A stretch of 64,000 nt of DNA from an uncultured Collinsella sp. (GTDB lineage Bacteria; Actinomycetota; Coriobacteriia; Coriobacteriales; Coriobacteriaceae): the NCBI GenBank assembly GCA_937995345.1, contig CALKKS010000006.1, positions 22,003 through 86,002 of the forward strand. The letters run 5' to 3'. This document shows, piece by piece, positions 1-64,000 of this stretch. The notes beneath the pieces are model-generated. The model was not told where the DNA came from. It did no database searches and worked only from the letters and a program-made list of their open reading frames with translations. Position 1 is the stretch's first letter. Each line of letters opens with the position of its first letter. The translations under genes were made by a program, and so were the position numbers.

Positions 1-427
1 CGGCCTGCTTGTAACGCTTGCCTTCTCTGATAACAACGATACCGATGAAGACGTTTACAGGGCCGTGCTTCGCGGCGACATCGGATTGAACGAAGGAATG
101 CTTACCGAAAACTACGTTGCCCAATCTCTAAAGGCCAATGGACACAGGCTCTTCTTTTATTTCCAAAGCGGAAAGAAGGAGGGGGAGGAGCGCATGGAAA
201 TCGACTTCCTCGTTACCCGACCCTATGTCAATGCCGCCGGAAAGCCGCGCATCAGCCCCATCGAAGTTAAGTCGCCACGCAGATACGGAACCATCTCCCT
301 CGACCGATTCCGCGCGCGCTTTAACAAGAAGATTGGGACGGCTTACGTGTTGCACCCTAAACAACTCGAGTGGGATGCCGAAGCGCAGCTGGCACATCTT
401 CCGTTGTATATGGCCTTTTGCTTGTAG
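1..427 (+). CDS. DUF4143-like C-terminal part of an AAA-ATPase-associated protein (5-prime end outside the window)
   Basis: The reading frame is open from the window edge to the stop at 427. The peptide ...GLNEGMLTENYVAQSL...MEIDFLV... resembles the DUF4143 region of ATPase-type proteins. This is recognition by eye only. Confidence 0.45.
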   Translation, partial: GLLVTLAFSDNNDTDEDVYRAVLRGDIGLNEGMLTENYVAQSLKANGHRLFFYFQSGKKEGEERMEIDFLVTRPYVNAAGKPRISPIEVKSPRRYGTISLDRFRARFNKKIGTAYVLHPKQLEWDAEAQLAHLPLYMAFCL

Positions 428-466
428 AGACCTCTCTGCGAATGGATGCCGTGAGAGACGCAGGTC

Positions 467-1327
467 TCACTCGCTTGCTTTTGCTTGGTCCCACAGGTCA
501 TTGAGTTGAGCGGTTGAGCAGACGGCGAGGTCATCGCCCGCCTCGCGCGCAGCAGCCTCCATCGCAGCCCAGCGACGGCGGAACTTGGCCGTGCTCGCGC
601 GCAGAGCGCTCTCGGCGTCGATCCCCTCCTTGCGCGCAACGTTAACCAGGGCAAAGAGCAGGTCGCCAAACTCCATCTCGCGCTCGGGCGAGCCGGGAGC
701 CTCGGCCTCAAACTCGGCACGCTCCTCGGCGACCTCGTCCCACACGTCCTGGACCGTCTCCCACTCAAAGCCCACGGCCGCTGCCTTGCGCGACACCTTC
801 TGCGCCTGCATCAGCGCCGGCAGATGCGTGGGCACGCCGTCGAGCAGGCCCTCGGGCGCAGCCTCGCCTGCCGCCACGGCCTTGTCCTTGGCGGCCTTCT
901 CGGCAAGTTTGACCTCGTCCCAGATCTTGAGCACTTCGTCGGAGCTCTCGGCATCCGCATCGCCAAACACGTGCGGATGACGGCGAATGAGCTTGGCGTC
1001 GATATCGCGTGCCACGTCGGCAAGCGTAAACTCGCCGGCGTCCGCCGCAATCTGTGCATGCAGCACTACCTGCATGAGCACGTCGCCCAGCTCCTCGCGC
1101 AGATGCGCCGCGTCGCCCGCCTCGATGCAATCGAGCGCCTCATAGGCCTCCTCGATCATGTTCTTGCCAATGCTGCGGTGCGTCTGCTCGCGGTCCCACG
1201 GGCAGCCATCGGGCTGACGCAGACGCCAGATGGTCTGCACCAGATGCTGCAGCTCGACCGACGCGTCGACCAGCGTGGACAAATCGCGCGAGCCCTCGGC
1301 ATTTTGCTGAGCCATATGCTGCGCCAT
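467..1327 (-). CDS. mazG: nucleoside triphosphate pyrophosphohydrolase MazG
   Basis: Contains CPWDREQTHRS..EEAYE and a second MazG-like repeat. The ATG at 1327 is preceded by AGGAGGAATAACC and sits directly after the stop of the upstream gene. The longer ORF-track start at 1435 would overlap the neighbouring gene. Confidence 0.85.
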   Translation of the reverse strand: MAQHMAQQNAEGSRDLSTLVDASVELQHLVQTIWRLRQPDGCPWDREQTHRSIGKNMIEEAYEALDCIEAGDAAHLREELGDVLMQVVLHAQIAADAGEFTLADVARDIDAKLIRRHPHVFGDADAESSDEVLKIWDEVKLAEKAAKDKAVAAGEAAPEGLLDGVPTHLPALMQAQKVSRKAAAVGFEWETVQDVWDEVAEERAEFEAEAPGSPEREMEFGDLLFALVNVARKEGIDAESALRASTAKFRRRWAAMEAAAREAGDDLAVCSTAQLNDLWDQAKASE

Positions 1328-1329
1328 GG

Positions 1330-1878
1330 TTATTCCTCCTCCAGGATCACGTGGCGGAACGCGCCGCCCTCGTAGATGCCATAGCTGTGCGTACCGTCCT
1401 TGGGAATACTCACACTGCCGGGATTGAAGAGCCACAGGCCCGGGTGCGCCTCGCCTGCCTCGTTAACCTTGATGTGCGTGTGGCCGTAGACGAGCGCGGA
1501 GCCCTCGGGCAGCGCGGGCACGTGGTCGACGCTGTTGTGCATACCGGCGCCAAAAACGTGGCCGTGTGTCAAGAACAGCTCGCGGCCGGCCTCGTCGAAC
1601 AACGTGGCGTAGTTGGCCATGACGGGAAAGTCGAGCACCATCTGGTCGACCTCGGCGTCGCAGTTGCCGCGCACCGCGATGATGCGGTCGGCCAGGGCGT
1701 TGAGCAGCGGAATCACGCGCTTGGGGGCGTAGTCGCGCGGCAGGTCGTTACGCGGGCCGTGGTAGAGCAGGTCGCCCAGCAGCACGATGCGGTCGGGCTG
1801 CTCGGATTCGATGGCAGCGCAGAGGCGCTCGGCCCAGTATGCCGAGCCATGGATGTCGGAGGCGATGAGGTATTTCAT
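1330..1878 (-). CDS. YfcE/MJ0936-family metallophosphoesterase
   Basis: 182 aa with DIHGS, GDLLYHGPRN, GNCD, THGH and GHTH, the motifs of calcineurin-like phosphoesterases. Confidence 0.8.
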   Translation of the reverse strand: MKYLIASDIHGSAYWAERLCAAIESEQPDRIVLLGDLLYHGPRNDLPRDYAPKRVIPLLNALADRIIAVRGNCDAEVDQMVLDFPVMANYATLFDEAGRELFLTHGHVFGAGMHNSVDHVPALPEGSALVYGHTHIKVNEAGEAHPGLWLFNPGSVSIPKDGTHSYGIYEGGAFRHVILEEE

Positions 1879-1953
1879 GGGGAGTCCTTTCGAAGCGGAG
1901 TTGATGGGGGGGCTGAATACGGGGTCCGGCGGATGTGGAGCCCATCTACCGTG

Positions 1954-2439
1954 TTACTCAAATCGCAGCGCCGCGCTCTGAGCCGCCTGCATCACGCGTT
2001 GGAGCGGCGCGCCATGCTCGCGGGCAAGGCGGGCGCAATCCTCGTATTCGGGAGCCGCGCGCTCGCTGCCGTCGGGCAGAGTCGCCACCTTAACGGATAC
2101 CTCGCCCCAAGGCGTCGTCACCTGCTCGAATCGGCGCGGCAGGCAAACGCGTTCCATCACCTGGCGACGAACGGCGTTGGTCGTGGTTTCCAAAAAGATA
2201 ATCGTCTGCAGGCGTTCGATATCCTCATGCGAGCAAATCACCTGCAACTGCCATCCGGGGCGGCCCTTTTTGCAGTAGAGGGGCAGCCAGTGCACCTCGC
2301 GGGCGCCGGCCTCGCGCAGGCGGTCGGCGGCGTAGGCGAGCACCTCGGGCGACGCGTCATCGATGTCGCACTCCAGCTTGACGATAGTTTCGGGCGCATC
2401 GGTCTCGCGGGACAGCGGAGATGTACTTCCACGTTGCAT
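1954..2439 (-). CDS. LarC (DUF111)-like C-terminal domain only; the N-terminal half is absent
   Basis: The peptide ECDIDDASPEVLAYAADRLREAGAREVHWLPLYCKKGRPGWQLQV matches the C-terminal half of the nickel-insertion protein LarC. The start was chosen at the internal ATG (MQRGS...). No LarC N-terminal part and no larA, larB or larE are nearby. Confidence 0.55.
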   Translation of the reverse strand: MQRGSTSPLSRETDAPETIVKLECDIDDASPEVLAYAADRLREAGAREVHWLPLYCKKGRPGWQLQVICSHEDIERLQTIIFLETTTNAVRRQVMERVCLPRRFEQVTTPWGEVSVKVATLPDGSERAAPEYEDCARLAREHGAPLQRVMQAAQSAALRFE

Positions 2440-2543
2440 ACGGTCCGAATCCTTTCCGCACGGGCTCGTTTTATTCACCCAAACGCTAGCACATCGGACG
2501 TGGCACAGGCGTGACTTTCGTCCGTCGCCGCCCTCACCCCTAT

Positions 2544-2613
2544 CCAAACGTGTACGTCAGCCTCCAAACATGTCATTTTTTGTCGGTTTTGGAGGCTGAC
2601 GTACACGTTTTGG
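2544..2613. repeat. palindromic intergenic element, family B, copy 1
   Basis: Perfect 23-bp stem (2546-2568 aaacgtgtacgtcagcctccaaa pairs with 2588-2610) around a 19-nt loop, catgtcattttttgtcggt. Nearly identical to 6841-6910. Confidence 0.9.
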
Positions 2614-2822
2614 AGCGAGGCCGCACACGATCAGAATTGCGCCCGCACTCCGTCCACCACAAAGTTCGCCGCACTCAACAATTTTGGACTTTCTACGCAG
2701 TTCATCGACCAAAAATTACCCTCGGCATACTTATCCGCTGCACGATGTTACTCTAGTTGCATTTGGCTAACTAAGCGGCTGCCGAGAACCCCGCCCGGCA
2801 CCGTTACGGCATAGGAGGTTTC

Positions 2823-5800
2823 ATGTTCGAGAAGCGGCTCTTCTCCCTGGTTCCGCAGGCAACGCCCTACATTGTGGCAAGCGTCCTGTTTAAGTGGATC
2901 GCGCTCATGGCAAACATCACCGTGATGTGGATGCTTGCGCACATCTTGGGCGGCATCGTCACGGACGGCCTTTCCGCCGCGCGCGCCGTCGATGCCCTCG
3001 CACAGGCGGCCTTGCCGCTCGCCGCTGCCATCATCGTGCGCGCCGCCTCCATCTACCTGGCCCAACGCGCCGGCGACAAGGCCGCGTTCGAGGCCGTCCG
3101 CCGCGTGCGCTCGCTCGTCTACGACAAGCTCGCCGCACTCGGCCCCTCCTACACCGAGACCGTCCCCACCGCCGAGGCCGTCCAGACCAGCGTCGAGGGC
3201 GCCACGCAACTCCAGGTGTACTTTGGCGGTTACCTGCCGCAGCTCTTCTTTGCCGGCTTGGCACCCATCACGCTGTTTGTACTGCTCGTGGGCCAGGCGG
3301 GTCTTCCCGCCGCGCTGCTGCTCGCCTGCGTTCCGGTCATCCCCGTCTCCATTATGATGGTCATGCGCAACGCCAAAAAGATCGGTGCCGAGTACTGGGG
3401 CAGCTATGTCGATCTTGGCGGCATGTTCCTGGAGGCCGTGCAGGGTCTCACCACCCTTAAGGTCTACCAGGCCGATCGCAGCTGGCACGAGCGCATCAAC
3501 GTCGAGTCCGAGCGTTTCCGCACAGCGACCATGCGCCTGCTGGTGATGCAGCTGCGCTCCATTTGCGTTATGGACCTGGTCGTCTATATGGGCGCCGCGC
3601 TCGGCATTATCGTAGCCGCGCTGCAGCTCGCCACGGGCAAGATTGGCTTTGAGGCTGCCTTCCTCATCGTCTTTCTGTCGCAGGAGTTCTTTTTGCCTAT
3701 GCGCCGCCTGGGATCGCTGTTCCACACGGCCATGAACGGCATGGCCGCCTCGCGCCGCATGTTTGGCATTTTGGATACGCCCGAGCCCGAGCACGGCGAT
3801 GTTGAGCTTGACGGTCGCGGCAATATCGAGCTCGCGGGCGTGAGCTATGCATACGGCGACCGCACGGTGCTGGACAGCGCCAGCGCGACCATTGCGCACG
3901 GCTCGCTCGTGGCACTCGTGGGCGAAAGCGGCGGCGGCAAGTCCACGCTCGCGGGGATTATCTCGGGCCGCAAGGGTGCCTACCGCGGCAGCGTGCGCAT
4001 TGGCGGCGTTGAACTGCGCGATGCCACGGCCACCTCACTCATGCGCGCCGTCACGCTGGTGCCCACCAACGGCTACCTGTTTGCCGGCACCCTGCGCGAC
4101 AACCTGCTGCTCGCCCAGCCCAACGCCACCGACGCCGAGCTTTTGCGCGCGCTCGGCCGCACGCGCGTGGCGGCCTTTGTGCAGGCCAACGGCGGGCTCG
4201 ACATGGTGATTAACGAGGGCGGCACCAACCTTTCGGGTGGCCAGCGCCAGCGCGTGTGCATGGCACGCGCCCTGCTGCACGACTCGCCGATCTATGTGTT
4301 TGACGAGGCTACGAGCAACGTCGATGCCGCAAGCGAGGCCGCGATCGGCGAGGTCATCGCGTCGCTTGCCGGCGGGCACACTGTAATTGTGGTGGCACAC
4401 CGCCTGTCGACGATCGTGGACGCCGATCAGATCCTGGTGCTGGAACGCGGCCGCATTGCCGAGCGCGGCACCCATGATGAGCTCCTGTCGGGCGCGGGCG
4501 CCTATGCGCGCATGTGGAGCAGCCAGGAGCAGCTCTCGGCATATACGTATGCGGAGGGTGATGCCGAGGATGCCGGCGCGGTTGAGGCTGTTGACAGCAG
4601 CGCTGCCTGTACCGATGGCCTCAACGGTGCCGGCTCGTCTTCCGCTACCGCGGCGCCTGACTCCGGCCGCGCCCGTCACTCGGCGCCGTCCATCATGTGG
4701 CGCATGATGGGGCTCGTCCGACCGCTTGCCGGCTGGCTTGTGCTAGCCGTCGCGCTGGGCAGCATTGGCATGCTCACCGCCGCGTTCGTGCCGGCCTTTG
4801 GCGCCCTCGGCCTTATGGCCGCGCTGGGCCGCAACGCCTTGGGGCTTGGTCTGATCGCAGCATGCGCGGCCTGTGCCGCCTGCGGCATCGCACGCGGGCC
4901 GCTCCACTACGGCGAGCAGCTCTGCAACCATTACATCGCATTCCGTCTGCTCGCGCACATTCGCGACCTGGTGTTTGGCGCCCTGCGCCAGCTCGCCCCC
5001 GCCAAGCTCGAGGGCCGCGGCAAGGGCGAGCTCGTGAGCCTGGTCACCTCGGATATCGAGCTGCTCGAGGTCTTCTACGCGCACACCATCTCGCCCATTG
5101 CCATAGCTCTGGTCTGCACCGTTGTGTTTGAGGGCTTTTTGCTGGCTGTGAACCCCGAGCTCGCGGGCATCGCACTCGTGGCCTACGCGGTCCTGGGCGT
5201 GCTGCTGCCCCTGACCTCGGCCAAGGCATGCGGCACCACCGGCCGCCAGAGCCGCGAGGGCGCCGGTAAGCTGGGTGCCTTTGTGCTCGACAGTCTGCGC
5301 GGCGCATCCGAGACTATCCAGTTTGCCGGTGGCGCCGATCGCAGCCGTGCCCTGGGCAAGCTGACCGAGCAAGTCGGCGCCGTGGACGCGCGCCTCAAGC
5401 GCCGCCAAGCGGCCAGCGAGGCCGTAGCCGATGCGCTTATTCTTGCGGCCAATCTGGTGATGCTCGGACGTGCGCTGCAGCTGGTGGCTGCGGGAACGAT
5501 TAACTTTGCCGCAGCGTTTGTCGCCGTCTTTACCTTTGTGTCGTCGTTTGGCTCGGTGATGGCTGTGAGCCGCCTGGGCGCCTCACTGCAGGAGACGCTC
5601 GCCTCGGGCGCACGCGTACTCGATTTGCTCGACGAGCAACCCCAGTGCGCCGAGGTCGCCGACGGACAGGACGTTGAGTTTGCCGGCGCCGCAGCCGAGC
5701 ATGTGAGCTTTAGCTATGCGGGCGGCGCGAGTGCCGGCGACGCAGGACAGGCAGCGGACGAGACGGCTGCGAGCCTCATCCTCGACGGCGTGACCTGCAC

Positions 5801-6380
5801 CTTTGCGCCCGGTACCATGACCTGTATCATGGGACGCTCGGGTTCGGGCAAGTCGACGCTGCTCAAGCTGCTCATGCGCTTTTGGGACCCTACCGCCGGC
5901 ACTATCACGGTGAGTGACGTCGATGCCCGTCGCATCAACACGGCGAGCTTGCGCGGCCACGAGGCCTATATGACCCAGGACACGCACCTGTTCTGCGGCA
6001 CCGTACGCGAGAACCTACTCGTCGCGCGTGCCGGCGCCACCGATGCCGAGCTGCTCGACGCTTGCCGCTCCGCCTCACTCACCACGCTCATCGACCGTCT
6101 GCCGCAGGGACTCGACACGCCCGTTGCCGAGCTGGGCGACTCGCTTTCTGGCGGCGAGCGCCAGCGCATCGGCCTTGCGCGCATCTTCCTCAACGACGCA
6201 CCCTTCATCTTGCTCGACGAACCCACCAGCGCGCTCGATGCCCTCAACGAGGCGTCCGTGATGCAGGCGATCGACGAGCTCAAGCGCCGCGGCAAGACCA
6301 TTGTGCTCGTAAGCCACCGTGCCAGCACCTGCGCGTTTGCCGATTTCTCGCTTTCGGTCGAACACGGGAGGCTGAGCTAA
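2823..6380 (+). CDS. fused two-half ABC exporter (TMD-NBD-TMD-NBD), CydD/CydC-like
   Basis: 1185 aa with two Walker A motifs (GESGGGKST, GRSGSGKST) and two ABC signatures (LSGGQRQR, LSGGERQR), each preceded by a 6-TM-like hydrophobic block. The N-terminus resembles CydD. Confidence 0.8.
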   Translation: MFEKRLFSLVPQATPYIVASVLFKWIALMANITVMWMLAHILGGIVTDGLSAARAVDALAQAALPLAAAIIVRAASIYLAQRAGDKAAFEAVRRVRSLVYDKLAALGPSYTETVPTAEAVQTSVEGATQLQVYFGGYLPQLFFAGLAPITLFVLLVGQAGLPAALLLACVPVIPVSIMMVMRNAKKIGAEYWGSYVDLGGMFLEAVQGLTTLKVYQADRSWHERINVESERFRTATMRLLVMQLRSICVMDLVVYMGAALGIIVAALQLATGKIGFEAAFLIVFLSQEFFLPMRRLGSLFHTAMNGMAASRRMFGILDTPEPEHGDVELDGRGNIELAGVSYAYGDRTVLDSASATIAHGSLVALVGESGGGKSTLAGIISGRKGAYRGSVRIGGVELRDATATSLMRAVTLVPTNGYLFAGTLRDNLLLAQPNATDAELLRALGRTRVAAFVQANGGLDMVINEGGTNLSGGQRQRVCMARALLHDSPIYVFDEATSNVDAASEAAIGEVIASLAGGHTVIVVAHRLSTIVDADQILVLERGRIAERGTHDELLSGAGAYARMWSSQEQLSAYTYAEGDAEDAGAVEAVDSSAACTDGLNGAGSSSATAAPDSGRARHSAPSIMWRMMGLVRPLAGWLVLAVALGSIGMLTAAFVPAFGALGLMAALGRNALGLGLIAACAACAACGIARGPLHYGEQLCNHYIAFRLLAHIRDLVFGALRQLAPAKLEGRGKGELVSLVTSDIELLEVFYAHTISPIAIALVCTVVFEGFLLAVNPELAGIALVAYAVLGVLLPLTSAKACGTTGRQSREGAGKLGAFVLDSLRGASETIQFAGGADRSRALGKLTEQVGAVDARLKRRQAASEAVADALILAANLVMLGRALQLVAAGTINFAAAFVAVFTFVSSFGSVMAVSRLGASLQETLASGARVLDLLDEQPQCAEVADGQDVEFAGAAAEHVSFSYAGGASAGDAGQAADETAASLILDGVTCTFAPGTMTCIMGRSGSGKSTLLKLLMRFWDPTAGTITVSDVDARRINTASLRGHEAYMTQDTHLFCGTVRENLLVARAGATDAELLDACRSASLTTLIDRLPQGLDTPVAELGDSLSGGERQRIGLARIFLNDAPFILLDEPTSALDALNEASVMQAIDELKRRGKTIVLVSHRASTCAFADFSLSVEHGRLS

Positions 6381-6802
6381 TGGCGCGCCCGGCCGACACG
6401 CCGGAGCTGGCGGACAAGCGTGCGCGCGAGGCCCAGATGGTGTCGCAGATGATCGCGCTGTGGTGCCGCGGGCATCATGGCGGCGGGCGTGCGGGCAAGC
6501 AGGCTGCCGGCGGCGATGTGCCCGCGCGCGTGAAGCTTGGATTCCGGACCATCACCCTCTGCCCCGAATGCGCCGAGCTACGAGAATACGCCGTCGCGCG
6601 CATCGAACACTGCCCGCATATGGGCACCAAGACGTTTTGCTCTGCCTGTCCCTCGCATTGCTATCGCCCTGCTATGCGCGAGAAGATCCGCGAGGTCATG
6701 CGCTGGTCGGGCCCGCGCATGATCCGCTATCGCCCCATCACCGCCATACGCCACGCAATGGTGACCGTGCAATCCAAACGGGCGGCGAAGCGGAGCAAGT
6801 AG
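6380..6802 (+). CDS. Cys-rich YgbA-like (nitrous-oxide-stimulated promoter family) protein
   Basis: The ATG at 6380 overlaps the exporter stop (TAATG). The motif CPECAEL..HCPHMGTKTFCSACPSHCYRP is typical of the YgbA_NO family. Confidence 0.6.
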   Translation: MARPADTPELADKRAREAQMVSQMIALWCRGHHGGGRAGKQAAGGDVPARVKLGFRTITLCPECAELREYAVARIEHCPHMGTKTFCSACPSHCYRPAMREKIREVMRWSGPRMIRYRPITAIRHAMVTVQSKRAAKRSK

Positions 6803-6840
6803 CACTGGAGCCGGCGCGCCACTCCGCCCCCGCCTTCGCC

Positions 6841-6910
6841 TCAAACGTGTACGTCAGCCTCCAAACATGTCATTTTTTGTCGGTTTTGGAGGCTGACGTA
6901 CATGTTTTGA
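6841..6910. repeat. palindromic intergenic element, family B, copy 2
   Basis: Same hairpin as 2544-2613, with stem 6843-6865 pairing with 6885-6907. It has one substitution, which is a G-T pair on the plus strand. It lies 40 nt after the ygbA-like stop. Confidence 0.9.
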
Positions 6911-7037
6911 GAGCGCAAGCGAGGCGCCACCGCACACCGTCCGCCCTTTCCGCTCGATTTTGACTCGCAGCGTACCCGACGCGTTAGACGCCGCGCCGTT
7001 ACAATGGAGCGGATTCACCAAATGCAAAGGAGTCGCC

Positions 7038-7949
7038 ATGCCCGCCTGCCCGCTGGTCGATTGCCATACTCATACCTCGTTCTCGGACGGGCACGCCTCG
7101 TTTGAGGAGAACGTCCGCGCCGCTGCCGCCGCCGGATGTCAGGTCATGGTCTCGACCGACCACCTCACCTTGCCCGCCAGCATGGACGCCAACTGCGAGG
7201 TGCAGGTTGTCGAGAGCGACTTGCCGGCGCATCGCCTGGCATTTGAGGACGCCCAAAAGCTCGCCGCACAAATCGCGCCGGAGCTCACCTTTATCTACGG
7301 TTTTGAATGCGATTGGTACGAAGGCTGCGAGCCCCTGGTAGAGCGCTGGTCAGCAGGCGCCACGGTGCGCCTGGGTAGCGTGCATTGGATCGGCGACCCC
7401 GGCGAAATCATGGCCGGTGCCGCGGGCACGGCGGGAACGGAGAACGTCGCTCGCCCCGACACGCCTGATTCGCTTTGCGGTTGGATCGACGACGACACTA
7501 ACCTGCACGTTTGGGAAAACCTGGGCGTGCGCGGCGTGTGGGAGCGCTACGTCGACGACTGGTGCCGTGCTTGCGAAAGCTCACTCAACTTTGACGTGAT
7601 GGCCCATCCCGACCTGGTCATGCGTTTTTCGAAGGACGGCTTTGCACCCGACTTTGACCCCGCGCCGTTCTGGGGGCAGATGGCCGAATGCGCCCACGAT
7701 ACGGGTCGCCGCGTTGAAGTCTCGACCGCCGCACCGCGCAAGGGCCTCGACGACTACTATCCCGCGACTGGGCTGTTGCGCTGCTTCGCTCACGCCGAGG
7801 TGCCGATCACCTTTGGCTCGGACGCGCACCGCGCCTGCGATATCTGCTGGAGCATCCGCGAAGCCCAAGCCCACGCCTACGACTGCGGCTACCGAACCTT
7901 CGACATCCCCCACCCCACCGGCGAATGGGAACCCACGCCCCTCGCCTAG
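7038..7949 (+). CDS. hisK: PHP-family histidinol phosphatase (HisJ/HisK type)
   Basis: MPACPLVDCHTHTSFSDGH...STDHL carries PHP-domain metal-ligand motifs. The ATG at 7038 follows AAAGGAG. The gene is convergent with the his operon. Confidence 0.65.
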   Translation: MPACPLVDCHTHTSFSDGHASFEENVRAAAAAGCQVMVSTDHLTLPASMDANCEVQVVESDLPAHRLAFEDAQKLAAQIAPELTFIYGFECDWYEGCEPLVERWSAGATVRLGSVHWIGDPGEIMAGAAGTAGTENVARPDTPDSLCGWIDDDTNLHVWENLGVRGVWERYVDDWCRACESSLNFDVMAHPDLVMRFSKDGFAPDFDPAPFWGQMAECAHDTGRRVEVSTAAPRKGLDDYYPATGLLRCFAHAEVPITFGSDAHRACDICWSIREAQAHAYDCGYRTFDIPHPTGEWEPTPLA

Positions 7950-7963
7950 CCATCCCTTCATGA

Positions 7964-8028
7964 GTTGCGGTGAAATAGTTCCTGTTTATGGCCCTAAGAC
8001 CGTCAAACAAGAACTATTCCACCGCAAC
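7964..8028. terminator. long hairpin between the convergent hisK and hisE genes
   Basis: 18-bp arms (7964-7981 gttgcggtgaaatagttc and 8011-8028) with 1 mismatch and a 29-nt loop. There is no clear U-tract. Confidence 0.4.
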
Positions 8029-8096
8029 TTCTATTTCATTGGCAACTCCCGAAAGACTGTCCCTAACGACTAGTCGTTTAAGAACGTCCCCAATGA

Positions 8097-8414
8097 CTAG
8101 TGGCGGCGGGCGTTGAGTTCGCCGGCCAGTTCGTCGAGGGTGATGCCGTAGCGCTCAAGCGTTACGAGCAAGTGGTAGATCAGGTCGCCGGCTTCGTAGC
8201 GAATGTGGTCGTGATCGTTATCCTTGCAGGCCATGATGACCTCGCTCGCCTCCTCGGCAAGCTTCTTGAGCAGCTCGTCCTCAACGTCGGTCAACAGACG
8301 AGCGGTGTAGCTTTCCTGCGGCGATGCATCGCGACGGCTGTGAATCACCTCGGCCAGCCCCGTCAGCGTCTCACCGATATTTCCCGGCTGCACGTTAGCT
8401 GTTCTGACTCCCAT
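8097..8414 (-). CDS. hisE: phosphoribosyl-ATP pyrophosphatase
   Basis: 105 aa with SYTARLL...KLAEEASEV...EAGDLIYHLLV, which are typical HisE motifs. The RBS is GAGAGGA. Confidence 0.9.
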   Translation of the reverse strand: MGVRTANVQPGNIGETLTGLAEVIHSRRDASPQESYTARLLTDVEDELLKKLAEEASEVIMACKDNDHDHIRYEAGDLIYHLLVTLERYGITLDELAGELNARRH

Positions 8415-8429
8415 GGTTATTTCCTCTCG

Positions 8430-8657
8430 TTACTGCAGCGTAAAGTAGGTACCGGTCTCATCGAACCGAGGCTTTGCGCCCTTTTTCTCAAAGAACTCAA
8501 TGATGACGGCATGGGCCTCATCGAGCCTTTCCTTCTCGGCCTCGAGCCAAAACGACTGCGCCCCGCAGGCATCGGTCAGGTGCACGCGGCATGGCACGCC
8601 CGCGCGGAGGAGCTCGGCGTTGCAGTCGGCAACTTCGAACGGCGTCACGACCTTCAT
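8430..8657 (-). CDS. hypothetical 75-aa protein embedded in the his operon
   Basis: The ATG overlaps the hisI stop (ATGA). Its own stop lies inside the hisE RBS region. I recognise no domain. It has three Cys residues and an acidic helical C-terminal half. Confidence 0.55.
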
Positions 8658-8998
8658 CGCGTTCCCCCTTCCACGCGCTTAAAGAAGCAGGTACGGTTGC
8701 CGGTATGGCAGGCCGGGCCCGGAGAGTCGACCTTGACCAACAGCGTATCGCTATCGCAGTCGGCCCAGAGTTCCTTGACCTCCTGCATGTTGCCGCTCGT
8801 CGCGCCCTTATTCCAGAGCTCCTGGCGGCTGCGGCTCCAAAACCACGTGGTGCCGGTCTTGAGCGTAAGCCCCACCGATTCCTCGTTCATCCAAGCAACC
8901 ATAAGCACCTCGCCGGTGTCATACTGCTGAACCACACAAGGAATCAGCCCGCGGGCGTCGTATTTAAGATCAGCCGCTTCTACTACCTCAGTCATCAT
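8654..8998 (-). CDS. hisI: phosphoribosyl-AMP cyclohydrolase
   Basis: Contains LIPCVVQ...VLMVAWMN...[14 protein letters not shown]...DCDSDTLL..V...GPACHTG..SCFF. The start is ambiguous among TTG 9007, ATG 8998 and ATG 8995. Confidence 0.88.
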
Positions 8999-9040
8999 TT
9001 CTCCCAAGTTATTACCGTAAACCCCACAGGTCGGCGAGGG

Positions 9041-9135
9041 TTGCCCAGGTGCCCGAGATTCCGAGCGACAAGCCCGACGACGCGTACTTAAGTACGCGAG
9101 GAGGGTTGGAGCCGGAAGGTCGGGTGCCTGGGCAA
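9041..9135. repeat. nested palindrome in the hisF-hisI intergenic region
   Basis: 16-nt outer arms (9041-9056 and 9120-9135) with 2 mismatches. They enclose a perfect 18-bp palindrome, cgcgtacttaagtacgcg, at 9081-9098. Confidence 0.7.
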
Positions 9136-9144
9136 GCCGCAGCG

Positions 9145-9927
<783 letters not shown>

Positions 9928-9930
9928 GGG

Positions 9931-10674
9931 CTACTCCTCCCCTCGGGCGGCGGCGAGCGCCTGGGCCAGCGTAAAGTTGCCCTCGTAGAGCGCGCGACCG
10001 GTGATGGCGCCTTCAATCGCTCCCTTACCCACCGCGGCCAACGCGCGGATGTCGTCGAGCGTCGAGATGCCGCCCGAGGCCACGACGGGAAAACCCGCGA
10101 CCTCGGCAACATGGCGATACGCCGCCACGTCGATGCCCGTCTGCATGCCGTCGCGCGCGATATCGGTGTACACCAGGTGCTTAAAGCCCAGCTCGCTGAG
10201 CTGCGCCACGGCATCGTCGAGTGCCACGCCCGCGCCATCGCGCCAGCCGTTCACCTTGACCTGGCCATCGCGCGCAGCAATGTCTGCCACCAGTAGCTCG
10301 CCAAAGCCGCAGGCCGCAACCTCGGCAAAGCCCGGCTCGGTCACAAGCACGGTACCCAGCGCGATGCGGCGCGCGCCGTAGCCGACCAGCTCGTCGATGC
10401 GCGCAAGCGAGCGAACGCCGCCGCCCACGTCCACGGACAGACCGTCGACGCCGCAGATGGCCTCGATCGCCGCCGAGTTGGCAGCGCACGCTTCCTCGTC
10501 CTCGCCAAAGGCAGCGGACAGGTCGACGACGTGCACCCAGCTCGCGCCCTGCTCGGCAAAGGAGCGGGCAACGGCCACGGGATCGTCGGAATATACCTTG
10601 CAACGGCTGCGGTCGCCGCGCTCCAGGCGCACGACCTTGCCGCCGATCAAATCGATTGCGGGAAACAGGATCAT
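9931..10674 (-). CDS. hisA: ProFAR isomerase
   Basis: 247 aa beginning MILFPAIDLIGGKVVRL; canonical HisA. The ATG overlaps the hisH stop (ATGA). Confidence 0.93.
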   Translation of the reverse strand: MILFPAIDLIGGKVVRLERGDRSRCKVYSDDPVAVARSFAEQGASWVHVVDLSAAFGEDEEACAANSAAIEAICGVDGLSVDVGGGVRSLARIDELVGYGARRIALGTVLVTEPGFAEVAACGFGELLVADIAARDGQVKVNGWRDGAGVALDDAVAQLSELGFKHLVYTDIARDGMQTGIDVAAYRHVAEVAGFPVVASGGISTLDDIRALAAVGKGAIEGAITGRALYEGNFTLAQALAAARGEE

Positions 10675-11372
10675 CGGCCGGCCTCCTCGACAATGCTCAC
10701 GAAGTTCTTAAGGATACGCTGACCCAGCGCAGAGGATTTCTCGGGATGGAACTGGCAACCCCACACGTTGCCGTGGCGCACGATGCACGGGAAGCTCCGC
10801 GTGTAGTGCGTGCGCGCCAGGACGTCAGCGGTATCGGCATCGTCTGCCACCGCGTAGCTGTGGGTGAAGTACATGTTGGCGCCCTCGGCAAAACCGGCGA
10901 GCAGTGGATCGGCTGCGCCGGCGGGCGTCATGTGCACCTGGTCCCAGCCCACGTGCGGCACCTTCAGACGGCTCGACTCCAGGCGCGTGCACGAGCCGCG
11001 CATGATGCCCAGGCCATCGACCCAGGGACCACCGGCCTGCTCGGAGACGTCGCCGTCCACGACCGCGCCCGCGTCCGCAGGCACGCCCTCGTTGCCACGT
11101 TCAAAAAACAGCTGAAGGCCCAGGCAGATGCCGAGCAGCGGAGTTCCGGCGGCAACGGCATCGAGCACGGCCGCCTCCTCGCCGCTCTGGCGCATAAAGG
11201 CGATCGCGTCATAGAACGCGCCCACGCCCGGAATGACCAGGCCGTCGGCGCGGCGGATTTGCTCCGGGTCGTCCGATGTACAGGCGGCGGCACCGGCGCG
11301 CGCAAGCCCGCGCACGACGCTCGACAAGTTGCCCTTGTGGTAGTCGACCACCACGATCTTCGGTTCGTCCAC
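10671..11372 (-). CDS. hisH: imidazole glycerol phosphate synthase, glutaminase subunit
   Basis: Contains IVVVDYHKGNLSSV...GVGAF...LGICLGLQ..., a class-I amidotransferase. I prefer the GTG start at 11372, preceded by GGGAGGG, over the ORF-track start at 11462, which runs through the palindrome. Confidence 0.88.
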   Translation of the reverse strand: MDEPKIVVVDYHKGNLSSVVRGLARAGAAACTSDDPEQIRRADGLVIPGVGAFYDAIAFMRQSGEEAAVLDAVAAGTPLLGICLGLQLFFERGNEGVPADAGAVVDGDVSEQAGGPWVDGLGIMRGSCTRLESSRLKVPHVGWDQVHMTPAGAADPLLAGFAEGANMYFTHSYAVADDADTADVLARTHYTRSFPCIVRHGNVWGCQFHPEKSSALGQRILKNFVSIVEEAGR

Positions 11373-11396
11373 GCGACCCTCCCTTTTCCCATTCAA

Positions 11397-11511
11397 AACC
11401 TGCCAAAAAGGGACAGGTTTATTTTGGTCGGTAAAACGTTTACCCACCGCATGAGACAGCATTTCCGCAGATAAAACCTGCCAAAATAAACCTGTCCCTT
11501 TTTGGCAGGTT
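11397..11511. repeat. perfect 31-bp inverted repeat in the hisB-hisH intergenic region (family C)
   Basis: 11397-11427 aacctgccaaaaagggacaggtttattttgg is the exact reverse complement of 11481-11511. The spacer is 53 nt and contains ggtaaaacgtttacc. The right arm overlaps the hisB stop codon. Confidence 0.9.
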
Positions 11512-12097
11512 ACAGTGAGCCCTTGGTGCTGGGGATGCCTTGCACGCGAGGGTCCAGCTCGCAGGCGTGGCGCATTGTGCGGCCCACGGCCTTAAAGGCG
11601 GCCTCGATAATGTGGTGCGAGTTGCCGCCCGCCAGCTCGCGCACGTGCAGCGTGAGCTTAGCATCGCGCGCAAAGGCATAGAAGAACTCAACGGCCAGCT
11701 CGGTATCGAAGCTGCCAACGCGCTCGGTCGGCACGGGCAGCTCGCAATAGGCCTGGCCGCGACCCGAAATGTCCACGGCGGCCATCACGAGCGTCTCGTC
11801 CATGGCAATCGCCGCGTCGGCAAAGCGCGTAATGCCCGCCTTGTCGCCCAGCGCCTGACAAAACGCCTCGCCCAGCACGATGCCCGTATCCTCGACGGTG
11901 TGATGCGCGTCGACCTCAACGTCGCCCACCGCGTGCACCGTCAGGTCAAACAGACCATGACGGCCAAAGGCGTTGAGCATGTGGTCGAAAAACGGCACGC
12001 CGGTCGAGATATCGCACGTACCGGTTCCATCCAGGTCGAGCTTGACGACGATATCGGTCTCCCCCGTCTTACGGGTTACCTCGGCATAACGGCCCAT
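11510..12097 (-). CDS. hisB: imidazoleglycerol-phosphate dehydratase
   Basis: 195 aa with TGETDI...DLDGTG...FFDHML...HH.VED; canonical. Confidence 0.95.
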   Translation of the reverse strand: MGRYAEVTRKTGETDIVVKLDLDGTGTCDISTGVPFFDHMLNAFGRHGLFDLTVHAVGDVEVDAHHTVEDTGIVLGEAFCQALGDKAGITRFADAAIAMDETLVMAAVDISGRGQAYCELPVPTERVGSFDTELAVEFFYAFARDAKLTLHVRELAGGNSHHIIEAAFKAVGRTMRHACELDPRVQGIPSTKGSL

Positions 12098-13213
12098 CTA
12101 CATCTCCTCCTTCACCAGCGCGGCAAACGCGGCCAGCACCTCATCGTTTTCCTGCGGCGTACCCACAGTAATGCGCAGACAGTCCGCAAGCCCCGGCGCG
12201 TAGCTAAAGTCGCGCACCAAAATCGAATACTCGTCGCGCAGGCGCTCGCGTACGCGCGTGGCATGCGGCGTGCGTACGAGCACAAAGTTCGCCGCGCTCG
12301 GCCACGGCTCCACGGGCAGACCCTCGGCAGCCATCGCGCGCAGGGCGCACAGCTCGCGCTCGCGCTCGGATGCGACCTGCGCCACCACGGGCGCGTACGC
12401 ATCGCGGGCACGCACGCAGGCAAGCGCGGCGGCCTGGCTCAGCACATTGACCGAATAGATCTGGCGAATCGCCGCGAACACGTCGATGACCTCGGGCGCC
12501 GCAATCACGTAACCCAGACGCGTGCCGGCAGCGCCAAACGCCTTGGACAGCGTATGCAGAATCACCAGGTTGGGATGCTCGGCGATAAGCCCCTGCGCTG
12601 TGGTGGCCGTGCCAAACGAATCGTCCGCAAACTCAACGTAGGCCTCGTCGACCATGACCATGCCGGGGCACACATCGCACAGCGCCGCGACAAAATCGAG
12701 CGGTGCCACGTCGCCCGTGGGGTTATTGGGCGAGGTCACGATGGCCAGGCTGCACTCGGGCGCCGCCGCGAGCACAGCCGCCTGGTCGAGCTCAAAGGTC
12801 GCCGGGTCGCGCCACACGTCGCGCACCTCGGTCTGGCAGAGCGACGCAAAGAACGCATACTCGCTAAAGCACGGCGGGCAGTTGAGCAGGGTCCGCCCCG
12901 CGCCGCCAAACGCCAGCAGATAGTTATAGAGCAGCTCGTCGCCGCCGTTTCCCACGCAGATGTTCTCGCGCGTCACGCCATGCCAGGCAGCAAGCTCGTC
13001 GCGCAGGTCGTTCGACATGGGATCGGGATAGCGGTTGAGCGGCGTGGCAGCCAGGGCCGCGTCGACTGCCTCGCGCACGCCGGCCGGCACGGGATAGGTG
13101 TTCTCGTTGGCCGAAAGGTTGATGCGCGTAGGCGTAAAGTTAGGATCGTAGGGCTCAATACCGGCCAGGTAAGGCTGGACGAGCTCCTTCATGCGAGGCG
13201 TGAGTTCGGCCAT
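12098..13213 (-). CDS. hisC: histidinol-phosphate aminotransferase
   Basis: Contains LSANENTYP...SPNNPTG...LSKAFG.AG.R.GY. The ATG at 13213 is one nt after the hisD stop. Confidence 0.9.
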   Translation of the reverse strand: MAELTPRMKELVQPYLAGIEPYDPNFTPTRINLSANENTYPVPAGVREAVDAALAATPLNRYPDPMSNDLRDELAAWHGVTRENICVGNGGDELLYNYLLAFGGAGRTLLNCPPCFSEYAFFASLCQTEVRDVWRDPATFELDQAAVLAAAPECSLAIVTSPNNPTGDVAPLDFVAALCDVCPGMVMVDEAYVEFADDSFGTATTAQGLIAEHPNLVILHTLSKAFGAAGTRLGYVIAAPEVIDVFAAIRQIYSVNVLSQAAALACVRARDAYAPVVAQVASERERELCALRAMAAEGLPVEPWPSAANFVLVRTPHATRVRERLRDEYSILVRDFSYAPGLADCLRITVGTPQENDEVLAAFAALVKEEM

Positions 13214-13214
13214 A

Positions 13215-14651
13215 TTAGGCCTCCCCGCCGGTTGCGCCAGCGCCATCTGCGCCTGCAGCCGCCAGGTCCACGCCCTCGGCAACCGTCGCCACGGCGTCGC
13301 CCGGCCAGGCAACCTTAGTCAGGTCGGCCGCAGCCAGCGACGCGGCACTCACGGCATCCTCGCCCTGCTCCAGCACGCGGCGGCGCAGTGCGGCCGAAAG
13401 CGCGTGTGCCCACAGCCCCTCGGCCTCGGCTAGACGCTGTGTGGCGGGAGCGTCGGAGAGCAGGCCCTCGGGCGTATAGCAAATGACACTCGAGCGCTTA
13501 ACGAACTCTTCGACCGAAAGCGGGTTGGAGAACATGGCCGTACCGCCGGTCGGCAGCGTGTGGTTGGGGCCGGCAACATAATCGCCGAGCGGCTCGGAGC
13601 TCCAAGCGCCCACAAAGATGGCGCCGGCGTTGCGAATGCCGCCGAGCAGGCCCATCGCGTCCTTGCAGTGCAGCTCAAGGTGCTCGGGCGCCACGGTGTT
13701 CACGGCCTCGACGGCGGCAGCCATGTCGGCGGCCACCACGATGGTGCCCTCGTTATCGAGCGAGGCGCGCGTGATCCCGGCGCGTGGGGACTGCGCCACC
13801 AGAATGTCGATACCTGCCTCGACCTCGCGCGCAAACTGCTCGTCGCAAGTCACCAGATAGCAGGCTGCCAGCGGATCGTGCTCGGCCTGGGCCATCAGGT
13901 CTGCCGCGACCACCATGGGCTTGGCCGTGGCATCGGCCAGCACGCAGACCTCGGAGGGGCCAGCGACCATGTCGATACCCACGTCGCCCGAGACAATCTG
14001 CTTGGCCGCGGCGACAAAGGCGTTGCCCGGGCCGGTAATCTTGTCGACACGCGGAATGGTCTCGGTACCGTACGCCAGCGCGGCCACGGCCTGAGCGCCG
14101 CCCACCATATAGATCTCGTCCACGCCGCCGAGCTTGGCGGCAGCGAGCGTATACGGGCTAATCAGTCCATCCTTTTGCGGCGGGGTCACCATGACCACGC
14201 GCTTAACGCCGGCGACCTTGGCGGGAATGGCGTTCATGAGCACGGTGGAGGGGTACTGCGCGCGACCGCCCGGCACGTAGATGCCGGCCGCAGCGAGCGG
14301 GGTCACCTTAACGCCGAGCATCGTGCCATCCGGGCGCGTGGTAAACCAGCTCTGCTCGACCTCGCGCTGGTGGAACTCGCGAATTTGGCGCGCAGCCTTT
14401 TCGAGCGCAGCGACAAAGGCCGGATCGAGGCCTTCGAGCGCGGCATCGATCTGCTCCTGCGGAAGACGGAAGCTCTGCAGTTCAACGCCGTCAAAACGCT
14501 GGCAGTAATCGCGCACCGCGGCATCGCCGTTGGCGCGCACGTTGGCCACGATATCGCGGGCGGCGTCGACGATGTTTTGCGGCAGCACGCCCTTACGGTT
14601 GAGCTGGTTGGTAACGAGGCGCTCACCGGGAGCAAGCTTGATGGTCTTCAT
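13215..14651 (-). CDS. hisD: histidinol dehydrogenase with an Ala/Gly-rich C-terminal extension of about 50 aa
   Basis: 478 aa with YVPGG.A.YPS...MVAGPSE...AQAEHD. The tail ...[15 protein letters not shown] extends beyond the usual end of HisD. Confidence 0.93.
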
Positions 14652-14756
14652 TTCGGTATCCCCTATCGGTCGAGGTTGTGTTCGAAAAACGAGAGGCCGG
14701 GCGGCGACGCCAGTCGGCCCGCAGCCCAGACGTTGGGGCGCCCGTGCGTGCTCGCG

Positions 14757-16472
14757 CTATTGTGCCGAGCCCGCAACGGGCTCAAAATGCTTGTCCTTCA
14801 CGGCTGCCGCCAAGCGATCTGCCAGATTGCGTACGCGCGGGTCCAGACGTGCGGCGCCCGGATTGACAAAGAAGCGGGCCGTGCAGTCCATGATGCGGCC
14901 GGTGATGACCAGGTCGTTGTCGCGCAGGGTGGCACCCGTGGCGGTAATGTCCACGATGCGGTCGGTCATGCCGACGATGGGCCCCAGCTCAATATTGCCG
15001 TGCAACGAAACGATGTCGGCATTCACGCCGCGCTCGGCATACCAGGCACTCGCGATGCGCGGGTACTTGGTTGCCACGCGAAGCGACCCGCGGCGGGCAT
15101 AGTTGCGCTCGACCTGACCGGCGCGCCATGCGGGCTCCGCCTCGATAAAGGTGCACAGGCCATAGCCCAGATCGACCAGCTGCAGCAGGTTGAGGTCGGC
15201 CTCGATAAGCGAGTCCCAGCCGCAGATGCCGCAGTCGGCGCCGCCGCAGCCCACAAAGGCGGGCGCGTCACTGGGTCGCACGATGACAAACTCGATATCG
15301 CCGACCGCGCCCACGCCGGCACGCGTGTCGCGGCCGCGCACGATCAGGTGACGACCGGGATCGCGTAGCTCCGAGACATCCAAGCCCGCTGCCTCGAGCA
15401 CGTCGAGGGTGTCGGCCTTGAGCGAGCCCTTGGGCACGGCAATGCGCAGCGGGCCCTCGGCGCCACGGCCCACGGCGTGATCACCGTCGGAAGCGGCGTC
15501 CTCGGCCGAGGTGCGCGCGGCCTCCAGACGCTCGAGCGAAAAGGCGAAGCCCGCCGCCGGCACCTCGATACCATCGCCGAATGCGCCGGTAAAGATGGAA
15601 TCGTAGCGACCGCCCGAGCCCACCGGATCGGGCAGGCCACCTGCGTAGGCCTTAAAGACCAGGCCCGTATAGTAATCAAACGAGTTCATGATGGAGAAGT
15701 CGAAGGACAGCACTTGGGCATCCTCGAGAGCCAAGCCCTCAACCAGGGCACGCAGCTCACGCGTGAGCGGTGCGACGATACCGGCAGCCGCCAACAGCGC
15801 ATCCACGCGGTCGAGCACCTCGGCGCCGCCATGCAGGCGCGGCAGCTCGCTAATGGCAGCCTTGACGGCCTCGGACTCGGCGCTTTCCGCCACGCGGACA
15901 TCGAGGCCCACAAAGTCGTTGGCGTGCACACAACGCAGTGCCTCGGCAGCCAGCTCGCGATCCTCGCATGCCGCGAGCAGTTCCTTAAACGGGCGCACGC
16001 TACCTGCGATAATGCGCGCATCGGGCAGTGCCAACTTGCGCACGGCCTCGGCGACCAGCGAGACAATCTCGACATCGCCTGCGGTATCGCCCGCGCCGAT
16101 GAGCTCAAAGCCCAGCTGCGTAAACTGACGCGAACCGCCGGCATTGCGCTGGCACTCGCGGACCACCGGCGCCTCGTAGCGCAGCCGCAGGGGCAGGTCG
16201 GCCGCACGCATGCGGGTCGAAACCAGGCGCACGATGGGCAGCGTGTTGTCGGGACGAACCACCAGCAGGCGACCGTCGTCGTCAAAGAGCTTAAACGGCG
16301 TATCCGCGATGCGGCCGCCCTCCTCGAGCGAACCCTTGTCCTCAAGCAGCGGCGTTTCGACCGGCAGATAATGATGCTCCCTAAAGCAGCCCTTCACCGT
16401 ACATGCGATCTCCTCGCGCGCCTGAGCCTCCTCGGGCAATATGTCCCGGAATCCCCACGGTGTGGCCGTCAT
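14757..16472 (-). CDS. hisZG: HisZ-HisG fusion: ATP phosphoribosyltransferase regulatory subunit fused to a short-form catalytic subunit
   Basis: The N-terminal ~340 aa are HisRS-like (GFRDILPEEA...). The C-terminal ~215 aa are short HisG (LRIAVPKGSL...VATKYP...GATLRDN). It is a single uninterrupted 571-aa frame. Confidence 0.85.
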   Translation of the reverse strand: MTATPWGFRDILPEEAQAREEIACTVKGCFREHHYLPVETPLLEDKGSLEEGGRIADTPFKLFDDDGRLLVVRPDNTLPIVRLVSTRMRAADLPLRLRYEAPVVRECQRNAGGSRQFTQLGFELIGAGDTAGDVEIVSLVAEAVRKLALPDARIIAGSVRPFKELLAACEDRELAAEALRCVHANDFVGLDVRVAESAESEAVKAAISELPRLHGGAEVLDRVDALLAAAGIVAPLTRELRALVEGLALEDAQVLSFDFSIMNSFDYYTGLVFKAYAGGLPDPVGSGGRYDSIFTGAFGDGIEVPAAGFAFSLERLEAARTSAEDAASDGDHAVGRGAEGPLRIAVPKGSLKADTLDVLEAAGLDVSELRDPGRHLIVRGRDTRAGVGAVGDIEFVIVRPSDAPAFVGCGGADCGICGWDSLIEADLNLLQLVDLGYGLCTFIEAEPAWRAGQVERNYARRGSLRVATKYPRIASAWYAERGVNADIVSLHGNIELGPIVGMTDRIVDITATGATLRDNDLVITGRIMDCTARFFVNPGAARLDPRVRNLADRLAAAVKDKHFEPVAGSAQ

Positions 16473-16510
16473 CTGGTGAGCCTCCTCATGCTGTGTCTCA
16501 TATAGAACAG

Positions 16511-16536
16511 AAGACCGGCATAGCTCCGCCGGTCTT
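16511..16536 (-). terminator. hairpin between the PTS locus A operon and hisZG
   Basis: aagaccggc/gccggtctt is a 9-bp stem with an 8-nt loop. It lies downstream of the isomerase gene and about 40 nt upstream of the hisZG ATG. The U-tract on the minus strand is poor. Confidence 0.45.
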
Positions 16537-16641
16537 TTGGGTACTTTAGCATACTAGAGTGCTTGCGGGGAAAATCCGTCACAGCCGCTCACACCGTATT
16601 CATTTGGAAACATAGGGCAGATTGCCGCAGCCCAACCCCAC

Positions 16642-17478
16642 TTAGGCGCCAATCGCACGACGATACTCTGCCATTACCTGCGCATCGGCAGCTGCGGGGT
16701 CGGCAAAATAGCGCCCGTCATAGGTCTCAGCCGAAACAACTCCGCGATAGCCGCGCGCCACCAGCCTATCCAGGTCAGCGCGCATATCGCGGTCGCCGTC
16801 ACCCCAGGCAAGATGCGTCGTGCCATCTGCCGCAACATCGACAAAATGCACGTGGGCGACATCATCGCCAAGCAGATCGAAATAATCGTCGATGGTATCC
16901 CCCGCCACCGCCATGGCGCCCATATCCAGACACGCCTTGAGCGCCGGATGCCCAACCGCGTCAATCATGCGCTTTGTATCCGCCGCCGAGTTCACAATCA
17001 TCGACTCAACCGGCTGCAAGGCCTCAAGCACCAGGCGAACGCCGCGCTCGCCCGCATACTCGGCAATCGACCGCAGCATCGAGGCGCTACGCGCCCACGC
17101 GTCCTCGATCGGCTCATTCAAAAACGCCCAGCCACTCGAAACCATAACCTGCTCGGCCCCAAGCTCCGCCGCGATATCCACAACGTTCTTAAAGTACGCG
17201 AGCGTGCGGGCACGCGCCTCATTCCCGCGCGCCGCGATATTCCACGGCTTGGGGTTGTTCTGTTCGGGGCAAAGCCCCACAATCCGAACCCCATACCGCT
17301 GTGACAGCTCCCGCACCTGCTCGAACGAATCGTATCCATGGCAATCGACATACAGATGCATCGCCCCGGTCCAAAGTTCGCAACACGTGTAGCCCGAGGC
17401 CGCAGCCGAGGAAAAGAATTCCTCAAGGTCAAAATAACGATGGCTGATATTCATGACGGCAAGCTGCGGATACTCCAT
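16642..17478 (-). CDS. sugar phosphate isomerase/epimerase (xylose-isomerase-like TIM barrel)
   Basis: Family resemblance across the whole length. The ATG at 17478 follows AAAGGTGGA; an alternative GTG is at 17487. Confidence 0.7.
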   Translation of the reverse strand: MEYPQLAVMNISHRYFDLEEFFSSAAASGYTCCELWTGAMHLYVDCHGYDSFEQVRELSQRYGVRIVGLCPEQNNPKPWNIAARGNEARARTLAYFKNVVDIAAELGAEQVMVSSGWAFLNEPIEDAWARSASMLRSIAEYAGERGVRLVLEALQPVESMIVNSAADTKRMIDAVGHPALKACLDMGAMAVAGDTIDDYFDLLGDDVAHVHFVDVAADGTTHLAWGDGDRDMRADLDRLVARGYRGVVSAETYDGRYFADPAAADAQVMAEYRRAIGA

Positions 17479-17561
17479 CTTGTCCACCTTTCGGCAAAAG
17501 GGCGCCGCAGCACAGTGTGCGCGACGCCCCCTCTTACATTGTTTTGATTATGACGGATGCC

Positions 17562-18398
17562 CTACTGAACACCAAGTACTCCAAAGAACGCGCCGGCGAT
17601 ACTCACGAGCAAAATCACCAGCATGATGAGCAGCGGATTCATCTTCTTCTTGAGCATGAGATAGACGATTCCAAACAGCCCCATCGTGACAAAGCCCGGG
17701 AAGATGCCGTTGAGCAGCTCGGCCAGCGTCTGAGCGCCATCGCCCGCGCCAACCATGAGCGGAATGTCCACCGTGACCATCTCCATGGTCATCGCGCCGA
17801 TCACCATAGCGCCCATGATGGAAGCCATCTTGACGATCGTGTCCATGATGCCTGACTCCTGGACCTTGCTGATCATGTCCGAGCCAAAGCGATATCCCAC
17901 AAACGTCAGCAGGTAACGGATGATGTAGTGGGGGACGTTGAACACGAGCAGGAACAAAATCGGGCCAAGAATAGAGCCCTGCAGCGCCAGCGACGTGCCG
18001 ACACCCGTTGCCAAAATTCGCAGCGTGCCCCAGTAGAAGGCATCGCCCACGCCGGACAGCGGCCCCATCAAAGCAAGCTTGACATTAGAGATCGCGCTCG
18101 TGTCAAAGCTCTCGTCGGTAGCGTTGACCTCCTCCATTGCCGCGGCAATGGACATGGGGAGCGTCGAGATGTACGGCGTGACGTTATAGAGCTCCATGTG
18201 GCGCTTGAGCGCAGCCTTAAAGTCCGCATCCTGCGGATAGAGCTTGCGCAGGATCGGCATGAGAGCCCACATAAAGCCGATGTGGCCCATACGCTCGTAG
18301 TTCCAGGAATGCTCATAGGGAATCGAGCGCCAGAACAGCTTCTTAAGATCTGCGCGGGTAATCAGCCCGTCGTAGGAAGACTCAAACTTAAAACTCAT
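17562..18398 (-). CDS. PTS mannose-family EIID, locus A
   Basis: Contains LFWRS...HSWNYERMGHIGFMWALMPILRKLYP, typical of EIID-Man. The ATG at 18398 follows GGGAG and overlaps the end of the EIIC gene. Confidence 0.9.
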   Translation of the reverse strand: MSFKFESSYDGLITRADLKKLFWRSIPYEHSWNYERMGHIGFMWALMPILRKLYPQDADFKAALKRHMELYNVTPYISTLPMSIAAAMEEVNATDESFDTSAISNVKLALMGPLSGVGDAFYWGTLRILATGVGTSLALQGSILGPILFLLVFNVPHYIIRYLLTFVGYRFGSDMISKVQESGIMDTIVKMASIMGAMVIGAMTMEMVTVDIPLMVGAGDGAQTLAELLNGIFPGFVTMGLFGIVYLMLKKKMNPLLIMLVILLVSIAGAFFGVLGVQ

Positions 18399-19179
18399 CG
18401 AACCCACTCCCAATCGCAGGATCCTCGGTTGCCGCCACGGGCTGCTCCGCCTTTTTCTTCTCGCCCAAAACCGTCATCGCGACGACGATAATCGCGGCGA
18501 AGATCGCCACACCCGTCGTGCTAATGCCAAAGTAGGCAACGAGGAAGAAGCCTGCGAAGAAGAACGGTGCCACGGTCTTGTTCATAATCATCTGAGCCAG
18601 CATTGCAAAGCCGAGTGCAGGCAAGAAGGCAGCGGCGACATCCATACCGGTCTGAACGAAATCGGGGATGATGTTGAGCAGGCTGGCCACGGCATCGGCA
18701 CCAAAGAAGAAGGCCAGGGGAATGATCAACAGGCCGCACCAGCTCTGCGCGTAACCGGCGATGAGCATGTTGCGCGTAATGGCCTTGGTGTCTCCGTCCT
18801 CGACGTTTTTGTCGATACGGTGTACCAGCAGCAGCATGACCGGCTGACCCAGGGCCGTGTCGAGCGCCAGAACAATCGTGGCGATGGGAATACCCAGGGT
18901 CAGTGCCGCCGAAGCGTCCGCGCCGGCCTGCATGGCAAGGGATACGCCCAGGATGGTTCCAGAAATCGTATCGGGCGGGTTATAGGCGCCGACCGAGATG
19001 GCGCCGACCATAGCAAGCTCCATCGTGGCGCCCATAATCGTGCCGGTTACCACGTCGCCCATGACAAGGCCGACCAGAGGTCCGAGCACAATGGGGCGCT
19101 GGAGGTAGCTCGTGCCCGTCAGCCACTCGGAATAGCCCAAAAGGGCGATCAGGAAAATCAGGATTGTCTTGATAACCAT
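18388..19179 (-). CDS. PTS mannose-family EIIC, locus A
   Basis: 263-aa multi-TM protein beginning MVIKTILIFLIALLGYSEWL...; EIIC-Man type. Confidence 0.88.
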   Translation of the reverse strand: MVIKTILIFLIALLGYSEWLTGTSYLQRPIVLGPLVGLVMGDVVTGTIMGATMELAMVGAISVGAYNPPDTISGTILGVSLAMQAGADASAALTLGIPIATIVLALDTALGQPVMLLLVHRIDKNVEDGDTKAITRNMLIAGYAQSWCGLLIIPLAFFFGADAVASLLNIIPDFVQTGMDVAAAFLPALGFAMLAQMIMNKTVAPFFFAGFFLVAYFGISTTGVAIFAAIIVVAMTVLGEKKKAEQPVAATEDPAIGSGFDEF

Positions 19180-19187
19180 GACAGCCC

Positions 19188-19658
19188 CTAACCGATGGCC
19201 TTTGCGGCGTCAGTCTTTGCATCCGCCGGAATCATCTGGATGAACAGCTCGTAGCCCTCGCCGAGCAGCTCCTTCACGTACGCCTCGTTCTCGGGCGTAA
19301 GGAACACGCTCGTCGAGACCTGGCGGGCGTCCTCGCTAAAGGCAACGTTGCCGAGGTTGATCTTCTTGACGCCCATCGCCTTTGCGACGGCACCTGCCTG
19401 CTGAATCGTCTCGCAAACAACGAAGAGCTTGTACTTGTCGGTCACACCGCTCTGGAGCGCCTTGACGGCATCCTCGGTGTTTTTAACGACGACCTTGCAG
19501 CCCTCCGGCTTTGCAAGGGACAGGGCCTGCAGACGAAGCTTGTCGTTGAGGACCGTGTCGCTTACCAGCAGGATGCAGTCGGCACCCAAAGCCGAGGTCC
19601 AGCTCACGGCAACCTGGCCGTGAAGCAGTCGATAGTCTACGCGAATCATCTGAATCAT
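19188..19658 (-). CDS. PTS mannose-family EIIB, locus A
   Basis: MIQMIRVDYRLLHGQV matches the sorbose/mannose EIIB phospho-His motif. Confidence 0.9.
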   Translation of the reverse strand: MIQMIRVDYRLLHGQVAVSWTSALGADCILLVSDTVLNDKLRLQALSLAKPEGCKVVVKNTEDAVKALQSGVTDKYKLFVVCETIQQAGAVAKAMGVKKINLGNVAFSEDARQVSTSVFLTPENEAYVKELLGEGYELFIQMIPADAKTDAAKAIG

Positions 19659-19674
19659 GATGTGCTCCTAACGA

Positions 19675-20091
19675 TTAAAACTCATCGAGTTCGGCCTGGC
19701 CCAGCAGGTCGTTGACGTACTTGACCTTGGTGTCGTCCGCCTCGACGATCTGACGAATGGCCTCGTCGATCGGAGTCGAATCGGACACGAACAGCAGCTG
19801 GATCAGAAGCGGCAGATTCATATTGGTCACCAGATGCGTGTTGGGGCGCATCTGGACAACCTTGGTGAACTCGTTGTTGACGCTGCCGCCAAACAGGTCG
19901 GTGCAAACGACGACCTCATCGTCCGCGGCAAAGCCGTCCAGAATCGCCGCGGCCTCCTTGGCCAGGTCCTCATTTCCGTCGACATACATAGAGAGCGCAT
20001 GGACGTTTTCGCGCTCGCCGGAGAGCAGGCCGATGCTCTCGACGATTCCAGACGCGAAATGAGCATGGGATGCCACGATAAACTGCCTCAT
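19675..20091 (-). CDS. PTS mannose-family EIIA, locus A
   Basis: MRQFIVASHAHFASG...TDLFGGS matches the EIIA-Man fold motifs. The ATG at 20091 follows AGGGGA. Confidence 0.85.
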   Translation of the reverse strand: MRQFIVASHAHFASGIVESIGLLSGERENVHALSMYVDGNEDLAKEAAAILDGFAADDEVVVCTDLFGGSVNNEFTKVVQMRPNTHLVTNMNLPLLIQLLFVSDSTPIDEAIRQIVEADDTKVKYVNDLLGQAELDEF

Positions 20092-20174
20092 TCGATTCCC
20101 CTTTCTAGCGAATTTCGGCATAAAAAAGCCCGGACGCATGCGCCCGGGCAGGGTGCTTCTTGCTTAGCAGTCGA

Positions 20175-21236
20175 TTAGTAGTCGAACTGGTGATAGTAAC
20201 GACGGTAGTTGAGGTTGTGCTTGGTGACCGTCTCGTAGTAGGCGGCGAGTCGATCGGTGACCAGCGAGGACAGGATCCACGGAGACACGATGACGCGGAA
20301 CTCGTCGTCAAGGCCGGGGATCGCGAACTCGGCGGTGTCGATGATGTTGATGTCGGTGTCGCCGGTCACGCCGCGGGTCAGGAACGCGCGGACGCGCTCG
20401 TCGAGCTTGCGGTTCTCGTCCTCGCCCATGAACAGGAACACGGGGACGCCGGGCTCCACGAGCTCGAGGGTGCCGTGGAAGAAGTCGGCCGAGGTGATGT
20501 AGCGGGTGCGCTTCCACTGCATCTCCTCGAGGATGCACATCGAGAACAGGATGGTCTCGCCCCACAGGGCGCCGGAGCCGATGAACATGGTGTAGGGGGC
20601 CAGGGCGTACTTCTTGGCGAGCTCCTCGGCGCGCGGCTCGAAGCGCTTGCGGATATCGAGCATATCCTTCCAGATGTCCTTGGTCTGCTCGATGAACAGA
20701 TCGAACTTGGGGAAGCAGCCGCGGCGGTTGAGCAGGCGCAGGCCGAAGCAGTCGGCGAGGTAGTAGCCCTTCTCGCAGCCACCGGAGCCATGGTCAGAAG
20801 CCATGGCGACGCAGTTCTCGGCGCCGACAGCCTGGCCGATGGGGCCCTCGGGCTTGGTCATGGCGTAGACGCGCACGCCCATGTCCTTCATCTTCTTGAC
20901 GGCCTCGAGGACCTCGGGGGTGGTGCCGGACTCGGAGGCGGTGAGCACGACGGACTTGTCGGTCATGCGCTTGTGGCCGGAGACATTCCACTCGGCGGCG
21001 TGGATCAGGTAGACCTCCAGGTCGCGGTCGCCGAACTTGTTCATGAGATACTCGAGCTGCATGAGCTCATCCCAGGTGCCGCCGACGCCCATCAGGAACA
21101 CGGCGTCGTAGCCCTCGTCGGCGACCTTGTCGGCGAGCGCGGTCATCTTCTTGCCGGCCTCGTAGACGTTCTTGCCGTCCTCGATGTAGCCCTCCTGGCT
21201 AAAGTGCATGATCTCGATCTTCTCGGTTTCCTTCAT
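20175..21236 (-). CDS. SIS-domain sugar-phosphate isomerase/deglycase (FrlB/GfrE-like), locus A
   Basis: 353 aa with VFLMGVGGTW...LTASESGTTPE. It is a paralog of 28149-29210. Confidence 0.75.
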   Translation of the reverse strand: MKETEKIEIMHFSQEGYIEDGKNVYEAGKKMTALADKVADEGYDAVFLMGVGGTWDELMQLEYLMNKFGDRDLEVYLIHAAEWNVSGHKRMTDKSVVLTASESGTTPEVLEAVKKMKDMGVRVYAMTKPEGPIGQAVGAENCVAMASDHGSGGCEKGYYLADCFGLRLLNRRGCFPKFDLFIEQTKDIWKDMLDIRKRFEPRAEELAKKYALAPYTMFIGSGALWGETILFSMCILEEMQWKRTRYITSADFFHGTLELVEPGVPVFLFMGEDENRKLDERVRAFLTRGVTGDTDINIIDTAEFAIPGLDDEFRVIVSPWILSSLVTDRLAAYYETVTKHNLNYRRYYHQFDY

Positions 21237-21286
21237 GGCTTTTCCTTTCTGTCTTGCACGCGAATCTATACATCGCGTTTCTTTTC

Positions 21287-21330
21287 GATACCAATTATAG
21301 ACATACACCCAACGTGTTTTTAATACCACT
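21287..21330 (-). promoter_or_regulatory. putative promoter/operator of locus A
   Basis: On the minus strand it reads AGTGGTATTAAA-N18-CTATAATTGGTATC. This includes a TATAAT box and two TGGTAT half-sites. The same architecture with the same spacing is found at 24438-24481. Confidence 0.5.
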
Positions 21331-21406
21331 TTGCAATCTGCGCCGATCCTCGGTGAACGGTCGAAATTCTCGGGTGAGTGGTATTAAATTAGAATTAGAT
21401 GTATAT

Positions 21407-22621
21407 CTAGCACTCTCGGCGCTTCCCCTGCGTGACAAAGAACAGCGTTCCTACCAGCGCAATGATTGTCGAAGCTCCAAACAGCACCGTCTGAACGCCC
21501 AAGGCCTCCGCCAAAAACGGAGCGGCCAGCAACGGCAGCACGCCGGCACTCATCAGACCAAAACGTACAAAGCCCGTGATGCGGCCCAGGTATTTGATGT
21601 CCGCGCGCTCCTGAATCAGGATCATCTGGAGCGGCTCCAGGAAACCCCACGCCAAGCCGTTGATCGCCTGGCCGATAATCGCGACTCCCAGCATATCCGT
21701 GCCCACGTACACCATGGACCCAATGCCCACCGTCATGAGCGACCCGAGCAACAGGCGCAGGTTGACATGGCGAGCCGAAAGCTTGGTCAGGGCGAAGGCA
21801 CCCACCGAAGAGGTAAGGCCCACGACCGAGGACAGCCATCCCAGCCAGACGATATCTACATTGAGCACATCGCGATAGAACAGCGACTCCAGCGAATCGA
21901 ACGCGCCAAACGCAAAGAAGCCCAAAAAGCCCGAGATAAAGATGAGACGCAGATCGTGGTTGCAAAACGTGAGCCGGGCACCCTCGACCATGCCTCCAAA
22001 GATGCCGCCCTTCTGCTTCTCCGCCTTTGGGGGAACCACGCTCTCATGGCAGCCCAGAGAAAGCACCGCGGCCACGCCCATCATTGCCGCCATAAGCAGA
22101 TAGACCGATTGCGTGGCAAAGCAGCTCACGATGGCACCGCCAAGCAGCGGACCGGCGGTATAGGCGATGTTGCTGTAGAAGACCATCAGGCCGTTCACGC
22201 GGGTGCGACCCTCGGTTGTCGACTCAAGGTACCCCGGAAACGCATGGGTGCAGGTGTTGATAAAACCGCCGGCAAGCCCCAACACGCAGGCGGCAAACAC
22301 AAGGCTCGGGACCGTAAGCGGCGCCAGGCCAATGCCAAGCGATAGCACCGCCGTAATCACGCACGTCATAAACGACGTCCGACGCGGCCCAAAGCGGTCG
22401 ATGACCGATCCCGACACCATATTGCCCACCGACGTCATAAGATTGCGCACGAGCGTAATGGCGGCAACCAAAAAAGCCGTGCCGGCTAGATCATACGTGG
22501 CCGCACCGATAAGCCCCAAAAAGTACACCGCATTGTTGGCGCACCACTGCAGGGACTCAATAAGAATCAGCCTGACCTCTGCCGGCGTCAGGCGCATTGC
22601 TTCGCGATCCTTCGCGAACAT
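21407..22621 (-). CDS. MFS transporter
   Basis: 404-aa protein with 12 TM-like segments and an AAGGAG RBS. Confidence 0.8.
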   Translation of the reverse strand: MFAKDREAMRLTPAEVRLILIESLQWCANNAVYFLGLIGAATYDLAGTAFLVAAITLVRNLMTSVGNMVSGSVIDRFGPRRTSFMTCVITAVLSLGIGLAPLTVPSLVFAACVLGLAGGFINTCTHAFPGYLESTTEGRTRVNGLMVFYSNIAYTAGPLLGGAIVSCFATQSVYLLMAAMMGVAAVLSLGCHESVVPPKAEKQKGGIFGGMVEGARLTFCNHDLRLIFISGFLGFFAFGAFDSLESLFYRDVLNVDIVWLGWLSSVVGLTSSVGAFALTKLSARHVNLRLLLGSLMTVGIGSMVYVGTDMLGVAIIGQAINGLAWGFLEPLQMILIQERADIKYLGRITGFVRFGLMSAGVLPLLAAPFLAEALGVQTVLFGASTIIALVGTLFFVTQGKRREC

Positions 22622-22712
22622 ACGTACTCCTTCTATACAAAAAGGGGATGGAGGGCATAGGCCTGCTCCATCCCCTTTCCAGGTTGAAACGAAAATCTAT
22701 GCAGTCGGGTCC

Positions 22713-23546
22713 TTACGCCAGCACGCCGAAGAACGCGCCGACGATGCCCACGGCCATGGTGGCCACGATCAGCACCATGGGGTTGATCTTCTTGGACAGC
22801 AGCCAGTAGTACAGCCAGAAGGCGATCATGCCGAGCATGCCGGGCATGATGCCGTCCAGGATGTCCTGGAGGGTCTGGGCGTCGTCGCCCGAGCCGATGG
22901 CCACCGGGATGCTGGCCCAGAACATGTCCTTGCACATGGCGCCCACGACCATGACGCCCACGATGCCGACGCAGGTCATGACCTTCTGCATGAGGCCGGT
23001 CCTCTGGGCCTCGTCCAGGAAGCCCACGCCCAGCTCGTAGCCCTTGACGGCGCCCCAGACGCGCAGCGCGAAGCCGGGGACGTTGTAGATGAGCAGGAAG
23101 GCGATGGGGCCGAAGGGGTTGCCGGCCTGGCACAGGCTGATGCCCACCGCGGCGGCGACCACGCGCAGCGTCGACAGGAAGATGGAGTCGCCGATGCCGG
23201 ACAGCGGGCCCATGAGGGCGGCCTTGACGTCGTTGACGCTCTCGGGCTCGATCTCGCCGCGGGCGACCTTCTCCTCCATGGCCATCGCGATGCCGCCGAC
23301 GAACGGGGCGAACTGGACGGTGATGTTGAAGAACGCGCAGTGGCGGTGCAGGGCCTCGGCGTAGTCGTCGGGGCGGCCGGCGTAGATCTTCTTGAGCATG
23401 TTGGCGACCATCAGGCAGAAGGCGATGTTCATCTGCTTGTAGTAGGTCCAGGAGAACTCCATGCCCAGGGCGCCGGTGTTGACGGCGCTCCTGACGAGGT
23501 CGGAGCGCGTGATCTTGTTCTCGGGACTAGAAGTCATCGTCCTCAT
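22713..23546 (-). CDS. PTS mannose-family EIID, locus B
   Basis: 277 aa with the same predicted protein as 25495-26328. Contains EFSWTYYKQMNIAFCLMVANMLKKIY. Confidence 0.9.
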   Translation of the reverse strand: MRTMTSSPENKITRSDLVRSAVNTGALGMEFSWTYYKQMNIAFCLMVANMLKKIYAGRPDDYAEALHRHCAFFNITVQFAPFVGGIAMAMEEKVARGEIEPESVNDVKAALMGPLSGIGDSIFLSTLRVVAAAVGISLCQAGNPFGPIAFLLIYNVPGFALRVWGAVKGYELGVGFLDEAQRTGLMQKVMTCVGIVGVMVVGAMCKDMFWASIPVAIGSGDDAQTLQDILDGIMPGMLGMIAFWLYYWLLSKKINPMVLIVATMAVGIVGAFFGVLA

Positions 23547-24300
23547 CCCCTTCCGCGGAGAGCTGGGGCTGGGCTCCGCCCAGGCCGAGCAGGTCGAACT
23601 TGTCGATGCCGATGATGATGGCGATCAGGGCGACGCCCAGGACGGGCACGTTGGCGTAGGAGCACAGCAGGAAGCCCAGGAAGTAGAAGGGCACGAGCTG
23701 CTTGGTGAGCACCAGGCGGCCGAGCATGGCGAAGCCCATGGCCGGCAGGATGTTGGCGGCAACGCCGCAACCATCGATCACAAAGGGCGGGATGAAGTCG
23801 AGCAGGCCCTGGATGGCGTCGGAACCCAGATAGAAGGCGCCGCCGCACAGCAAGAAGTACTCAACGCAGCCCCAAATTCCAATTCCCCAATGAACGGCAT
23901 AGATGCCTTTGAGGTTTCCCTTGAGGGCAAACTTGTCTGCCATGTCGACAAACACGGGGAACAAGGCATTGGTAATGTTGCCGATCGTCAACGAAAGGAC
24001 GGCGATGGGCATGGCGAGCGCGATGGCCGTCTCGGTACCCTGGCCGAGCTGGATGGCGAAGGCGCAGGCGAGCACGCCGCCGACGGTTTCGTTAGGCGGC
24101 ACGTAAGCGCCAATGGAGATCGAGCCCATGAACAGCAGCTCCAGGCTGGCACCAACGGCAAGGCCAGTCTGCAGGTCCCCCAGCACCAGGCCCACGAGCG
24201 GGCACAGGACGATGGGGCGGAACGCGTAGAGGGTGCCGAGCTGGTAGTCGAGACATCCAAACGCTCCGACTAAGCCGACGAGGATTGCTTGAACAAGCAT
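23527..24300 (-). CDS. PTS mannose-family EIIC, locus B
   Basis: The ATG at 24300 (MLVQAILVGL...) follows GGGAGGAACT and aligns with the start of the locus C paralog. The C-terminal ~70 aa are identical to locus C EIIC. Confidence 0.85.
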   Translation of the reverse strand: MLVQAILVGLVGAFGCLDYQLGTLYAFRPIVLCPLVGLVLGDLQTGLAVGASLELLFMGSISIGAYVPPNETVGGVLACAFAIQLGQGTETAIALAMPIAVLSLTIGNITNALFPVFVDMADKFALKGNLKGIYAVHWGIGIWGCVEYFLLCGGAFYLGSDAIQGLLDFIPPFVIDGCGVAANILPAMGFAMLGRLVLTKQLVPFYFLGFLLCSYANVPVLGVALIAIIIGIDKFDLLGLGGAQPQLSAEGDEDDDF

Positions 24301-24437
24301 AGTTCCTCCCAATAAAGAATCTCGAACCGTCGTCACTCCCGTCGCGCGCGTTGTTGATATCAATTCCGGGAGTTCGATTACACGGCTCGAAGCGTACCTG
24401 GTGTGCTGCTAACACCCATGCCAGGTACAAATGATTT

Positions 24438-24481
24438 GATACCAATTATAGGTATGCAGGTTCTTACTATTTAATACCACT
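24438..24481 (-). promoter_or_regulatory. putative promoter/operator of locus B
   Basis: On the minus strand it reads AGTGGTATTAAA-N18-CTATAATTGGTATC, matching locus A in both sequence and spacing. Confidence 0.5.
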
Positions 24482-24525
24482 CGCTCAGCGGGGTGTTTTT
24501 TACCGTAAACGGCAGACGTATCCCA

Positions 24526-25416
24526 TCAGGCACGCTCTTTGTTTCGATGGCGGACAAGCGCCACCAGAAAGCCATCGCCAAAGGCATCGGATGCCAAGTT
24601 GGCTACAATCACCAAAACGATAATCGCCGCGCCCAAAAACTCGTTCCAGCGAAAGACCTCGCCAAAGAGGAGCGCCGACCAGCAGGGAGCGAGCACGACC
24701 TCGCTCATGCAGACCAAGTTGGCCGCAAACGCGTTAGTGCGCGCAATCCCTTTGGCATACAGCACGCTCGCAAGACCGCTGCAAAAAAGGCCATGCACCA
24801 GCATGAGCCCCCACTCAAATGGCCTCACGGAGTCTAGGGCACCGGCAAAATAGACGATCGGCAGCATCGAGATACCGCAGGAGATAAGCGAGGACACCAT
24901 GGGCGACGCATCGGGGCGAGAGTTCAAAAAGAAGCACAGCCCAAAGGTGGCGCCCGAAATGACGGCAAGCAGGTTGCCGAGCATGCCCTCGGCACTCAAA
25001 TCACCTAAAAAGAAAAGTCCCATACCCGTAAAAGCAACCACCACGGAGGCAATCTTCGCAGGTGAGGGCAACGTATGAGTTGCGAGCGATTGATACACGA
25101 TAACGAAAATCATCGAGGTGTACTGCAGGACGATTGCGTTGCCGACCGTCGTGAGCTGGTTGGCAAAGTTAAACGTGGTGCCCGTCACGAAGTTGCAGAC
25201 GGCCACAAGAACAATAAGACGGCTGACGCGGAGGACAGGCCTGCCGACGAGCAGAATAAAGAGAGCCATAAACATTGCCGTGACGGCACCGATCAAAAGA
25301 GCTGACTGCGAATTGGCGTGAACGAGGATGCCGATAAAGCTCCACAGGAGCGCCGTGCCAAATAGATACATCGCACCGCTCACGCCATTGTCAGGTGGAT
25401 TGTCGGATCGATTCAC
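24526..25416 (-). CDS. EamA/DMT-family transporter
   Basis: 296 aa with 10 TM-like segments. GTG start preceded by GAGGAGG. Confidence 0.75.
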   Translation of the reverse strand: MNRSDNPPDNGVSGAMYLFGTALLWSFIGILVHANSQSALLIGAVTAMFMALFILLVGRPVLRVSRLIVLVAVCNFVTGTTFNFANQLTTVGNAIVLQYTSMIFVIVYQSLATHTLPSPAKIASVVVAFTGMGLFFLGDLSAEGMLGNLLAVISGATFGLCFFLNSRPDASPMVSSLISCGISMLPIVYFAGALDSVRPFEWGLMLVHGLFCSGLASVLYAKGIARTNAFAANLVCMSEVVLAPCWSALLFGEVFRWNEFLGAAIIVLVIVANLASDAFGDGFLVALVRHRNKERA

Positions 25417-25494
25417 GAAGCACCTCCTCGTAATAAAAAACGGCGACCGCAGCGGGTCGCCGTTTCCCTTGGGGGCAGATAGTATGGCCGAGCC

Positions 25495-26328
25495 TTACGC
25501 CAGCACGCCGAAGAACGCGCCGACGATGCCCACGGCCATGGTGGCCACGATCAGCACCATGGGGTTGATCTTCTTGGACAGCAGCCAGTAGTACAGCCAG
25601 AAGGCGATCATGCCGAGCATGCCGGGCATGATGCCGTCCAGGATGTCCTGGAGGGTCTGGGCGTCGTCGCCCGAGCCGATGGCCACCGGGATGCTGGCCC
25701 AGAACATGTCCTTGCACATGGCGCCCACGACCATGACGCCCACGATGCCGACGCAGGTCATGACCTTCTGCATGAGGCCGGTCCTCTGGGCCTCGTCCAG
25801 GAAGCCCACGCCCAGCTCGTAGCCCTTGACGGCGCCCCAGACGCGCAGCGCGAAGCCGGGGACGTTGTAGATGAGCAGGAAGGCGATGGGGCCGAAGGGG
25901 TTGCCGGCCTGGCACAGGCTGATGCCCACCGCGGCGGCGACCACGCGCAGCGTCGACAGGAAGATGGAGTCGCCGATGCCGGACAGCGGGCCCATGAGGG
26001 CGGCCTTGACGTCGTTGACGCTCTCGGGCTCGATCTCGCCGCGGGCGACCTTCTCCTCCATGGCCATCGCGATGCCGCCGACGAACGGGGCGAACTGGAC
26101 GGTGATGTTGAAGAACGCGCAGTGGCGGTGCAGGGCCTCGGCGTAGTCGTCGGGGCGGCCGGCGTAGATCTTCTTGAGCATGTTGGCGACCATCAGGCAG
26201 AAGGCGATGTTCATCTGCTTGTAGTAGGTCCAGGAGAACTCCATGCCCAGGGCGCCGGTGTTGACGGCGCTCCTGACGAGGTCGGAGCGCGTGATCTTGT
26301 TCTCGGGACTAGAAGTCATCGTCCTCAT
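25495..26328 (-). CDS. PTS mannose-family EIID, locus C
   Basis: Same predicted protein as the locus B EIID. Confidence 0.9.
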   Translation of the reverse strand: MRTMTSSPENKITRSDLVRSAVNTGALGMEFSWTYYKQMNIAFCLMVANMLKKIYAGRPDDYAEALHRHCAFFNITVQFAPFVGGIAMAMEEKVARGEIEPESVNDVKAALMGPLSGIGDSIFLSTLRVVAAAVGISLCQAGNPFGPIAFLLIYNVPGFALRVWGAVKGYELGVGFLDEAQRTGLMQKVMTCVGIVGVMVVGAMCKDMFWASIPVAIGSGDDAQTLQDILDGIMPGMLGMIAFWLYYWLLSKKINPMVLIVATMAVGIVGAFFGVLA

Positions 26329-27082
26329 CCCCTTCCGCGGAGAGCTGGGGCTGGGCTCCGCCCAGGCCGAGCAGGTCGAACTTGTCGATGCCGATGATGA
26401 TGGCGATCAGGGCGACGCCCAGGACGGGCACGTTGGCGTAGGAGCACAGCAGGAAGCCCAGGAAGTAGAAGGGCACGAGCTGCTTGGTGAGCACCAGGCG
26501 GCCGAGCATGGCGAAGCCCATGGCAGGCAGGATGTTGGCGGCAACGCCAAAGCCGTCAAGCACGAACTGCGGAATGAAGTCGAGCATGCCCTGGATCGCG
26601 TCAGCGCCCAGATAGAACGACAGCGAGCACAGCAGGAACGCCATGAGGACGCCCGTGGAGCCAATCAGAAAGTGCATCGCGTAGACGCCCTTGAGGTTAC
26701 CCTGGGCAGAGAAGACATCCGCGCGGTCGACCAGGATCGGCAGGGCTGCGTTCAGGATGTTCTTGATGGCGAGGCACAGCGTGGCGATAGGCATAGCGAG
26801 TGCGATGGCAGCCTCGGTGCTCTGGCCCAGCTGGATAGCGAAGGCGCAGGCGAGCACGCCGCCGATCGTCTCATCGGGCGGAACGTAAGCGCCGATGGAG
26901 ATCGAGCCCATGAACAGCAGCTCCAGGCTCGCGCCGATCGCGAGGCCAGACTGCAGGTCCCCCAGCACCAGGCCCACGAGCGGGCACAGGACGATGGGAC
27001 GGAACGCGTAGAGCGTACCGAGCTGGTAGTCGAACTTACCAAATGCGGCGATAAGTCCGATGAGGATTGCTTGGGTAAGCAT
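26309..27082 (-). CDS. PTS mannose-family EIIC, locus C
   Basis: 257 aa beginning MLTQAILIGLIAAFGKFDYQLG... Confidence 0.88.
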   Translation of the reverse strand: MLTQAILIGLIAAFGKFDYQLGTLYAFRPIVLCPLVGLVLGDLQSGLAIGASLELLFMGSISIGAYVPPDETIGGVLACAFAIQLGQSTEAAIALAMPIATLCLAIKNILNAALPILVDRADVFSAQGNLKGVYAMHFLIGSTGVLMAFLLCSLSFYLGADAIQGMLDFIPQFVLDGFGVAANILPAMGFAMLGRLVLTKQLVPFYFLGFLLCSYANVPVLGVALIAIIIGIDKFDLLGLGGAQPQLSAEGDEDDDF

Positions 27083-27142
27083 ACATCCCCCTTTCCATAT
27101 AGGACACTACGAAGAACCCGCAGGCTCTTCGAATTTAAACGC

Positions 27143-27625
27143 CTAGAGCACGCTTGCGCAGTCGACCTTGGGGTCATCGGCCAGAGGACGGATCTCGACC
27201 TCGACGCCACGGTCCAGCATCTCACGCACATCGGCTTCCTCGGCCGCGGTCAGGAAGATCTGGCGAGAGACCTGACGCGCGTCGGGACGCTTCTCGTCCT
27301 TGGGCTTGGTGTTGCCCAGGTTGACCGACTTGATCTGCGGGCAGCCCTCAACAAGCTGCTTTGCCTCGGCGATGGTGGCGACGCAGATAATCATCTTGTA
27401 CTTGTCGGTCACGCCCGAGTTAATGGCCTCGATGGCGTTCGCCATGTCCTTGATGACGAGCTTACAACCGGCAGGCTTGCCCATCTTGAGCGTCGTCTTC
27501 CACACCGGGTCGTTGGCGACCTTATCGCCCACGCAGAAAATGCAGTTGGAGCCAAGGCCCTGAACCCAGGAAACTGCGACCTGGCCATGAAGCAGGCGAT
27601 GGTCAACGCGAAGTAGCTGAATCAT
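27143..27625 (-). CDS. PTS mannose-family EIIB, locus C
   Basis: Begins MIQLLRVDHRLLHGQV, with the ATG at 27625. Confidence 0.88.
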   Translation of the reverse strand: MIQLLRVDHRLLHGQVAVSWVQGLGSNCIFCVGDKVANDPVWKTTLKMGKPAGCKLVIKDMANAIEAINSGVTDKYKMIICVATIAEAKQLVEGCPQIKSVNLGNTKPKDEKRPDARQVSRQIFLTAAEEADVREMLDRGVEVEIRPLADDPKVDCASVL

Positions 27626-27682
27626 AATGTGACCCCCCAAAGGTCTTGCGCTGTCTTACGGCATGTCAATAGGTGCTGCGAA

Positions 27683-28102
27683 TTAGAACTCTTCTTCCTC
27701 GTCGTCATCGACCAAAAGATCGTTGACAAACTTCACACGCGTATCGTCCGCAGCGACGATGGCGCGAATCGTCTCCTTAACCGGTGCCGACTCATCGGAG
27801 AACAACAGCTGAATGAGCAGAGGAAGGTTCATGTTGGTAACGAGGTACGTGCGGGGACGCGTCTGGACGATCTTGGTGAACTCGTTGTTGACGCTGCCGC
27901 CAAAGAGGTCGGTGCAGACGACGACATCATCGTCGGCAGACATGCCCGCCAGCAGTTTTTGGGCCTCCTCGGCCACGTCCATGCGGTCATCGACGAACAT
28001 CGAAAGATCGTGGACGTTGTCGCGAGCACCCGAGAGCAGCTCGACGCTCTCCTTGATGCCGGTAGCGAAGTGCGCATGGCTGGCGATGATGTACTGTCTC
28101 AT
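27683..28102 (-). CDS. PTS mannose-family EIIA, locus C
   Basis: MRQYIIASHAHFATG...TDLFGGS. By eye it is roughly two-thirds identical to the locus A EIIA. Confidence 0.85.
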   Translation of the reverse strand: MRQYIIASHAHFATGIKESVELLSGARDNVHDLSMFVDDRMDVAEEAQKLLAGMSADDDVVVCTDLFGGSVNNEFTKIVQTRPRTYLVTNMNLPLLIQLLFSDESAPVKETIRAIVAADDTRVKFVNDLLVDDDEEEEF

Positions 28103-28148
28103 TCTGTGTTCCTCTCAATAGCCCGGCACGTTCCCGCACCTGTCTTCT

Positions 28149-29210
28149 TTAGTAGTCGAACTGGTGATAGTAGCGACGATACTTGAGGTTGTGTTTGGTG
28201 ACCGTCTCGTAGTAGCGAGCCAGGCGGTCGGTCACGAGCACCGTCAGAATCCACGGGGAGACGATGACGCGGAACTCGTCGTCAAGGCCGGGGATCGCGA
28301 ACTCGGCGGTGTCGATGATGTTGATGTCGGTGTCGCCGGTCACGCCGCGGGTCAGGAACGCGCGGACGCGCTCGTCGAGCTTGCGGTTCTCGTCCTCGCC
28401 CATGAACAGGAACACGGGGACGCCGGGCTCCACGAGCTCGAGGGTGCCGTGGAAGAAGTCGGCCGAGGTGATGTAGCGGGTGCGCTTCCACTGCATCTCC
28501 TCGAGGATGCACATCGAGAACAGGATGGTCTCGCCCCACAGGGCGCCGGAGCCGATGAACATGGTGTAGGGGGCCAGGGCGTACTTCTTGGCGAGCTCCT
28601 CGGCGCGCGGCTCGAAGCGCTTGCGGATATCGAGCATATCCTTCCAGATGTCCTTGGTCTGCTCGATGAACAGATCGAACTTGGGGAAGCAGCCGCGGCG
28701 GTTGAGCAGGCGCAGGCCGAAGCAGTCGGCGAGGTAGTAGCCCTTCTCGCAGCCACCGGAGCCATGGTCAGAAGCCATGGCGACGCAGTTCTCGGCGCCG
28801 ACAGCCTGGCCGATGGGGCCCTCGGGCTTGGTCATGGCGTAGACGCGCACGCCCATGTCCTTCATCTTCTTGACGGCCTCGAGGACCTCGGGGGTGGTGC
28901 CGGACTCGGAGGCGGTGAGCACGACGGACTTGTCGGTCATGCGCTTGTGGCCGGAGACATTCCACTCGGCGGCGTGGATCAGGTAGACCTCCAGGTCGCG
29001 GTCGCCGAACTTGTTCATGAGATACTCGAGCTGCATGAGCTCATCCCAGGTGCCGCCGACGCCCATCAGGAACACGGCGTCGTAGCCCTCGTCGGCGACC
29101 TTGTCGGCGAGCGCGGTCATCTTCTTGCCGGTCTCGTAGAGCGCCTTGCCGTCCTCGAGGTAGCCCTCCTGGTCGAAATTCATGATCTCGATCTTCTCGG
29201 TTTCCTTCAT
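28149..29210 (-). CDS. SIS-domain sugar-phosphate isomerase/deglycase, locus C, copy 1
   Basis: 353-aa paralog of 20175-21236. Its central 871 nt appear identical to that gene. Confidence 0.75.
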   Translation of the reverse strand: MKETEKIEIMNFDQEGYLEDGKALYETGKKMTALADKVADEGYDAVFLMGVGGTWDELMQLEYLMNKFGDRDLEVYLIHAAEWNVSGHKRMTDKSVVLTASESGTTPEVLEAVKKMKDMGVRVYAMTKPEGPIGQAVGAENCVAMASDHGSGGCEKGYYLADCFGLRLLNRRGCFPKFDLFIEQTKDIWKDMLDIRKRFEPRAEELAKKYALAPYTMFIGSGALWGETILFSMCILEEMQWKRTRYITSADFFHGTLELVEPGVPVFLFMGEDENRKLDERVRAFLTRGVTGDTDINIIDTAEFAIPGLDDEFRVIVSPWILTVLVTDRLARYYETVTKHNLKYRRYYHQFDY

Positions 29211-29270
29211 TTGCTTCTCCTTTCTGGGGATGTCTCCACATCCCCCATGCCAACGGGTATCAAAGCCCGC

Positions 29271-30386
29271 TTACATTCCGTAACACTCAGCCGCTTTGGC
29301 CTTAAGCGCATTGACTGACTCTTCGTAGCCCTCTGCCTTGACCTCCATTTGCTTGGAGACGGCATCGAGATACGGGTGTACGTCCCATGACTTCAGACGC
29401 TCGGCAATCATTGCCGCAATCGTCTGGAAGAACACAAGGTTGGGAATTGCGCTGAGCAGCGGAGCCACCTGAGGCACCGCAACCTCGTGAGCCTTACCCC
29501 TGGGATGGGCCGTGAGCAGTACCGTTTTTGTCGTAACGTTCGATAGCGCATCGGCGATATTCGCAAGACGCTCCGACCCCTGCGGATCGTCGACGATAAA
29601 CACTAGGTAGCCTGGGGTTATCTGCATTTCGGGGCCGTGAACAAACTCCTCGCCCTCGTAATGCATCGCTGGAATCTTGATGGTCTCGCTCAGCTTGAGC
29701 GCCGCCTCCTCGGCCACACCATAATTGGGTCCATTGCCGACAACCATTGCCGGCACATGTTCCGATAGCTCAAGCAGATGATCTTGAACATACGACTCGG
29801 CCGTTTTGCACATGGCGGCGTTTGCCCGAATGGCTTCATCCAGATCGTCCAAGCGCTGGACAACCTCATCGGGGTCACATGTTCCCAGAGCCTGTCCGCC
29901 GTAAATGCCAAAGAGAACCAGATATTCGACAAGCGTTTGGACGCCCAGGGTTACAAAGTCCACCGATTCAACGCCCACACCGTAATCAAGCACGATATCG
30001 GCGTGCGCCTTTACGGGGGCCTCAATATTAGACGTCAACGCGACCGCGTCCATGCCCTGCGAGCGCATAAAATCGAGCGCAGCAAGGGTGTTGGTTGAAT
30101 ACCCACTTTGCGAGATGGCGATTGTCAGCGCATCGTGCGGATATGTATGCTCAAAGTCGACAAAGGCCTCGGGCGTCACGACTGACACCTGCATGCACAG
30201 AACATCCTGCAGGTAGTCGCGAACACAATCGGCAGCGTGACGCGAAGAGCCCGAAGCGACAATACGCACCGCACGATACGGTTTAGACGCAAAGATATCA
30301 ACGAGTGGCTTTACGAGCTCGGATGAATGCTCAAGATTCTCCCCCATACGCGTATGAGCAAGCCGAACATAGTCGAGCATTTTCAT
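29271..30386 (-). CDS. SIS-domain protein (AgaS/GlmS-isomerase-like), locus C, copy 2
   Basis: Two SIS-like halves (VASGSSRHAA...; ISQSGYSTNT). The ATG at 30386 follows GAGGTGAGG. Confidence 0.7.
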   Translation of the reverse strand: MKMLDYVRLAHTRMGENLEHSSELVKPLVDIFASKPYRAVRIVASGSSRHAADCVRDYLQDVLCMQVSVVTPEAFVDFEHTYPHDALTIAISQSGYSTNTLAALDFMRSQGMDAVALTSNIEAPVKAHADIVLDYGVGVESVDFVTLGVQTLVEYLVLFGIYGGQALGTCDPDEVVQRLDDLDEAIRANAAMCKTAESYVQDHLLELSEHVPAMVVGNGPNYGVAEEAALKLSETIKIPAMHYEGEEFVHGPEMQITPGYLVFIVDDPQGSERLANIADALSNVTTKTVLLTAHPRGKAHEVAVPQVAPLLSAIPNLVFFQTIAAMIAERLKSWDVHPYLDAVSKQMEVKAEGYEESVNALKAKAAECYGM

Positions 30387-30414
30387 GACCTCACCTCGTA
30401 ACATTTCATGGCCA

Positions 30415-30461
30415 TTTAATACCAATCGATGGTTACAGGTTACGTTCTTTTGATACCTATT
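30415..30461 (-). promoter_or_regulatory. putative operator region of locus C
   Basis: Has TTGGTATTAAA-like and AATAGGTATCAA-like sites on the minus strand. The half-sites are related to those of loci A and B but are arranged differently. Confidence 0.35.
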
Positions 30462-30580
30462 TGCTCACCAAGTTTTTAGCTTCGGCGAACGGTCGATTTT
30501 GAACCTTGTATGGTTGTGTATGCAAGGTGTCGTTTATCCCTAATTCCGCACGGAGCTTAAGCCCTTATGCAATCTGCCGA

Positions 30581-31294
30581 CTAGTACGTATAGGTGTAGC
30601 CACCCGCGTCGCCACGGTTAAAGGACTTAACGTACTCGATGGCCTGACCGCTCGCATCGTAGCTCACGCATTCCAGAAGCAGTGCAAGGTCCCCTTCCTC
30701 GAGTCCAAGCAGGCCGGCATCGCGCGCACCCAGCGCCTCGATGCCAAGTTTCTCCTGTGCCGTAACTGGCTTTCGACCCAGCATCTCATACGTTTCGTAC
30801 AGGCTGAATACCGACACGTCGATATCCTCAATCGCGGGGAACAACAGGCATGGGATAAACGCCATCTCGATTGCAACGGGATCGCCATTGATGCAGTTAA
30901 GACGACGAATGGAGTACAGCAGATCGTCCTCGGCAATTCCAAACAGATCCGCATAATAAGGACCCGCATAGCGCTTTGAGCGCGCGAGGATGCGGACAGA
31001 CGGCTCACCGCCCGAAGCGCGGACCGACTCGCGGAAGCCACCTTGCTTTTCATAGAATTCGGGCACCTTCTGTGCTACAAATGCACCTTTTCCGCGAACA
31101 CGACGAATCTGTCCACGCCGAACGAGCTCGTCAACGGCGCTACGGATGGTCAGCCGCGTCGTGCCAAACTCCTCAGCCAGCTCATTTTCAGACGGAATCA
31201 TCGACCCCGTGGGATACACGCCGCGCTCGATGCGTTCTTCGATATGTCGACGAATACGCATGTAAACAGGGGTATTGTCTACTGTCTCAGCCAT
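30581..31294 (-). CDS. GntR/HutC-family regulator with a UTRA effector domain
   Basis: Contains PSENELAEEFGTTRLTIRSAVDELVRRGQIRRVRGKGAFV, a winged HTH. Confidence 0.85.
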   Translation of the reverse strand: MAETVDNTPVYMRIRRHIEERIERGVYPTGSMIPSENELAEEFGTTRLTIRSAVDELVRRGQIRRVRGKGAFVAQKVPEFYEKQGGFRESVRASGGEPSVRILARSKRYAGPYYADLFGIAEDDLLYSIRRLNCINGDPVAIEMAFIPCLLFPAIEDIDVSVFSLYETYEMLGRKPVTAQEKLGIEALGARDAGLLGLEEGDLALLLECVSYDASGQAIEYVKSFNRGDAGGYTYTY

Positions 31295-32046
31295 TGTTCA
31301 CCCACCAGATTCTCGACGTCGTCCGCCTCGCCGTTATCGGCAAAGCGATATTTCGTGGGCAGGATCACCGATTTACAATGCTCCACAAAACGCATGTCCT
31401 CATCGAACTCAAGCGAGCTCTGATAGAAAACCGGCGTCCCTTCGTCCTGCTGAAGCAGCTCAGCCTCTTCGGCATTAAGACGCGAAATCGAAATATGTTC
31501 ACACCCATGCTCCACACGCACGCCGCCCTCTTGGAGCAAAACATCGTACAGGCTTTCTTGCGTATAGTCGTGCTCGGGAAGTGTTGGGCACAAAGACAGA
31601 TTGACGCGGGCGGTTTCGATTGAAGCCGGCTCGCCCTCGATAAGACGAACGCGCCGCATGCGATACACGGGATCGCCCGGCATCAGACCAAATTTTTTGG
31701 CAGTAGCCTCGTCCGCCTCGATAACCTCGGCAGAAATCAACCGGGAAGACGGGTGCAGGCCAACCGACAGAACGGCATCGGAAAAGTTATACGTTTCTTG
31801 AAAGATATTGAGCGGCTTGGGAGGACACACATACGTACCCGATCCGCGACGGCTCTCGAGTGTTCCACACGAGATGAGCCGCGTGATGGCAGCACGCAAC
31901 GCCGTACGCGAAACACCAATCACTTCGCACAGCACACGCTCAGCCGGCAGGCGATCGCCGCCGGCAAGCTGATGGTGCTGGATATACCAAAGAATTCCCT
32001 CAACAGCACGATCTTTGGGGGGAATTGCATAAGATTCGCCTGCCAT
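31279..32046 (-). CDS. GntR/HutC-family regulator with a UTRA effector domain
   Basis: Contains LPAERVLCEVIGVSRTALRAAITRLISCGTLESRRGSGTYV. It overlaps the downstream GntR gene by 16 nt. Confidence 0.85.
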   Translation of the reverse strand: MAGESYAIPPKDRAVEGILWYIQHHQLAGGDRLPAERVLCEVIGVSRTALRAAITRLISCGTLESRRGSGTYVCPPKPLNIFQETYNFSDAVLSVGLHPSSRLISAEVIEADEATAKKFGLMPGDPVYRMRRVRLIEGEPASIETARVNLSLCPTLPEHDYTQESLYDVLLQEGGVRVEHGCEHISISRLNAEEAELLQQDEGTPVFYQSSLEFDEDMRFVEHCKSVILPTKYRFADNGEADDVENLVGEQWLRQ

Positions 32047-32084
32047 TGCACAGACTCCTCATTCAAAAATGTATGTCACCGGAA

Positions 32085-32573
32085 TTAGGCCAGCCCTCCC
32101 ATGGCATCAAATTCGGCCTTGATCTTCTCGGCGACATTCCGATACGACTTATATAGGCTTGAATCGCGTTTGACTTCGTCGGTCATAACGGGAATCTCTA
32201 ATTTGGAAACCTCGTCTTTTCCCGTCTGAACCGCCACAATAACGCCCATACCAAGACACATATTACGCTTTGCCGCATTTATTTTCGCCGCCTTGGCAGG
32301 ATTTGCCAGAATACGCTGGGCAAATTCCTGTTTCGAGGCCACTTCTTCGGCCTCCGGATCGCCCGCCTCGGCCACTTCGCACTGCAGCACGTCCGCATAG
32401 TCAAAAATCTTCGGCTCGCCGCCGCGCTGATGCACGGCCCACTTGCGGCGCGTGGCATCCTGGTAGATAGCCGGCAAAAACGTAAACCGCGGCGGGTCCA
32501 AAATCGTATCCGTGATGGTAAACACATCGGGATCAAAGGCATCCTGCGGGTTTTTCTTCTTGAACAGCCCCAT
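32085..32573 (-). CDS. hypothetical protein
   Basis: The ATG at 32573 (MGLFKKKNP...) follows GGGAGG. I cannot name a domain with confidence. Confidence 0.5.
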   Translation of the reverse strand: MGLFKKKNPQDAFDPDVFTITDTILDPPRFTFLPAIYQDATRRKWAVHQRGGEPKIFDYADVLQCEVAEAGDPEAEEVASKQEFAQRILANPAKAAKINAAKRNMCLGMGVIVAVQTGKDEVSKLEIPVMTDEVKRDSSLYKSYRNVAEKIKAEFDAMGGLA

Positions 32574-32694
32574 ATCAGCCTCCCGTACTAGCATTAAACA
32601 ACTCAAGCTGAATATAGCACCAATTTCAAGCCGCCGCCCTGCCCTATCGGCACACGGCGTCTATAGCCCGCTTAGCGGAAGAGTTCACGGACGA

Positions 32695-32767
32695 GGGCCG
32701 GGGTGCCTGCTTTGTTTTGAGAAGTGGGCTCCGCGAACTTCTCAAAACAAAGCAGGCACCCCGGCCC
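32695..32767. repeat. long perfect hairpin, family D, copy 1
   Basis: 31-bp perfect stem (32695-32725 pairs with 32737-32767) and an 11-nt loop, gggctccgcga. Confidence 0.9.
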
Positions 32768-32878
32768 CGGCAATGTAATCTTGGCTGACCATAGGTAGAT
32801 GCACGGTTTCCTAGGCAGCGTCAGCCATGTCCCCATTCTATAAAAAAGAATCAGCCCCGCATATCGAAACGGTCGAGA

Positions 32879-32961
32879 GGGCCGCCTCCGGGCGGGTGCC
32901 TTCCTCTGAGAAGTTCGCGAAGCCCACTTCTCATAGGAAGGCACCCGCCCGGAGGCGGCCC
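32879..32961. repeat. long hairpin, family D, copy 2 (core inverted); probably also the xfp terminator
   Basis: The stem is 27 bp plus 8 bp with one mismatch. The loop tcgcgaagccc is the reverse complement of the copy 1 loop with 1 mismatch. It starts 23 nt after the xfp stop. Confidence 0.85.
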
Positions 32962-32983
32962 CAGCGCGAGACCGTCCCGGATG

Positions 32984-35512
32984 CTATTCGTTATCGCCCG
33001 CGGTCATCTGCGTTGCGGAGAGCGCGCCGTCGGCAGCAGTCGCGGCTGCGGCTTCGGGCCAGACCCAGTCGGTAAAGACCGGGTGATCGAAGCCCTCGTC
33101 GCACGCGAACTCAAAGGCCTCGGTGCGGAAGGCCTCCCACTCATCAATCTGCTCGGCAAACTTATCGGCGTCGACCATACGCAACACGTCGGCGGCCAGG
33201 GCCCAGCGGTCCATGTTGTTCAAGCGCAGCATGTCGAACGGCGTGGTCGTGGAGCCCTTCTCCTCGTAGCCATGGACGCGGAAGGCATCGTGGCCGGGGC
33301 GGTTCCAGATCAGGCGGCGAATCGTGCCAGCATAGGCGTGGAACGCGAAGAGGACGGGCTTCTCGCCACGGCCGAACAGCTCAGCCCAGCGCTCATCGCT
33401 GATGGCCTGGTCGTTCTCGCAGACGTTCTGGATCTTGAGCAGGTCGACCACGTTGACGAACCATACCTTGATACCTAGCTCGCGCAGCATGTCGGTTGCA
33501 GCCAGAGCCTCGAGCGTCGGCACGTCACCACAGGTGGCGACCACGACGTCGGCCTCGGCGAGCGTATCGGCGGTCGATGCCCATTCCCAGGTCGCAACGC
33601 CCTCGGCGAGCTCCGCCTTGGCCTCGTCGACCGTCTGGAAGGTCGGAGCAGGCTGCTTGCCACAGAAGATGGCGTTGACGCAGTCGGTAGACTGGTAGAC
33701 GCGCTCGGCCACGGCAAGCGCCATGTTGGCGTCGGCCGGATAGTAGGCATTCACGATATGCGTGTCGTTTGCCTTGTTGAGCAGCAGGTCGATAAAGCCA
33801 GGGTCCTGGTGCGAAAAGCCGTTGTGGTCCTGGCGCCAGACATGGCTCGACAGCAAAATGTTGAGACCGCTAATGGGAGCACGCCACGGAATCTCGCGCT
33901 TGGTGGCCTCGAGCCATTTGCAGTGCTGGTTGACCATGGAATCGACCACGTGGACAAAACTCTCGTAGGAGCTCCACACGCCGGAGCGGCCGGTGAGCAC
34001 ATAGGCCTCGAGGAAGCCCTCGCACTGGTGCTCGGACAGCTGCTCAACAACCTTACCGGAGCCTGCCAGCAGCTCGTCGTTGGCCTCGTCCTCGTAGAAG
34101 CCGGCGTCCCACTGCTTCTTAGTCACCTTGTAGGCAGCCTGCAGGCGGTTGGAAGCGGTCTCGTCGGGACCAAAGATGCGGAAGTCGTCCATGTTATTGG
34201 CCAGGACGTCGGCGGTGTACTCACCAAAGACGCGGGCGGCCTCGGTGGAGCCCCAGCCATGACCATTAGTTGCGATGGGGACCTCGTGGGCATGAATATC
34301 GGGCAGCTCGAGCTCGCGGCGCACCTTGCCGCCGTTCGCGTTGGGGTTGGCGCCGATGCGCAGCTCGCCGGTCGGCATAAAGGCCGTCACCTCGGGGCGC
34401 ACCTGACCCTCGGGCGTAAAGAGCTCCTCGGGCTTGTAGGAGCGCAGCCACTCGCGCAGCACGCGGAAGTGCTCGTGGGTGTCTTTGGCGCTCGCGAGCG
34501 GCACCTGATGGGCGCGCCAGGAGTCCTCGGTCTTCTTGCCGTCAATCTGCTTGGGGCAGGTCCAACCTTTGGGCGTACGGAACACGATCATGGGATAGGC
34601 CGGGCGGACCACGGTCTCGCCCGCAGCAGCTTGGGCCTGTGCGGCGGCCTTGATGTCGCAGATCTCGTCAAAGACCTGCTCGAACAGGGCGGCGAAACGC
34701 TCGTGAATGCTCGCATGGCTCTCGTCGTCAAAGCCGGCGACAAAGAAGTGCGGTTTATAGCCCATGCCCTCAAAGAACTTGGTGAGCTCTTCGTCGGACA
34801 CGCGGGCGAGGATGGTGGGGTTGGCGATCTTGTAGCCGTTGAGGTGCAGGATCGGCAGAACGATACCGTCGGTTGCCGGATTCACGAGCTTGTTGGACTG
34901 CCAAGAGGTCGCGAGCGGACCGGTCTCGGACTCGCCGTCGCCCACCACGGCCACGGCCAGCAGGCTCGGGTTGTCCATGACGGCGCCGTAGGCGTGGCTG
35001 AGCGTGTAGCCGAGCTCGCCGCCCTCGTGGATGGAACCGGGCGTCTCGGGCGCAAAGTGACTCGGGATGCCGCCGGGATAGGAGAACTGGCGGAAGAACT
35101 TCTGTAGGCCGGCCTCGTCATTGGTGATGTCGGGGCGAATCTCGCGGTAAGTACCGTCGAGCAGCGACTGAGCAGTACCGGCGGGGCCACCGTGACCAGG
35201 GCCCATCAAGAAGATAGCATTCTGGTTGTGATCGGCGATGAGGCGGTTGACATGACCGAACAGGAAGTTGATGCCGGGCGTGGTGCCCCAGTGACCGACC
35301 AGGCGGTGCTTAACGTCCGGGCGACCAAAGTCGCGCACCTCACCGGTTTTCTCGTCGACAAAGTCGGTGCGCATCAGCGGGTTGGAGCGAAGGTAGATCT
35401 GGCCGACGGACAGGTAGTTCGATGCGCGCCAATACAGATCGACACCATCGAGCTCGGAAGCCGGCACCTCGTGTCTCAGCTTTTGCCATGGCGTTCCCAG
35501 AGTTTTAGCCAT
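32984..35512 (-). CDS. xfp: xylulose-5-phosphate/fructose-6-phosphate phosphoketolase
   Basis: 842 aa with [15 protein letters not shown]...GHWGT.PG...EGGELGY; canonical. Confidence 0.95.
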
Positions 35513-35578
35513 TGTTTATGTCCCTTCGCTGCATGGTCACCCTCCGATATGGCGACCTTTCGTTGGGACAAGTATATT

Positions 35579-35617
35579 TGCTAAAACGTTTTATCAGTAT
35601 GAAAAAACGTTTTATCA
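35579..35617 (-). promoter_or_regulatory. two tandem LacI-type operators upstream of xfp
   Basis: TGCTAAAACGTTTTATCA (35579-35596) and TGAAAAAACGTTTTATCA (35600-35617). Both are near-palindromes around AAAACGTTTT with centres 21 bp apart. They lie 67-105 nt upstream of the xfp ATG. Confidence 0.6.
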
Positions 35618-35715
35618 TTCCGGTTCGCCATTAACCTGACAAGACCAGACATTTACCTGCGACATTATTTGTCACAAGTTCTTCATATTCCTGATATGCA
35701 AATCGACAAACGCGT

Positions 35716-36744
35716 TTAGTTGTGTTTTGTAACCTTGAGCACGCTGTCCTTCACGATGAGCACGGGCTCCAGGACGACTTCATCGGCGCGCTTGCCGCCC
35801 TTACCGGCCAAGCGTTTTGCCATACAGCTAAAGGCATGCTCGGCCAGCACGCTCGGATCTTGCTCGATCGCGGTCAGTGCCGGCTCAAACAGCACATCAG
35901 CAGCCGAGTTGTCGTAGCTCACCACCGAGATGTCACCCGGAATGCTCTTCCCCATCTCATGCAGGCGCTTGAGCAAACCGAGGGCAATGTTATCCGAGCT
36001 TGCGAACACGGCGGTGGCGTCAGTTGCGAGCACCGCCTCCGAGGCCTCGTAGGCACTCGAAATGTAGTACTCGCTCTCAAACTCCAAACGCGCGTCGATC
36101 GGCAGGCCAACCTCGCGCAGCGCGCGCTCATAGCCGGCAAGTCGCTTGCGGCCCGTATTGGAACGACGCGCGTTAACCAAGCAGGCAATGCGACGGTGGC
36201 CTTGCTCGATCAAGTAGCGGGTAGCCATGTAGCCACCCATCTCGTGGTCGAACATCACCTTGTCGCACTCGAGCCCCTCAATGGCACGGTCGACCATTAC
36301 GGCCGGGATAGGCAGATGGCTGACCTCTTCGCGCAGGGCGCGGTCGTCAGAGAACTCGTCGCCTACCACCAAAAAGACGCCATCGACGCCGCGCGTCACC
36401 AGCTGGCGCAGGAGCTCCAGATCGTCCTCGGCGCTTCCACCCGAACTGGTAATAAAGAGCGCGTAGCCGTCCTCGCGGCAGCGCTTTTCCAGACTGCCGG
36501 CGAGCGAGGCAAAAAAGCGGCTCTCGATGTTGGGAACGATAAGGCCCAGCGTGCGCGACTCACGCATGACCAGGCTGCGCGCAATCTGGTTAGGAACATA
36601 GTGGTTGCGCGCCGCGACCTCTTTGATGCGCTTGCGGTTTTCTTCCGAGATACGACAAGGCCGATTGTTGAGAACAAGCGAGACCGACGAGGGGGAAAGC
36701 CCCACCTCCTGGGCAATCTGCTTGAGAGTAACTTTGTTGCCCAT
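35716..36744 (-). CDS. LacI-family transcriptional regulator
   Basis: MGNKVTLKQIAQEVGLSPSSVSLVLNN is an HTH, followed by a periplasmic-binding-protein-like fold. The ATG at 36744 follows GGAAGGAG. Confidence 0.88.
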   Translation of the reverse strand: MGNKVTLKQIAQEVGLSPSSVSLVLNNRPCRISEENRKRIKEVAARNHYVPNQIARSLVMRESRTLGLIVPNIESRFFASLAGSLEKRCREDGYALFITSSGGSAEDDLELLRQLVTRGVDGVFLVVGDEFSDDRALREEVSHLPIPAVMVDRAIEGLECDKVMFDHEMGGYMATRYLIEQGHRRIACLVNARRSNTGRKRLAGYERALREVGLPIDARLEFESEYYISSAYEASEAVLATDATAVFASSDNIALGLLKRLHEMGKSIPGDISVVSYDNSAADVLFEPALTAIEQDPSVLAEHAFSCMAKRLAGKGGKRADEVVLEPVLIVKDSVLKVTKHN

Positions 36745-36984
36745 CTCGCTCCTTCCGAGTATTCGCGCAATCTCTTGAAAGTATAGCGACCGTCCCTCTA
36801 CCTCGTTGATAAACACTTTACCAATCCGGTGGACGGCTGTTTTATCGCCGCGATTGGTGTAAAGTAACCTGACCCCTTTGCACTATGTGATGCATTGGGG
36901 TCAGGTTACTTTGCACCAAATCCATCCGGGTGGGGTATATTGCATTCGATTGATGAAAACGACCACCATAAGGCGGATATTCGT

Positions 36985-37947
36985 ATGCACGAGAATGACT
37001 TTTTTAACGAGGACCTGCTCTGCGCGCTCGCTGGCGTTGCCGGCGAGGACAACGTGCTCATGAGCGAGCCCATGCGCGAGCACACCACGTTTAAGATCGG
37101 CGGCCCGGCCGATGTCTTTGTCACGCCCGATACCGAGCAGGGCCTCGTCGCCACGCTCGACACCTGCTACCGCTGCGACCTGCCGCTCACCATCGTGGGC
37201 AACGGCTCCGACCTGCTCGTCGGCGACAAGGGTATCCGCGGCGTTGTTGTAGCGCTGGGCGAGGGCCTCTCTAACATCACCGTCGACGGCACACATGTTA
37301 CGGCAGCAGCCGGCGCGCTGCTCTCGGACGTAGCGGCAGCGGCAGCCGAGGCCGGTCTCACCGGCATGGAGCCCATCTCGGGCATTCCCGGATCGGTCGG
37401 CGGCGCCTGCTACATGAACGCCGGTGCCTACGGCGCCTGCATGGCCGATGTTTTGGAGTCCGTGCGCGTCTATAAGCCCGCCCGCGTGCTCGACGACGGA
37501 ACCCGCGGTAGCGGCAATATCATTGAGTTTGATGTCGACGAGCTTAACCTGGGCTATCGCAAGAGCCGCATCGCCGACGACGGCTTTATCGTGCTTTCGG
37601 CCACCTTCAATCTCGCCCCGGGCAACGCCGCGATGATCAAGGCCGACATGGACGGCTACCGCCAGCGCCGCGAGGACAAGCAGCCGCTCGACATGCCGAG
37701 CGCCGGCTCCACCTTCAAGCGCCCCGAGGGCTACTTTGCCGGCAAACTCATCATGGATGCCGGTCTGCGCGGCCACGCCGTCGGCGGCGCCCAGGTGAGC
37801 GAAAAACACTGCGGCTTCATCGTCAACGCCGACCACGCCACCGCCGCCGACGTCGACGAACTCATCCGCGACATCCAAGCCAAAGTCAAAGAGCAGTTCG
37901 ACGTAGACCTAGAACCCGAAGTCCACCGAGTAGGCGAATTCCTATAA
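36985..37947 (+). CDS. murB: UDP-N-acetylenolpyruvoylglucosamine reductase
   Basis: Contains HTTFKIGGPADVFV...GNGSDLLV...GSVGGA..MNAGAYG...SGS.FK.P; canonical MurB. The ATG is at 36985. Confidence 0.9.
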   Translation: MHENDFFNEDLLCALAGVAGEDNVLMSEPMREHTTFKIGGPADVFVTPDTEQGLVATLDTCYRCDLPLTIVGNGSDLLVGDKGIRGVVVALGEGLSNITVDGTHVTAAAGALLSDVAAAAAEAGLTGMEPISGIPGSVGGACYMNAGAYGACMADVLESVRVYKPARVLDDGTRGSGNIIEFDVDELNLGYRKSRIADDGFIVLSATFNLAPGNAAMIKADMDGYRQRREDKQPLDMPSAGSTFKRPEGYFAGKLIMDAGLRGHAVGGAQVSEKHCGFIVNADHATAADVDELIRDIQAKVKEQFDVDLEPEVHRVGEFL

Positions 37948-37950
37948 AAA

Positions 37951-37971
37951 GAAGGCCCCGAAAGGGGCCTT
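37951..37971. terminator. bidirectional hairpin terminator
   Basis: gaaggcccc-gaa-aggggccttc with an A-run upstream. On the minus strand that run reads as a U-tract. Confidence 0.6.
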
Positions 37972-38024
37972 CGCCATCTTTATATCAGACAACCAGTCCG
38001 GTGAGTCGCGCTCAGGACCCGAGA

Positions 38025-38160
38025 GGGCCGCGTGCCCGCCCGCAATATATTTGATTGATCGCGAGTTCCGCACGCAAAGAAGGCCACTTAATGTGGCCTT
38101 CGTCTTGCGCAGGACTGCCCGAGCAGGCAATCAAATATATTGCGGGCGGGCACGCGGCCC
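38025..38160 (+). repeat. nested hairpin element, family A, copy 1
   Basis: Perfect 32-bp outer arms (38025-38056 and 38129-38160). They enclose a 72-nt conserved core with the inner hairpin gaaggccac-TTAAT-gtggccttc. Confidence 0.9.
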
Positions 38161-38168
38161 AACTTGCG

Positions 38169-39374
38169 TTACGACAGCGCAATACCGCCGAGCCAGCCCC
38201 AGCGCACGCCAGAGCCAGTGCCGTAGAACCGAATAAACGCATCAAGTGACTTAGACGTAATGGCGCCCTCGTTGCTCATAACGATGCCGCCACCAACATA
38301 GATGCCCACGTGTCCGTACAGCAGGCCCGGCGTACCGGTACCACTGTGCGACGAGTCGGCCACGATCATGCCCACCTGCAGCGCCGAACGATCGGAGCTG
38401 TAGCACCAGGCGTTAAACATGTCGCACGCGTTGCCGCCAAAGTAGCCCACGCCGGCGTTGCGGAACACATTGGTAACCCAAGCGGCGCACCAGTTCAGGC
38501 CAGGCGAAGGCGTGGAGTAGCATGCGTTGACGACGGCCTGCTGCTTGCCCGAGCCGGCATTCTGTTGCGGAGTTCCGGGCGCATACGATCCGCCACCCGA
38601 GCTTGAACCACCCGAGTAGGAATTGTTCTTGTTTGCGGCAGCCGCGGCAGCGGCAGCCTTCCTGGCAGCCTCCTCTGCCTGGGCGGCAGCGAGAATCTCG
38701 GAATCACGCTGTGCCATGAGCTCCTTGACATCATCAGATAGGCCATTCAGCACGGTCTGAACCTCTTGCTGCTTGGCCTGCATGTCCTGCATCTGGGCCG
38801 TCTGCTGGTCCTTGAGCTTCTCCAGGTCGGCCTTCTGCGACTCGAGCTCGGACTTTTGCGTGTCGAGCTCCTTTTGGATGGTCTGAATGTCCTCGATGGC
38901 GTCGCGGTCGCTCTTGTTGATCTTCTCGACGTAATGCGCGTTGGCGACGAGCTCCTCAAACGAGCCCGAAGCCAGTAGCAGCGACAGGATATTGGTACCG
39001 CCCGACTTGTAGCTTGCCGCCACGCGATCGGAAAGGTCGTTACGCTTCTTCTTGAGCTCCGACTTCTTGGTGTCGATCTGAGCCTGCGTCTCGTCAATCT
39101 GGCCCTGAACGCCCTCGATATCGCTGAGGGTCTGGGCATTCTTGTTGGCGAGCGTCGCGTACTCATTGGCGATGCTGTCGAGCTGAGCCTGGACCTCGTC
39201 GAGCTGGGCCTGGGCGGCATTCAGTTTGTCGGTGGTTTCTTGGCTGGCCTCAGCCGCATGGGCACGGGCGGGCAGGCCAAAAAGAATAGCCGCGGAAGCG
39301 GCGCCGAAAAGAGCCTTAAGGGCAGTGCGGCGCGAAAGCTCCTGCGTAAAGATGGAATCGTTGTTCGGTGACAT
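38169..39374 (-). CDS. secreted coiled-coil cell-wall hydrolase (PcsB/CwlO-like) with a C-terminal Cys-peptidase-like domain
   Basis: N-terminal signal (RRTALKALFGAASAA...AHA), about 200 aa of heptad-like coiled coil, a Gly/Ser linker, then NWCAAWV...GHVGIYVG, which resembles NlpC/P60 or CHAP. Confidence 0.65.
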   Translation of the reverse strand: MSPNNDSIFTQELSRRTALKALFGAASAAILFGLPARAHAAEASQETTDKLNAAQAQLDEVQAQLDSIANEYATLANKNAQTLSDIEGVQGQIDETQAQIDTKKSELKKKRNDLSDRVAASYKSGGTNILSLLLASGSFEELVANAHYVEKINKSDRDAIEDIQTIQKELDTQKSELESQKADLEKLKDQQTAQMQDMQAKQQEVQTVLNGLSDDVKELMAQRDSEILAAAQAEEAARKAAAAAAAANKNNSYSGGSSSGGGSYAPGTPQQNAGSGKQQAVVNACYSTPSPGLNWCAAWVTNVFRNAGVGYFGGNACDMFNAWCYSSDRSALQVGMIVADSSHSGTGTPGLLYGHVGIYVGGGIVMSNEGAITSKSLDAFIRFYGTGSGVRWGWLGGIALS

Positions 39375-39642
39375 ATGTACTCCGTTACATGCTTATTTAT
39401 ATGTCGCTCAACTCAAACATATTAACGCACATCGCGCTTGTCCCAACTATTTCCACGAACGGCTGGAAAAGCATGGTCAGCGGCTCGCGAACACGTCCCA
39501 CACCAGAGGTAAGGATCATGCAAATAACACCCTATGAGTACGTTAACATCAATCCTCTGGTTTTCCTGCCCCGCGTGTTTTGGGCACCCCCAGCTGCGCT
39601 ATACTCCCCTCAAGAAGTGTTCCTGATTCGATAGGAGACTAC

Positions 39643-40704
39643 ATGTCCAAAGCACTCGACCCCAAAGACACCTGCGTCCTCGTTACCGGCGGCGCCGGCT
39701 TTATCGGCTCGCACACCGTCGTTCAGCTGCTCGAGGGCGGCTACCAGGTCGTCGTCGTCGATGACCTCTCCAACTCCAGCGCCGTTGCCATCGACCGCGT
39801 CAAGACCATCGTGGGCGACGAGGCCGCTAAGAACCTCACCTTCTACGAGGCCAACGTGCTCGACCGCGATGCGATGAACAAGATCTTCGATACCCACCAG
39901 ATCGACCGCGTCATCCACTTCGCCGGCTTTAAGGCCGTCGGCGAGTCGGTGAGCAAGCCCGTCGAGTACTATCACAACAACATCGAGAACACCCTGGTGC
40001 TCATCGATATCATGCGCAGCCACGGCTGCAAGTCCATCATCTTCTCGAGCTCCTCGACCGTCTACGGCGATCCGGACAATCCGCCTGTCACCGAAGAGGA
40101 CCCCAAGAAGCCCGCGACCAACCCCTATGGTTGGACCAAGTGGATGATTGAGCAGATCCTCATGGACGTCCATGCCGCCGACCCCGAGTGGGACGTCGTG
40201 CTGCTCCGTTACTTCAATCCCATCGGCGCCCATCCGTCGGGCCTGATTGGCGAGGACCCCAAGGGTATCCCCAACAACCTGGTGCCTTACGTCGCCCAGG
40301 TCGCCGTCGGTAAGCTCGAGGCTGTTCAGGTCTTTGGCAACGATTACCCCACCCCCGACGGCACCGGCGTGCGCGACTACATCCACGTGTGCGACCTGGC
40401 ATCTGGTCACGTGGCCGCCCTCAACTGGATGAACGGCAAGACCGGCGTCGAGATCTTTAACCTGGGCACCGGCACCGGCACCTCGGTACTCGAGGTCGTC
40501 GCTGCTTTCTCCAAGGCCTGCGGCAAGGAGCTGCCCTATGTGATCCGCGAGCGCCGCGCCGGCGACATCGCCGCCAACTGGTGCGATGCCTCCAAGGCCG
40601 AGCGCATGATGGGCTGGAAGGCCCAGTACGATATCGCGGACATGTGCCGCGACAGCTGGAATTGGCAGAGCCACAACCCCAACGGCTTCGCCGACGCCGA
40701 GTAG
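39643..40704 (+). CDS. galE: UDP-glucose 4-epimerase
   Basis: Contains VTGGAGFIGSH...SSS.TVYG...Y..TK. The ATG at 39643 follows AGGAG. Confidence 0.92.
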   Translation: MSKALDPKDTCVLVTGGAGFIGSHTVVQLLEGGYQVVVVDDLSNSSAVAIDRVKTIVGDEAAKNLTFYEANVLDRDAMNKIFDTHQIDRVIHFAGFKAVGESVSKPVEYYHNNIENTLVLIDIMRSHGCKSIIFSSSSTVYGDPDNPPVTEEDPKKPATNPYGWTKWMIEQILMDVHAADPEWDVVLLRYFNPIGAHPSGLIGEDPKGIPNNLVPYVAQVAVGKLEAVQVFGNDYPTPDGTGVRDYIHVCDLASGHVAALNWMNGKTGVEIFNLGTGTGTSVLEVVAAFSKACGKELPYVIRERRAGDIAANWCDASKAERMMGWKAQYDIADMCRDSWNWQSHNPNGFADAE

Positions 40705-40726
40705 CAAAAACCTACATACCGTTCTT

Positions 40727-40760
40727 GCCCCGATCTCACGATGTGAGACCGGGGCTTTTT
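40727..40760 (+). terminator. rho-independent terminator of galE
   Basis: The gccccgatctcac/gtgagaccggggc stem is followed by TTTTT. Confidence 0.8.
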
Positions 40761-40922
40761 CATGACGCGTAACCATTCACCGAAATACTTCCAACTTTTT
40801 TATCTTGCCTGTACATGTTTAAACAACATGTTTTACAATAGGCGTATCGAATCAGAACATCGGAGGCGGACTGCATACCCATCGGCAGGCCGACCCCACA
40901 ACAAGAAGGTTGGAGCGCATTC

Positions 40923-42428
40923 ATGGAGCGTGCAAGCGGTGTCCTCATGCCCGTCTCATCTCTGCCCGGCCCTTATGGAATCGGCGGCTTTGGTTGGAAT
41001 GCCTACGACTTCGTCGATTTTCTCGCCTCGTGTAAACAACACTACTGGCAGATTCTGCCCCTTACGACGACCAGCTATGGCGACTCGCCCTACCAGTCGT
41101 TCTCGGCCCGTGCGGGAAATCCCAACTTCATCGACTTTGCCGAGCTTATCGAGACAGGATATCTGGAGCAGTGTGACATCGATGGCGTGTACTTGGGCTC
41201 CGATCCCAGCAATGTCGACTACGGCGCCATCTTTGGCGGCCGCCGTCAGATTCTCGACCGCGCCGCCGAGCGCTTTGCTGCCGACAAACCAGCCGATTTT
41301 AACGACTTTGTCCAGGCCAACGAGGACTGGCTCGTCCCCTACTGCGAGTTCATGACCGTCAAGGAGGAGTGCGGGCTCAAGGCCTTTTGGGAGTGGCCCA
41401 CGGAGCTGCGCCGCCGCGGCGAGGCTTCCGCCAAGGTCTGTGCCGCCCATCCGGCGCGCATGCTCTACCACCAGATGACGCAGTATTTCTTTGACCGCCA
41501 GTGGAGCCGCCTCAAGGCCTATGCCAACGAGCGCGACATCCTGATCATCGGCGACCTGCCCATCTACGTCTCGCGCGACTCCGTCGAGATGTGGGCCACG
41601 CCCGAGCTCTTTAAGATCGACGCCGCCGGCAACCCCGTCAGCGTCGCCGGCACGCCGCCCGACCAGTTCTCGGCTACCGGCCAGTACTGGGGCAACCCCA
41701 TCTACGACTGGGACGCCATGGAGGCCGACGGCTTCTCCTGGTGGGAGGGCCGCATTCGCGCCGCTCTCGACATGTACGACGTCATCCGCCTGGACCACTT
41801 CCGCGGTTTCGAGGCCTATTGGGAGGTGCCATTCTCCTCGCCCGATTCGTCCTACGGTTCGTGGACGCAGGGTCCTGGCCTCAAGCTCTTCAAGACGCTC
41901 GAGGAAAAGCTCGGCACGCTACCCATCATCGCCGAGGACCTGGGCTTCCTCACCCCCGGCGTCATCGACATGCGCGATAACTCGGGCTTCCCCGGCATGA
42001 AGATCCTGCAGTTTGCCTTTGAGGGCACCAACTCGTACTACCTGCCGCATAACTACATCGCCAACACCGTCGCCTATGTGGGCACGCACGACAACGAGAC
42101 GGCGCGCGGTTGGTTTGAGGGAACGGCGACCCCGCGCCAGCGCGAGCAGGCGGCCCTGTACACCCATCAGCAGGCCGGCGAGCCCATGGCCGATGCACTC
42201 AACCGCACCATCGCCGCCAGCGTGAGCGATACCTGCATCTACACCATGCAGGACCTGCTCAACCTGGGCAACGAGGCGCGTATCAATACCCCCGCCACCC
42301 TGGGCGGCAACTGGACGTGGCGCATGCTCGATGGCGCCATCACCCGCGAGCTCGAGCACAAGCTCACCGACTGGACCGAGACCTACTTCCGCATCCCGTC
42401 CGAAGCCGAAGTCGAGCTTCCCCAATAG
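40923..42428 (+). CDS. malQ: 4-alpha-glucanotransferase (amylomaltase)
   Basis: Contains GVLMPVSSLPGPYGIGGFG...SPYQS.S..AGN...DHFRGF; canonical GH77. Confidence 0.93.
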   Translation: MERASGVLMPVSSLPGPYGIGGFGWNAYDFVDFLASCKQHYWQILPLTTTSYGDSPYQSFSARAGNPNFIDFAELIETGYLEQCDIDGVYLGSDPSNVDYGAIFGGRRQILDRAAERFAADKPADFNDFVQANEDWLVPYCEFMTVKEECGLKAFWEWPTELRRRGEASAKVCAAHPARMLYHQMTQYFFDRQWSRLKAYANERDILIIGDLPIYVSRDSVEMWATPELFKIDAAGNPVSVAGTPPDQFSATGQYWGNPIYDWDAMEADGFSWWEGRIRAALDMYDVIRLDHFRGFEAYWEVPFSSPDSSYGSWTQGPGLKLFKTLEEKLGTLPIIAEDLGFLTPGVIDMRDNSGFPGMKILQFAFEGTNSYYLPHNYIANTVAYVGTHDNETARGWFEGTATPRQREQAALYTHQQAGEPMADALNRTIAASVSDTCIYTMQDLLNLGNEARINTPATLGGNWTWRMLDGAITRELEHKLTDWTETYFRIPSEAEVELPQ

Positions 42429-42557
42429 GAGCTATCGCGCCCGACCCCACCCCATCGTGCGGACGCGTTCGCCTTTCCCGCGCGAGGCCACCCCAATCCC
42501 CTCGCGCGGGCTTCTTTTGTATTTCTGACATGTAGTCAACCCACCACAGGAGGAAAC

Positions 42558-44825
<2,268 letters not shown>

Positions 44826-44852
44826 CCCATTCCCCTTACCCATCCTCTTGAA

Positions 44853-44884
44853 AGCGGAGTCGTGGCAACACGGCTCCGCTTTTT
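44853..44884 (+). terminator. rho-independent terminator of glgP
   Basis: The agcggag/ctccgct stem is followed by TTTT. Confidence 0.7.
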
Positions 44885-44923
44885 GTGCCCGCGTGTTGCC
44901 CGTGGCCCACCTCGAGCAAATCG

Positions 44924-45220
44924 TCTCAATCTGTAACACCTACTCGGCCAAAACGGTCCTACCTGTTACAGATCAAGACAAACCGGTCCTTTCCCTAGGA
45001 TTTATCTCAATCTGTAACACCTAACGTCCGAAATCCGCCCTTACTGTTACAGATCGAGACAAATAGATAAGCTGGCTAAAAACAATCTCAATCTGTAACA
45101 GGTAGCTGCCAAAAACAGTCCTTCGTGTTACAGATCGAGATGAAAGGACAGGCAACTCGACGCCGTCTCGATCTGTAACATCTAGGCCCAATTTGGCCCT
45201 CTATCTGTTACAGATCAAGA
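44924..45220. repeat. phased array of eight alternating-orientation 15-bp repeats (four hairpin units of about 81 bp)
   Basis: Copies in one orientation (TCTYRATCTGTAACA) start at 44924, 45005, 45086 and 45166. Copies in the other orientation start at 44964, 45045, 45126 and 45206. The 10-bp core ATCTGTAACA is perfect in all eight. Loops are 25 nt and linkers 25-26 nt. Confidence 0.9.
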
Positions 45221-45251
45221 CAAACTAACAGATGGACAACCCCAACACAAA

Positions 45252-45290
45252 GAAAGGCCCCCCTCTCGCCCAGTGGACGGGAGGGGAGCC
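45252..45290 (-). terminator. terminator of the sugar ABC operon
   Basis: On the minus strand the stem ccctcccg...cgagaggg is followed by a cctttctttgtg T-rich run. Confidence 0.55.
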
Positions 45291-45360
45291 TCATATGTGA
45301 CCGCGGTAAAAGGATGGCAATACCGCAGTCGCCCAAAGGAAGGGCCTGGTTGCACCGGGC

Positions 45361-46560
45361 CTAGATAAGGTTCTTGCCAGAGACCTTATCGAAGAGATGG
45401 GTCGCGTTCTTCTCGAACTTGAACCAGATGGGGTCGCCCGCCTTGAGCGCGCCCTTGGCCTCGAGGTCGACGACGGGGATGATCAGGACGAATTGGCCGT
45501 CGGGAGCGGTCACGTGGACGTGCTCGGTGGAGCCCATGAGCTCGGTCACCTCGACGGTGCCCTGGAGCGCGCCCTCCTCGCCCTTGTCGGCAAGCAGGAT
45601 CTGCTCGGGACGAACGCCGGCCGTGATCTCCTTCACGTCGCCGCCGTCCCAGTTGAGGGCAAGTTGAGCGCAGGTCTCGGGGGCGAGCGCCACGTTCATA
45701 TCCTCGGTCTTGACGGTGAAGCCGTCACCCGAGCGCACCAGCTGGGCATCGAAGAAGTTCATCTGCGGCACGCCGATAAAGCCGGCAACGAAGATGTTCG
45801 CGGGATGGTTGAAGACCTCCTGCGGCGTGGCGATCTGCTGGACAACACCGTCCTTCATGACCACGATACGGTCACCGAGGGTCATAGCCTCGGTCTGATC
45901 GTGGGTAACGTAGATGAAAGTACCCTTGATCTCGTGGCGCAGCTTAATGAGCTCGGCACGCATCTGGTTACGAAGCTTGGCGTCCAGGTTGGACAGCGGC
46001 TCGTCCATCAGGAAGACCTTGGGGTCACGCACGATGGCGCGGCCGATGGCGACACGCTGACGCTGGCCGCCCGAAAGCGCCTTGGGCTTACGGTCGAGGT
46101 ACTCGGTGATACCCAAGATCTCGGCGGCGGAGCGAACCTTGCGGTCGATCTCGTCCTTGGGAACCTTCTTGAGCTCAAGCGTAAACGCCATGTTCTCGTA
46201 CACCGTCATATTGGGGTACAGAGCATAGCTCTGGAAAACCATGGCGATGTCGCGGTCCTTGGGTGCCACGTCGTTGACGCGCTTGCCGTCGATGAGCACG
46301 TCGCCCGAGGTGATGTCCTCTAGGCCGGCGACCATGCGCATCGTCGTGGACTTACCGCAGCCAGACGGGCCAACGAGAACGATGAACTCCTGGTCATGCA
46401 CGGTGAGGTTAAAGTCCTCCACCGCGAGCACGCCGTCCTCGGTAACCTTGAGGTTGTGCTTCTTCTCCTCGGTCTTCTTCTTTTTGCCAAAGAAGCCCTT
46501 CTTTTTGGACTCGTTGTTGGGATACACCTTCTGAACATGTTTGAGAACGATCTCGGCCAT
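45361..46560 (-). CDS. sugar ABC transporter ATP-binding protein (MsmK/UgpC/MalK type) with a Lys-rich N-terminal insertion
   Basis: Contains GPSGCGKST, LSGGQRQR and a C-terminal TOBE-like region. There is an unusual KKKGFFGKKKKTEEKKH insert before Walker A. Confidence 0.9.
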   Translation of the reverse strand: MAEIVLKHVQKVYPNNESKKKGFFGKKKKTEEKKHNLKVTEDGVLAVEDFNLTVHDQEFIVLVGPSGCGKSTTMRMVAGLEDITSGDVLIDGKRVNDVAPKDRDIAMVFQSYALYPNMTVYENMAFTLELKKVPKDEIDRKVRSAAEILGITEYLDRKPKALSGGQRQRVAIGRAIVRDPKVFLMDEPLSNLDAKLRNQMRAELIKLRHEIKGTFIYVTHDQTEAMTLGDRIVVMKDGVVQQIATPQEVFNHPANIFVAGFIGVPQMNFFDAQLVRSGDGFTVKTEDMNVALAPETCAQLALNWDGGDVKEITAGVRPEQILLADKGEEGALQGTVEVTELMGSTEHVHVTAPDGQFVLIIPVVDLEAKGALKAGDPIWFKFEKNATHLFDKVSGKNLI

Positions 46561-46628
46561 GTCTTTACCTTTCGATATGCGGCGCCACGCTGAAGGGCGC
46601 CGCAGAAACTTGCAAAATAGTTACGGCA

Positions 46629-47468
46629 TCAGCCCTTGACGGCACCTGCCACCACGCCGTCGATGATGTACTTCTGGCAGAAGATGTACATGATGACGAT
46701 GGGGACAACGACCATCATGATGCAGGCCATCATGGGGCCGAGCTCGACGTGGCCATAGCCGCCACGGAAGTACTGGATCAAGATAGGGATGGTCTTGTAC
46801 TTGGTGGAGTCGAGGGTGAGGTAGGGCAGCAGATAGTCGTTCCAGACCCACATGGTCTCGAGGATGCCAACCGAAAGATAGGTGGGCTTCATGATGGGAA
46901 GGACAATCTTAAAGAACACCTGGACCGGGTTGCAGCCGTCGATCATGGCCGCCTCCTCAATCTCGAGCGGGATGTTCTTTACAAAGCCGGCGAACATAAA
47001 GACCGCCAGACCCGCGCCAAAGCCCAGATAGATAAAGCAGATGTTGAACGGCGTGTTAAAGCCGATGCGGTCCGCCAAATTGGACAGCGTGAACATCAGC
47101 ATCTGGAACGGCACGACCATCGAGAACACGAACAGGTAATAGAAGAAGTTCGAGATCTTGTTATTGACGCGCACCACGTACCAGGCGCACATGGAGCAGC
47201 ACACCAGAATCAGCACGACCGACGTGACCGTGATGATGAGCGAATACATAAACGCCGAGGCAAAGCCCTGCTCGTTTAAGGCGTGCACATAGTTTGCAAA
47301 GCCGTTGAACGTCTCGGGCGTGAGTAGATCAAACGCCGTGGTGGTGCTGATTGCGGTCCCCTTCTTAAAGGAATTGAGCGCAATCATGAACACGGGGTAG
47401 ATCCACGCGAGCGACAGAATCGTAAAGAAAATCGAGAGCGCGCGGTTGATAGCCTTATCGCGTTTCAT
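46629..47468 (-). CDS. carbohydrate ABC transporter permease (MalG-like)
   Basis: 279 aa with 6 TM segments and an EAA-like loop (IEEAAMIDGC). Confidence 0.88.
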   Translation of the reverse strand: MKRDKAINRALSIFFTILSLAWIYPVFMIALNSFKKGTAISTTTAFDLLTPETFNGFANYVHALNEQGFASAFMYSLIITVTSVVLILVCCSMCAWYVVRVNNKISNFFYYLFVFSMVVPFQMLMFTLSNLADRIGFNTPFNICFIYLGFGAGLAVFMFAGFVKNIPLEIEEAAMIDGCNPVQVFFKIVLPIMKPTYLSVGILETMWVWNDYLLPYLTLDSTKYKTIPILIQYFRGGYGHVELGPMMACIMMVVVPIVIMYIFCQKYIIDGVVAGAVKG

Positions 47469-48322
47469 TACTGCTGCACCTCCTTGGACCTCGTGGCCTT
47501 AAGCTGAATCATAGAGATAGCGACGACCAGGATGCAGAAGATAACTGCCTTGGCCTGACCGATGCCCTGCCATGCGATGCCGGCACGCGAATAGAACGTG
47601 TTGTAGATGTTCAGGGCGAGCATCTCGGTGGAGTGCGCGGGGGCGCCGCCGGTAAGGGCGAGGTTCTGGTCGAACAGCTTAAAGCCGTTGGTGATGGACA
47701 GGAACAGGCAGATGGTGATGGTCGGCATCAGGTTAGGGATCTTAACCTTCCAAAACGTCTGCCATGCCGTAGCACCGTCGACCTTGGCGGCCTCGATGTA
47801 GTCGGACGGAATGGACTGCAGACCAGCGATGTAGATGATCATCATGTAGCCGACCTGCTGCCACAGGGTCAGGATGATAAGGCCCCAGAAGCCAGCAGCA
47901 GAGTTAAGGGCAATGAGCTGGGCGCCCACGTTGGAGAGCAGGCAGTTGATCAGAATCTGCCAAATGTAGCCCAGCACGATGCCGCCGATCAGGTTAGGCA
48001 TAAAGAAGATCGTACGGAAGATGTTGGTGCCCTTGAGCGCCTTGCGGGTGAGCGCCTGCGCGATGGCCAGCGCGATCACGTTGATAAGCACCGTCGACAG
48101 GAAGGCAAACGCCACGGTAAAGAAGAAGGACGTGGAGAACTGCGGGTCGGTCAGTGCGCGCACGTAGTTCTCGATACCGACAAAGTGCGCGTTGTTGATG
48201 GTAATAAACTGGCAGAACGAGAGGTAGAAGCCCTGGATAAAGGGGATCACGAACCCGATCGTAAACGCCAGGCACGTGGGCAGCATAAAGAGTGGCCACC
48301 AGCGCTTGAGTGCTTTGCCCAT
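47468..48322 (-). CDS. carbohydrate ABC transporter permease (MalF-like)
   Basis: 284 aa with the loop YIEAAKVDGA. The stop overlaps the downstream ATG (TAATG). Confidence 0.88.
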   Translation of the reverse strand: MGKALKRWWPLFMLPTCLAFTIGFVIPFIQGFYLSFCQFITINNAHFVGIENYVRALTDPQFSTSFFFTVAFAFLSTVLINVIALAIAQALTRKALKGTNIFRTIFFMPNLIGGIVLGYIWQILINCLLSNVGAQLIALNSAAGFWGLIILTLWQQVGYMMIIYIAGLQSIPSDYIEAAKVDGATAWQTFWKVKIPNLMPTITICLFLSITNGFKLFDQNLALTGGAPAHSTEMLALNIYNTFYSRAGIAWQGIGQAKAVIFCILVVAISMIQLKATRSKEVQQ

Positions 48323-48342
48323 AGAAGGGTCCTTTCAATATG

Positions 48343-48378
48343 CAGGGGGCGGGCAAACCCACGTCTGCCCGCCCCCTG
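48343..48378 (-). other. intra-operon hairpin between the binding-protein and permease genes
   Basis: 13-bp perfect stem (cagggggcgggca / tgcccgccccctg) with a 10-nt loop. This position is typical of mRNA stabiliser or partial-terminator hairpins. Confidence 0.6.
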
Positions 48379-48409
48379 TCGCTAATCAGATAGCTTGGGC
48401 AGCAACTAC

Positions 48410-49726
48410 TTACTCGGAAGCAGCCTTCTCGGTCTTCCAGCCGTCGACGAAGGCGTTCTTGACGTCGTCCCACTTGCTGTTATCTGCAGCATAGGCAGTC
48501 AGAGCCTGCTTGAGGTTCTTCTTCCACTCCTCAGAGGGGATGTAGACGAAGTCCCAAGCGACGGTCTTCTTGCCGTCCTTGGCCATGGCAACGGCCTGCT
48601 GAGAGAAGACGTTGTTGGTGTCCTTGGCGCTCTTGAACGGAGCGGTCAGGCCCATCTTGTCGGCGATGATGCTGGTCGGGGTGTCAGCGGTGACGCACCA
48701 GTACATGAAGTCCTCGGTGGCCTTCTGGGCATCCTCGGAAGCCTGGGAGCTCACGCACCAGTAGTTCTCGCCGCCGGAGCACAGGCCCTGGTTCTCCTCG
48801 CCGTCGACGCCGATGTAGATCGGCAGCATGCCGAGCTGATCGTCGGTCATACCGGCCTTGGTGAGGTCGGAGTAGGCCCAAGAGCCGTTCTGGTAGAAGA
48901 CGGCCTTACCGGTTGCGAACTCGTTGGTGGCGTCGTCACCGGTCTTGGAGGCGAGCTGCGAAGGATCGCAGGTGGAATCGGTGATGTACAGGTCGAAAAT
49001 CTGCTTAAAGTTGTCGAGATACTCGCCCTTGATCTCGTCGTCCTCCTGGTTGTGCTCCTTCTCGAACTCGTAGTAGAGCGGGAGGTTGGCGAGATGGGTG
49101 GTGTAGCGCCAGCTGGAAGAGTCATCCATACCGGCGGAAGTGAAGGCACCGTCAACGCCGAGCTCGTCCTTGCGGGCCTGGATGTCATCGGCGCAAGCCT
49201 TCAGCTTGTCGAAGGAGTTGATGTCCTCGGCCTTGTAGCCGGCCTTCTCGAGGAGCTCCTTGTTGTAGATGATGCCGTAGCTCTCCTGAACCCAGTCGAT
49301 ACCCAGATCCTTGCCGTCGGACTGCAGTGCCAGGGAGTCATCGATGAGCTCACCGCGGAGCTTGGTGTCGGACAGGTCGGCGCAGTAGTCCTTCCAGTTC
49401 TTAAGGCCGGTGGGGCCGTTGACCTGGAACAGCGTCGGAGCGGAGCTCTTGGACATCTCGGACTTGAGCTTCTCCTCGTAGGTGTTGGAGGCGGCGGTCA
49501 CAATCTTGACCTCGACGCCCTTCTCCTCCTTGTACGCCTTGGCGATCTCCTTCCACTCCTTGTCGACCTCGGGCTTGAACTGGAGGAAGTAGACCTCGGC
49601 AGCGTCACCAGAAGCAGCAGAGCCAGAGCCGGCGGAGCCACCGCAGCCCACGAGGCCCAGACCAAAGACTGCGGCCGCGGAGCCGGCGAAGCCCAGGAAC
49701 TGCCTTCTGCTCATTTCGTTCTTCAT
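48410..49726 (-). CDS. extracellular sugar-binding lipoprotein (ABC family 1)
   Basis: MKNEMSRRQFLGFAGSAAAVFGLGLVGCGG has a signal peptide and lipobox. The ATG at 49726 follows AAAGGGTGGA. Confidence 0.88.
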   Translation of the reverse strand: MKNEMSRRQFLGFAGSAAAVFGLGLVGCGGSAGSGSAASGDAAEVYFLQFKPEVDKEWKEIAKAYKEEKGVEVKIVTAASNTYEEKLKSEMSKSSAPTLFQVNGPTGLKNWKDYCADLSDTKLRGELIDDSLALQSDGKDLGIDWVQESYGIIYNKELLEKAGYKAEDINSFDKLKACADDIQARKDELGVDGAFTSAGMDDSSSWRYTTHLANLPLYYEFEKEHNQEDDEIKGEYLDNFKQIFDLYITDSTCDPSQLASKTGDDATNEFATGKAVFYQNGSWAYSDLTKAGMTDDQLGMLPIYIGVDGEENQGLCSGGENYWCVSSQASEDAQKATEDFMYWCVTADTPTSIIADKMGLTAPFKSAKDTNNVFSQQAVAMAKDGKKTVAWDFVYIPSEEWKKNLKQALTAYAADNSKWDDVKNAFVDGWKTEKAASE

Positions 49727-49941
49727 TACAATCCACCCTTTCACACCGTGGCGGCACCCTTTGCCGCCGCCTTCGGAGATTGGCTTGGGGACTTGGCCCC
49801 TTTTGCTGATTTGTACAATACGCTATCTGGCTAGTTGTTTGAACAAGTATTACTAGAGCGGTAGAAAACCTTCGGTGAACGGTAATTTCAACTTGATACT
49901 TGACAAGTTTTGTATAAACAATTATTTGTTATCAAATGCAG

Positions 49942-49990
49942 AAAAAACGCCCGGTCAAGCCGATGATGTATCGGCTTGACCGGGCGTTTT
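49942..49990 (-). terminator. bidirectional rho-independent terminator downstream of the GntR gene
   Basis: 17-bp stem (cgcccggtcaagccgat / atcggcttgaccgggcg) flanked by an A-run and a T-run. Confidence 0.8.
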
Positions 49991-50032
49991 CACTTTGGGG
50001 GCATAAGCCTCGTCAGGCTGCGAGCTAACCGG

Positions 50033-50752
50033 CTATCGCTTGGAGTTGACGCGGTAGTGGAAGATCTCGGGATGCGTGCGGGCATGCGTGACCTCGAACA
50101 AGATGCCGTCCGAGGTGTACGACTGGCTCTCCATGACGGCAACGCAGTTGTATTTGCCAAGGTCCAAGTAGCTGCAGTCCTCATCGTTGGCAAGCTCGAC
50201 ACTCACCGTACGACGGCTCGCCATCACCTTGACGCCGCGTTTGTGCTCCAGATAGTCGTAAATTGACTTTGCGGCGATCTCGGGCGTCAGACCTTTGGCG
50301 ATCGACTCCAGAAAATAGCCGTGGTCCACCTGGCGAGCGCTACCGTTAAGGCTGCGGACGCGCACTACGCGAATCAGCTCCTCGCCCACCTTAAAGCCCA
50401 GGCGACGAGAGAGTTGCTCAGTGCAAATCAAATGTTCAAAAGACTTGACCTCGGTCGATGCGACGGCATTGTTGCGTTTTGCGAACTCGCCAAACGACTC
50501 AACCTCTTCGAGTGCGCCCAGCATGTCGGTTTCGCCCTTGAGCCAAATAACGCGCACGCCCTTGCCGTGTATAGGCTGCACAAACATCTGGTCGGCCAGC
50601 ATGCTCAAGGCGCGACGGACGGTATTGCGCGTGCAGCCAAACTCTGCGGTCAGCTCGGCTTCGGTTGGCAGCATCTCCTGAAACGCATAGGTCCCGTTAA
50701 TGATGCGCGAGCGTATTTCTCGGTAGATTCCTTCGTATATCGCTTTTGGCAT
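50033..50752 (-). CDS. GntR/HutC-family regulator with a UTRA domain (TreR-like)
   Basis: Contains LPTEAELTAEFGCTRNTVRRALSMLADQMFVQPIHGKGVRV. Confidence 0.85.
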   Translation of the reverse strand: MPKAIYEGIYREIRSRIINGTYAFQEMLPTEAELTAEFGCTRNTVRRALSMLADQMFVQPIHGKGVRVIWLKGETDMLGALEEVESFGEFAKRNNAVASTEVKSFEHLICTEQLSRRLGFKVGEELIRVVRVRSLNGSARQVDHGYFLESIAKGLTPEIAAKSIYDYLEHKRGVKVMASRRTVSVELANDEDCSYLDLGKYNCVAVMESQSYTSDGILFEVTHARTHPEIFHYRVNSKR

Positions 50753-50976
50753 GACTTCACCTCTAATGAATATGTATGGCTAGGCACAATAGCATTTCTT
50801 GGAGTTGTTCAAACCGATTATCGGTAAAGCACGGATTATTTACCGTCGACGGTTCCCCTGAAACCCAAATCGGACCGAATCAAAACCGTCAATGCGGCAA
50901 GCAGCCAGTCCTCTACAATGAGTTCATTGTTTAAACGTTCTTGCTCGCACAGCATGTTGCATCCGGAAGGCATATT

Positions 50977-53430
50977 ATGCTGCAGAAAATCCAACGTTTT
51001 GGCGGGGCCATGTTCGCGCCCGCCATGCTGTTTTCCATATCGGGCCTTATGGTCGGCATCTCCGCTCTCGCAACGACTGTGGACATCGTCGGCGACCTCG
51101 CCACATACGGAACCCCCTGGTACGTATTCTGGGCTATCATCCAACGCGGCTCGTGGACGGTCTTTAAACGCCTTCCGCTCCTTTTTGCCGTAGCGCTGCC
51201 TATTGGCCTTGCCCAAAAGCAACCGGCGCGCTGCTGCCTCGAGGCACTCGTGGCCTATTTTGCCTATTGTTTCTTCTTGAGCGAGATCATTAAGCTGAGC
51301 GGCGACAACCTTGGACTTAAGTACCCGGCGTCTTTGACCCCCGCCAGCGGCATCACCGTCATTGATGGCATCAAGACGCTCGACACCGGCATTATCGGAC
51401 CGCTGGCAGTCTCGACCATCGTCGTTGCGATCCACGACCGCTTCTACGACACCAAGGTTCCCGATTGGCTCGGTACCTTCTCGGGCTCCTCGCTGGTCTA
51501 TCTCATCAGCTTTTTCGCTGTGCTCGTCCTCGCTATTTTCTCAGCTGTTACGGTACCCTACGTATACGATGTAACCGATACACTGCGTCACGCGCTTGCA
51601 GGCGTCGGCCCCTTTGGCGTGGGCATCTTTGTCTTTTTAGAACGTGCACTCGAGCCCTTTGGCCTGCACCACCTGCTTTACATGCCGATCTACTACGACA
51701 ACCTGGTCATAAACGACGGCATCTACGCCACGTGGAGCAGCTTGCTCCCCATCCTCTCCCATAGCACGCGCCCCCTTAATGAGCTTGCGCCGTGGGCCGG
51801 TTTTACCGCCACCGGCTGGGTCAAGCTCTTTGGCCTTCCCGCCATCGCTGCGGCGTTCTACACCACCGCAAAGCCCGAACGCCGCGCCGGTCTCAGGGCC
51901 ATCCTTGTTCCCGCCATCATCGCCTCAGTGGTCTGCGGCGTCACCGAACCGCTCGAGTTTCTCTTTATGTTCACCCACCCCGGGCTCTTTTTGCTCTATG
52001 CCGTCCTCTCGTCTTGCCTCGCCATGACCATGAATTTCTTTGGTATCGTCGGCATCTTCTCGGGCGGTTTCATGGAAATGGCTGCCTTCAACTTTATTCC
52101 GCTCATGCGTACGCATGCCGGGGCTTATCTTTTGGCGCTCGGTATCGGCCTTGCCTTTAGCGTCATCTTCTTTCTGAGCTTTCGAGGCCTTATCCTGGCC
52201 TTAGACCTAAAAACCCCGGGACGCGAGGACCATATTGCCGGCAACACGGCGCTCTCGCGCTTGACGGGAGGCGACGTTGACGAAAGGCATTCATCCAAAA
52301 CCGGGGCTTCCGACGCCCAGGCATCGCAAGACCACCTGCTCGCCGAGCAGGTTGTGGCGCTTCTGGGCGGCGTATCCAACATTGTGGGCGCAACCAACTG
52401 CGCCACGCGCCTGCGCGTCGAGGTCGAAGACCCTTCCATCGTTGCAGATAACGCGTCGTTTGTCGCGGTGGGCGCCAAGGGCCTCATCATTACGGGCAAG
52501 ACCGCCCAGGTGATCATCGGCATCTCCATTCCCCGCGTTAAAGAGCATTTTGACCAGATCATGGGCCTCGAGCCGGGATTTGTGCCCACCACCTCGGCCT
52601 CCCCTGCCGCCAGTCCAACCCACAAGCACGGCGATATCTGCTTCTTCGACATTGACGGCACGCTCGCGTGGCAAGACCCCAGGCTCGCCCAAGACCTTCC
52701 CGAAGACGAGCGGGACCTCTCCCCCTATCCCAACGAGGCGGTTTCGCAGGCAATCCGCGAGTTTGTCGCCAACGGCAACATGGCCTTTATCTGCACGGGA
52801 CGCACCCTGAGCTGCATCCACCCCAAACTTCTTGAGCTGCCGTGGGCAGGAATTGTCTGCTTGGCGGGAGGCTACGTCGAACTCGACGGACGCATTGTGC
52901 GAAATGCAGCCATGAGCCCCGGCTTGCTGCAACGCCTCGCCCCGTATCTTGAGCAATCGGACGAGGTGATTCGCTTTGAAGGTCTCGATCGCGTCGTGCG
53001 CATGAGCGCGGACGCCCCCGATGGCGACGGATATGCCCGTACCGTAGGCGATGCCGCCACAAAGCTCAAGCATTACAGCGCCTACAAGATCCTCATGTCT
53101 ACGAAGCTCGCCAACCGCATCGCCCAGGATAAAGAGATCGAGCCGCTGCTGTGCTTTAACGAGCTCGAACTCGAGGTAACCGAAATCTCGCCCCGCGAGT
53201 GCACCAAGCGAACCGGCATCCAGGCCGTGCTTGGCGCCCTGGGGCCAAGCCACGGCACCGTGTACGGCATCGGCGATGCGAGCAACGACGTCGCCCTTAT
53301 GGAAACGGTCGATGTTGGCATTGCCATGGGCAACGCACCAGACTTCCTTAAGGAGAAGGCGGACTATGTGACCGATTCTATCGATCACGACGGCGTCGTC
53401 ACGGCACTCGAGCACTTCGGGCTTATCTAG
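50977..53430 (+). CDS. PTS glucose/maltose-family EIIC-EIIB fused to a C-terminal Cof-type HAD phosphatase
   Basis: The EIIC part is MLQKIQRFGGAMFAPAMLF.... The EIIB part is LLGGVSNIVGATNCATRLRV, with its Cys codon at 52399. The HAD motifs are FFDIDGTL, FICTGR and GDASNDVALM, from about 52635 onward. It is one continuous frame with no EIIA domain. Confidence 0.8.
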   Translation: MLQKIQRFGGAMFAPAMLFSISGLMVGISALATTVDIVGDLATYGTPWYVFWAIIQRGSWTVFKRLPLLFAVALPIGLAQKQPARCCLEALVAYFAYCFFLSEIIKLSGDNLGLKYPASLTPASGITVIDGIKTLDTGIIGPLAVSTIVVAIHDRFYDTKVPDWLGTFSGSSLVYLISFFAVLVLAIFSAVTVPYVYDVTDTLRHALAGVGPFGVGIFVFLERALEPFGLHHLLYMPIYYDNLVINDGIYATWSSLLPILSHSTRPLNELAPWAGFTATGWVKLFGLPAIAAAFYTTAKPERRAGLRAILVPAIIASVVCGVTEPLEFLFMFTHPGLFLLYAVLSSCLAMTMNFFGIVGIFSGGFMEMAAFNFIPLMRTHAGAYLLALGIGLAFSVIFFLSFRGLILALDLKTPGREDHIAGNTALSRLTGGDVDERHSSKTGASDAQASQDHLLAEQVVALLGGVSNIVGATNCATRLRVEVEDPSIVADNASFVAVGAKGLIITGKTAQVIIGISIPRVKEHFDQIMGLEPGFVPTTSASPAASPTHKHGDICFFDIDGTLAWQDPRLAQDLPEDERDLSPYPNEAVSQAIREFVANGNMAFICTGRTLSCIHPKLLELPWAGIVCLAGGYVELDGRIVRNAAMSPGLLQRLAPYLEQSDEVIRFEGLDRVVRMSADAPDGDGYARTVGDAATKLKHYSAYKILMSTKLANRIAQDKEIEPLLCFNELELEVTEISPRECTKRTGIQAVLGALGPSHGTVYGIGDASNDVALMETVDVGIAMGNAPDFLKEKADYVTDSIDHDGVVTALEHFGLI

Positions 53431-53548
53431 CCGTCGTCTTCCGCCGAGCTTTACGCCTGCGGGTCCAATTGCCTTCGCCCGCCGCGCCAAGCACCCCAAT
53501 GTGGCAATATGTTGTCTGCATATTGCATCAATGCGACCTTCAGAAAGA

Positions 53549-54574
53549 ATGCGAGAGCCTGTGTCCAGTCCGTTTACCAGCTTTTTAGCCCAGCACTTCG
53601 ACCAGATTAACGACTATCTGGCCACGTTCTTTGACGGACAGGCGGCCTCTGCCGACATCGAGCGCTACCTGTACGCACCGCTCTCGGCTTTTACGGCCAA
53701 CGCCGGCAAGCGCCACCGCCCGCTTATCTGCATGCTCGCCGCAACCGCAGTGGGCGGTAGCTTTGAGAGCGCCCGCAGCGCCGCGGCGGCCATCGAACAT
53801 TTCCAGTCGGGTGCGCTGATTCACGACGACATCGCCGACAACGGGCAGCTTCGTCGAGGCAAACCCTGCATGCACCTTACCGAGGGCGCGGGGCTTGCCA
53901 TCAACTGCGGCGACCTGGCACTTACCATGGTCACCAAGACGGTTCTCGACGATCCAACGCTCGAGGCAGGCGTAAAGCTGCGCGTGCTCCACGAGCTCAC
54001 CGAGATGATCGTCCGCACCATCGAGGGTCAGGCGCTCGACTTGGGCTGGGTCCGTGACGCACGCTTCGACATCTCGGTCGACGATTATCTGGACATGGCG
54101 ACGCACAAGACCGCGTTTTACAGCGGAGCCACACCGCTTGCCGCCGGAGCCATCATTGGCGGAGGCAGCGAGGAGCAAATTGAGGCGCTACGCGCCTTTG
54201 GCCTGCACACGGGCCTTGCCTTCCAGATTCAAGATGATCTGCTCAACTTGATCGGTACCAAGGAGGCCGCCAACAAGGACTTCCGCACCGATATCACCGA
54301 GGGTAAGCGCACGCTCGTTGCCGTGCACGCCCTGTCTGATGAGCGCTATCACGACGAGATTGAAGCAATCCTCTCCTCGGGCACCGAGGACCCCGCGCAG
54401 CTCGCGCGCGCCGTGGAAATCTTCCAGGAGACCGGCTCTATCGATTACGCCCACGCCTACGCGCTGGACCTGACCGCCAAAGCCAAGGCCGCCATCGAGG
54501 ACGTTTCGCTCGACCCGCATGCACGCGAACTGTTCCTCTCCATGGCAGATTTCTTTGTGGAGCGCCTTAACTAG
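53549..54574 (+). CDS. polyprenyl diphosphate synthase (trans-IPPS, GGPP/heptaprenyl type)
   Basis: Two Asp-rich motifs, LIHDDIADNG and FQIQDDLLN. The start is uncertain, with ATG at 53531 or 53549. Confidence 0.85.
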   Translation: MREPVSSPFTSFLAQHFDQINDYLATFFDGQAASADIERYLYAPLSAFTANAGKRHRPLICMLAATAVGGSFESARSAAAAIEHFQSGALIHDDIADNGQLRRGKPCMHLTEGAGLAINCGDLALTMVTKTVLDDPTLEAGVKLRVLHELTEMIVRTIEGQALDLGWVRDARFDISVDDYLDMATHKTAFYSGATPLAAGAIIGGGSEEQIEALRAFGLHTGLAFQIQDDLLNLIGTKEAANKDFRTDITEGKRTLVAVHALSDERYHDEIEAILSSGTEDPAQLARAVEIFQETGSIDYAHAYALDLTAKAKAAIEDVSLDPHARELFLSMADFFVERLN

Positions 54575-54712
54575 CGGGGGTTATAAAACCTGTCAGCAGC
54601 GTATTTGGGTACAACTTGCTACACTGTTGAGTGCATGTTTATGCATCCCTTTGCGTTGTCTATCCGGCACACGCTCAAATAGTACGAATGGTACGCCGAA
54701 AGGGGTTCGTTC

Positions 54713-55618
54713 ATGGAACCTATTACAACGGGCATGCAGGGAGCAGCCGTCGAGGACGTCCAGTCCCGCCTTCTGCAGCTCGGCTATACAATCGATGGCA
54801 CCGAGGTTGCCGACAAGCGCTTTGGCACCACCACCGAACAGGCTGTTGGCACCTTTAGGCTCGATAGCGGCCTTGCCGCTGGCTGTGCCGTCGATATCCC
54901 CTGCTGGAGCGCCTTGGTAGACGCCTCGTATAAACTGGGCGACCGCACGCTCTATCTGCGCATGCCCAATTTCCATGGCTCCGATGTGCAGGCCTTGCAG
55001 AAGGCGCTCAACGTTTTGGGCTTTGCCTGCGGCGAGGACGACGGCTACTTTGGCCCGCACACCGAGGCGGCCCTTCAGCAGTTCCAAGAAAACGTCGGTC
55101 TGTTTGCCGACGGTATGGCTTTCCAGGATACCTACGCCTACATCAACCGCCTGCACCACGTGTGGGAGGGTAAACCTTCGGTGACCGAGGCTGAATCGCG
55201 CATCGGCTTTGCCCGCGCGGCCAATGTACTCGAGCGTTTCCAGATTGCCGTCATCGGCGAGGACCCCATCGCGCGCAGCGTAGCATCGCGTATGTGGAAC
55301 ATCGCCACGGCGACGACCGACAACAGCGGTATGATGCTTTGCGACTCCGAGGTTCCGACCGACGTTGACCTGGTGCTCGAGATCGCAAGCGACGAGCTGC
55401 CCGCCGACGCCGCTCCGCGCGCCACGATTGCCCTCGCCGAGTGCCACAACCTGGCCCAGCGCATCCGCACCGCCAATGTCGCCGCACAGCAAAAGCCGGC
55501 ACGCATCCGCATTGAGCTCACCGGCATGACGCGCTACAACGGAACCTTCACCGCAAGCGACGCGCAAACACTCGCCGTACGCCTGCTCGATGGCGTTTGC
55601 GATGCCCTCGCAGATTAG
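54713..55618 (+). CDS. protein with two peptidoglycan-binding (PG_binding_1-like) repeats
   Basis: Contains GAAVEDVQSRLLQLGY...FGTTTEQAVGTF and GSDVQALQKALNVLGF...FGPHTEAALQQFQ. The C-terminal half is unassigned. Confidence 0.6.
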   Translation: MEPITTGMQGAAVEDVQSRLLQLGYTIDGTEVADKRFGTTTEQAVGTFRLDSGLAAGCAVDIPCWSALVDASYKLGDRTLYLRMPNFHGSDVQALQKALNVLGFACGEDDGYFGPHTEAALQQFQENVGLFADGMAFQDTYAYINRLHHVWEGKPSVTEAESRIGFARAANVLERFQIAVIGEDPIARSVASRMWNIATATTDNSGMMLCDSEVPTDVDLVLEIASDELPADAAPRATIALAECHNLAQRIRTANVAAQQKPARIRIELTGMTRYNGTFTASDAQTLAVRLLDGVCDALAD

Positions 55619-55655
55619 GTAAACTAGACGAGTTGCTTTTGTGCAACGCACATAC

Positions 55656-55730
55656 TGGGACGTAGTTCAACGGTAGAACTCCGGTTTTTGGTGCCGGCTG
55701 TTGGGGGTTCGAATCCCTCCGTCCCAGCCA
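55656..55730 (+). tRNA. tRNA-Gln (anticodon UUG), CCA encoded
   Basis: Folded by hand. The acceptor TGGGACG pairs with CGTCCCA and the D stem GTTC with GAAC. The anticodon stem is CCGGT/GCCGG with loop TTTTGGT. The T arm is GGGGG-TTCGAAT-CCCTC. Discriminator G is followed by CCA. Confidence 0.9.
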
Positions 55731-55739
55731 TTAAAACTG

Positions 55740-55771
55740 AGCGCCCTGAGCCCATAACGGCCCAGGGCGCT
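55740..55771 (+). terminator. hairpin terminator after tRNA-Gln
   Basis: The agcgccctg/cagggcgct stem is followed by TTCTTG. Confidence 0.6.
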
Positions 55772-55901
55772 TTCTTGTGGGCAAGCGGAGGAATTCGAAC
55801 CCGCAAGGGTGCGGAGCTGAGGAAACGCGAAGCGTTTGCCAGCGCAGCACGCAAGGAGCGAAGCGACGCAGCGGGCCGCGGCCGCCGAAAAGGCGGACGC
55901 A

Positions 55902-55917
55902 GAATCCCTCCGTCCCA
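55902..55917 (+). repeat. 16-nt direct repeat of the tRNA-Gln 3-prime end (att-like)
   Basis: gaatccctccgtccca is identical to tRNA positions 56-71 (55711-55726). Confidence 0.85.
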
Positions 55918-55927
55918 CATCAGCCAA

Positions 55928-56503
55928 AGTAGATTTTTGGGACATGCCTAGAAATCTACCTATCAGCCCAGCTCCGCATGGCAAAGGAATAGCCCCTTTG
56001 TCACATTCGGTATCGTTCTCAAATCGCCATCAGCATTTTTCGAGTTATGCGGTCACGCTGCCGACCCACCACGCAATGCCACCGAAATAGCTTGATCGCT
56101 CTTGTCATAATCTGAGCGTATTCAAGCCTTCTTGAACAGAAGCTTCACAGAGTCAAACGCAGCAAAGGAATCAGCTGTCCCCGAAACGGCATCTTCGGAC
56201 TGCAAAAGGCCCCAGAATACCGCCTAACTCGATTTTTGCAGGTGAGAAGGAAATGCAATCGATTCATACGCCTAAATCGGCATCCCCCATGCGACATTAG
56301 ATTCCAGGAGGTCATTTCCATGCAGAAATGACCTCAATAACGCCATGTCTCGTTCCAATCTGGGCCTCTTTGAGCAAGCAGAGGAATTCGAATCAGCCAG
56401 ACAACACAACTTCTCGTCCTGCACGAGAAGTTTCAGCCATAACTTCTCGTTCTGCACCAGAAGTTGAAGGTAGGTTTTCAGGCATGTCCCAAAAATCTAC
56501 CTC
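55928..56503. repeat. non-coding segment of about 576 bp bounded by imperfect inverted repeats of about 37 bp (family E)
   Basis: 55928-55964 gtagatttttgggacatgcctagaaatctacct matches the reverse complement of 56467-56503 with a few mismatches. The interior holds tandem hairpins aacttctcg...cgagaagtt at 56408-56432 and 56441-56465. Confidence 0.7.
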
Positions 56504-56634
56504 CAAAAGACAGGTGCCCCAAGCCCATTAGGACCAAGAGCGCCTTACATCTAGAACATATCAGCCTAGTTCCGAAAAGCGAGCCGCCATCAACAAAGCG
56601 CCGTGTGGCCCCGACGGGCCGGGCATTAAGTTTG

Positions 56635-56664
56635 TCGCGAGTTCCGCACGCAAAGAAGGCCACT
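56635..56664 (+). repeat. family A element, truncated copy 4 (left half of the core only)
   Basis: tcgcgagttccgcacgcaaagaaggccact is identical to the copy 1 core up to the inner stem, where the match ends. Confidence 0.8.
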
Positions 56665-56831
56665 AACCTCGATGTTTTGGACGTGACAGCGAGAGGGGTC
56701 CTGGTATGGCAAGGTGACGTGAAACAAGGCGGCGCTGACCTTCTGGTCGCGCCGCCGAAGTTGAACGTCAGATTGCCGTGCCAGGGACCCTCGCAGCGTC
56801 GAGAGGGCCGCCGTTCGGTAGAACGGCGGAA

Positions 56832-59024
56832 CTAATTATTAAGCATACGGTCGAAGCTTCCCGAGTCGCCATCCCGGTAGTCGGCGGTCATCAGAATCTC
56901 CTGCGGAATTCGTCCGCCCTCACGCAGCACGTTGCGGAACTGCACACGCGTAACCACGGGCAGATCCTTAATCGTCGCCGCCAGGTTCTGCGGCACGCCC
57001 TGGTTGGCAGCCGCGGGCTCGCACTCGCCGCCGGCCTTCATGCGACGCTTGTGCTCGGCGAGCATGGCGCGATACATACCGGCATGTAGACGGATCTCGA
57101 CCACATTAGCATTGCGAGCCTGCTCGACAATACGCGCGCCCTCTCGGTCGATGTCACCCACGTAGTAGACGTAGTTAAAGCGGTAGCCGATCTCGGCCAG
57201 ATAATCATCCAGCGCATGAGAGACACTCGCCTTGCACCCACCGCCAAAGATCACGCCGCCCACCTTAGTGCCAAAAAGCTTGGCATGTTTGCGGCCACGC
57301 AGGAGCTTGACGATTTCGTCGTAGGCATCCAGGTTCTCGACCATAATGAACGGCTTGTCGGCGCCCAGCGTAAAGAAGCCCGTAAAGTGCACCGGACGGT
57401 TGGGGGCGACCTTGATCGCCTGCATGCTGATGCCCTTTTCGGTCATACGCCTGATCAGGCGCTCGCCATGCTTGCCGTCAAAAGCTTTTTCGTCATTGAA
57501 GATCTGGTAGGCGCGCTGGCGGCGCGAGGCAACCGGAGTATCGGCACCGCGGTTTTGCTCGATCCAAGCCTGGATAATCGCGATTTCCTCGGCAATTTTG
57601 CGATTGGACATCTCGTTGTGCGGGGCGCGCTGTGGTGCTTTCTTGCCGTCCTTGCCCTCGACCTTAACGATTTGGGTCTGCTGCTCCTTGATCTTGGAGA
57701 GCGCCGTAGGCGTGGGGACAACCTTGAGCAGCTGCCTGCCCAGCACGCGGGCCAGGGCAAATGCCGAGACCTCGCCGTGGACGGTCGGCTCAGACCGCTG
57801 GGCAGCATTATCAGCTGCGGCAGGCTCAGCCTGTGCATGGGGCTTACGCTTGGAATCTGCCCGGGTATTGCGTTCCTGCTTGGGCGCAGACGAGCGTTTT
57901 TGCGGACGATCAGACTTAGTCTCCTTCGCCGGCTGACGCTTGACCTGATCCACCGGAGTCTCGGCCTTCTCATCTCTGTTTTGCGTCGCCGCCTTCTCGG
58001 CCGCGGCCTCGGCATTTGAGCTACGACCGCCGCGGTGACGGCGGCGACGGGGCTTGCTTGAGGCGCTCTCCCCCGCCTGCTTATCAGCGGACTGTTGAGC
58101 CTTGGCCTCGGTGTCAGCCGCAGGCTGCGACTCGGAAGGTCGCTGCTCGCGAGTCGCTGGCTCAACGGTTTTCTCGGTTTGTTCGATCTTCTCGGCCTGA
58201 GCGGTCGGAGCTGGCTCGCCCTTCTCCTGGCGCTTTACGGGATACGCGCGTCCCGCAAACCCACGGCCGGGACGACACGAACCCGGAGCCTTCTTGGCAG
58301 ACTCCTCTACATCGTCTGCAACCTCGAAAGGCTCATCAACCTCATGCGCGACATCCTGCTGCGCAGCCTTAAAGTGAGCACCGCGACGACGCTTGGGCTC
58401 TTGGGCCTCCACGGGCTTTTGATCCTTCGCGGGCTTCTGCGACTCGGCAGCAACCTCGGTCTCAACAGCCTCGGTATCAAGTTCATCCTTTTGAGCAACG
58501 GCGCGACGGAAGCGCTCCTGCTGAGCGCGGCGTTGTGCATCGCGCTTGCCGCCCCCGCCAAAGCCGCCGCGAGCCGCCTTGGCGGTAAAAGCGCGAACGA
58601 CGTTCTCATCGAGCAGCTCATCGGTATCGATATGCTCACGCGGGGCAACTTCTTCCGCAGCAGGCACCTCAACGGAATCCTCGACAGGCTGCTCCTGGGC
58701 ATTATGAATCTCGGCATTGATGGTATAGAACGCAGGGCGGCCGTTAATGCCGCTACCCTCGATCTTGGTCACAATCTTTGCCGCGATAAGCTCATCGCGC
58801 ATCGCCTTGGTGTCGCATTCCTTATCGACGGAGCGGAAGATCTGCGCCAGGGCGCTCGACTTAATCTTGAGTGCCTTGCGGCAGAGCAGGTCGTAGGCAA
58901 CCAGCTTGGCCCGCTCGGCAGAAAGCGAAGTCTGGCCGCTCAGACGCTCAGCCAGGGCATCGACATTGTTTTGGTTATCGGAATATACCGTCTTGGCCAC
59001 GGGGCCCCTTTCATATGTACACAT
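56832..59024 (-). CDS. orphan JetD-C/DUF2220-like Toprim-domain protein with an N-terminal globular domain and about 350 aa of charged low-complexity sequence
   Basis: The C-terminal ~250 aa contain FIMVENLDAYD (Toprim Glu), FGGG and YYVGDIDREGARI (DxD), then HAGMYRAMLAEH. This is the motif order of the JetD C-terminal domain. The middle is K/R/E/A/Q-rich. An alternative start is GTG 59000, after AAAGGGG. Confidence 0.5.
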   Translation of the reverse strand: MCTYERGPVAKTVYSDNQNNVDALAERLSGQTSLSAERAKLVAYDLLCRKALKIKSSALAQIFRSVDKECDTKAMRDELIAAKIVTKIEGSGINGRPAFYTINAEIHNAQEQPVEDSVEVPAAEEVAPREHIDTDELLDENVVRAFTAKAARGGFGGGGKRDAQRRAQQERFRRAVAQKDELDTEAVETEVAAESQKPAKDQKPVEAQEPKRRRGAHFKAAQQDVAHEVDEPFEVADDVEESAKKAPGSCRPGRGFAGRAYPVKRQEKGEPAPTAQAEKIEQTEKTVEPATREQRPSESQPAADTEAKAQQSADKQAGESASSKPRRRRHRGGRSSNAEAAAEKAATQNRDEKAETPVDQVKRQPAKETKSDRPQKRSSAPKQERNTRADSKRKPHAQAEPAAADNAAQRSEPTVHGEVSAFALARVLGRQLLKVVPTPTALSKIKEQQTQIVKVEGKDGKKAPQRAPHNEMSNRKIAEEIAIIQAWIEQNRGADTPVASRRQRAYQIFNDEKAFDGKHGERLIRRMTEKGISMQAIKVAPNRPVHFTGFFTLGADKPFIMVENLDAYDEIVKLLRGRKHAKLFGTKVGGVIFGGGCKASVSHALDDYLAEIGYRFNYVYYVGDIDREGARIVEQARNANVVEIRLHAGMYRAMLAEHKRRMKAGGECEPAAANQGVPQNLAATIKDLPVVTRVQFRNVLREGGRIPQEILMTADYRDGDSGSFDRMLNN

Positions 59025-59101
59025 ATACGTCTATATGGTACAACGCGCGCCCTTGTCCACGCAAAACATCTGCGAGAACACCCCGTCATCACCCGTCTTT
59101 A

Positions 59102-59138
59102 CAAAAAAGACCGAGCCCGCGTTCTGCGGACCCGGTCT
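59102..59138 (-). terminator. rho-independent terminator of cstA
   Basis: On the minus strand the stem agaccgggtccgc/gcgggctcggtct is followed by TTTTTT. Confidence 0.8.
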
Positions 59139-59179
59139 TTCCGAGTCATATGGATGGAACGGTTAGCCCATCAAGCTGA

Positions 59180-61069
59180 CTAGGCCTTGGCAGCCTCGGC
59201 GTCGGCAGGAGCCTCGGCGGCAGCGGCGCGACCGTACTCGGCCTTGCCCATCTCGGACCACTCGGGCTCCTCGTCGGGCATGGAACCGGCCTCCTTGCCG
59301 AAGAACTCCTTGAGGCAGTTGACGGCGACGATGAGGCCCAGGACCATCAGCAGGACGGCAAAGACGAGCTGCAGGCCCTTGGTAGCGGCAACGGAGACGG
59401 CGGCCGTGGTGGCGGTAGCCGGGATGGTGCCGAAGAAGCCGTAAGCCTGGACGGCGGTCATGCAGCCCATGGCGCTCTGGACCAGCGAGGTGAAGGTGCA
59501 GCAGAGCAGGAAGGCGACGGGCACGTAGAGCATCCAACCCTTGCGGCCAGTGCACTTGCAGAACACGGCGAGGGTGATCATGGTCATACCGCCGAGCAGC
59601 TGGTTGGAAGCACCAAAGAGCGGCCAGATGTTGGCATAGCCACCAAAGGCGAGGGCGAGGCCGGGAAGCAGGGTAACGACCGTGGCGAACCAGGGGTTGC
59701 CGAGGACCTTCATGTAGCCGGCCTTGGACTCGATGGCCAGGGCATCGTTAGTCTGGGCAAAGAACTCGGAGAACGAGGTGCGAGCGATGCGGGCGACGGC
59801 GTCGAGCGAGGTCAGGGCCAGAGCGGAGACGTTCATGGTCATGAAGACGGTAGCGAGTGTGCCGTCAACACCGAAGGCCTGCATACCGCGGGAGATGCCA
59901 GCGGCGAAGATCTGGAACGGGGTGGAAGCGACACCGGCGTTGAGGGCGCCCGTACCGGCGGTGTTCATGTCGGAGAACATGATGCCGGCGACGATGATGG
60001 CAAGGATGCCGACGAAGGACTCGACGATCATAGCGCCGTAACCGACCTTGACGGCGTCCTGCTCCTTCTCGACCTGCTTGGAGGAGGTACCAGAAGAAAC
60101 GAGGCTGTGGAAACCGGAGAGAGCGCCGCAAGCAACGGAGACAAACAGGACCGGGAACATCATGCCGGAGGCACCAGAGAAGCCGGTGAAGACCGGAGCG
60201 GTCATCGTAGCCTGGCCGTTAGCACCCAGGACAACGATGCCGAGGACAGCGCAGGCGATCATGACGATCATCATGATGGAAGTGAGGTAGTCACGAGGGG
60301 TCTTGAGCATCTGGATGGGCATAGCGCCAGCGAAGACCAGGTAGACCATGACGACGGCGAACCACTGGAACTTGTCCAGGTAGACCGGGAACTGCATACC
60401 GACGGCAAACATGAGAACCATGAGCACCACGCCGGTAACGAACTCGGCGGCACCGGTGAGGTCGAACTTCTTCTGGGCCCAACCAAAGGCCATGGCGACG
60501 AAGGTGAACAGGATGGAGATGGTACCAGCACAGCCGGCGGCATAAGACTTGGTGAAGTCGATGGCACCGGTAGCAGCACCAGAAGCGTCAACGGCCGGGG
60601 TGAACATGAACGTCTTGCAGACCATGTCGGTGAAAGCGGCGATGACGATGATGCAGAACAGCCAGCAGAACAGCAGGAACAGGCGACGGCCGGTCTTGCC
60701 GATGTACTTCTCGATGAGCTGAGCGAGCGACTTGCCGTTGTTCTTCATCGAAGCGTACAGGGCGCCGAAGTCGTGGACGGCACCAAAGAAGATGCCGCCG
60801 ACGAGGACCCAGAGCACGACGGGCAACCAGCCAAAGGCCATGGCGACGATCGTACCCGTGACAGGGCCAGCACCGCAGATCGAGCTGAACTGGTGCGAGA
60901 ACGCGGTGAAGGCGGAGACGGGCGAGAAGCTCTTGCCGTCCTTCATGCGCTTGGCCGGCGTGAGAGCCTCTTTGTCAACGCCCCACTTGTTGGCCAACCA
61001 GCGGCCGTAGCCCAGATAGCCGCAGGCGAGCACCGCCGCAGCCACAACCATGAGCAAAACTCCGTTCAT
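59180..61069 (-). CDS. cstA: carbon starvation protein CstA-family transporter
   Basis: 629-aa polytopic protein beginning MNGVLLMVVAAAVLACGYLGYGRWLANKWGVD, with a CstA-like N-terminus and length. The RBS is GAGGAGGA. Confidence 0.88.
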   Translation of the reverse strand: MNGVLLMVVAAAVLACGYLGYGRWLANKWGVDKEALTPAKRMKDGKSFSPVSAFTAFSHQFSSICGAGPVTGTIVAMAFGWLPVVLWVLVGGIFFGAVHDFGALYASMKNNGKSLAQLIEKYIGKTGRRLFLLFCWLFCIIVIAAFTDMVCKTFMFTPAVDASGAATGAIDFTKSYAAGCAGTISILFTFVAMAFGWAQKKFDLTGAAEFVTGVVLMVLMFAVGMQFPVYLDKFQWFAVVMVYLVFAGAMPIQMLKTPRDYLTSIMMIVMIACAVLGIVVLGANGQATMTAPVFTGFSGASGMMFPVLFVSVACGALSGFHSLVSSGTSSKQVEKEQDAVKVGYGAMIVESFVGILAIIVAGIMFSDMNTAGTGALNAGVASTPFQIFAAGISRGMQAFGVDGTLATVFMTMNVSALALTSLDAVARIARTSFSEFFAQTNDALAIESKAGYMKVLGNPWFATVVTLLPGLALAFGGYANIWPLFGASNQLLGGMTMITLAVFCKCTGRKGWMLYVPVAFLLCCTFTSLVQSAMGCMTAVQAYGFFGTIPATATTAAVSVAATKGLQLVFAVLLMVLGLIVAVNCLKEFFGKEAGSMPDEEPEWSEMGKAEYGRAAAAEAPADAEAAKA

Positions 61070-61104
61070 TACATTTCCTCCTCTAAAAAGAACTACTCAG
61101 ACAT

Positions 61105-61143
61105 AAAAAATGAGGGCCGTCGGTTGCGCTCGACGGCCCTCAT
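61105..61143 (-). promoter_or_regulatory. terminator-like hairpin in the 5-prime region of cstA
   Basis: On the minus strand the stem atgagggccgtcg/cgacggccctcat is followed by TTTTTT. The run ends about 35 nt before the cstA ATG. Confidence 0.5.
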
Positions 61144-61437
61144 CTTCATCAGCCGCCCGTTATCGTACGGGCTAGCTGTATGTGCTAACCCGCATCAGAT
61201 AATTACTACGCTGATAATGTTTAGCTGATGCGTGAACATGTCTAAGAAATCCTCTTCAATCATGATGCGAACGATCCGTGCGGTTCACATCCCCCAGTGG
61301 ATGAAACGCAGTATGAAACTTTAGTTACCTAAAGTCAACGCAAATTTGTAATGAATTTTCAACTTTTTTTGAATTTCTCGGTATAAAACGCCAGTGACCT
61401 CGGACTTTATCCTGCGACAGTTTTTGCATGAGGGATG

Positions 61438-61588
61438 TCCCTGCGCGCTGCGGGAGCCGGGCGGCACATATGAACTTTCCTGCTCTACAGTCCTGCGCAA
61501 GACGGAAAGCACATTAAGTGCTTTCCTTTGCGTGCGGAACTCGCGATAAAGTTCATATGTGCCGCCCGGCTCCCGCAGCGCGCAGGGA
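61438..61588 (-). repeat. nested hairpin element, family A, copy 3 (inverted relative to copies 1 and 2)
   Basis: Perfect 41-bp outer arms (61438-61478 and 61548-61588) around a 69-nt core. The inner hairpin is ggaaagcac-TTAAT-gtgctttcc when read on the minus strand. Confidence 0.9.
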
Positions 61589-61655
61589 CTCCCATCCCAA
61601 ATCTCAACTCTGTTATCATAATTACGATAATATCCTGATAGCTCAGGAGGTAGCT

Positions 61656-61931
61656 GTGAATATTAGGCCAGTCTCAGATCTTAGAAATCACTACCCGGAC
61701 GTTGAACGCGAAGTCGAACAAGAGGGTCCGGTTTTTCTAACTAAAAACGGGCGGGGCTCTATGGTCGTCATGAGCTTTGAGCAGTACAAGTCGCTGAGCA
61801 ATACAATCGAGAGCGCCCTTGATGCCGCTGATCGTCAGGCCGCCAGCATGCATCTTCGCTATACACACGACGATGTCTTTGGCTCTGTCAGAAAAATGCT
61901 CAACGGCAGTCTCGATGAACAGGCCCTATAA
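61656..61931 (+). CDS. type II antitoxin, Phd/YefM-like
   Basis: The GTG at 61656 follows CAGGAGG. The peptide begins VNIRPVSDLRNHYPDVEREVEQEGPVFLTKNGRGSMVVMSFEQY. Confidence 0.75.
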   Translation: MNIRPVSDLRNHYPDVEREVEQEGPVFLTKNGRGSMVVMSFEQYKSLSNTIESALDAADRQAASMHLRYTHDDVFGSVRKMLNGSLDEQAL

Positions 61932-62229
61932 GCTCCGCTATCTTCCCCTATTTTGGGAGGACCTCAGCCAAGCAGCGTCATATATCGCCTTTGATCTCAA
62001 TAACCCCGCTGCAGCAAATAGGCTTGTCGACAATGTTGAAGCAGGCATACTCGAACATCTCAAGAATCCAACCATGTCACCAACATACCCTTCGACAAGA
62101 AGGCGGTTGCACCCGTATTACCGCTTCTACGTTGGCAACTACATGGTTTTTTATGTCGTCATCGACGACGTTATGGAAGTCCGCCGACTGCTATATAAGA
62201 GACGAGATATTGAGTCGATTATCAGGTAG
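61915..62229 (+). CDS. type II toxin, RelE/ParE superfamily
   Basis: 104 aa overlapping the antitoxin by 17 nt. Contains ...YRFYVGNYMVFYVVIDDVMEVRRLLYKRRD. Confidence 0.75.
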   Translation: MNRPYKLRYLPLFWEDLSQAASYIAFDLNNPAAANRLVDNVEAGILEHLKNPTMSPTYPSTRRRLHPYYRFYVGNYMVFYVVIDDVMEVRRLLYKRRDIESIIR

Positions 62230-62331
62230 GTTTCTTTCAGCTAAAGAACGCCGGAAATTCGACGCAGACTGGCTAACCTTGCTGGACGTTGTCGACGCCG
62301 ATCCAGCTCATAAGCCATATCGATACAGAAA

Positions 62332-62488
62332 GGTCCCCGGCGCCGCCCGGGCGCCAACGGCCGCATATGAACTTTATCGCGAGTTCCGCACGAACAGGAG
62401 GCCACTTAATGTGGCCTCCGTCGTGAGCAGGACTGTAGAGCAGGAAAGTTCATATGCGGCCGTTGGCGCACGGGCAGCGCCGGGGACC
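62332..62488 (+). repeat. nested hairpin element, family A, copy 2
   Basis: 44-bp outer arms (62332-62375 and 62445-62488) with 2 mismatches, around a 69-nt core. The inner hairpin is ggaggccac-TTAAT-gtggcctcc. It ends 12 nt from the tsaD stop. Confidence 0.9.
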
Positions 62489-62500
62489 GCGCCTTTGCGA

Positions 62501-64000
62501 CTACAGTGTCATGTTCGGATCGGCGTCGACGTCGAACGGCGAGATTTCTCCTCGGTCGAATTTACGGCGGGCGACCTCCGCGATCATGGCGGCGTTGTCG
62601 GTGCATGCCGAGAGAGGCGGCACCGTCACGCGGATGCCTTGGCGCCCGAGCTTCTTGATCATCATCTCGCGCAGATGCGGGTTAGCCGAAACGCCGCCGC
62701 CGATGCAGTATTCCTTGCATCCGGTGGCATGCAGCGCGTTCTTGGCCTTCTTGTACTGAACGTCAAAGACCGCAGCCTCGAACGAAGCCGCCAGGTCGGG
62801 CAGATGAATCGTACGCCCGGCTTTGGTCTCCTGCTCAATGTAGAGCGTCACGGCCGTCTTAAGGCCCGAAAGCGAGAATCGATAGTCTCCCCTACTATTG
62901 AGCGCACGGGGGAAGTCAATCGCGCGGGGATTGCCCGTCTCGGCCAGCTTGGAGATGATGGGGCCGCCGGGATAGCCCAGACCCAGCGCCTTAGCCACCT
63001 TGTCGAAGGCCTCACCCACGGCGTCGTCGAGCGTCTCGCCGAGCACCTCGTAGTCGCCCCACGCCTTGACGTGAACAAGCATGGTATGACCGCCCGAGAC
63101 GAGTGTGAAGATAAACGGCGGCTTGAGATCGGGCTGCGCCAGCAGGTTGGCGAACAGATGACCTTCCAGATGGTTGACGCACACGAGCGGTTTACCGGCG
63201 GCATAGGCAAAGCCCTTGGCAAAGGCGACGCCCACCACCAGAGCACCCACCAGGCCCGGACCCTGTGTCACGCCAACAGCGGCGAGTTCGCTCGGCGCGA
63301 TGGCTCCGCCCTCAAGACCAAGCGATACCGCGGCATCCTCGAGCGCCGCGTCCACGACGCTCACGATGACCTCAACGTGCTTGCGCGAAGCGATCTCGGG
63401 CACTACGCCGCCAAAACGGGCATGAAAATCGATCTGCGTCGAAACCTGATTGGCCAGCATATTGCCGTCCGCATCGATAATCGCCACAGCCGTCTCATCG
63501 CACGAGCTCTCGATGGCAAGCACCAGGCGACGGCGCTCAATTTCGGCGCGTTCCTCAACGGTGCGCTCGGGTGCAGGTAGCGGCCATACACGCTGCTCAG
63601 CCGCCGTCGGCTCCGGCGAAGCGTTGTCGACCGGGAGCACCAAGGGCAGCGGTGCCGTCATGATAAAGGCATCTTTGCCAACACCGTAGTAACCGCGGCG
63701 GCAGCCCGCCTCGGTAAAGCCCAGGGAGGCATAGAGCGCAATAGCGCCCTCGTTGCCATCCTCAACCTCGAGCGATGCTGTCGTACAGCCGAGCATCTGG
63801 GCATCGTAGCTCACATGCGACAGCAGCTTGCGGGCAATACCCTCGCGGCGATGCTTCGGGTCGACGGCAACATCCAGAATCTGTACGTCGCCGTCTACGA
63901 CCATGCCACCGGCAAGCCCCAGCAGCTGACCGTCGTCGTGCGCCACCCACCAGCTGCGCGGCGCCGCAACATCCTCGCCCAGCTCGGACAGGAACATGCC
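62501..64000 (-). CDS. tsaD: RimI-like N-acetyltransferase fused to tRNA t6A synthase TsaD (5-prime end probably outside the window)
   Basis: The N-terminal part carries a GNAT motif (ILDVAVDPKHRREGIARKLL). The C-terminal part is TsaD (LAIESSCDETAVAI...GVTQGPGLVGAL.VG...VNHLEGH). The GNAT part starts mid-domain at the window edge. Confidence 0.85.
   Translation of the reverse strand, partial: GMFLSELGEDVAAPRSWWVAHDDGQLLGLAGGMVVDGDVQILDVAVDPKHRREGIARKLLSHVSYDAQMLGCTTASLEVEDGNEGAIALYASLGFTEAGCRRGYYGVGKDAFIMTAPLPLVLPVDNASPEPTAAEQRVWPLPAPERTVEERAEIERRRLVLAIESSCDETAVAIIDADGNMLANQVSTQIDFHARFGGVVPEIASRKHVEVIVSVVDAALEDAAVSLGLEGGAIAPSELAAVGVTQGPGLVGALVVGVAFAKGFAYAAGKPLVCVNHLEGHLFANLLAQPDLKPPFIFTLVSGGHTMLVHVKAWGDYEVLGETLDDAVGEAFDKVAKALGLGYPGGPIISKLAETGNPRAIDFPRALNSRGDYRFSLSGLKTAVTLYIEQETKAGRTIHLPDLAASFEAAVFDVQYKKAKNALHATGCKEYCIGGGVSANPHLREMMIKKLGRQGIRVTVPPLSACTDNAAMIAEVARRKFDRGEISPFDVDADPNMTL

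Follow-up and report, generated by a model that had tools for sequence, protein, structure and literature searches.

The window, a 64,000-nt stretch of DNA from the Collinsella aerofaciens group, contains three full copies and one truncated copy of a long stem-loop repeat. Each full copy consists of an asymmetric core of 69–70 nt, built of mosaic modules within an invariant frame (CGCGAGTTCCGCACG ... GCAGGACTG ... GAGCAG), which is enclosed by two complementary outer arms. An inner 9-bp stem (P2) with a TTAAT loop lies within the core. The features are as follows.

38025..38160, + strand: full copy 1 (covariance-model hit, 95.1 bits); arms 38025-38057 and 38128-38160 (33 nt, 100% complementary); core 38058-38127 (+); inner stem-loop 38079-38101 (GAAGGCCAC, TTAAT, GTGGCCTTC)
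56602..56664, + strand: truncated copy (covariance-model hit, 15.8 bits, E = 0.084); left arm 56602-56634; 5' half of the core 56635-56664
61437..61589, - strand: full copy 2, core on the minus strand (covariance-model hit, 90.9 bits); arms 61437-61478 and 61548-61589 (42 nt, perfect; 94% when extended to 49 nt); core 61479-61547 (-); inner stem GGAAAGCAC/GTGCTTTCC with TTAAT loop
61603..62230, + strand: Phd/YefM-ParE toxin-antitoxin cassette (Pfam matches), not part of the repeat
62332..62488, + strand: full copy 3 (covariance-model hit, 94.9 bits); arms 62332-62375 and 62445-62488 (44 nt, 95% complementary, two mismatches); core 62376-62444 (+); inner stem GGAGGCCAC/GTGGCCTCC with TTAAT loop

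The coordinates and features given for these four copies in the initial annotation all hold, as do its three compensated versions of the inner stem around the TTAAT loop. The repeats occur in the window far beyond chance: a 17-mer search allowing up to three mismatches returned five matches against 0.65 expected, a number reached by none of 100 shuffles, and the covariance model with its filters off gave exactly three hits of 91–95 bits. When folded as RNA, the elements reached between -100 and -114 kcal/mol, and their z-scores ranged from -13 to -16 (-99.6 kcal/mol and -13.5 for copy 1).

Copy 1 lies 77 nt past the murB stop codon and 8 nt past the stop of a convergent PcsB/CHAP-like gene, and copy 3 is located 12 nt past the stop of a rimI-tsaD fusion gene (minus strand). 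Copy 2 is found approximately 370 nt upstream of cstA (minus strand), and a 34-codon ORF begins 8 nt from its edge. The toxin-antitoxin cassette separates copies 2 and 3, which are oriented with the 5' ends of their cores toward one another; at the orthologous loci L047, L096, and L214, BLAST gaps and the sequences themselves showed that the cassette is absent and that a distance of about 115 bp remains between the copies. The truncated copy breaks off inside the TTAAT loop, where the remainder gives way to 167 nt of unrelated sequence, and the orthologous site in L050 has a full element with the arm CGCGTGGCCCCGGCGGGCCGGGCATTAAGTTTG.

Distribution and genomic position of the family

Matches to the core were detected in at least 119 contigs or loci, almost all of them from Collinsella, and 186 full copies were collected at about 26 distinct loci (1.35 Mb searched). 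In the C. aerofaciens record NZ_OY725717.1 (a 0.9-Mb replicon) the family occurs at 11 places, none of which is annotated. Its density is about 12 per Mb, or tens of copies per genome. Rfam returned only generic sub-threshold miRNA-hairpin matches and no family match, and comparison with phage records and the literature gave no match either. These elements represent a previously undescribed family of palindromic repeats, interspersed in intergenic DNA and essentially restricted to the gut bacterium Collinsella. Sister families of identical architecture reside in the same genomes. The initial view that the copies are not decaying junk and belong to no known RNA family agrees with the genus-wide conservation, the real covariation at two levels and the Rfam result.

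The proposed placement in intergenic spacers next to gene 3' ends was borne out by the flanking genes. Ten loci lie between convergent genes, 14 between tandem genes and two between divergent genes. Among 47 adjacent stop codons, 17 are no more than 30 nt from the base of the stem, with a minimum distance of 3 nt and no overlap. Copies begin 3–20 nt past stop codons, and convergent gene pairs are enriched among their locations.

The family is analogous both to REP/BIME elements and to TRIT, a motif of mycobacteria. REP, BIME and REPIN elements with their RAYT (Enterobacteria, Pseudomonas) are also interspersed extragenic palindromes which are lineage-restricted, lie at gene 3' ends and between convergent genes, often form inverted pairs, and give stable mRNA or ssDNA hairpins. 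However, REPs are only 20–40 nt long, have a conserved sequence including a 5' GTAG and reach hundreds of copies, and REPINs combine conserved ends with a variable spacer, whereas the Collinsella repeat has a conserved 70-nt asymmetric centre and free arms. The family resembles REP and terminator-like repeats, with this architecture reversed.

Pairing of the arms and the inner stem

Arms are perfect in 78 of 108 copies. Arm mismatches of G·T-type (17) and A·C-type (17) are equally frequent, showing no preference for G·U. Among alleles of the murB/pcsB locus, 14 of 31 arm pairs have changed on both sides and 95% of cells are paired, compared with at most 45% in slid alignments. Identity at this locus is 73% in the arms, 82% in the adjacent spacer and 88% in the core. 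The arms therefore evolve faster than the neighbouring spacer, yet Watson-Crick pairing is kept. Compensations in the arms include transversions as well as indels and length changes.

The earlier description of the arms as perfect or near-perfect complements within a copy is correct, but arms of different copies are not wholly unrelated: their inner 8–20 nt (CATATGAACTTT, TTAAGTTT, and CATAAGGTT types, frequently with GGGGCGGG in front) are found again at other loci, and orthologous loci have homologous arms in which changes are compensated.

In P2, four of the nine pairs show two-sided change, 99.3% of cells are paired, one-sided (wobble) changes are absent, and none of 500 shuffles matched the observed score. 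In one copy of L077, an exact complement of the 5' half of the asymmetric core has taken the place of the 3' half, so that this core became palindromic in a single event.

Such covariation was initially taken to point to a structured RNA or to a DNA hairpin recognised by a protein. A structured RNA could be a small RNA made from the core or a cis-regulatory 3'-UTR structure, with stems under selection for RNA pairing. Beyond the covariation in P2 and the arms, the RNA reading may draw on the predicted ability of the conserved asymmetric core to fold as a three-hairpin junction closed by a long stem, on the cores being co-directional with transcription in 10 of the 14 tandem loci, and on A/T-rich TANNNT-like hexamers noticed by eye in the inner arms, 8–12 nt from the core. 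We consider it improbable. Covariation does not by itself point to RNA. Neither strand shows wobble intermediates or a G·U bias, the invariant core segments offer no covariation to test, no Rfam family matches, a consensus scan detected no promoter at the elements, and perfect stems of 30–49 bp are unusual among functional bacterial RNAs.

The pairing signal rather looks DNA-like, given the lack of G·U excess, the compensation by transversions and indels, and the single-event palindromic core. Template switching at the DNA level within palindromes has been described (PMC8794818, PMC8604942), and the pattern seen here, with no G·U bias, no wobble, transversions and the L077 core, is its signature. 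This process can account for the pairing signal without selection on RNA (PMC8794818). Quasipalindrome template-switch mutagenesis is a published mechanism (PMC8794818, PMC8604942, PMC13100816) which explains one-step compensations, the homogenisation and expansion of arms, and spacer inversion, each of them seen or suspected here. However, it is a mutational process and not an element family, and leaves both the conserved asymmetric core and the dispersal to many loci unaccounted for.

Repeat unit and evidence on mobility

Two copies in L077 lie 2.2 kb apart and are 89% identical over 204 nt, which includes their arms and about 30 nt of flank. Because arms and core were duplicated as one piece here, the entire stem-loop of 130–160 bp is probably the repeat unit.

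The family might be selfish, non-autonomous mobile DNA. An enzyme acting in trans would then use the stem-loop, as an ssDNA hairpin, for its substrate, and effects on the host would be incidental. Candidate enzymes recognising the asymmetric core would be a Y1/HUH RAYT-like transposase, an IS200/IS605 TnpA or a tyrosine recombinase. Such an origin would fit the numerous dispersed copies with near-identical cores and different flanks, the duplication of a whole stem-loop to a nearby site, and the DNA-level behaviour of the pairing. The core is also strand-asymmetric (95 vs. 33 bits; the covariance model scores 28–33 bits on the opposite strand), as expected for strand-specific recognition of a folded hairpin. 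In addition, neighbouring copies are paired in inverted orientation at four loci, with the 5' ends of the cores inward, and two of these pairs enclose accessory genes in some genomes only (the toxin-antitoxin cassette of the window and two unknown genes in L083).

On the other hand, we found no target-site duplications (abutting repeats are 0–2 nt), no conserved terminal repeats or other terminal sequences, no parent element with matching ends in 1.35 Mb, and no annotated transposase in the 150 kb examined of NZ_OY725717.1; no RAYT and no conserved GTAG-type REP were identified, and GTAG is present in one core variant only. The suggested REP/PATE-like or Y1-substrate anatomy is accordingly not observed. 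When relatives were compared at orthologous sites, as had been proposed, the 'empty' alleles among 80 close relatives were deletion derivatives retaining part of an arm, and clean presence/absence polymorphism was not found. Most loci are occupied throughout the aerofaciens complex, and recent activity is therefore not evident. Overall, mobile DNA of this kind appears somewhat unlikely.

Hairpin MITE-like repeats, such as Correia/NEMIS of Neisseria, enterobacterial ERIC/IRU and pneumococcal RUP/BOX, resemble the family in being intergenic, 100–160 bp long and mosaic or modular inside, and in giving long hairpins if co-transcribed. Yet these have conserved terminal inverted repeats and usually target-site duplications (e.g., TA for Correia), and the Collinsella repeat has neither.

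A related idea is that a smaller core of about 90–100 nt with short A/T-rich inner repeats moves by inserting in the loops of GC-rich hairpins, for instance terminators, that were already in place. In that case the outer arms would come from the target and could build up in layers. Conservation is indeed graded, from the core through the inner 8–20 nt of the arms to the locus-specific outer arms, and alleles at one locus have common outermost bases (GGKCC at murB/pcsB; GGTCCCCGG after tsaD) and interiors of different sequence and length. Moreover, the Collinsella contig L128 has no element at its murB/pcsB site and carries a small GGGCC-gag-GGCCC hairpin at a distance from the pcsB stop equal to that of the element, and P2 resembles ordinary local terminators (e.g., GAAGGCCCC-GAAA-GGGGCCTTC). 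However, L125, the closest filled relative of L128, has different outermost bases; all long G-rich hairpins in 0.93 Mb carry a family-specific centre, with no empty loop among them; and no element nested in another was seen. The arms also carry a family-typical G+T-rich bias on the 5' side which ordinary hairpins lack, and the L077 duplication took arms and core together. We regard this scenario as quite improbable.

The inward-facing pairs and the cassettes between some of them could also indicate a site that is bound, as a cruciform or as double-stranded DNA, by a chromosome-organising or recombination protein and that would mark boundaries for the exchange of accessory cassettes. Pairing is strand-symmetric, and in many contigs arms from different loci meet at the core, although these chimeric junctions may be short-read misassemblies across the 70-nt repeat. 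Since each flanking gene may simply bear its own 3' element, no recombinase was found nearby, and the position bias toward gene 3' ends is left unexplained, such a site seems very improbable. Integron attC sites offer a partial parallel: they are hairpins conserved by structure over arm sequence, their asymmetry distinguishes the strands, and accessory cassettes including toxin-antitoxin genes adjoin them. In contrast, the conserved parts of attC are the R/L boxes at the base of its stem, its centre varies, and it forms direct arrays beside intI, whereas the Collinsella copies have a conserved centre and are dispersed among core genes with no integrase.

Possible role of the stem-loop

The reading that we tentatively favour, while granting that it could well be wrong, is a REP/TRIT-like stem-loop repeat at gene 3' ends whose core binds a putative factor. 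The element would be co-transcribed as a 3'-UTR stem-loop, either strand of which folds as RNA into a hairpin of about -100 kcal/mol, and may act as a bidirectional transcript-end, insulator or exonuclease-barrier element. Pairing would be the sole requirement on the arms, and the conserved asymmetric core is a predicted protein docking site which may give function and/or spread. Perfection of the arms is probably maintained largely by template switching within the palindrome at replication; one arm would be copied from the other, and much of the 'covariation' would then be mutational and not selected. The mosaic cores observed among copies may reflect ectopic recombination swapping core modules.

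TRIT, like the Collinsella repeat, is genus-restricted within Actinobacteria, palindromic and hence bidirectional, closely associated with stop codons, and devoid of a canonical U-tract (PMC3152330). In both, sequence conservation suggests a binding factor. The TRIT hairpin is short, conserved in its stem sequence, overlaps the stop codon (at about position -8) and has 147 copies (PMC3152330), whereas the Collinsella repeat is 130–160 nt long, has variable perfect arms and an asymmetric core, and begins 3–20 nt past the stop.

Several observations run against the favoured reading. No U-tract follows the stems, and mycobacterial hairpins without U-tracts are reported to be poor terminators (PMC3993855). 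An ordinary terminator (37951-37972) already separates copy 1 from murB, copy 2 precedes genes and does not follow one, and the orientation bias of the core in tandem loci (10 vs. 4) is weak. Neither a binding protein nor a mobilising enzyme was identified.

A dsRNA stem of such length and perfection would be a substrate of RNase III. The element might therefore destabilise the transcript that carries it instead of protecting it.

Anatomy of the family A elements

Direct reading of the sequence confirmed all four family A sites exactly as the initial annotation had described them.

Family A copies in the window
Copy 1, + strand: arms 38025-38057 and 38128-38160, core 38058-38127; arms of 33 nt, perfect
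Copy 2, - strand: arms 61437-61478 and 61548-61589, core 61479-61547; arms of 42 nt, perfect (49 nt at 94%)
Copy 3, + strand: arms 62332-62375 and 62445-62488, core 62376-62444; arms of 44 nt, two mismatches
Truncated copy, + strand: left arm 56602-56634, 5' half of the core 56635-56664; broken in the TTAAT loop

A covariance model of 16 core variants, applied without filters to the entire window, likewise recovered exactly three full copies (91-95 bits); the truncated copy scored 15.8 bits, and nothing else in the window fell below E = 0.1. The opposite strand of the full copies reached only 28-33 bits, indicating that the core is strongly asymmetric. A core 17-mer with up to three mismatches occurs five times in the window, compared with 0.65 expected, and none of 100 shuffles reached five. 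On folding, each element forms a single long hairpin with z-scores of -13 to -16 and an energy of -100 to -114 kcal/mol (RNA) or -65 kcal/mol (DNA).

The core begins with (A/G)TCGCGAGTTCCGCACG and a 4-nt spacer. The 9-bp inner stem then encloses the TTAAT loop, and a spacer of 6-7 nt leads to GCAGGACTG, three variable nucleotides and GAGCAG(G/C). Comparison of core variants revealed a mosaic of variable modules. The 5' A or G goes with a 3' G or C, the 3-nt patch is TAG, CCC, TCC or TTT, and the inner stem has at least five versions. The modules beside this stem have three alternatives (CAAA...GTCTTGC, AACA...GTCGTGA and AGCC...GTGCGA), each of which gives a 5-bp helix in a different register. 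Many combinations were found, both across loci and as alternative alleles of a single locus, suggesting that modules are exchanged between copies. The invariance of CGCGAGTTCCGCACG and GCAGGACTG is uninformative, since both were fixed by the search pattern; RNAalifold paired them imperfectly, and single-sequence folds favoured three small hairpins closed by a long stem.

The arms are 18-49 bp long and perfect in 78 of the 108 complete copies. Their inner 8-20 nt are loosely shared across loci (e.g., GGGGCGGGGCATAAGGT in three loci) and their outer parts are locus-specific. GGNCC was observed at the stem bases of 25% of arm types versus 6% in shuffles, a figure inflated by orthologues and hence given no weight. 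The 5' arms of family A and of a sister family, B, are G+T-rich on both strands, a bias that is lacking in unrelated hairpins.

The element belongs to no known Rfam family, as the initial annotation had supposed, and stays below every gathering threshold of Rfam 15. At that threshold, tRNA-Gln was the only match in the whole window; in E-value mode, the copies matched only mir-7563 (49.9 bits, threshold 80) and mir-2545 (47.4 bits, threshold 94), both of which are generic long-hairpin matches. A tRNA- or tmRNA-like nature was rejected with ARAGORN, which found only tRNA-Gln (55656-55730), and a likeness to group II intron domain V, considered by eye, was rejected as well, with no Rfam match. 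No report on repeats of Collinsella or Coriobacteriia was found in the papers searched; Collinsella RNA candidates are listed in the supplement of PMC8040213.

Covariation and the upkeep of the arms

In the inner stem, four of the nine pairs have changed on both sides and none on one side only, and 99.3% of cells are paired (at most 53% in slid controls). The arms were analyzed at the murB/pcsB site, the home of copy 1, in 80 gut-metagenome contigs and species representatives. Here, equal-length allele classes differ at 7-10 of 31 positions, every difference being compensated. Among 13 haplotypes, 14 of the 31 pairs have altogether changed on both sides; pairing holds in 95% of cells (slid controls, at most 45%), and none of 500 shuffles reached the observed score. 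Replacements of A-T by T-A and of C-G by G-C are among the compensations, and arm length changes at other loci are also compensated. Mismatches occupy 45 of 2405 positions in 70 unique arm pairs; 17 are of G·T type and 17 of A·C type on the core strand, implying that wobble is preferred on neither strand. Among close relatives, identity is 73% in the arms, 82% in the adjacent unconstrained spacer and 88% in the core.

One core on the contig L077 has lost its asymmetric 3' half and has the exact complement of its 5' half instead, a multi-nucleotide palindromisation in one step. Template switching during replication homogenises and expands the arms of quasi-palindromes and produces compensatory changes in one event (PMC8794818, PMC8604942, PMC13100816). 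The arm changes and the L077 core match this process, so that the arm covariation is real yet no evidence for RNA-level selection. The initial annotation had read covariation at two levels as pointing to a structured RNA or a protein-recognised DNA hairpin; the covariation holds in both inner stem and arms, but in the arms it does not argue for an RNA. A free-standing structured RNA is among the less supported explanations and seems quite unlikely. Since DNA-level template switching can mimic RNA covariation, a caveat arises for RNA-motif discovery in general. Against such homogenisation, the conserved asymmetry of the core needs active upkeep, whether through selection or through recurrent copying of intact copies. 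With dozens of alleles at one locus, and arm changes compensated without wobble intermediates, the murB/pcsB site offers a dataset on how long perfect hairpins are kept up.

Mobility, sister families and known repeat classes

Several findings argue against a MITE. No target-site duplication was found among 68 unique arm types, in which abutting direct repeats measured 0 nt (54 types), 1 nt (8) or 2 nt (6) and never more, and the locus-specific outer arms exclude conserved terminal inverted repeats matching a parent IS. In 1.35 Mb, no separated half-elements flank an ORF; the solo half-cores there proved to be a coding-sequence look-alike within the lacI-like gene and three truncated copies, and a parent IS with matching ends was rejected. 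Nor did the 80 contigs, whose MurB proteins are 94-98% identical, contain a MITE-type clean insertion polymorphism.

The comparison of strains for presence or absence that had been proposed did reveal alleles without the element, but among close relatives all are deletion derivatives, and flank-to-flank BLAST at all loci found no clean empty site. At the murB locus, such alleles (L195, L205, L175/L204 and the L149 type) keep 13-21 nt of one arm or half a core. Their junctions differ, with 13, 18 or 21 arm nucleotides kept or a fusion through the 7-nt repeat GGCCTTC, shared between the murB terminator and the inner stem. A family B copy and an unrelated 66-bp hairpin show the same pattern, which represents ordinary palindrome instability. 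The latter hairpin (36854-36919, arms TTGGTGTAAAGTAACCTGACCCC) lies in the divergent spacer between a lacI-like gene and murB; it also occurs in a few relatives and is missing from most of the 80 contigs, where a 9-nt gap is found and the end of the right arm is retained.

At the murB site, the element is also missing from more distant Collinsella (MurB identities of 84%, 74% and 67%), but the neighbourhoods of these are rearranged. In one of them, a small GGGCC-gag-GGCCC hairpin occupies the position expected for the base of the element's stem. This keeps alive, without proving it, the less supported idea that a smaller core was inserted into the loop of a pre-existing hairpin. Two observations make such insertion improbable: 0.93 Mb contained no long G-rich hairpin with an empty loop, and two copies 2.2 kb apart on L077 have in common not only the core but also the arms and some 30 nt of flanking sequence (204 nt at 89% identity). 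The L077 pair suggests that the duplicating unit is probably the whole stem-loop, on this single case.

Sister families of nested hairpins were detected in the same genomes. They combine variable arms rich in GC with an inner part rich in A/T and a centre that is conserved and asymmetric.

Sister families
Family B: 32695-32767 and 32879-32961 in the window, an inverted pair 111 bp apart; centre GAGAAGT-GGGCTYCGCGA-ACTTCTC, variable arms starting with GGGCC
Families C to F: L215 (NZ_OY725717.1) 30942-31307; L005, L101, L109; L089, L102, L119; L018, L044, L066, L086; L117 (other contigs compared with the window); centres of 36, 48, 74 and 41 nt within variable GC-rich arms

Arm changes are also compensated among family B orthologues, and a widespread allele without the first family B copy keeps 16 nt of its left arm. 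Family D forms an inverted pair between convergent genes. Several of the sister-family centres contain GCGAAGC, a very stable DNA mini-hairpin. With a conserved centre and free arms, family A and its at least five sister families reverse the layout that is usual among bacterial palindromic repeats.

Family A lacks defining features of REP, MITE, attC and PATE elements and of canonical terminators. It resembles REP/REPIN in being extragenic at gene 3' ends, with some inverted pairs, but the REP-like nature suggested earlier does not hold in its anatomy: arms differ between loci, leaving no sequence-conserved palindrome, and GTAG is found only in the TAG core variant, the others having CCC or TCC. 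A PATE-like anatomy fails as well. PATEs derived from IS200/IS605 have two subterminal imperfect hairpins, lack terminal inverted repeats and insert 3' of a fixed tetra- or pentanucleotide, whereas each family A element consists of one nested hairpin, has inverted arms that are long and perfect, and is flanked by no constant oligonucleotide. Integron attC sites carry conserved R''/L''...L'/R' boxes where their stem begins, lie next to intI and form direct cassette arrays; in family A, stem bases vary, copies are dispersed among housekeeping genes, and adjacent copies are inverted, not direct. A canonical intrinsic terminator combines a GC-rich hairpin with an immediate U-tract, which is missing at family A copies. 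TRIT (PMC3152330) is similar in its genus restriction and position at stop codons; no sequence relation was found, and family A stems are not sequence-conserved. Family A is best filed as a variant of bacterial interspersed palindromic repeats.

The main rival to the reading favoured below is a purely selfish ssDNA-hairpin element served by a putative enzyme, which is possible but unlikely; no Y1 (RAYT) transposase is annotated within roughly 164 kb of NZ_OY725717.1. A more far-reaching and decidedly unlikely proposal is that families A and B to F form a superfamily that would spread as whole hairpins by an undescribed structure-directed mechanism, without terminal repeats or target duplication and with the arms free. 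The asymmetric centre would then be the sole sequence-specific handle of a putative enzyme, and inverted pairs might delimit slots for the gain and loss of accessory genes, such as toxin-antitoxin cassettes.

Genomic context, distribution and possible role

As had been stated, two copies lie just 3' of genes. Copy 1 is located between the convergent murB and PcsB/CHAP-like genes, 8 nt past the stop codon of the latter, and copy 3 lies 12 nt past the rimI-tsaD stop; copy 2 is upstream of cstA. Across 26 loci, 10 are convergent, 14 tandem (core co-directional in 10 of them) and 2 divergent, and the element adjoins a gene 3' end at 24. Adjacent stops are within 30 nt of the stem base in 17 of 47 cases and are never overlapped. 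A terminator scan found no U-tract terminator at the copies, the sole site being the separate canonical terminator of murB (37951-37972), and a promoter scan found no match to a consensus promoter in or at the elements. A conserved small ORF through the element was rejected, the sequence past the loop ATG being variable arm.

Our preferred reading, held tentatively and with slightly less than even confidence, is that family A is a REP/TRIT-like repeat with the whole stem-loop as its unit at gene ends. The element would probably be co-transcribed and act as a bidirectional 3'-end, insulator or barrier structure, with the core as a putative protein handle and with arm perfection kept mainly by template switching. 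Should the elements work at the 3' ends of transcripts, they would help explain transcription punctuation in a U-tract-poor actinobacterium. A DNA-level boundary site, also less supported, is very improbable.

Family A copies form inverted pairs at four loci. Copies 2 and 3, the 5' ends of their cores facing each other, bracket a Phd/YefM-ParE toxin-antitoxin cassette (61603-62230); several strains lack the cassette and have the two copies about 115 bp apart. The same facing arrangement brackets two unknown genes in the contig L083. A 34-codon ORF (61325-61429, - strand) begins 8 nt away from the edge of copy 2, whose arm end supplies a GGGA-like ribosome-binding motif; its start region, catgcaaaaact, is conserved upstream of cstA in orthologous loci.

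We analyzed the distribution of the exact core pattern in one genome per prokaryotic species. It was detected in at least 119 contigs, and among the matches listed almost all were from Collinsella or unnamed Coriobacteriaceae. The exceptions among these were a MAG of the Eggerthellaceae, in which the inner loop differs, and two contigs from a bin labelled Methanobrevibacter, taken to be bin contamination. The window itself is C. aerofaciens-group DNA, and MurB homologues with 94-98% identity are abundant in human-gut metagenomes, in which Collinsella is a common and exceptionally diverse genus. In 1.35 Mb of Collinsella DNA we counted 186 full copies at roughly 26 distinct loci; NZ_OY725717.1 has the element at 11 places, none of them annotated. 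Plasmid carriage was rejected, as the sole "plasmid" match was this 0.9-Mb C. aerofaciens replicon, which is full of core genes, and phage carriage was rejected with no phage record matched. Two viral contigs did match: L212 carries the copy of the tRNA-Gln locus and is probably the host flank of a prophage call, and L213 ends within the element.

Many contigs end in the element or join arms of different loci at the core, and in L114 the core is inverted relative to its flanks. These chimeric joins and the inversion are possibly misassembled, because arms (up to 49 nt) and core (70 nt) reach short-read k-mer sizes, and they were left out of the evidence. Many short-read assemblies of Collinsella break at the 70-nt repeat, and some are probably mis-joined there.

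Other repeats were observed near family A copies or elsewhere in the window. Beside the truncated copy, an element of ~570 bp (55929-56500) with 33-bp inverted repeats at its ends (GTAGATTTTTGGGACATGCCTAGAAATCTACCT) forms an insertion immediately downstream of tRNA-Gln when compared with the orthologous locus on the contig L050. Arrays of the short repeats GGAAAGTGTGTCCC / GGGATGCAGTTTCCG adjoin family A copies at one locus (L054 5690-5990; L060 7690-7790). The repeat AACCTGCCAAAAAGGGACAGGTTTATTTTGG forms an inverted pair at 11397-11511, and occurs also in L004, L065, L084, L019 and L077; in other genomes, it sits immediately next to family A copies at the rnj-pnp locus. Four tandem units of ~81 nt occupy 44923-45233, each containing a variable 25-nt loop flanked by a 20-nt inverted repeat (TCTCAATCTGTAACA...TGTTACAGATCGAGA). 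A 68-nt hairpin whose arms measure 23 bp is present at 2545-2612 and 6842-6909, 4.3 kb apart and with 99% identity, and the region 19691-29141 contains large internal duplications with spacings of 2782 and about 7974-8011 bp and 75-100% identity.

Follow-up and report, generated by a model that had tools for sequence, protein, structure and literature searches.

The array of short inverted repeats at positions 44923–45221 belongs to a Collinsella-specific extragenic family whose layout resembles that of REPINs and BIMEs, and on balance, with some reserve, we favor a reading in which a putative trans-acting protein occupies the double-stranded arms and forms phased, bent arrays at gene ends. 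This reading draws on the anatomy of the arrays, the pattern of conservation, the absence of selection on pairing and of strand bias, the periodicity, the dynamics of copy number, the dispersal of the family and the absence of a linked gene, and from these we infer protein binding, DNA bending and a physiological role. Our literature searches found no earlier account of the motif or of Collinsella repeats, nor a description of non-coding genome features of Collinsella in the searchable literature.

Anatomy and setting of the array

Within the window (the 64-kb stretch of DNA analyzed here), sequence inspection, a repeat finder and orthologous arrays delimit four dyad-symmetric units with no assigned strand, each made of a 16-nt arm (F) of the pattern R-TCT-C-R-ATCTGTAACA, a 25-nt loop and the inverted arm (R), followed by a linker of 23–24 nt. 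Units start at 44923, 45004, 45085 and 45165, giving spacings of 81, 81 and 80 bp, in agreement with the initial annotation, which had described four units with a period of 80–81 bp and eight arms of alternating orientation. Unit 1 (44923–44979) comprises an F arm at 44923–44938 (GTCTCAATCTGTAACA), a loop at 44939–44963 of a recurrent subtype (..AC-TCGGC-AAAA-CGGTCC..) common to at least 7 other loci, and an R arm at 44964–44979; the variable linker 1 (44980–45003, 24 nt) has A/T-rich ends (AAAC...ATTT). Unit 2 (45004–45060; F arm 45004–45019, loop 45020–45044, R arm 45045–45060) is separated by linker 2 (45061–45084, 24 nt) from unit 3 (45085–45141; F arm 45085–45100, loop 45101–45125, R arm 45126–45141), and linker 3 (45142–45164, 23 nt) leads to unit 4 (45165–45221; F arm 45165–45180, loop 45181–45205, R arm 45206–45221). 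The loop length of 25 nt holds in all four units, and the linkers measure 24, 24 and 23 nt if the arms are counted as 16 nt or 26, 26 and 25 nt if they are counted as 15 nt, as in the initial annotation. As had been claimed, all eight arms carry the 10-nt core ATCTGTAACA without a mismatch, and it has no other copy in the window; when up to one mismatch was allowed, nine matches were found against 1.23 expected, a number reached in none of 100 shuffles. Tandem Repeats Finder did not report the array, because the likeness between units is confined to the arms.

The array lies between the ends of two converging transcription units. Upstream is glgP, encoding a glycogen/maltodextrin phosphorylase (42558–44825, plus strand; PF00343, E = 6e-247), with an intrinsic terminator at 44851–44887 on the same strand (stem at 44851–44882 with 14-nt arms and a 4-nt loop, then a T-run; ΔG −23.1 kcal/mol), which is present in all six orthologues and lies 36 nt upstream of the array. 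On the other side is a MalK-like ABC ATPase (45361–46560, minus strand; ABC_tran, OB_MalK and TOBE_2), which is the final gene in an operon for a sugar ABC transporter, with its own minus-strand terminator at about 45255–45291 (ΔG −30.7 kcal/mol), the stem of which is followed by a T-rich run toward the array. The array thus sits outside both flanking transcription units, as the initial annotation had it, and both terminators are context rather than components of the repeat. Terminators precede the array on both sides in 6/6 orthologues of this locus, and orthologous arrays have three or four units (L005, L028, L064, L089 and L119). A Pfam search of the low-GC3 open reading frames of the window gave nothing useful, and Rfam at gathering thresholds reported only a tRNA in the window.

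Distribution and geometry of the family

An exact-pattern scan returned at least 120 tiles, all from Collinsella among the matches listed. The unit is found at at least 22 distinct intergenic loci in about 100 Collinsella genomes, with 144 arrays falling into 22 orthology groups, so that it is not a tandem duplication confined to a single locus. A C. aerofaciens replicon (NZ_OY725717.1, 900 kb) carries arrays at 21 places, and by extrapolation a genome would hold about 50 arrays and about 150 arms, at the low end of REP abundance. The 10-nt core occurs 614 times in 914 kb, every copy within an intergenic array, and no isolated arms bracket a gene, which led us to reject the arms as termini of full-length insertion sequences; where a lone arm seemed to occur with two mismatches, it was a chance match inside coding sequence. 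A phage collection gave no match to the family. Ten viral contigs that do carry arrays have a Collinsella-like GC content and look like prophage or host fragments, and three low-GC viral matches, in which the loop is 23 nt, look like chance.

Arrays consist of whole F–R units, one to eight each, with F first and R last. Of 351 units, 348 have a loop of 25 nt; linkers across the family measure 24–26 nt, and arm starts lie 40 bp apart from F to R and 39–41 bp apart from R to F. The family consensus is a symmetric module of about 63 bp, written as WWW / R-TCT-C-R-ATCTGTAACA / nnTAG / N6 / A-or-T tract / N6 / CTAnn / inverted arm / WWW. These modules repeat every 80–81 bp, so that an arm occurs every 40–41 bp with alternating orientation. 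The weak common loop pattern noted in the window is therefore the family-wide nnTAG-N6-WWW-N6-CTAnn. The description of arms, loops and linkers in the initial annotation stands, whereas it had missed the TAG and CTA elements, the central and flanking A/T tracts and a 10.0-bp periodicity of A/T content. This periodicity is the dominant Fourier component of the A/T content of the non-arm DNA (power 27.7 versus 12.5 for the next; permutation p = 0.0002), and its source is mostly the handful of A/T positions that are conserved (TAG and CTA together with the central and flanking tracts) rather than the variable DNA.

The arrays lie about 55–70 bp past stop codons and 130–150 bp ahead of start codons. 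They are present in 39 of 88 convergent intergenic regions, compared with 44 of 248 tandem and 23 of 106 divergent ones; the gene calls at fetched loci are heuristic (longest open reading frames with GC3 above 0.6), and here, as in the other pooled statistics, orthologous loci from related species are not independent. Most arrays follow closely on the end of a gene, and regions between convergent genes are enriched in them. A terminator of the gene's own precedes the array at 62 of the 125 gene ends that face arrays. Many neighbors are sugar-utilization genes (GH1, LacI, PTS, GntR and ABC transporters), and arrays also flank unrelated genes (Nramp, gltB, coaX and rluA-type). No recurrent neighbor gene was found around the 22 orthology groups in Pfam, NCBIfam or PADLOC annotation, and no RAYT, Tas, Cas or transposase gene is among their annotated neighbors. 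An open reading frame of about 357 amino acids with a weak DUF559 match is tightly flanked by arrays on both sides and was considered as a cognate gene; it was rejected, the same being true of Nramp, an AAA ATPase and others.

Constraint on the arms and dynamics of the units

Using one arm as the anchor, we obtained an unbiased divergence of 0.049 for the fixed positions of the other arm in orthologous units, compared with 0.083 for the central W tract, 0.15 for TAG/CTA, 0.21 for the variable positions of the loop and 0.36 for the 3′ linker. The contrast of 0.05 with 0.21 and 0.36 supports the initial proposal that the arms are the selected part, and part of the arm conservation between orthologues could reflect gene conversion within the family instead of site-by-site purifying selection. 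Arm positions −6 and −1 are purines only, and the variable positions are independent between the two arms of a unit (AT 67, GC 66, AC 57 and GT 57). Paired cells amount to 81.5% compared with 83.4% in shuffles. Covariation scored 0.117, below the mean of the shuffles (0.137), and 498 of the 500 shuffles equaled or exceeded this score. The hairpin implied by calling the internal segment a loop is therefore not borne out as a selected structure, since pairing is not under selection and covariation is absent. The central A-tract takes either orientation at random within arrays (76 same, 61 opposite). A single arm in single-stranded DNA, with or without its conserved flanks, has a minimum free energy of 0 kcal/mol, no better than shuffles, and only the F–R pair folds (−8.6 to −12.2 kcal/mol, z = −3.8 to −5.7). 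Two 16-bp arms that stay nearly unchanged at a fixed spacing while the DNA between them drifts point to docking sites for a protein rather than to an RNA or a CRISPR-like array.

Unit number at the same locus differs between species, from one to eight over the orthologous loci, so that the arrays are polymorphic in length; the initial annotation had suggested a check for such variation between strains. Orthologous arrays are mosaics in which segment identity is bimodal and breakpoints fall at the arms, tandem duplications are seen, and units in one array mostly have unrelated loops and linkers. Pairs of similar loops at different loci number 124 against about 14 expected (about 9-fold), and the linkers flanking similar loops are unshared in 142 of 152 pairs, homology between loci thus stopping at the arms. 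An invertible loop switch between the inverted arms was rejected, as in 124 loop replacements the reverse complement of the counterpart never appeared. Arrays gain and lose whole units, probably when arms slip or recombine unequally. In the past, units were probably also copied from locus to locus, so that the likely origin of the family is a small non-autonomous mobile element. The founding element would now be largely fixed and vertically inherited.

It seems rather unlikely that the family is still purely selfish, a REPIN-like non-autonomous element with a single-stranded DNA hairpin as its unit, mobilized in trans by a RAYT-like HUH or other transposase and keeping its arms for mobilization. 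REPINs consist of two invariant inverted 16-mers around a less conserved spacer of fixed length and sometimes form tandem clusters (PMC3116915), a layout that the Collinsella units fit; both are extragenic and dispersed, occur as singlets and tandem clusters, and have the doublet rather than the single arm as the unit. BIMEs show alternating orientation, regular spacing and length polymorphism, with unrelated inter-REP segments in Stenotrophomonas (PMC2817692), and the Collinsella arrays share these traits in their regularly alternating repeats, head-to-tail tandem modules, unrelated inter-repeat segments, marked length polymorphism and extragenic location. The excess of similar loops across loci, with homology bounded by the arms, and the folding of the unit as single-stranded DNA also fit a mobile hairpin. 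In contrast, the start-to-start distance of the 16-mers is 40 bp in Collinsella and 71 bp in REPINs, the Collinsella 16-mer is not part of a palindromic REP, a single arm not being palindromic, and clustered units have unrelated loops and linkers instead of being near-identical copies. Complementary mutations preserve the palindromic pairing of repeats (PMC2817692), and preserved pairing is likewise reported in PMC3116915, whereas no compensatory change keeps the Collinsella arms paired. BIME repeats are imperfect palindromes upheld by such mutations, and the Collinsella arms have neither property; inter-REP lengths vary or fall into a few types, as opposed to a loop fixed at 25 bp with its TAG, A-tract and CTA.

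In addition, BIMEs are accompanied by a RAYT gene that has inverted copies of the same REPs on its two sides, and in Collinsella no RAYT is adjacent to the arrays. We searched about 2 Mb of Collinsella DNA in all with E. coli RayT as the query. The best match in 1.09 Mb of fetched, array-rich DNA had E = 0.5, a search that very distant Y1 enzymes could escape, and the 900-kb C. aerofaciens replicon with its 21 arrays is not among the 36 records that matched RayT. As noted above, the neighbors of the 22 loci include no transposase. Different species carry the arrays overwhelmingly at orthologous loci, where the arms have stayed conserved, and this indicates little recent movement. Of the resemblance to BIMEs proposed in the initial annotation, the regular spacing and alternating orientation stand, whereas membership of a REP/RAYT family does not, given the non-palindromic arm and the lack of a RAYT in about 2 Mb; nor do the repeats correspond to any known REP/BIME family having its own RAYT.

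RNA-level readings, other arrays and proposed protein binding

We regard as improbable a role at the RNA level, in which the arrays would be transcribed and their unit hairpins either processed to guide-like small RNAs of the kind made from stem-loop TIGR arrays or used as 3′-end stabilizers or terminators for the operon upstream. All six arm mismatches in the window are G·U on the minus strand and leave perfect 16-bp stems, the arrays follow closely on stop codons, and roughly one in two gene ends that face an array lacks a recognizable terminator of its own. Predicted RNA hairpins of the window units reach −24 to −32 kcal/mol on the minus strand and −16 to −25 kcal/mol on the plus strand, so that any transcript through the array would be predicted to form very stable hairpins, with 3′-end protection or termination as possible secondary effects. 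The strand-specific hairpin prompted by the 6/6 pattern was rejected. Family-wide, G·U and A·C are equally frequent, with no bias to gene direction (G·U on the sense strand of co-directional flanking genes 72, on the antisense strand 83; p = 0.42), and the pattern is broken in the orthologue L089. Mismatch types do agree within units (77 versus 22), but this concordance is explained by variants linked within an arm (GG 243, AA 137, GA 124 and AG 93). The arms show no covariation, loop polarity is random within arrays, and the window array lies beyond both terminators. Intrinsic terminators were rejected as well, since the flanking A/T tracts have no preferred orientation and the commonest arrangement, T-rich on the left and A-rich on the right, is the opposite of that in a terminator.

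Rfam, searched up to an E-value of 10, gave only chance sub-threshold hairpin matches in the array region. The Rfam motif Collinsella-1 (RF01700), a non-coding three-stem motif found in C. aerofaciens and in metagenomes of the human gut (Weinberg et al. 2010, PMC2864571), was set aside because it differs in sequence and structure and has no match to the array up to the same E-value. The stem-loop TIGR arrays of TIGR-Tas systems (Faure et al. 2025, PMC12045711; Xu et al. 2026, 10.64898/2026.09.09.750476) are closer in appearance, with tandem hairpin-like units and variable internal segments and linkers, and they are known in gut Actinobacteria from Bifidobacterium longum TasA (bioRxiv 10.64898/2026.09.09.750476). 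However, TIGR stems diverge within an array and covary, whereas the Collinsella stems are invariant genus-wide and do not; the two TIGR spacers, each about 9 nt, are framed by direct repeats of boxes C and D, whereas the Collinsella loop is a palindromic TAG-N6-WWW-N6-CTA with segments of about 6 nt; TIGR arrays are directional and transcribed, whereas the polarity of Collinsella units is random within arrays; and TIGR arrays lie beside or inside a tas (Nop-domain) gene, whereas no Nop or Tas is found among neighbors of the 22 orthology groups. With stems, boxes, spacers and nearby tas all failing to correspond, we rejected the identification as a TIGR stem-loop array.

A CRISPR-like adaptive array, or a set of operators for a local transcription factor controlling neighboring sugar genes, is highly improbable, since the regular interspacing of the repeats and the many sugar-utilization neighbors are outweighed by alternating 16-nt arms (CRISPR direct repeats are about 23–50 nt in one orientation), by short inter-arm segments (about 6 + 6 and about 17 nt) that are inherited at orthologous loci, unlike unique foreign-derived spacers, by the lack, among the neighbors, of the cas genes that usually accompany CRISPR arrays, by arrays beside Nramp, gltB, coaX and rluA-type genes, by a placement that favors 3′ ends and convergent gene pairs over promoters, and by numbers (about 50 arrays per genome, each with up to 16 arms) unlike those of an operator set. 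The resemblance to CRISPR in the initial annotation is thus superficial.

Two other kinds of array offer parallels. The MIRU-VNTRs of Mycobacterium are intergenic tandem arrays of 40–100-bp units at a few dozen loci with strain-polymorphic copy number, and they resemble the Collinsella arrays in being intergenic, tandem and polymorphic in copy number in an actinobacterial genome. MIRU units are direct repeats alike over their full length and lack alternating inverted arms, whereas the Collinsella arrays have such arms and are conserved in the arms only. Centromere-like and iteron arrays, such as sopC of the F plasmid with its 43-bp units, each containing an inverted repeat, support cooperative assembly; phased tandem units with an inverted repeat in each are common to both, bound by protein in sopC and putatively so in Collinsella. 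Such arrays occupy a single locus on a replicon next to the partition genes and have units alike throughout, whereas the Collinsella arrays occupy an extrapolated 50 or so chromosomal loci and have no linked gene that we could find.

The tests that we ran favor the protein-binding array, which the initial annotation had offered as an iteron- or centromere-like reading. In this preferred model, the arm would be recognized as double-stranded DNA by a putative trans-encoded protein, probably a dimer. At about 80 bp, the unit spans exactly eight turns of the helix, A/T steps recurring at 10.0 bp, and adjacent complexes would lie in helical register (eight turns per unit), giving a phased, bent or wrapped nucleoprotein array. 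Placed at gene ends, such arrays could serve as boundary or topological elements (an insulator, a roadblock or a means of handling supercoils), comparable with what was proposed for BIMEs in 2010, namely binding of IHF, gyrase and Pol I and roles in termination or chromosome organization (PMC2817692).

A more tentative extension, which we consider doubtful, is a genus-wide system of chromosome architecture in which putative protein dimers on the 16-bp arms wrap or bend about 80 bp per unit into positioned, nucleosome-like particles at about 50 gene boundaries per genome. If true, these particles would act as insulators of transcription units or in the control of supercoiling, above all where operons converge, and the family would be the domesticated descendant of a tiny mobile element without a RAYT. 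Invariant 16-bp arms, a rigid geometry and only about 50 loci make the family unusually clean for experiments, in a genus that is prevalent in the human gut. The length-polymorphic arrays could act as strain-typing markers, and they can mislead programs that find hairpins, terminators and CRISPR or TIGR arrays. The family also touches on the old question of whether REP and BIME elements are retained for the host or merely for their own spread, and here the conservation of the arms at orthologous loci in many species, with no selection on pairing and no detectable RAYT, favors a use at the level of the host.

The array in the window and its counterparts in Collinsella

The array spans positions 44923-45221 and comprises four units, spaced 81, 81 and 80 bp apart, that begin at 44923, 45004, 45085 and 45165. 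In each unit a 16-nt arm (the F arm, R-TCT-Y-R-ATCTGTAACA) is separated from the inverted arm (R) by exactly 25 nt of loop, and the inverted arm is followed by a linker of 23-24 nt, or of 25-26 nt if the 15-nt arm definition of the initial annotation is used. The 10-nt core is exact in 8 of 8 arms and has no other copy across the 64-kb window; with one mismatch allowed, the window contains nine matches against 1.23 expected, a count reached by 0 of 100 shuffles. The arrangement originally described, four units with an 80-81-bp period, 25-nt loops and a core invariant in eight copies, was borne out in all particulars, as was its placement between two terminators. On one side lies glgP (42558-44825, plus strand) and on the other a MalK-like ABC ATPase gene (45361-46560, minus strand), and each carries its own strong intrinsic terminator ahead of the array (for glgP a stem at 44851-44882 with a T-run, dG -23.1; for the MalK-like gene a minus-strand stem at about 45255-45291, dG -30.7).

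Elsewhere in the window, a 388-aa ORF upstream of malQ (39610-40776, minus strand) belongs to no Pfam family and resembles TraC only faintly in NCBIfam (E = 0.019). Third-position GC is atypically low (0.39-0.61, versus about 0.75-0.85 elsewhere) at 20160-32606 and 54593-56835, the latter adjoining a tRNA gene (55656-55727). Most long ORFs in these stretches have no Pfam hit; the stretches may be horizontally acquired islands, and the ORF calls there may be wrong.

A pattern scan for ATCTGTAACA-N20-30-TGTTACAGAT in one genome per species matched at least 120 tiles, and among the matches listed all were from Collinsella or unnamed gut bins; the search of relatives suggested at the outset revealed a multi-locus family. 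Tolerant arm detection recovered 776 arms in 149 arrays. The distance between F and R starts was 40 bp in 348 of 351 cases, and the loop is therefore fixed at 25 nt, with R-to-F distances of 39-41 bp. Arrays nearly always consist of whole F-R units, numbering one (13 arrays), two (43), three (39), four (18), five (2) or eight (1), and flanking sequence sorts the 144 arrays that have two or more arms into 22 orthology groups. All 614 core copies in 914 kb of fetched DNA lie within arrays. The 900-kb C. aerofaciens replicon NZ_OY725717.1 has 21 matching places, or approximately one per 43 kb, which extrapolates to about 50-60 arrays per genome. PLSDB/RefSeq lists this replicon (899,693 bp; bases 1-50000 are our locus L134) as 'plasmid 6' of C. 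aerofaciens TSDC17.2-1.1. It contains the core chromosomal genes recA, recX, ftsK, lexA, scpA/scpB, der, miaA/miaB and rny and is evidently no plasmid but either part of a chromosome or an artefact of assembly. Three low-GC viral contigs from IMG/VR (GC 0.36-0.38) each contain a single ATCTGTAACA...TGTTACAGAT pair (L122:1961-2003, L127:1569-1611 and L125:690-738), with loops of 23 nt in two and about 29 nt in the third, and these are probably chance or an unrelated element. We found no description of the Collinsella arrays in the searchable literature, and the family, which is genus-wide, appears to be so far undescribed.

Conserved features of the unit

Divergence between orthologous units was measured with one arm as anchor and orthology taken from the 5' linker, which leaves the other arm free of ascertainment bias. 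It rose from 0.049 at the fixed arm positions through 0.083 in the central A/T tract, 0.15 in TAG/CTA, 0.21 at variable loop positions and 0.25 at the three tolerant arm positions to 0.36 in the 3' linker. Constraint therefore applies to the arms, the A/T tract and the spacing, and the remainder drifts, which upholds the initial annotation in naming the arms as the selected part, given the low value at their fixed positions relative to the variable loop and the 3' linker.

Pairing between the arms showed no such constraint. Arm positions -6 and -1 accept purines only and their partners pyrimidines only, and the combinations at pair -1/45 (AT 67, GC 66, AC 57, GT 57) show that the two arms vary independently, as do TAG and CTA. 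Among 109 non-redundant units, 81.5% of cells were paired versus 83.4% in shuffles, and the covariation score was 0.117 against a shuffle mean of 0.137, with 498 of 500 shuffles equal or higher. Hairpin pairing is not the selected feature. Purine-only tolerance, independent in each arm, is the signature that direct read-out of each arm's sequence would leave, and this would most simply be read-out by a protein on duplex DNA.

As a whole the unit has two-fold symmetry, reading WWW, arm, nn-TAG, N6, A/T tract, N6, CTA-nn, inverted arm, WWW. The six variable positions between TAG and the central tract are G+C-rich, and the tract itself is AAA or TTT with G/C almost never present. When units are oriented by this tract the loop has only mild polarity, and tract orientation is random within arrays (76 same versus 61 opposite). 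The A/T content of the non-arm DNA has a dominant Fourier component at 10.0 bp (power 27.7 versus 12.5 for the next; permutation p = 0.0002); every conserved A/T step (TAG, central tract, CTA and flanking tracts) lies on this grid, eight periods of which make one unit. We infer that array DNA may be curved one way or may wrap around the surface of a protein, successive units sharing a rotational setting.

Changes in unit number and spread between loci

Length polymorphism, for which a check had been proposed, was seen between species: the window's locus holds three or four units and other loci one to eight. Orthologous arrays are mosaic (U1-U2-U3-U4 in the window, A-U1'-U3-U4 in L089 and U1'-A'-U2' in L005), identity of neighbouring segments is bimodal (near-identical or unrelated) with breakpoints at the arms, and tandem duplications are seen in L013 and L047, all of which we attribute to slippage or unequal exchange between 16-bp arms. 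Inverted loops were found in 0 of 124 cases.

Near-identical loops at different loci make up 124 pairs, about nine times the roughly 14 expected. In 142 of 152 similar-loop pairs neither flanking linker is common to both, and the F-loop-R unit was therefore copied between loci in the past. One subtype, ..AAC-TCGGC-AAAA-TCGG.CC-.AGA, in which AAC or TAC replaces TAG, is conserved much better than other loops and recurs at at least seven non-orthologous loci including window unit 1 (window 44939-44963; L055:7114, L116:7749, L096:4034, L039:4464, L095:2358, L023:1655 and L014:7715). These loops may represent a subfamily that was copied recently, or a second specificity.

Genomic setting and relation to known repeats

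Arrays are intergenic, about 55-70 bp past stop codons and 130-150 bp ahead of start codons. Within the tiles, arrays are present in 39 of 88 convergent intergenic regions, 44 of 248 tandem ones and 23 of 106 divergent ones, counts in which loci are phylogenetically non-independent and gene calls heuristic. Their neighbours are ordinary and diverse (GH1, LacI, PTS, GntR, Nramp, GltB, CoaX, pseudouridine synthase, ThiD and others), with no recurrent gene for a transposase, Nop/Tas or Cas protein. An IS3-type transposase OrfA (L026:4529-4933; HTH_Tnp_1, HTH_28) lies 2.6 kb from an array at two loci of one orthology group, with no insertion into the array seen; REP-type repeats are known IS targets. 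At a single array locus, in orthology group 14, a 460-aa protein (L069:5099-6481) contains an HTH of the excisionase type (HTH_17, TIGR01764) and scores against PDC-M03A, a candidate defence family in PADLOC (E = 1e-15), a proximity that is probably incidental.

In the fetched loci, 23 array pairs bracket one or two genes, with members 0.9-3.6 kb apart (for example L027 2520-2734 and 5020-5234; L050 6222-6356 and 7765-7979), far more than chance allows at one array per 43 kb. Bracketed genes encode Nramp, where both arrays have linker sequence in common, an AAA_16 ATPase, an FHA protein with a 724-aa protein, and a pair of small proteins that hit no family. In at least nine species, one orthologous locus contains an ORF of approximately 357-365 aa (L013:5004-6098; also in L041, L054, L056, L072, L076 and L088) that has arrays on both sides at gaps of 4-10 bp (L013 4785-5000 and 6108-6243), so close that its promoter would need to be within one of them. 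Neither Pfam nor NCBIfam gives the ORF a significant hit; its C-terminal part weakly matches DUF559 (Vsr-like nuclease, E = 0.024), and by eye the protein resembles an HTH at the N-terminus joined to a PD-(D/E)xK domain. Its setting resembles that of RAYT genes among REPs; nothing further ties it to the arrays.

The reading we favour, with moderate confidence, is that the arrays present dyad-symmetric sites, phased along the array at gene boundaries, to a putative DNA-binding protein. The family probably descends from a small mobile element, and recombination between arms expands and contracts the arrays.

The nearest analogues are REPINs, two invariant inverted 16-mers whose spacer is less conserved and constant in length (PMC3116915), and BIMEs, in which regularly spaced REPs alternate in orientation and vary in number, with mutually unrelated inter-REP segments in Stenotrophomonas (PMC2817692). 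The main rival, in which the arrays are REPIN-like, purely selfish and mobilised by a transposase that went unseen, draws on this strong likeness in layout and population behaviour, but we consider it less likely than the favoured reading: a single Collinsella arm is not a palindrome (MFE 0), no complementary change preserves pairing, clustered units are not near-identical, and searches of 1.09 Mb of array-rich DNA and of the 900-kb replicon detected no RayT homologue. The BIME resemblance first proposed accordingly holds for layout and length polymorphism and fails for the single-arm palindrome and complementary change.

A function at the RNA level is unlikely: all six arm mismatches in the window are G.U on the minus strand, giving perfect 16-bp RNA stems of -24 to -32 kcal/mol (the plus strand gives -16 to -25 kcal/mol), but this strand-specific pattern does not generalise to the family, in which G.T and A.C are equally common, G.U is sense in 72 and antisense in 83 cases relative to co-directional flanking genes (p = 0.42), mismatch-type concordance within units (77 versus 22) is as predicted by linkage of variants inside the arm, and L089, an orthologue of the window locus, breaks the pattern. 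A gene's own terminator precedes the array at 62 of 125 array-facing gene ends, about half.

Stem-loop TIGR arrays, a serious lead given their occurrence in Bifidobacterium, differ from ours on every defining point: their stems diverge and covary, their C/D boxes are direct repeats around spacers of approximately 9 nt, and they have a direction and a tas gene beside them. A CRISPR array, the likeness remarked on initially, is excluded because the 16-nt arms alternate in orientation, the segments between arms are inherited at orthologous loci and the neighbours include no cas genes; operator arrays are also excluded as the identity of the arrays, as is the Rfam Collinsella-1 motif, Rfam giving no match to the window array.

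The array family is real, though not categorically new. Its arrays are clean and testable, and they bear on a question of long standing, the purpose of REP/BIME-type elements.

Follow-up and report, generated by a model that had tools for sequence, protein, structure and literature searches.

The window, a stretch of 64,000 nucleotides (64 kb) from an uncultured Collinsella sp., carries on its minus strand an open reading frame of 730 aa, confirmed here as the earlier note had described it and embedded in a block of envelope and division genes encoding a PG-binding protein, MurB, a PASTA kinase and a PcsB-like protein. A tRNA-Gln and a Phd/ParE toxin-antitoxin pair, the latter 2.5 kb from the gene, also lie where that note had placed them. 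NCBI labels the ortholog WP_195568736.1 a 'hypothetical protein'. The features of the gene and its immediate flanks are as follows.

56832..59024, minus strand: whole ORF, 730 aa, an orphan JetD3/MksG-family protein; TAG stop at 56832-56834
59000-58998, minus strand: probable true start, GTG at codon 9 (region 58998..59012)
58704..59024, minus strand: N-terminal winged-helix (CAP-like) domain, residues 1-107, predicted topology H-H-beta-H-H-beta-beta
57606..58703, minus strand: charged disordered insert, residues 108-473 (~365 aa), delimited by composition
56835..57605, minus strand: helical arm and Toprim nuclease region, residues 474-730, from PADLOC JetD3 and hhalign matches
57336..57338, minus strand: E563 codon (VENLD), predicted metal-binding Glu, equivalent of MksG E236
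57147..57155, minus strand: D624-I-D626 codons (GDIDREG), Toprim DxD motif; D624 corresponds to MksG D279 by profile mapping
56898..56900, minus strand: E709 codon, in a RIPQEIL motif that is nearly invariant across the whole family
59103..59137, minus strand: terminator-like imperfect hairpin with a T6 run, between the cstA stop and the gene
56808..56829, minus strand: perfect 9-bp stem with a 4-nt loop, beginning 2 nt past the stop, no U-tract

Translation likely begins at the GTG at 59000. A ribosome-binding site (GAAAGGGG, 59012-59005) ends 4 nt before this codon, homolog N-termini (MAxKLYSD...) agree with it, and gene calls of 722-723 aa in relatives fit it. Like the ribosome-binding site, the two hairpins were read directly from the sequence. 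The one upstream, which a consensus terminator scan did not call, suggests that the gene has its own transcription unit in the present strain; given that the cstA-to-gene gap is only 38 bp at another locus (L165), co-transcription with cstA may differ between lineages. The 9-bp stem beyond the stop may be a transcript-end structure.

Domain architecture

As first proposed, the C-terminal region holds a Toprim nuclease module of the JetD/MksG type, on the strength of a significant PADLOC JetD3 match and intact metal-site residues. Three PADLOC JetD3 models match residues 479-717 (E=1.7e-30, 1e-24 and 4e-21). In the profile searches, which the earlier note had put forward as a check on this domain, Pfam JetD_C reaches 18.1 bits on the 730-aa protein, under its cutoff of 22; Pfam DUF2399 scores 14.1 bits, and close linker-less relatives exceed the JetD_C cutoff. 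The motifs listed from the sequence are all present and in the right order, namely FIMVENLDAYD (E563), VIFGGGCK, YYVGDIDREGARI (D624, D626) and RLHAGMYRAML. Across the long family E563, D624 and D626 are invariant, and the arm and Toprim region together hold 75 invariant columns. The family profile pairs E563 with MksG chain residue 342, which becomes E236 once a 106-residue tag is subtracted; the E236A mutation impairs the MksG nuclease, and D279A is an MksG mutation from the same study (PMC10123090). E709 is a candidate counterpart of the C-terminal glutamates, conserved in JetD, for which a role as alternative nucleophiles has been proposed (PMC10123090). Pfam, NCBIfam and PADLOC place no GajA, OLD or ATPase domain in the 730-aa protein.

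The AlphaFold model of residues 410-730, built on a 35-sequence alignment, has a mean pLDDT of 52 and is unreliable for the Toprim region; the clamp loaders and other proteins that Foldseek matched to it, at a TM of about 0.1, were discarded as meaningless. Direct sequence search of solved structures returned no match, and the long-family profile matched only low-complexity proteins there, through the linker.

The N-terminal globular domain had been viewed as a separate module joined to the nuclease. That view gives way to one in which it is JetD's own CAP/winged-helix domain. With the linker deleted, the hhalign alignment of the family to 33 operon-verified JetD3 proteins (99.9%, E=8e-33) runs from one end to the other, from position 16 to 344 of the 351 in the template and through the helix-wing region, and points to a whole JetD split by an insert, with no foreign N-terminal fusion. 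The linker-deleted protein itself is likewise colinear with the canonical JetD3 profile, from position 14 to 339 of its 346. Taken alone, the N-domain matches the N-termini of linker-less relatives at 97.5% (E=5e-12) and canonical JetD3 at only 8% in hhalign. Its AlphaFold core has a pLDDT of about 75, and its top Foldseek matches are all winged-helix domains, none of them significant (best E=0.077).

Between the two domains the linker is, as had been claimed, long, charged and disordered. Residues ~108-473 are 36% charged and 13% hydrophobic (19% K+R, 17% D+E, 16% A), the first third being acidic and the last third basic, and pLDDT falls below 40 over residues 410-468. Orthologs have inserts of about 130 to 400 aa, the indels are in frame, and the acidic-to-basic polarity is kept though the sequence is not. 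The insert is missing from sister-clade and canonical JetD3 proteins. Two database matches, to NCBIfam PurK (19 bits against a cutoff of 326) and to Pfam Cementoin, arise from the linker and are spurious.

Inheritance of the gene and the search for JetABC

A genome-collection scan placed the gene in at least ~575 GTDB species-level genomes, with all top matches in Collinsella; the loci were selected by C-domain similarity, and the scan gave only near-identical Collinsella loci. Gene order is invariant in 52 loci, with cstA on one side and the tRNA-Gln and PG-binding protein gene on the other, and the same flanks are kept even in orthologs only 37-50% identical, including that of C. tanakaei. 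This occupancy of one locus across the genus is not the pattern of patchy horizontal transfer that is typical of Wadjet in defence islands (PMC10123090). The gene is absent from phages and true plasmids. Within the C. aerofaciens complex the gene is under strong purifying selection, with a dN/dS of 0.07 in the N-domain, 0.31 in the insert and 0.009 in the C-domain, the last value coming from loci chosen for C-domain similarity. The dS of the gene is similar to that of its neighbours, consistent with co-inheritance. A claim that the gene is more constrained than its housekeeping neighbours has been withdrawn, given that the sample was selected on C-domain similarity and that divergent orthologs trend the opposite way: at genus depth the C-domain is 51-68% identical, against 70-82% for CstA, the PG-binding protein and polyprenyl synthase.

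No Jet matches were found within the 64-kb window, in agreement with the earlier observation that JetABC partners are lacking nearby; a fused ABC transporter accounts for the sole window ORF longer than 1000 aa, and ten other large ORFs gave no Jet matches either. JetA, JetB and JetC were likewise not found within 10 kb either side of the gene in the 52 syntenic loci, nor were Jet genes at four divergent ortholog loci, nor any JetC-sized gene in 85 loci totalling 1.29 Mb. Stop-free frames of at least 900 aa in the syntenic loci overlap cstA or the target gene on the opposite strand and were read as GC-rich shadow frames. At locus L168, upstream ORFs of 522 and 1197 aa were considered as JetA and JetC and set aside as a type-I-specificity-like protein and a coiled-coil protein, the matches being only weak. 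By comparison, jetD directly adjoins jetA in canonical type III operons, and at one such locus (L092) adjacent JetA3 and JetC3 were recovered at E=8e-134 and 6e-104. Further afield, a JetC3 tblastn of ~0.93 Mb of one C. aerofaciens assembly found no match, which is a weak test as the query is insensitive, and a JetA3 tblastn gave zero matches anywhere, so that this query carries no information.

In the family tree the long form is a clade at 100/100 bootstrap and joins a solitary, linker-less sister group at 98/100, apart from operon-encoded JetD3. The sister proteins occur alone in at least three different contexts, and some of their genes lie in defence islands beside pPIWI-RE and Mokosh-like genes. 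A fixed non-defence context had been named in advance as evidence against a defence role; the single syntenic locus across the genus fits much of that description, but the closest solitary relatives reside in defence islands.

A proposed solitary JetD nuclease and its alternatives

The best explanation, to which we give a probability of roughly 55%, is that a complete JetD3/MksG-family nuclease turned solitary, acquired its disordered insert in Collinsella, and has since been vertically inherited as a fixed chromosomal gene. The protein would then have its CAP winged helix, helical arm and Toprim domain and no jetABC operon, and the 130-400 aa gained in the Collinsella lineage would separate the first two of these domains. 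If it behaves like MksG and JetD, it would most likely form dimers through the Toprim domain, and E563 and D624/D626 would hold a divalent metal for DNA cleavage. Contacts with DNA may be made by the CAP domain and by the basic part of the insert, and the acidic part might plausibly gate the DNA cleft, in place of the control that JetABC exerts in Wadjet. The most likely function, on the same analogy, is that of a metal-dependent DNA endonuclease working without JetABC. Against this weighs the finding that studied Wadjet systems require all four subunits in vivo, where they restrict circular plasmids, JetD alone being autoinhibited and cutting only at high concentration and without specificity (PMC10586767); MksG, for its part, cleaves DNA in vitro without MksBEF (PMC10123090).

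The same requirement for four subunits invites the reading that this is a conventional JetD acting only with JetA, JetB and JetC encoded elsewhere in the Collinsella chromosome, and the JetABC search covered a small part of the genome (the 64-kb window and, from one C. aerofaciens genome, about 927 kb). We consider this unlikely, in view of the lack of Jet genes in the window and at the syntenic and divergent loci, the tight jetD-jetA linkage of canonical operons, the (weakly informative) JetC3 result in the C. aerofaciens record, and a sister clade that is solitary too, in a lineage phylogenetically apart from operon JetD3. Far less credible, indeed scarcely so, is the suggestion that the gene arrived with an element integrated at the tRNA-Gln and works with the nearby toxin-antitoxin pair, a reading largely refuted by synteny. 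It draws on tRNA-3'-end-like fragments and repeats between the tRNA-Gln and the gene and on the Phd/ParE pair, a context that the earlier note took to suit defence or mobile-DNA processing, and also on the length of the interval there, which is 243 bp in some genomes and up to about 3.7 kb in others. The gene, however, is kept with or without insertions and always on the cstA side, its surroundings neither stand out in GC content nor contain an integrase or other mobility gene, and the toxin-antitoxin pair recurs in just 1 of the 52 other loci, bracketed by a dispersed repeat. The pair is a strain-specific insertion, and the repeat debris is likewise strain-variable and not tied to the gene; the tRNA-Gln side is an insertion hotspot adjoining a vertically inherited gene that is not cargo of an inserted element.

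Of the readings set against a solitary nuclease, the one that carries most weight, though we hold it only as a lesser possibility, is a domesticated housekeeping factor with a non-immune task, for example DNA processing for chromosome maintenance or cell division, or possibly RNA processing, a field in which RNase M5 is a Toprim enzyme. Genus-wide presence at one locus, strong purifying selection, dS values like those of neighbouring genes, the surrounding envelope and division genes and the absence from phages and true plasmids all favour it. However, no housekeeping role is known to us for any JetD-family member, the sister clade is found in defence islands, the C-domain has diverged more quickly at genus depth than its housekeeping neighbours, and the synteny may be no more than that of a stable stretch of chromosome. 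Slightly more likely than a pure housekeeping role would be that the protein restricts or processes extrachromosomal or aberrant DNA. Very improbable, by comparison, is a catalytically inactive DNA-binding or scaffold protein that retains the fold alone: the long disordered insert could act as an interaction scaffold, and the Pfam JetD_C score is under its cutoff, but the Glu, DxD and RIPQE motif are invariant in the long family and in canonical JetD3.

A solitary nuclease would bear on how such proteins are understood. A literature search for solitary JetD or Wadjet in Collinsella found nothing relevant, in keeping with the initial impression that the architecture is undescribed. To our knowledge, JetD and MksG are understood solely as effectors through which an SMC loop-extruding sensor acts, the sensor giving them their specificity and releasing them from autoinhibition. 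Here a whole JetD lineage appears to persist without that sensor, and one of its branches has become a fixed part of the core chromosome in a genus abundant in the gut, which raises the question of how a lone, potentially lethal Toprim nuclease is targeted and restrained. Tentatively, and with more reservation than for the solitary nuclease as such, a Wadjet effector might have been exapted in Collinsella to work without a dedicated SMC sensor, controlled by its own charge-patterned insert, in a conserved and possibly essential role in chromosome or nucleic-acid maintenance. Were this true, the linker-less sisters beside pPIWI-RE and Cas9 genes would mark JetD nucleases as effector modules that can be reused outside Wadjet. 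The family escapes current annotation, between an uninformative NCBI label and a sub-cutoff Pfam score, and rules demanding complete systems, as described for Wadjet, are expected to leave a solitary JetD unflagged.

Comparison with known systems

Among Toprim nucleases, those of the OLD/Gabija type fuse the domain to an N-terminal ABC-type ATPase, which the Collinsella protein does not have. Topoisomerase VI-A and Spo11 resemble it, according to published JetD/MksG comparisons, in their Toprim fold, acidic metal site and CAP-type N-terminal winged helix, but carry a catalytic tyrosine in the 5Y-CAP and pair with a B subunit. The Collinsella residue Y100 is invariant within the long clade only and is not kept in the sister clade, no Topo VI-B-like neighbour occurs in the window or at the divergent loci, and no direct sequence, profile or fold match to Topoisomerase VI-A or Spo11 was obtained. 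MksG of Corynebacterium glutamicum (PDB 8B7F; PMC10123090) shares the two-domain layout and a matching Toprim metal site, E563 and D624 answering to E236 and D279, although the sequence link is very remote (profile E=0.011) and confined to the surroundings of these two motifs; MksG is encoded in an mksBEFG operon and has no disordered insert, the reverse of the Collinsella protein.

Type III Wadjet JetD is far closer. In addition to their end-to-end colinearity, both proteins have a winged-helix N-terminus and a Toprim C-terminus, and they have in common ERSYEIxGDEK-like, VENxD, GDIDxxG and RIPQEI motifs. JetD3 differs in its jetD-jetA-jetB-jetC operon, where jetA encodes a kleisin, jetB a KITE protein and jetC an SMC protein, the Collinsella gene having no adjacent JetA3 or JetC3, in its lack of the 130-400 aa insert, and in the patchy spread of its system, where the Collinsella gene forms a separate clade present genus-wide at one syntenic locus. 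The nearest relatives are the solitary short JetD-domain proteins of Collinsella and related genera, 379-397 aa long, of which WP_270472169.1 from C. intestinalis, named 'Wadjet anti-phage system protein JetD domain-containing protein', is an example. Their C-domains are 35-36% identical to that of the long form, their N-domains are homologous to its N-domain, and they too occur without JetABC. Unlike the long form, they have no insert, and they are accessory genes that occupy varied contexts, among them defence islands beside pPIWI-RE.

Family membership and architecture of the target protein

The source genome of the stretch is of the Collinsella aerofaciens type; that species name is attached to near-identical proteins, and C. 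aerofaciens strain TSDC17.2-1.1 holds a locus 98% identical to the target locus. The gene under study, which follows a terminator-like hairpin and T-run seen on sequence inspection 3' of the upstream cstA, encodes the following parts.

Layout of the target gene and protein
56832-59024, minus strand: orphan JetD3-family ORF, 730 aa
residues 1-107: N-terminal part, globular
residues 108-473: linker, 36% charged, 16% Ala, just 13% hydrophobic
residues 474-730: C-terminal part, with all the motifs quoted in the earlier note

The likelier start codon is the GTG at 59000, which has GAAAGGGG ahead of it and agrees with the N-termini of homologues. The Pfam JetD_C score falls below threshold (18.1 bits, cutoff 22), and three PADLOC JetD3 models cover residues 479-717 (E=1.7e-30 to 4e-21). 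The proposed ORF, with its long charged linker and JetD-type C-domain, is confirmed. In silico removal of the linker lets the best JetD3 model align over profile positions 14-339 of 346. Likewise, hhalign of the linker-deleted long family against 33 JetD3 proteins with ORFs of JetA and JetC size downstream of their genes (verified at one locus: JetA3 E=8e-134, JetC3 E=6e-104), gives a probability of 99.9% (E=8e-33; template 16-344 of 351) and takes in the N-terminal helix-wing element. The N-domain model (topology H-H-beta-H-H-beta-beta, core pLDDT about 75) has winged-helix DNA-binding domains throughout as Foldseek neighbours, none of them significant, in agreement with the published layout of JetD, in which a CAP domain is combined with a Toprim domain (PMC10586767). 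Structure prediction of the Toprim region gave no confident model. End-to-end alignment, winged-helix N-domain and published layout together mark the protein as a whole JetD split by an insert, and not as a Toprim module joined to a foreign domain; the N-domain, previously read as a fusion partner, is part of the colinear alignment with operon JetD3.

A family profile places the Glu of ENxD opposite E236, and the leading Asp of GDID opposite D279, of MksG (PDB 8B7F). Mutation of either MksG residue cripples that nuclease (PMC10123090); the equivalent E563 and D624 of the target are invariant. On this evidence the target is established as a JetD3-family CAP-Toprim protein with a predicted intact metal site.

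A fixed locus beside an insertion hotspot

Searched exhaustively, 1.84 billion representatives yielded 302 relatives in all at E<=0.001, comprising about 12 clusters of long forms (486-770 aa), all with N-domain, charged linker of variable length and C-domain; a few linker-less proteins of 380-400 aa at about 35% identity; and, as the remainder, canonical JetD3 of about 340 aa. The long form occurs in at least about 575 species-representative genomes, every one a Collinsella among the matches listed. All 52 loci of at least 14 kb keep the order RimI-TsaD, CstA, target gene, PG-binding protein, polyprenyl synthase, PTS and GntR, and orthologs at just 37-50% identity, C. tanakaei included, keep their place next to cstA on its downstream side, followed by tRNA-Gln, the PG-binding gene and polyprenyl synthase. 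The gap between target gene and tRNA-Gln measures anywhere between 243 bp and about 3.7 kb, with cassettes inserted in some genomes; this interval is an insertion hotspot beside the target, which itself is not cargo. The Phd/ParE toxin-antitoxin pair (61650-62229), formerly offered as context, recurs in just 1 of 52 other syntenic Collinsella loci (L057) and is a strain-variable insertion with no relation to the JetD-like gene.

No JetA, JetB or JetC was found in the 64-kb window, in the 52 syntenic loci or in the divergent-ortholog loci; the earlier note had likewise seen none nearby. A remote jetABC set elsewhere in the genome is possible; the search beyond these loci used a weak query on a single Collinsella assembly, of which it covered about 0.93 Mb. 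The overall interpretation in the earlier note survives in part: the JetD-type module without JetABC nearby stands, and foreign fusion and mobile context do not; the N-domain belongs to JetD, and cstA-side synteny is constant in the 52 loci and the divergent orthologs, with insertions lying beside the gene. The target protein has no matches in phages, and its sole close 'plasmid' match, 'plasmid 6' of TSDC17.2-1.1 in PLSDB (899,693 bp), looks like a mislabelled chromosome piece of 900 kb because core genes, among them tsaD, alr and acpS, are aboard; in the series NZ_OY725714.1 to NZ_OY725718.1, three neighbouring records (NZ_OY725714-716) measure just 423-486 bp.

Several further features of the region were observed. 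The hotspot, from the tRNA-Gln(ttg) 3' end to the gene, spans 55731-56831 and is also seen at homologue loci L161, L163 (HTH_3 gene, 535-aa unknown gene, HicA-like cassette), L165 and L166 (both with a Peptidase_S58 gene); fragments resembling tRNA 3' ends are present at 55778-55807 and 56371-56400. A dispersed repeat at 61430-61596 has related copies at 38058, 56634, 61526 and 62376 (4 copies vs 0 expected by chance), two copies flank the Phd/ParE pair, and one forms a near-perfect, MITE-like hairpin of about 170 nt (-137.5 kcal/mol, z=-16.8). Such repeats may lie behind contig breaks on both sides of the cstA-JetD pair in many Collinsella MAGs. A single 498-aa ORF (62501-63997) encodes a fusion of RimI, a GNAT acetyltransferase, with TsaD, and the tsaD gene call of the RefSeq ortholog is longer still (2385 nt).

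Selection and solitary relatives

Neighbour-joining on the C-terminal region puts the long form in a clade (100/100) that groups with linker-less solitary proteins (98/100), apart from operon-encoded JetD3. Across 66 distinct orthologs, in loci chosen by C-domain similarity, the C-domain has a dN/dS of 0.009, compared with 0.07 in the N-domain and 0.31 in the linker, indels staying in frame; five neighbour genes give 0.034 to 0.052. This is clearly a real protein under purifying selection. Given that choice of loci, divergent genomes were checked, in which the C-domain is 51-68% identical vs 70-82% for CstA, PG-binding protein and polyprenyl synthase, and the idea that the target is more constrained than housekeeping genes was dropped. 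Linker sequence is not conserved, although its composition and acidic-first, basic-later polarity are kept in nearly all orthologs. The target gene is solitary, vertically inherited and under selection.

Some short solitary sisters belong to defence islands, where the genes immediately downstream form a pPIWI-RE REase/DinG/PIWI module; L084 (9989-18773) and L168 (10001-18722) represent them. This adjacency recurs in two types of locus that differ in their upstream neighbours, a hint that JetD-type nuclease and pPIWI-RE may be functionally linked. Close by are Mokosh-like MkoC and type-I-specificity-like genes. One sister adjoins a resolvase amid unrelated genes, another comes after a small HTH gene, and one cluster bears the NCBI annotation of a C. 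intestinalis JetD domain-containing protein. L139 (8929-13117) and L132 (9644-13778) each have a JetD3-like gene (387-388 aa; PADLOC JetD3 E=5e-23) that runs into the beginning of a same-strand cas9 (E=6e-113), placing a solitary JetD-type nuclease beside a type II CRISPR effector. L089 (9617-12473) looks like a type III Wadjet locus in decay: its JetD3 gene precedes a 601-aa ORF joining JetA3 (E=2e-175) to a C-terminal JetC3 remnant (E=1e-30), and a full JetC is missing.

Control and role in light of MksG and JetD

Literature searches turned up no work on solitary JetD proteins, nor any on Wadjet in Collinsella. MksG dimerises and cleaves DNA in a metal-dependent manner without MksBEF in vitro (PMC10123090); by analogy with MksG and JetD, the target would dimerise through its Toprim domain and cut DNA with the aid of metal. 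Autoinhibition normally keeps JetD in check until JetABC releases it (PMC10586767), and a solitary protein therefore needs other control. Because its charge pattern is conserved, the linker is the leading candidate; conjecturally, its acidic part would cover the DNA cleft and its basic part raise DNA affinity. The sister clade context favours a role in immunity, and the fixed genus-wide locus favours a domesticated cellular function. In sum, the target is a predicted orphan, insert-bearing JetD nuclease, Collinsella-wide.
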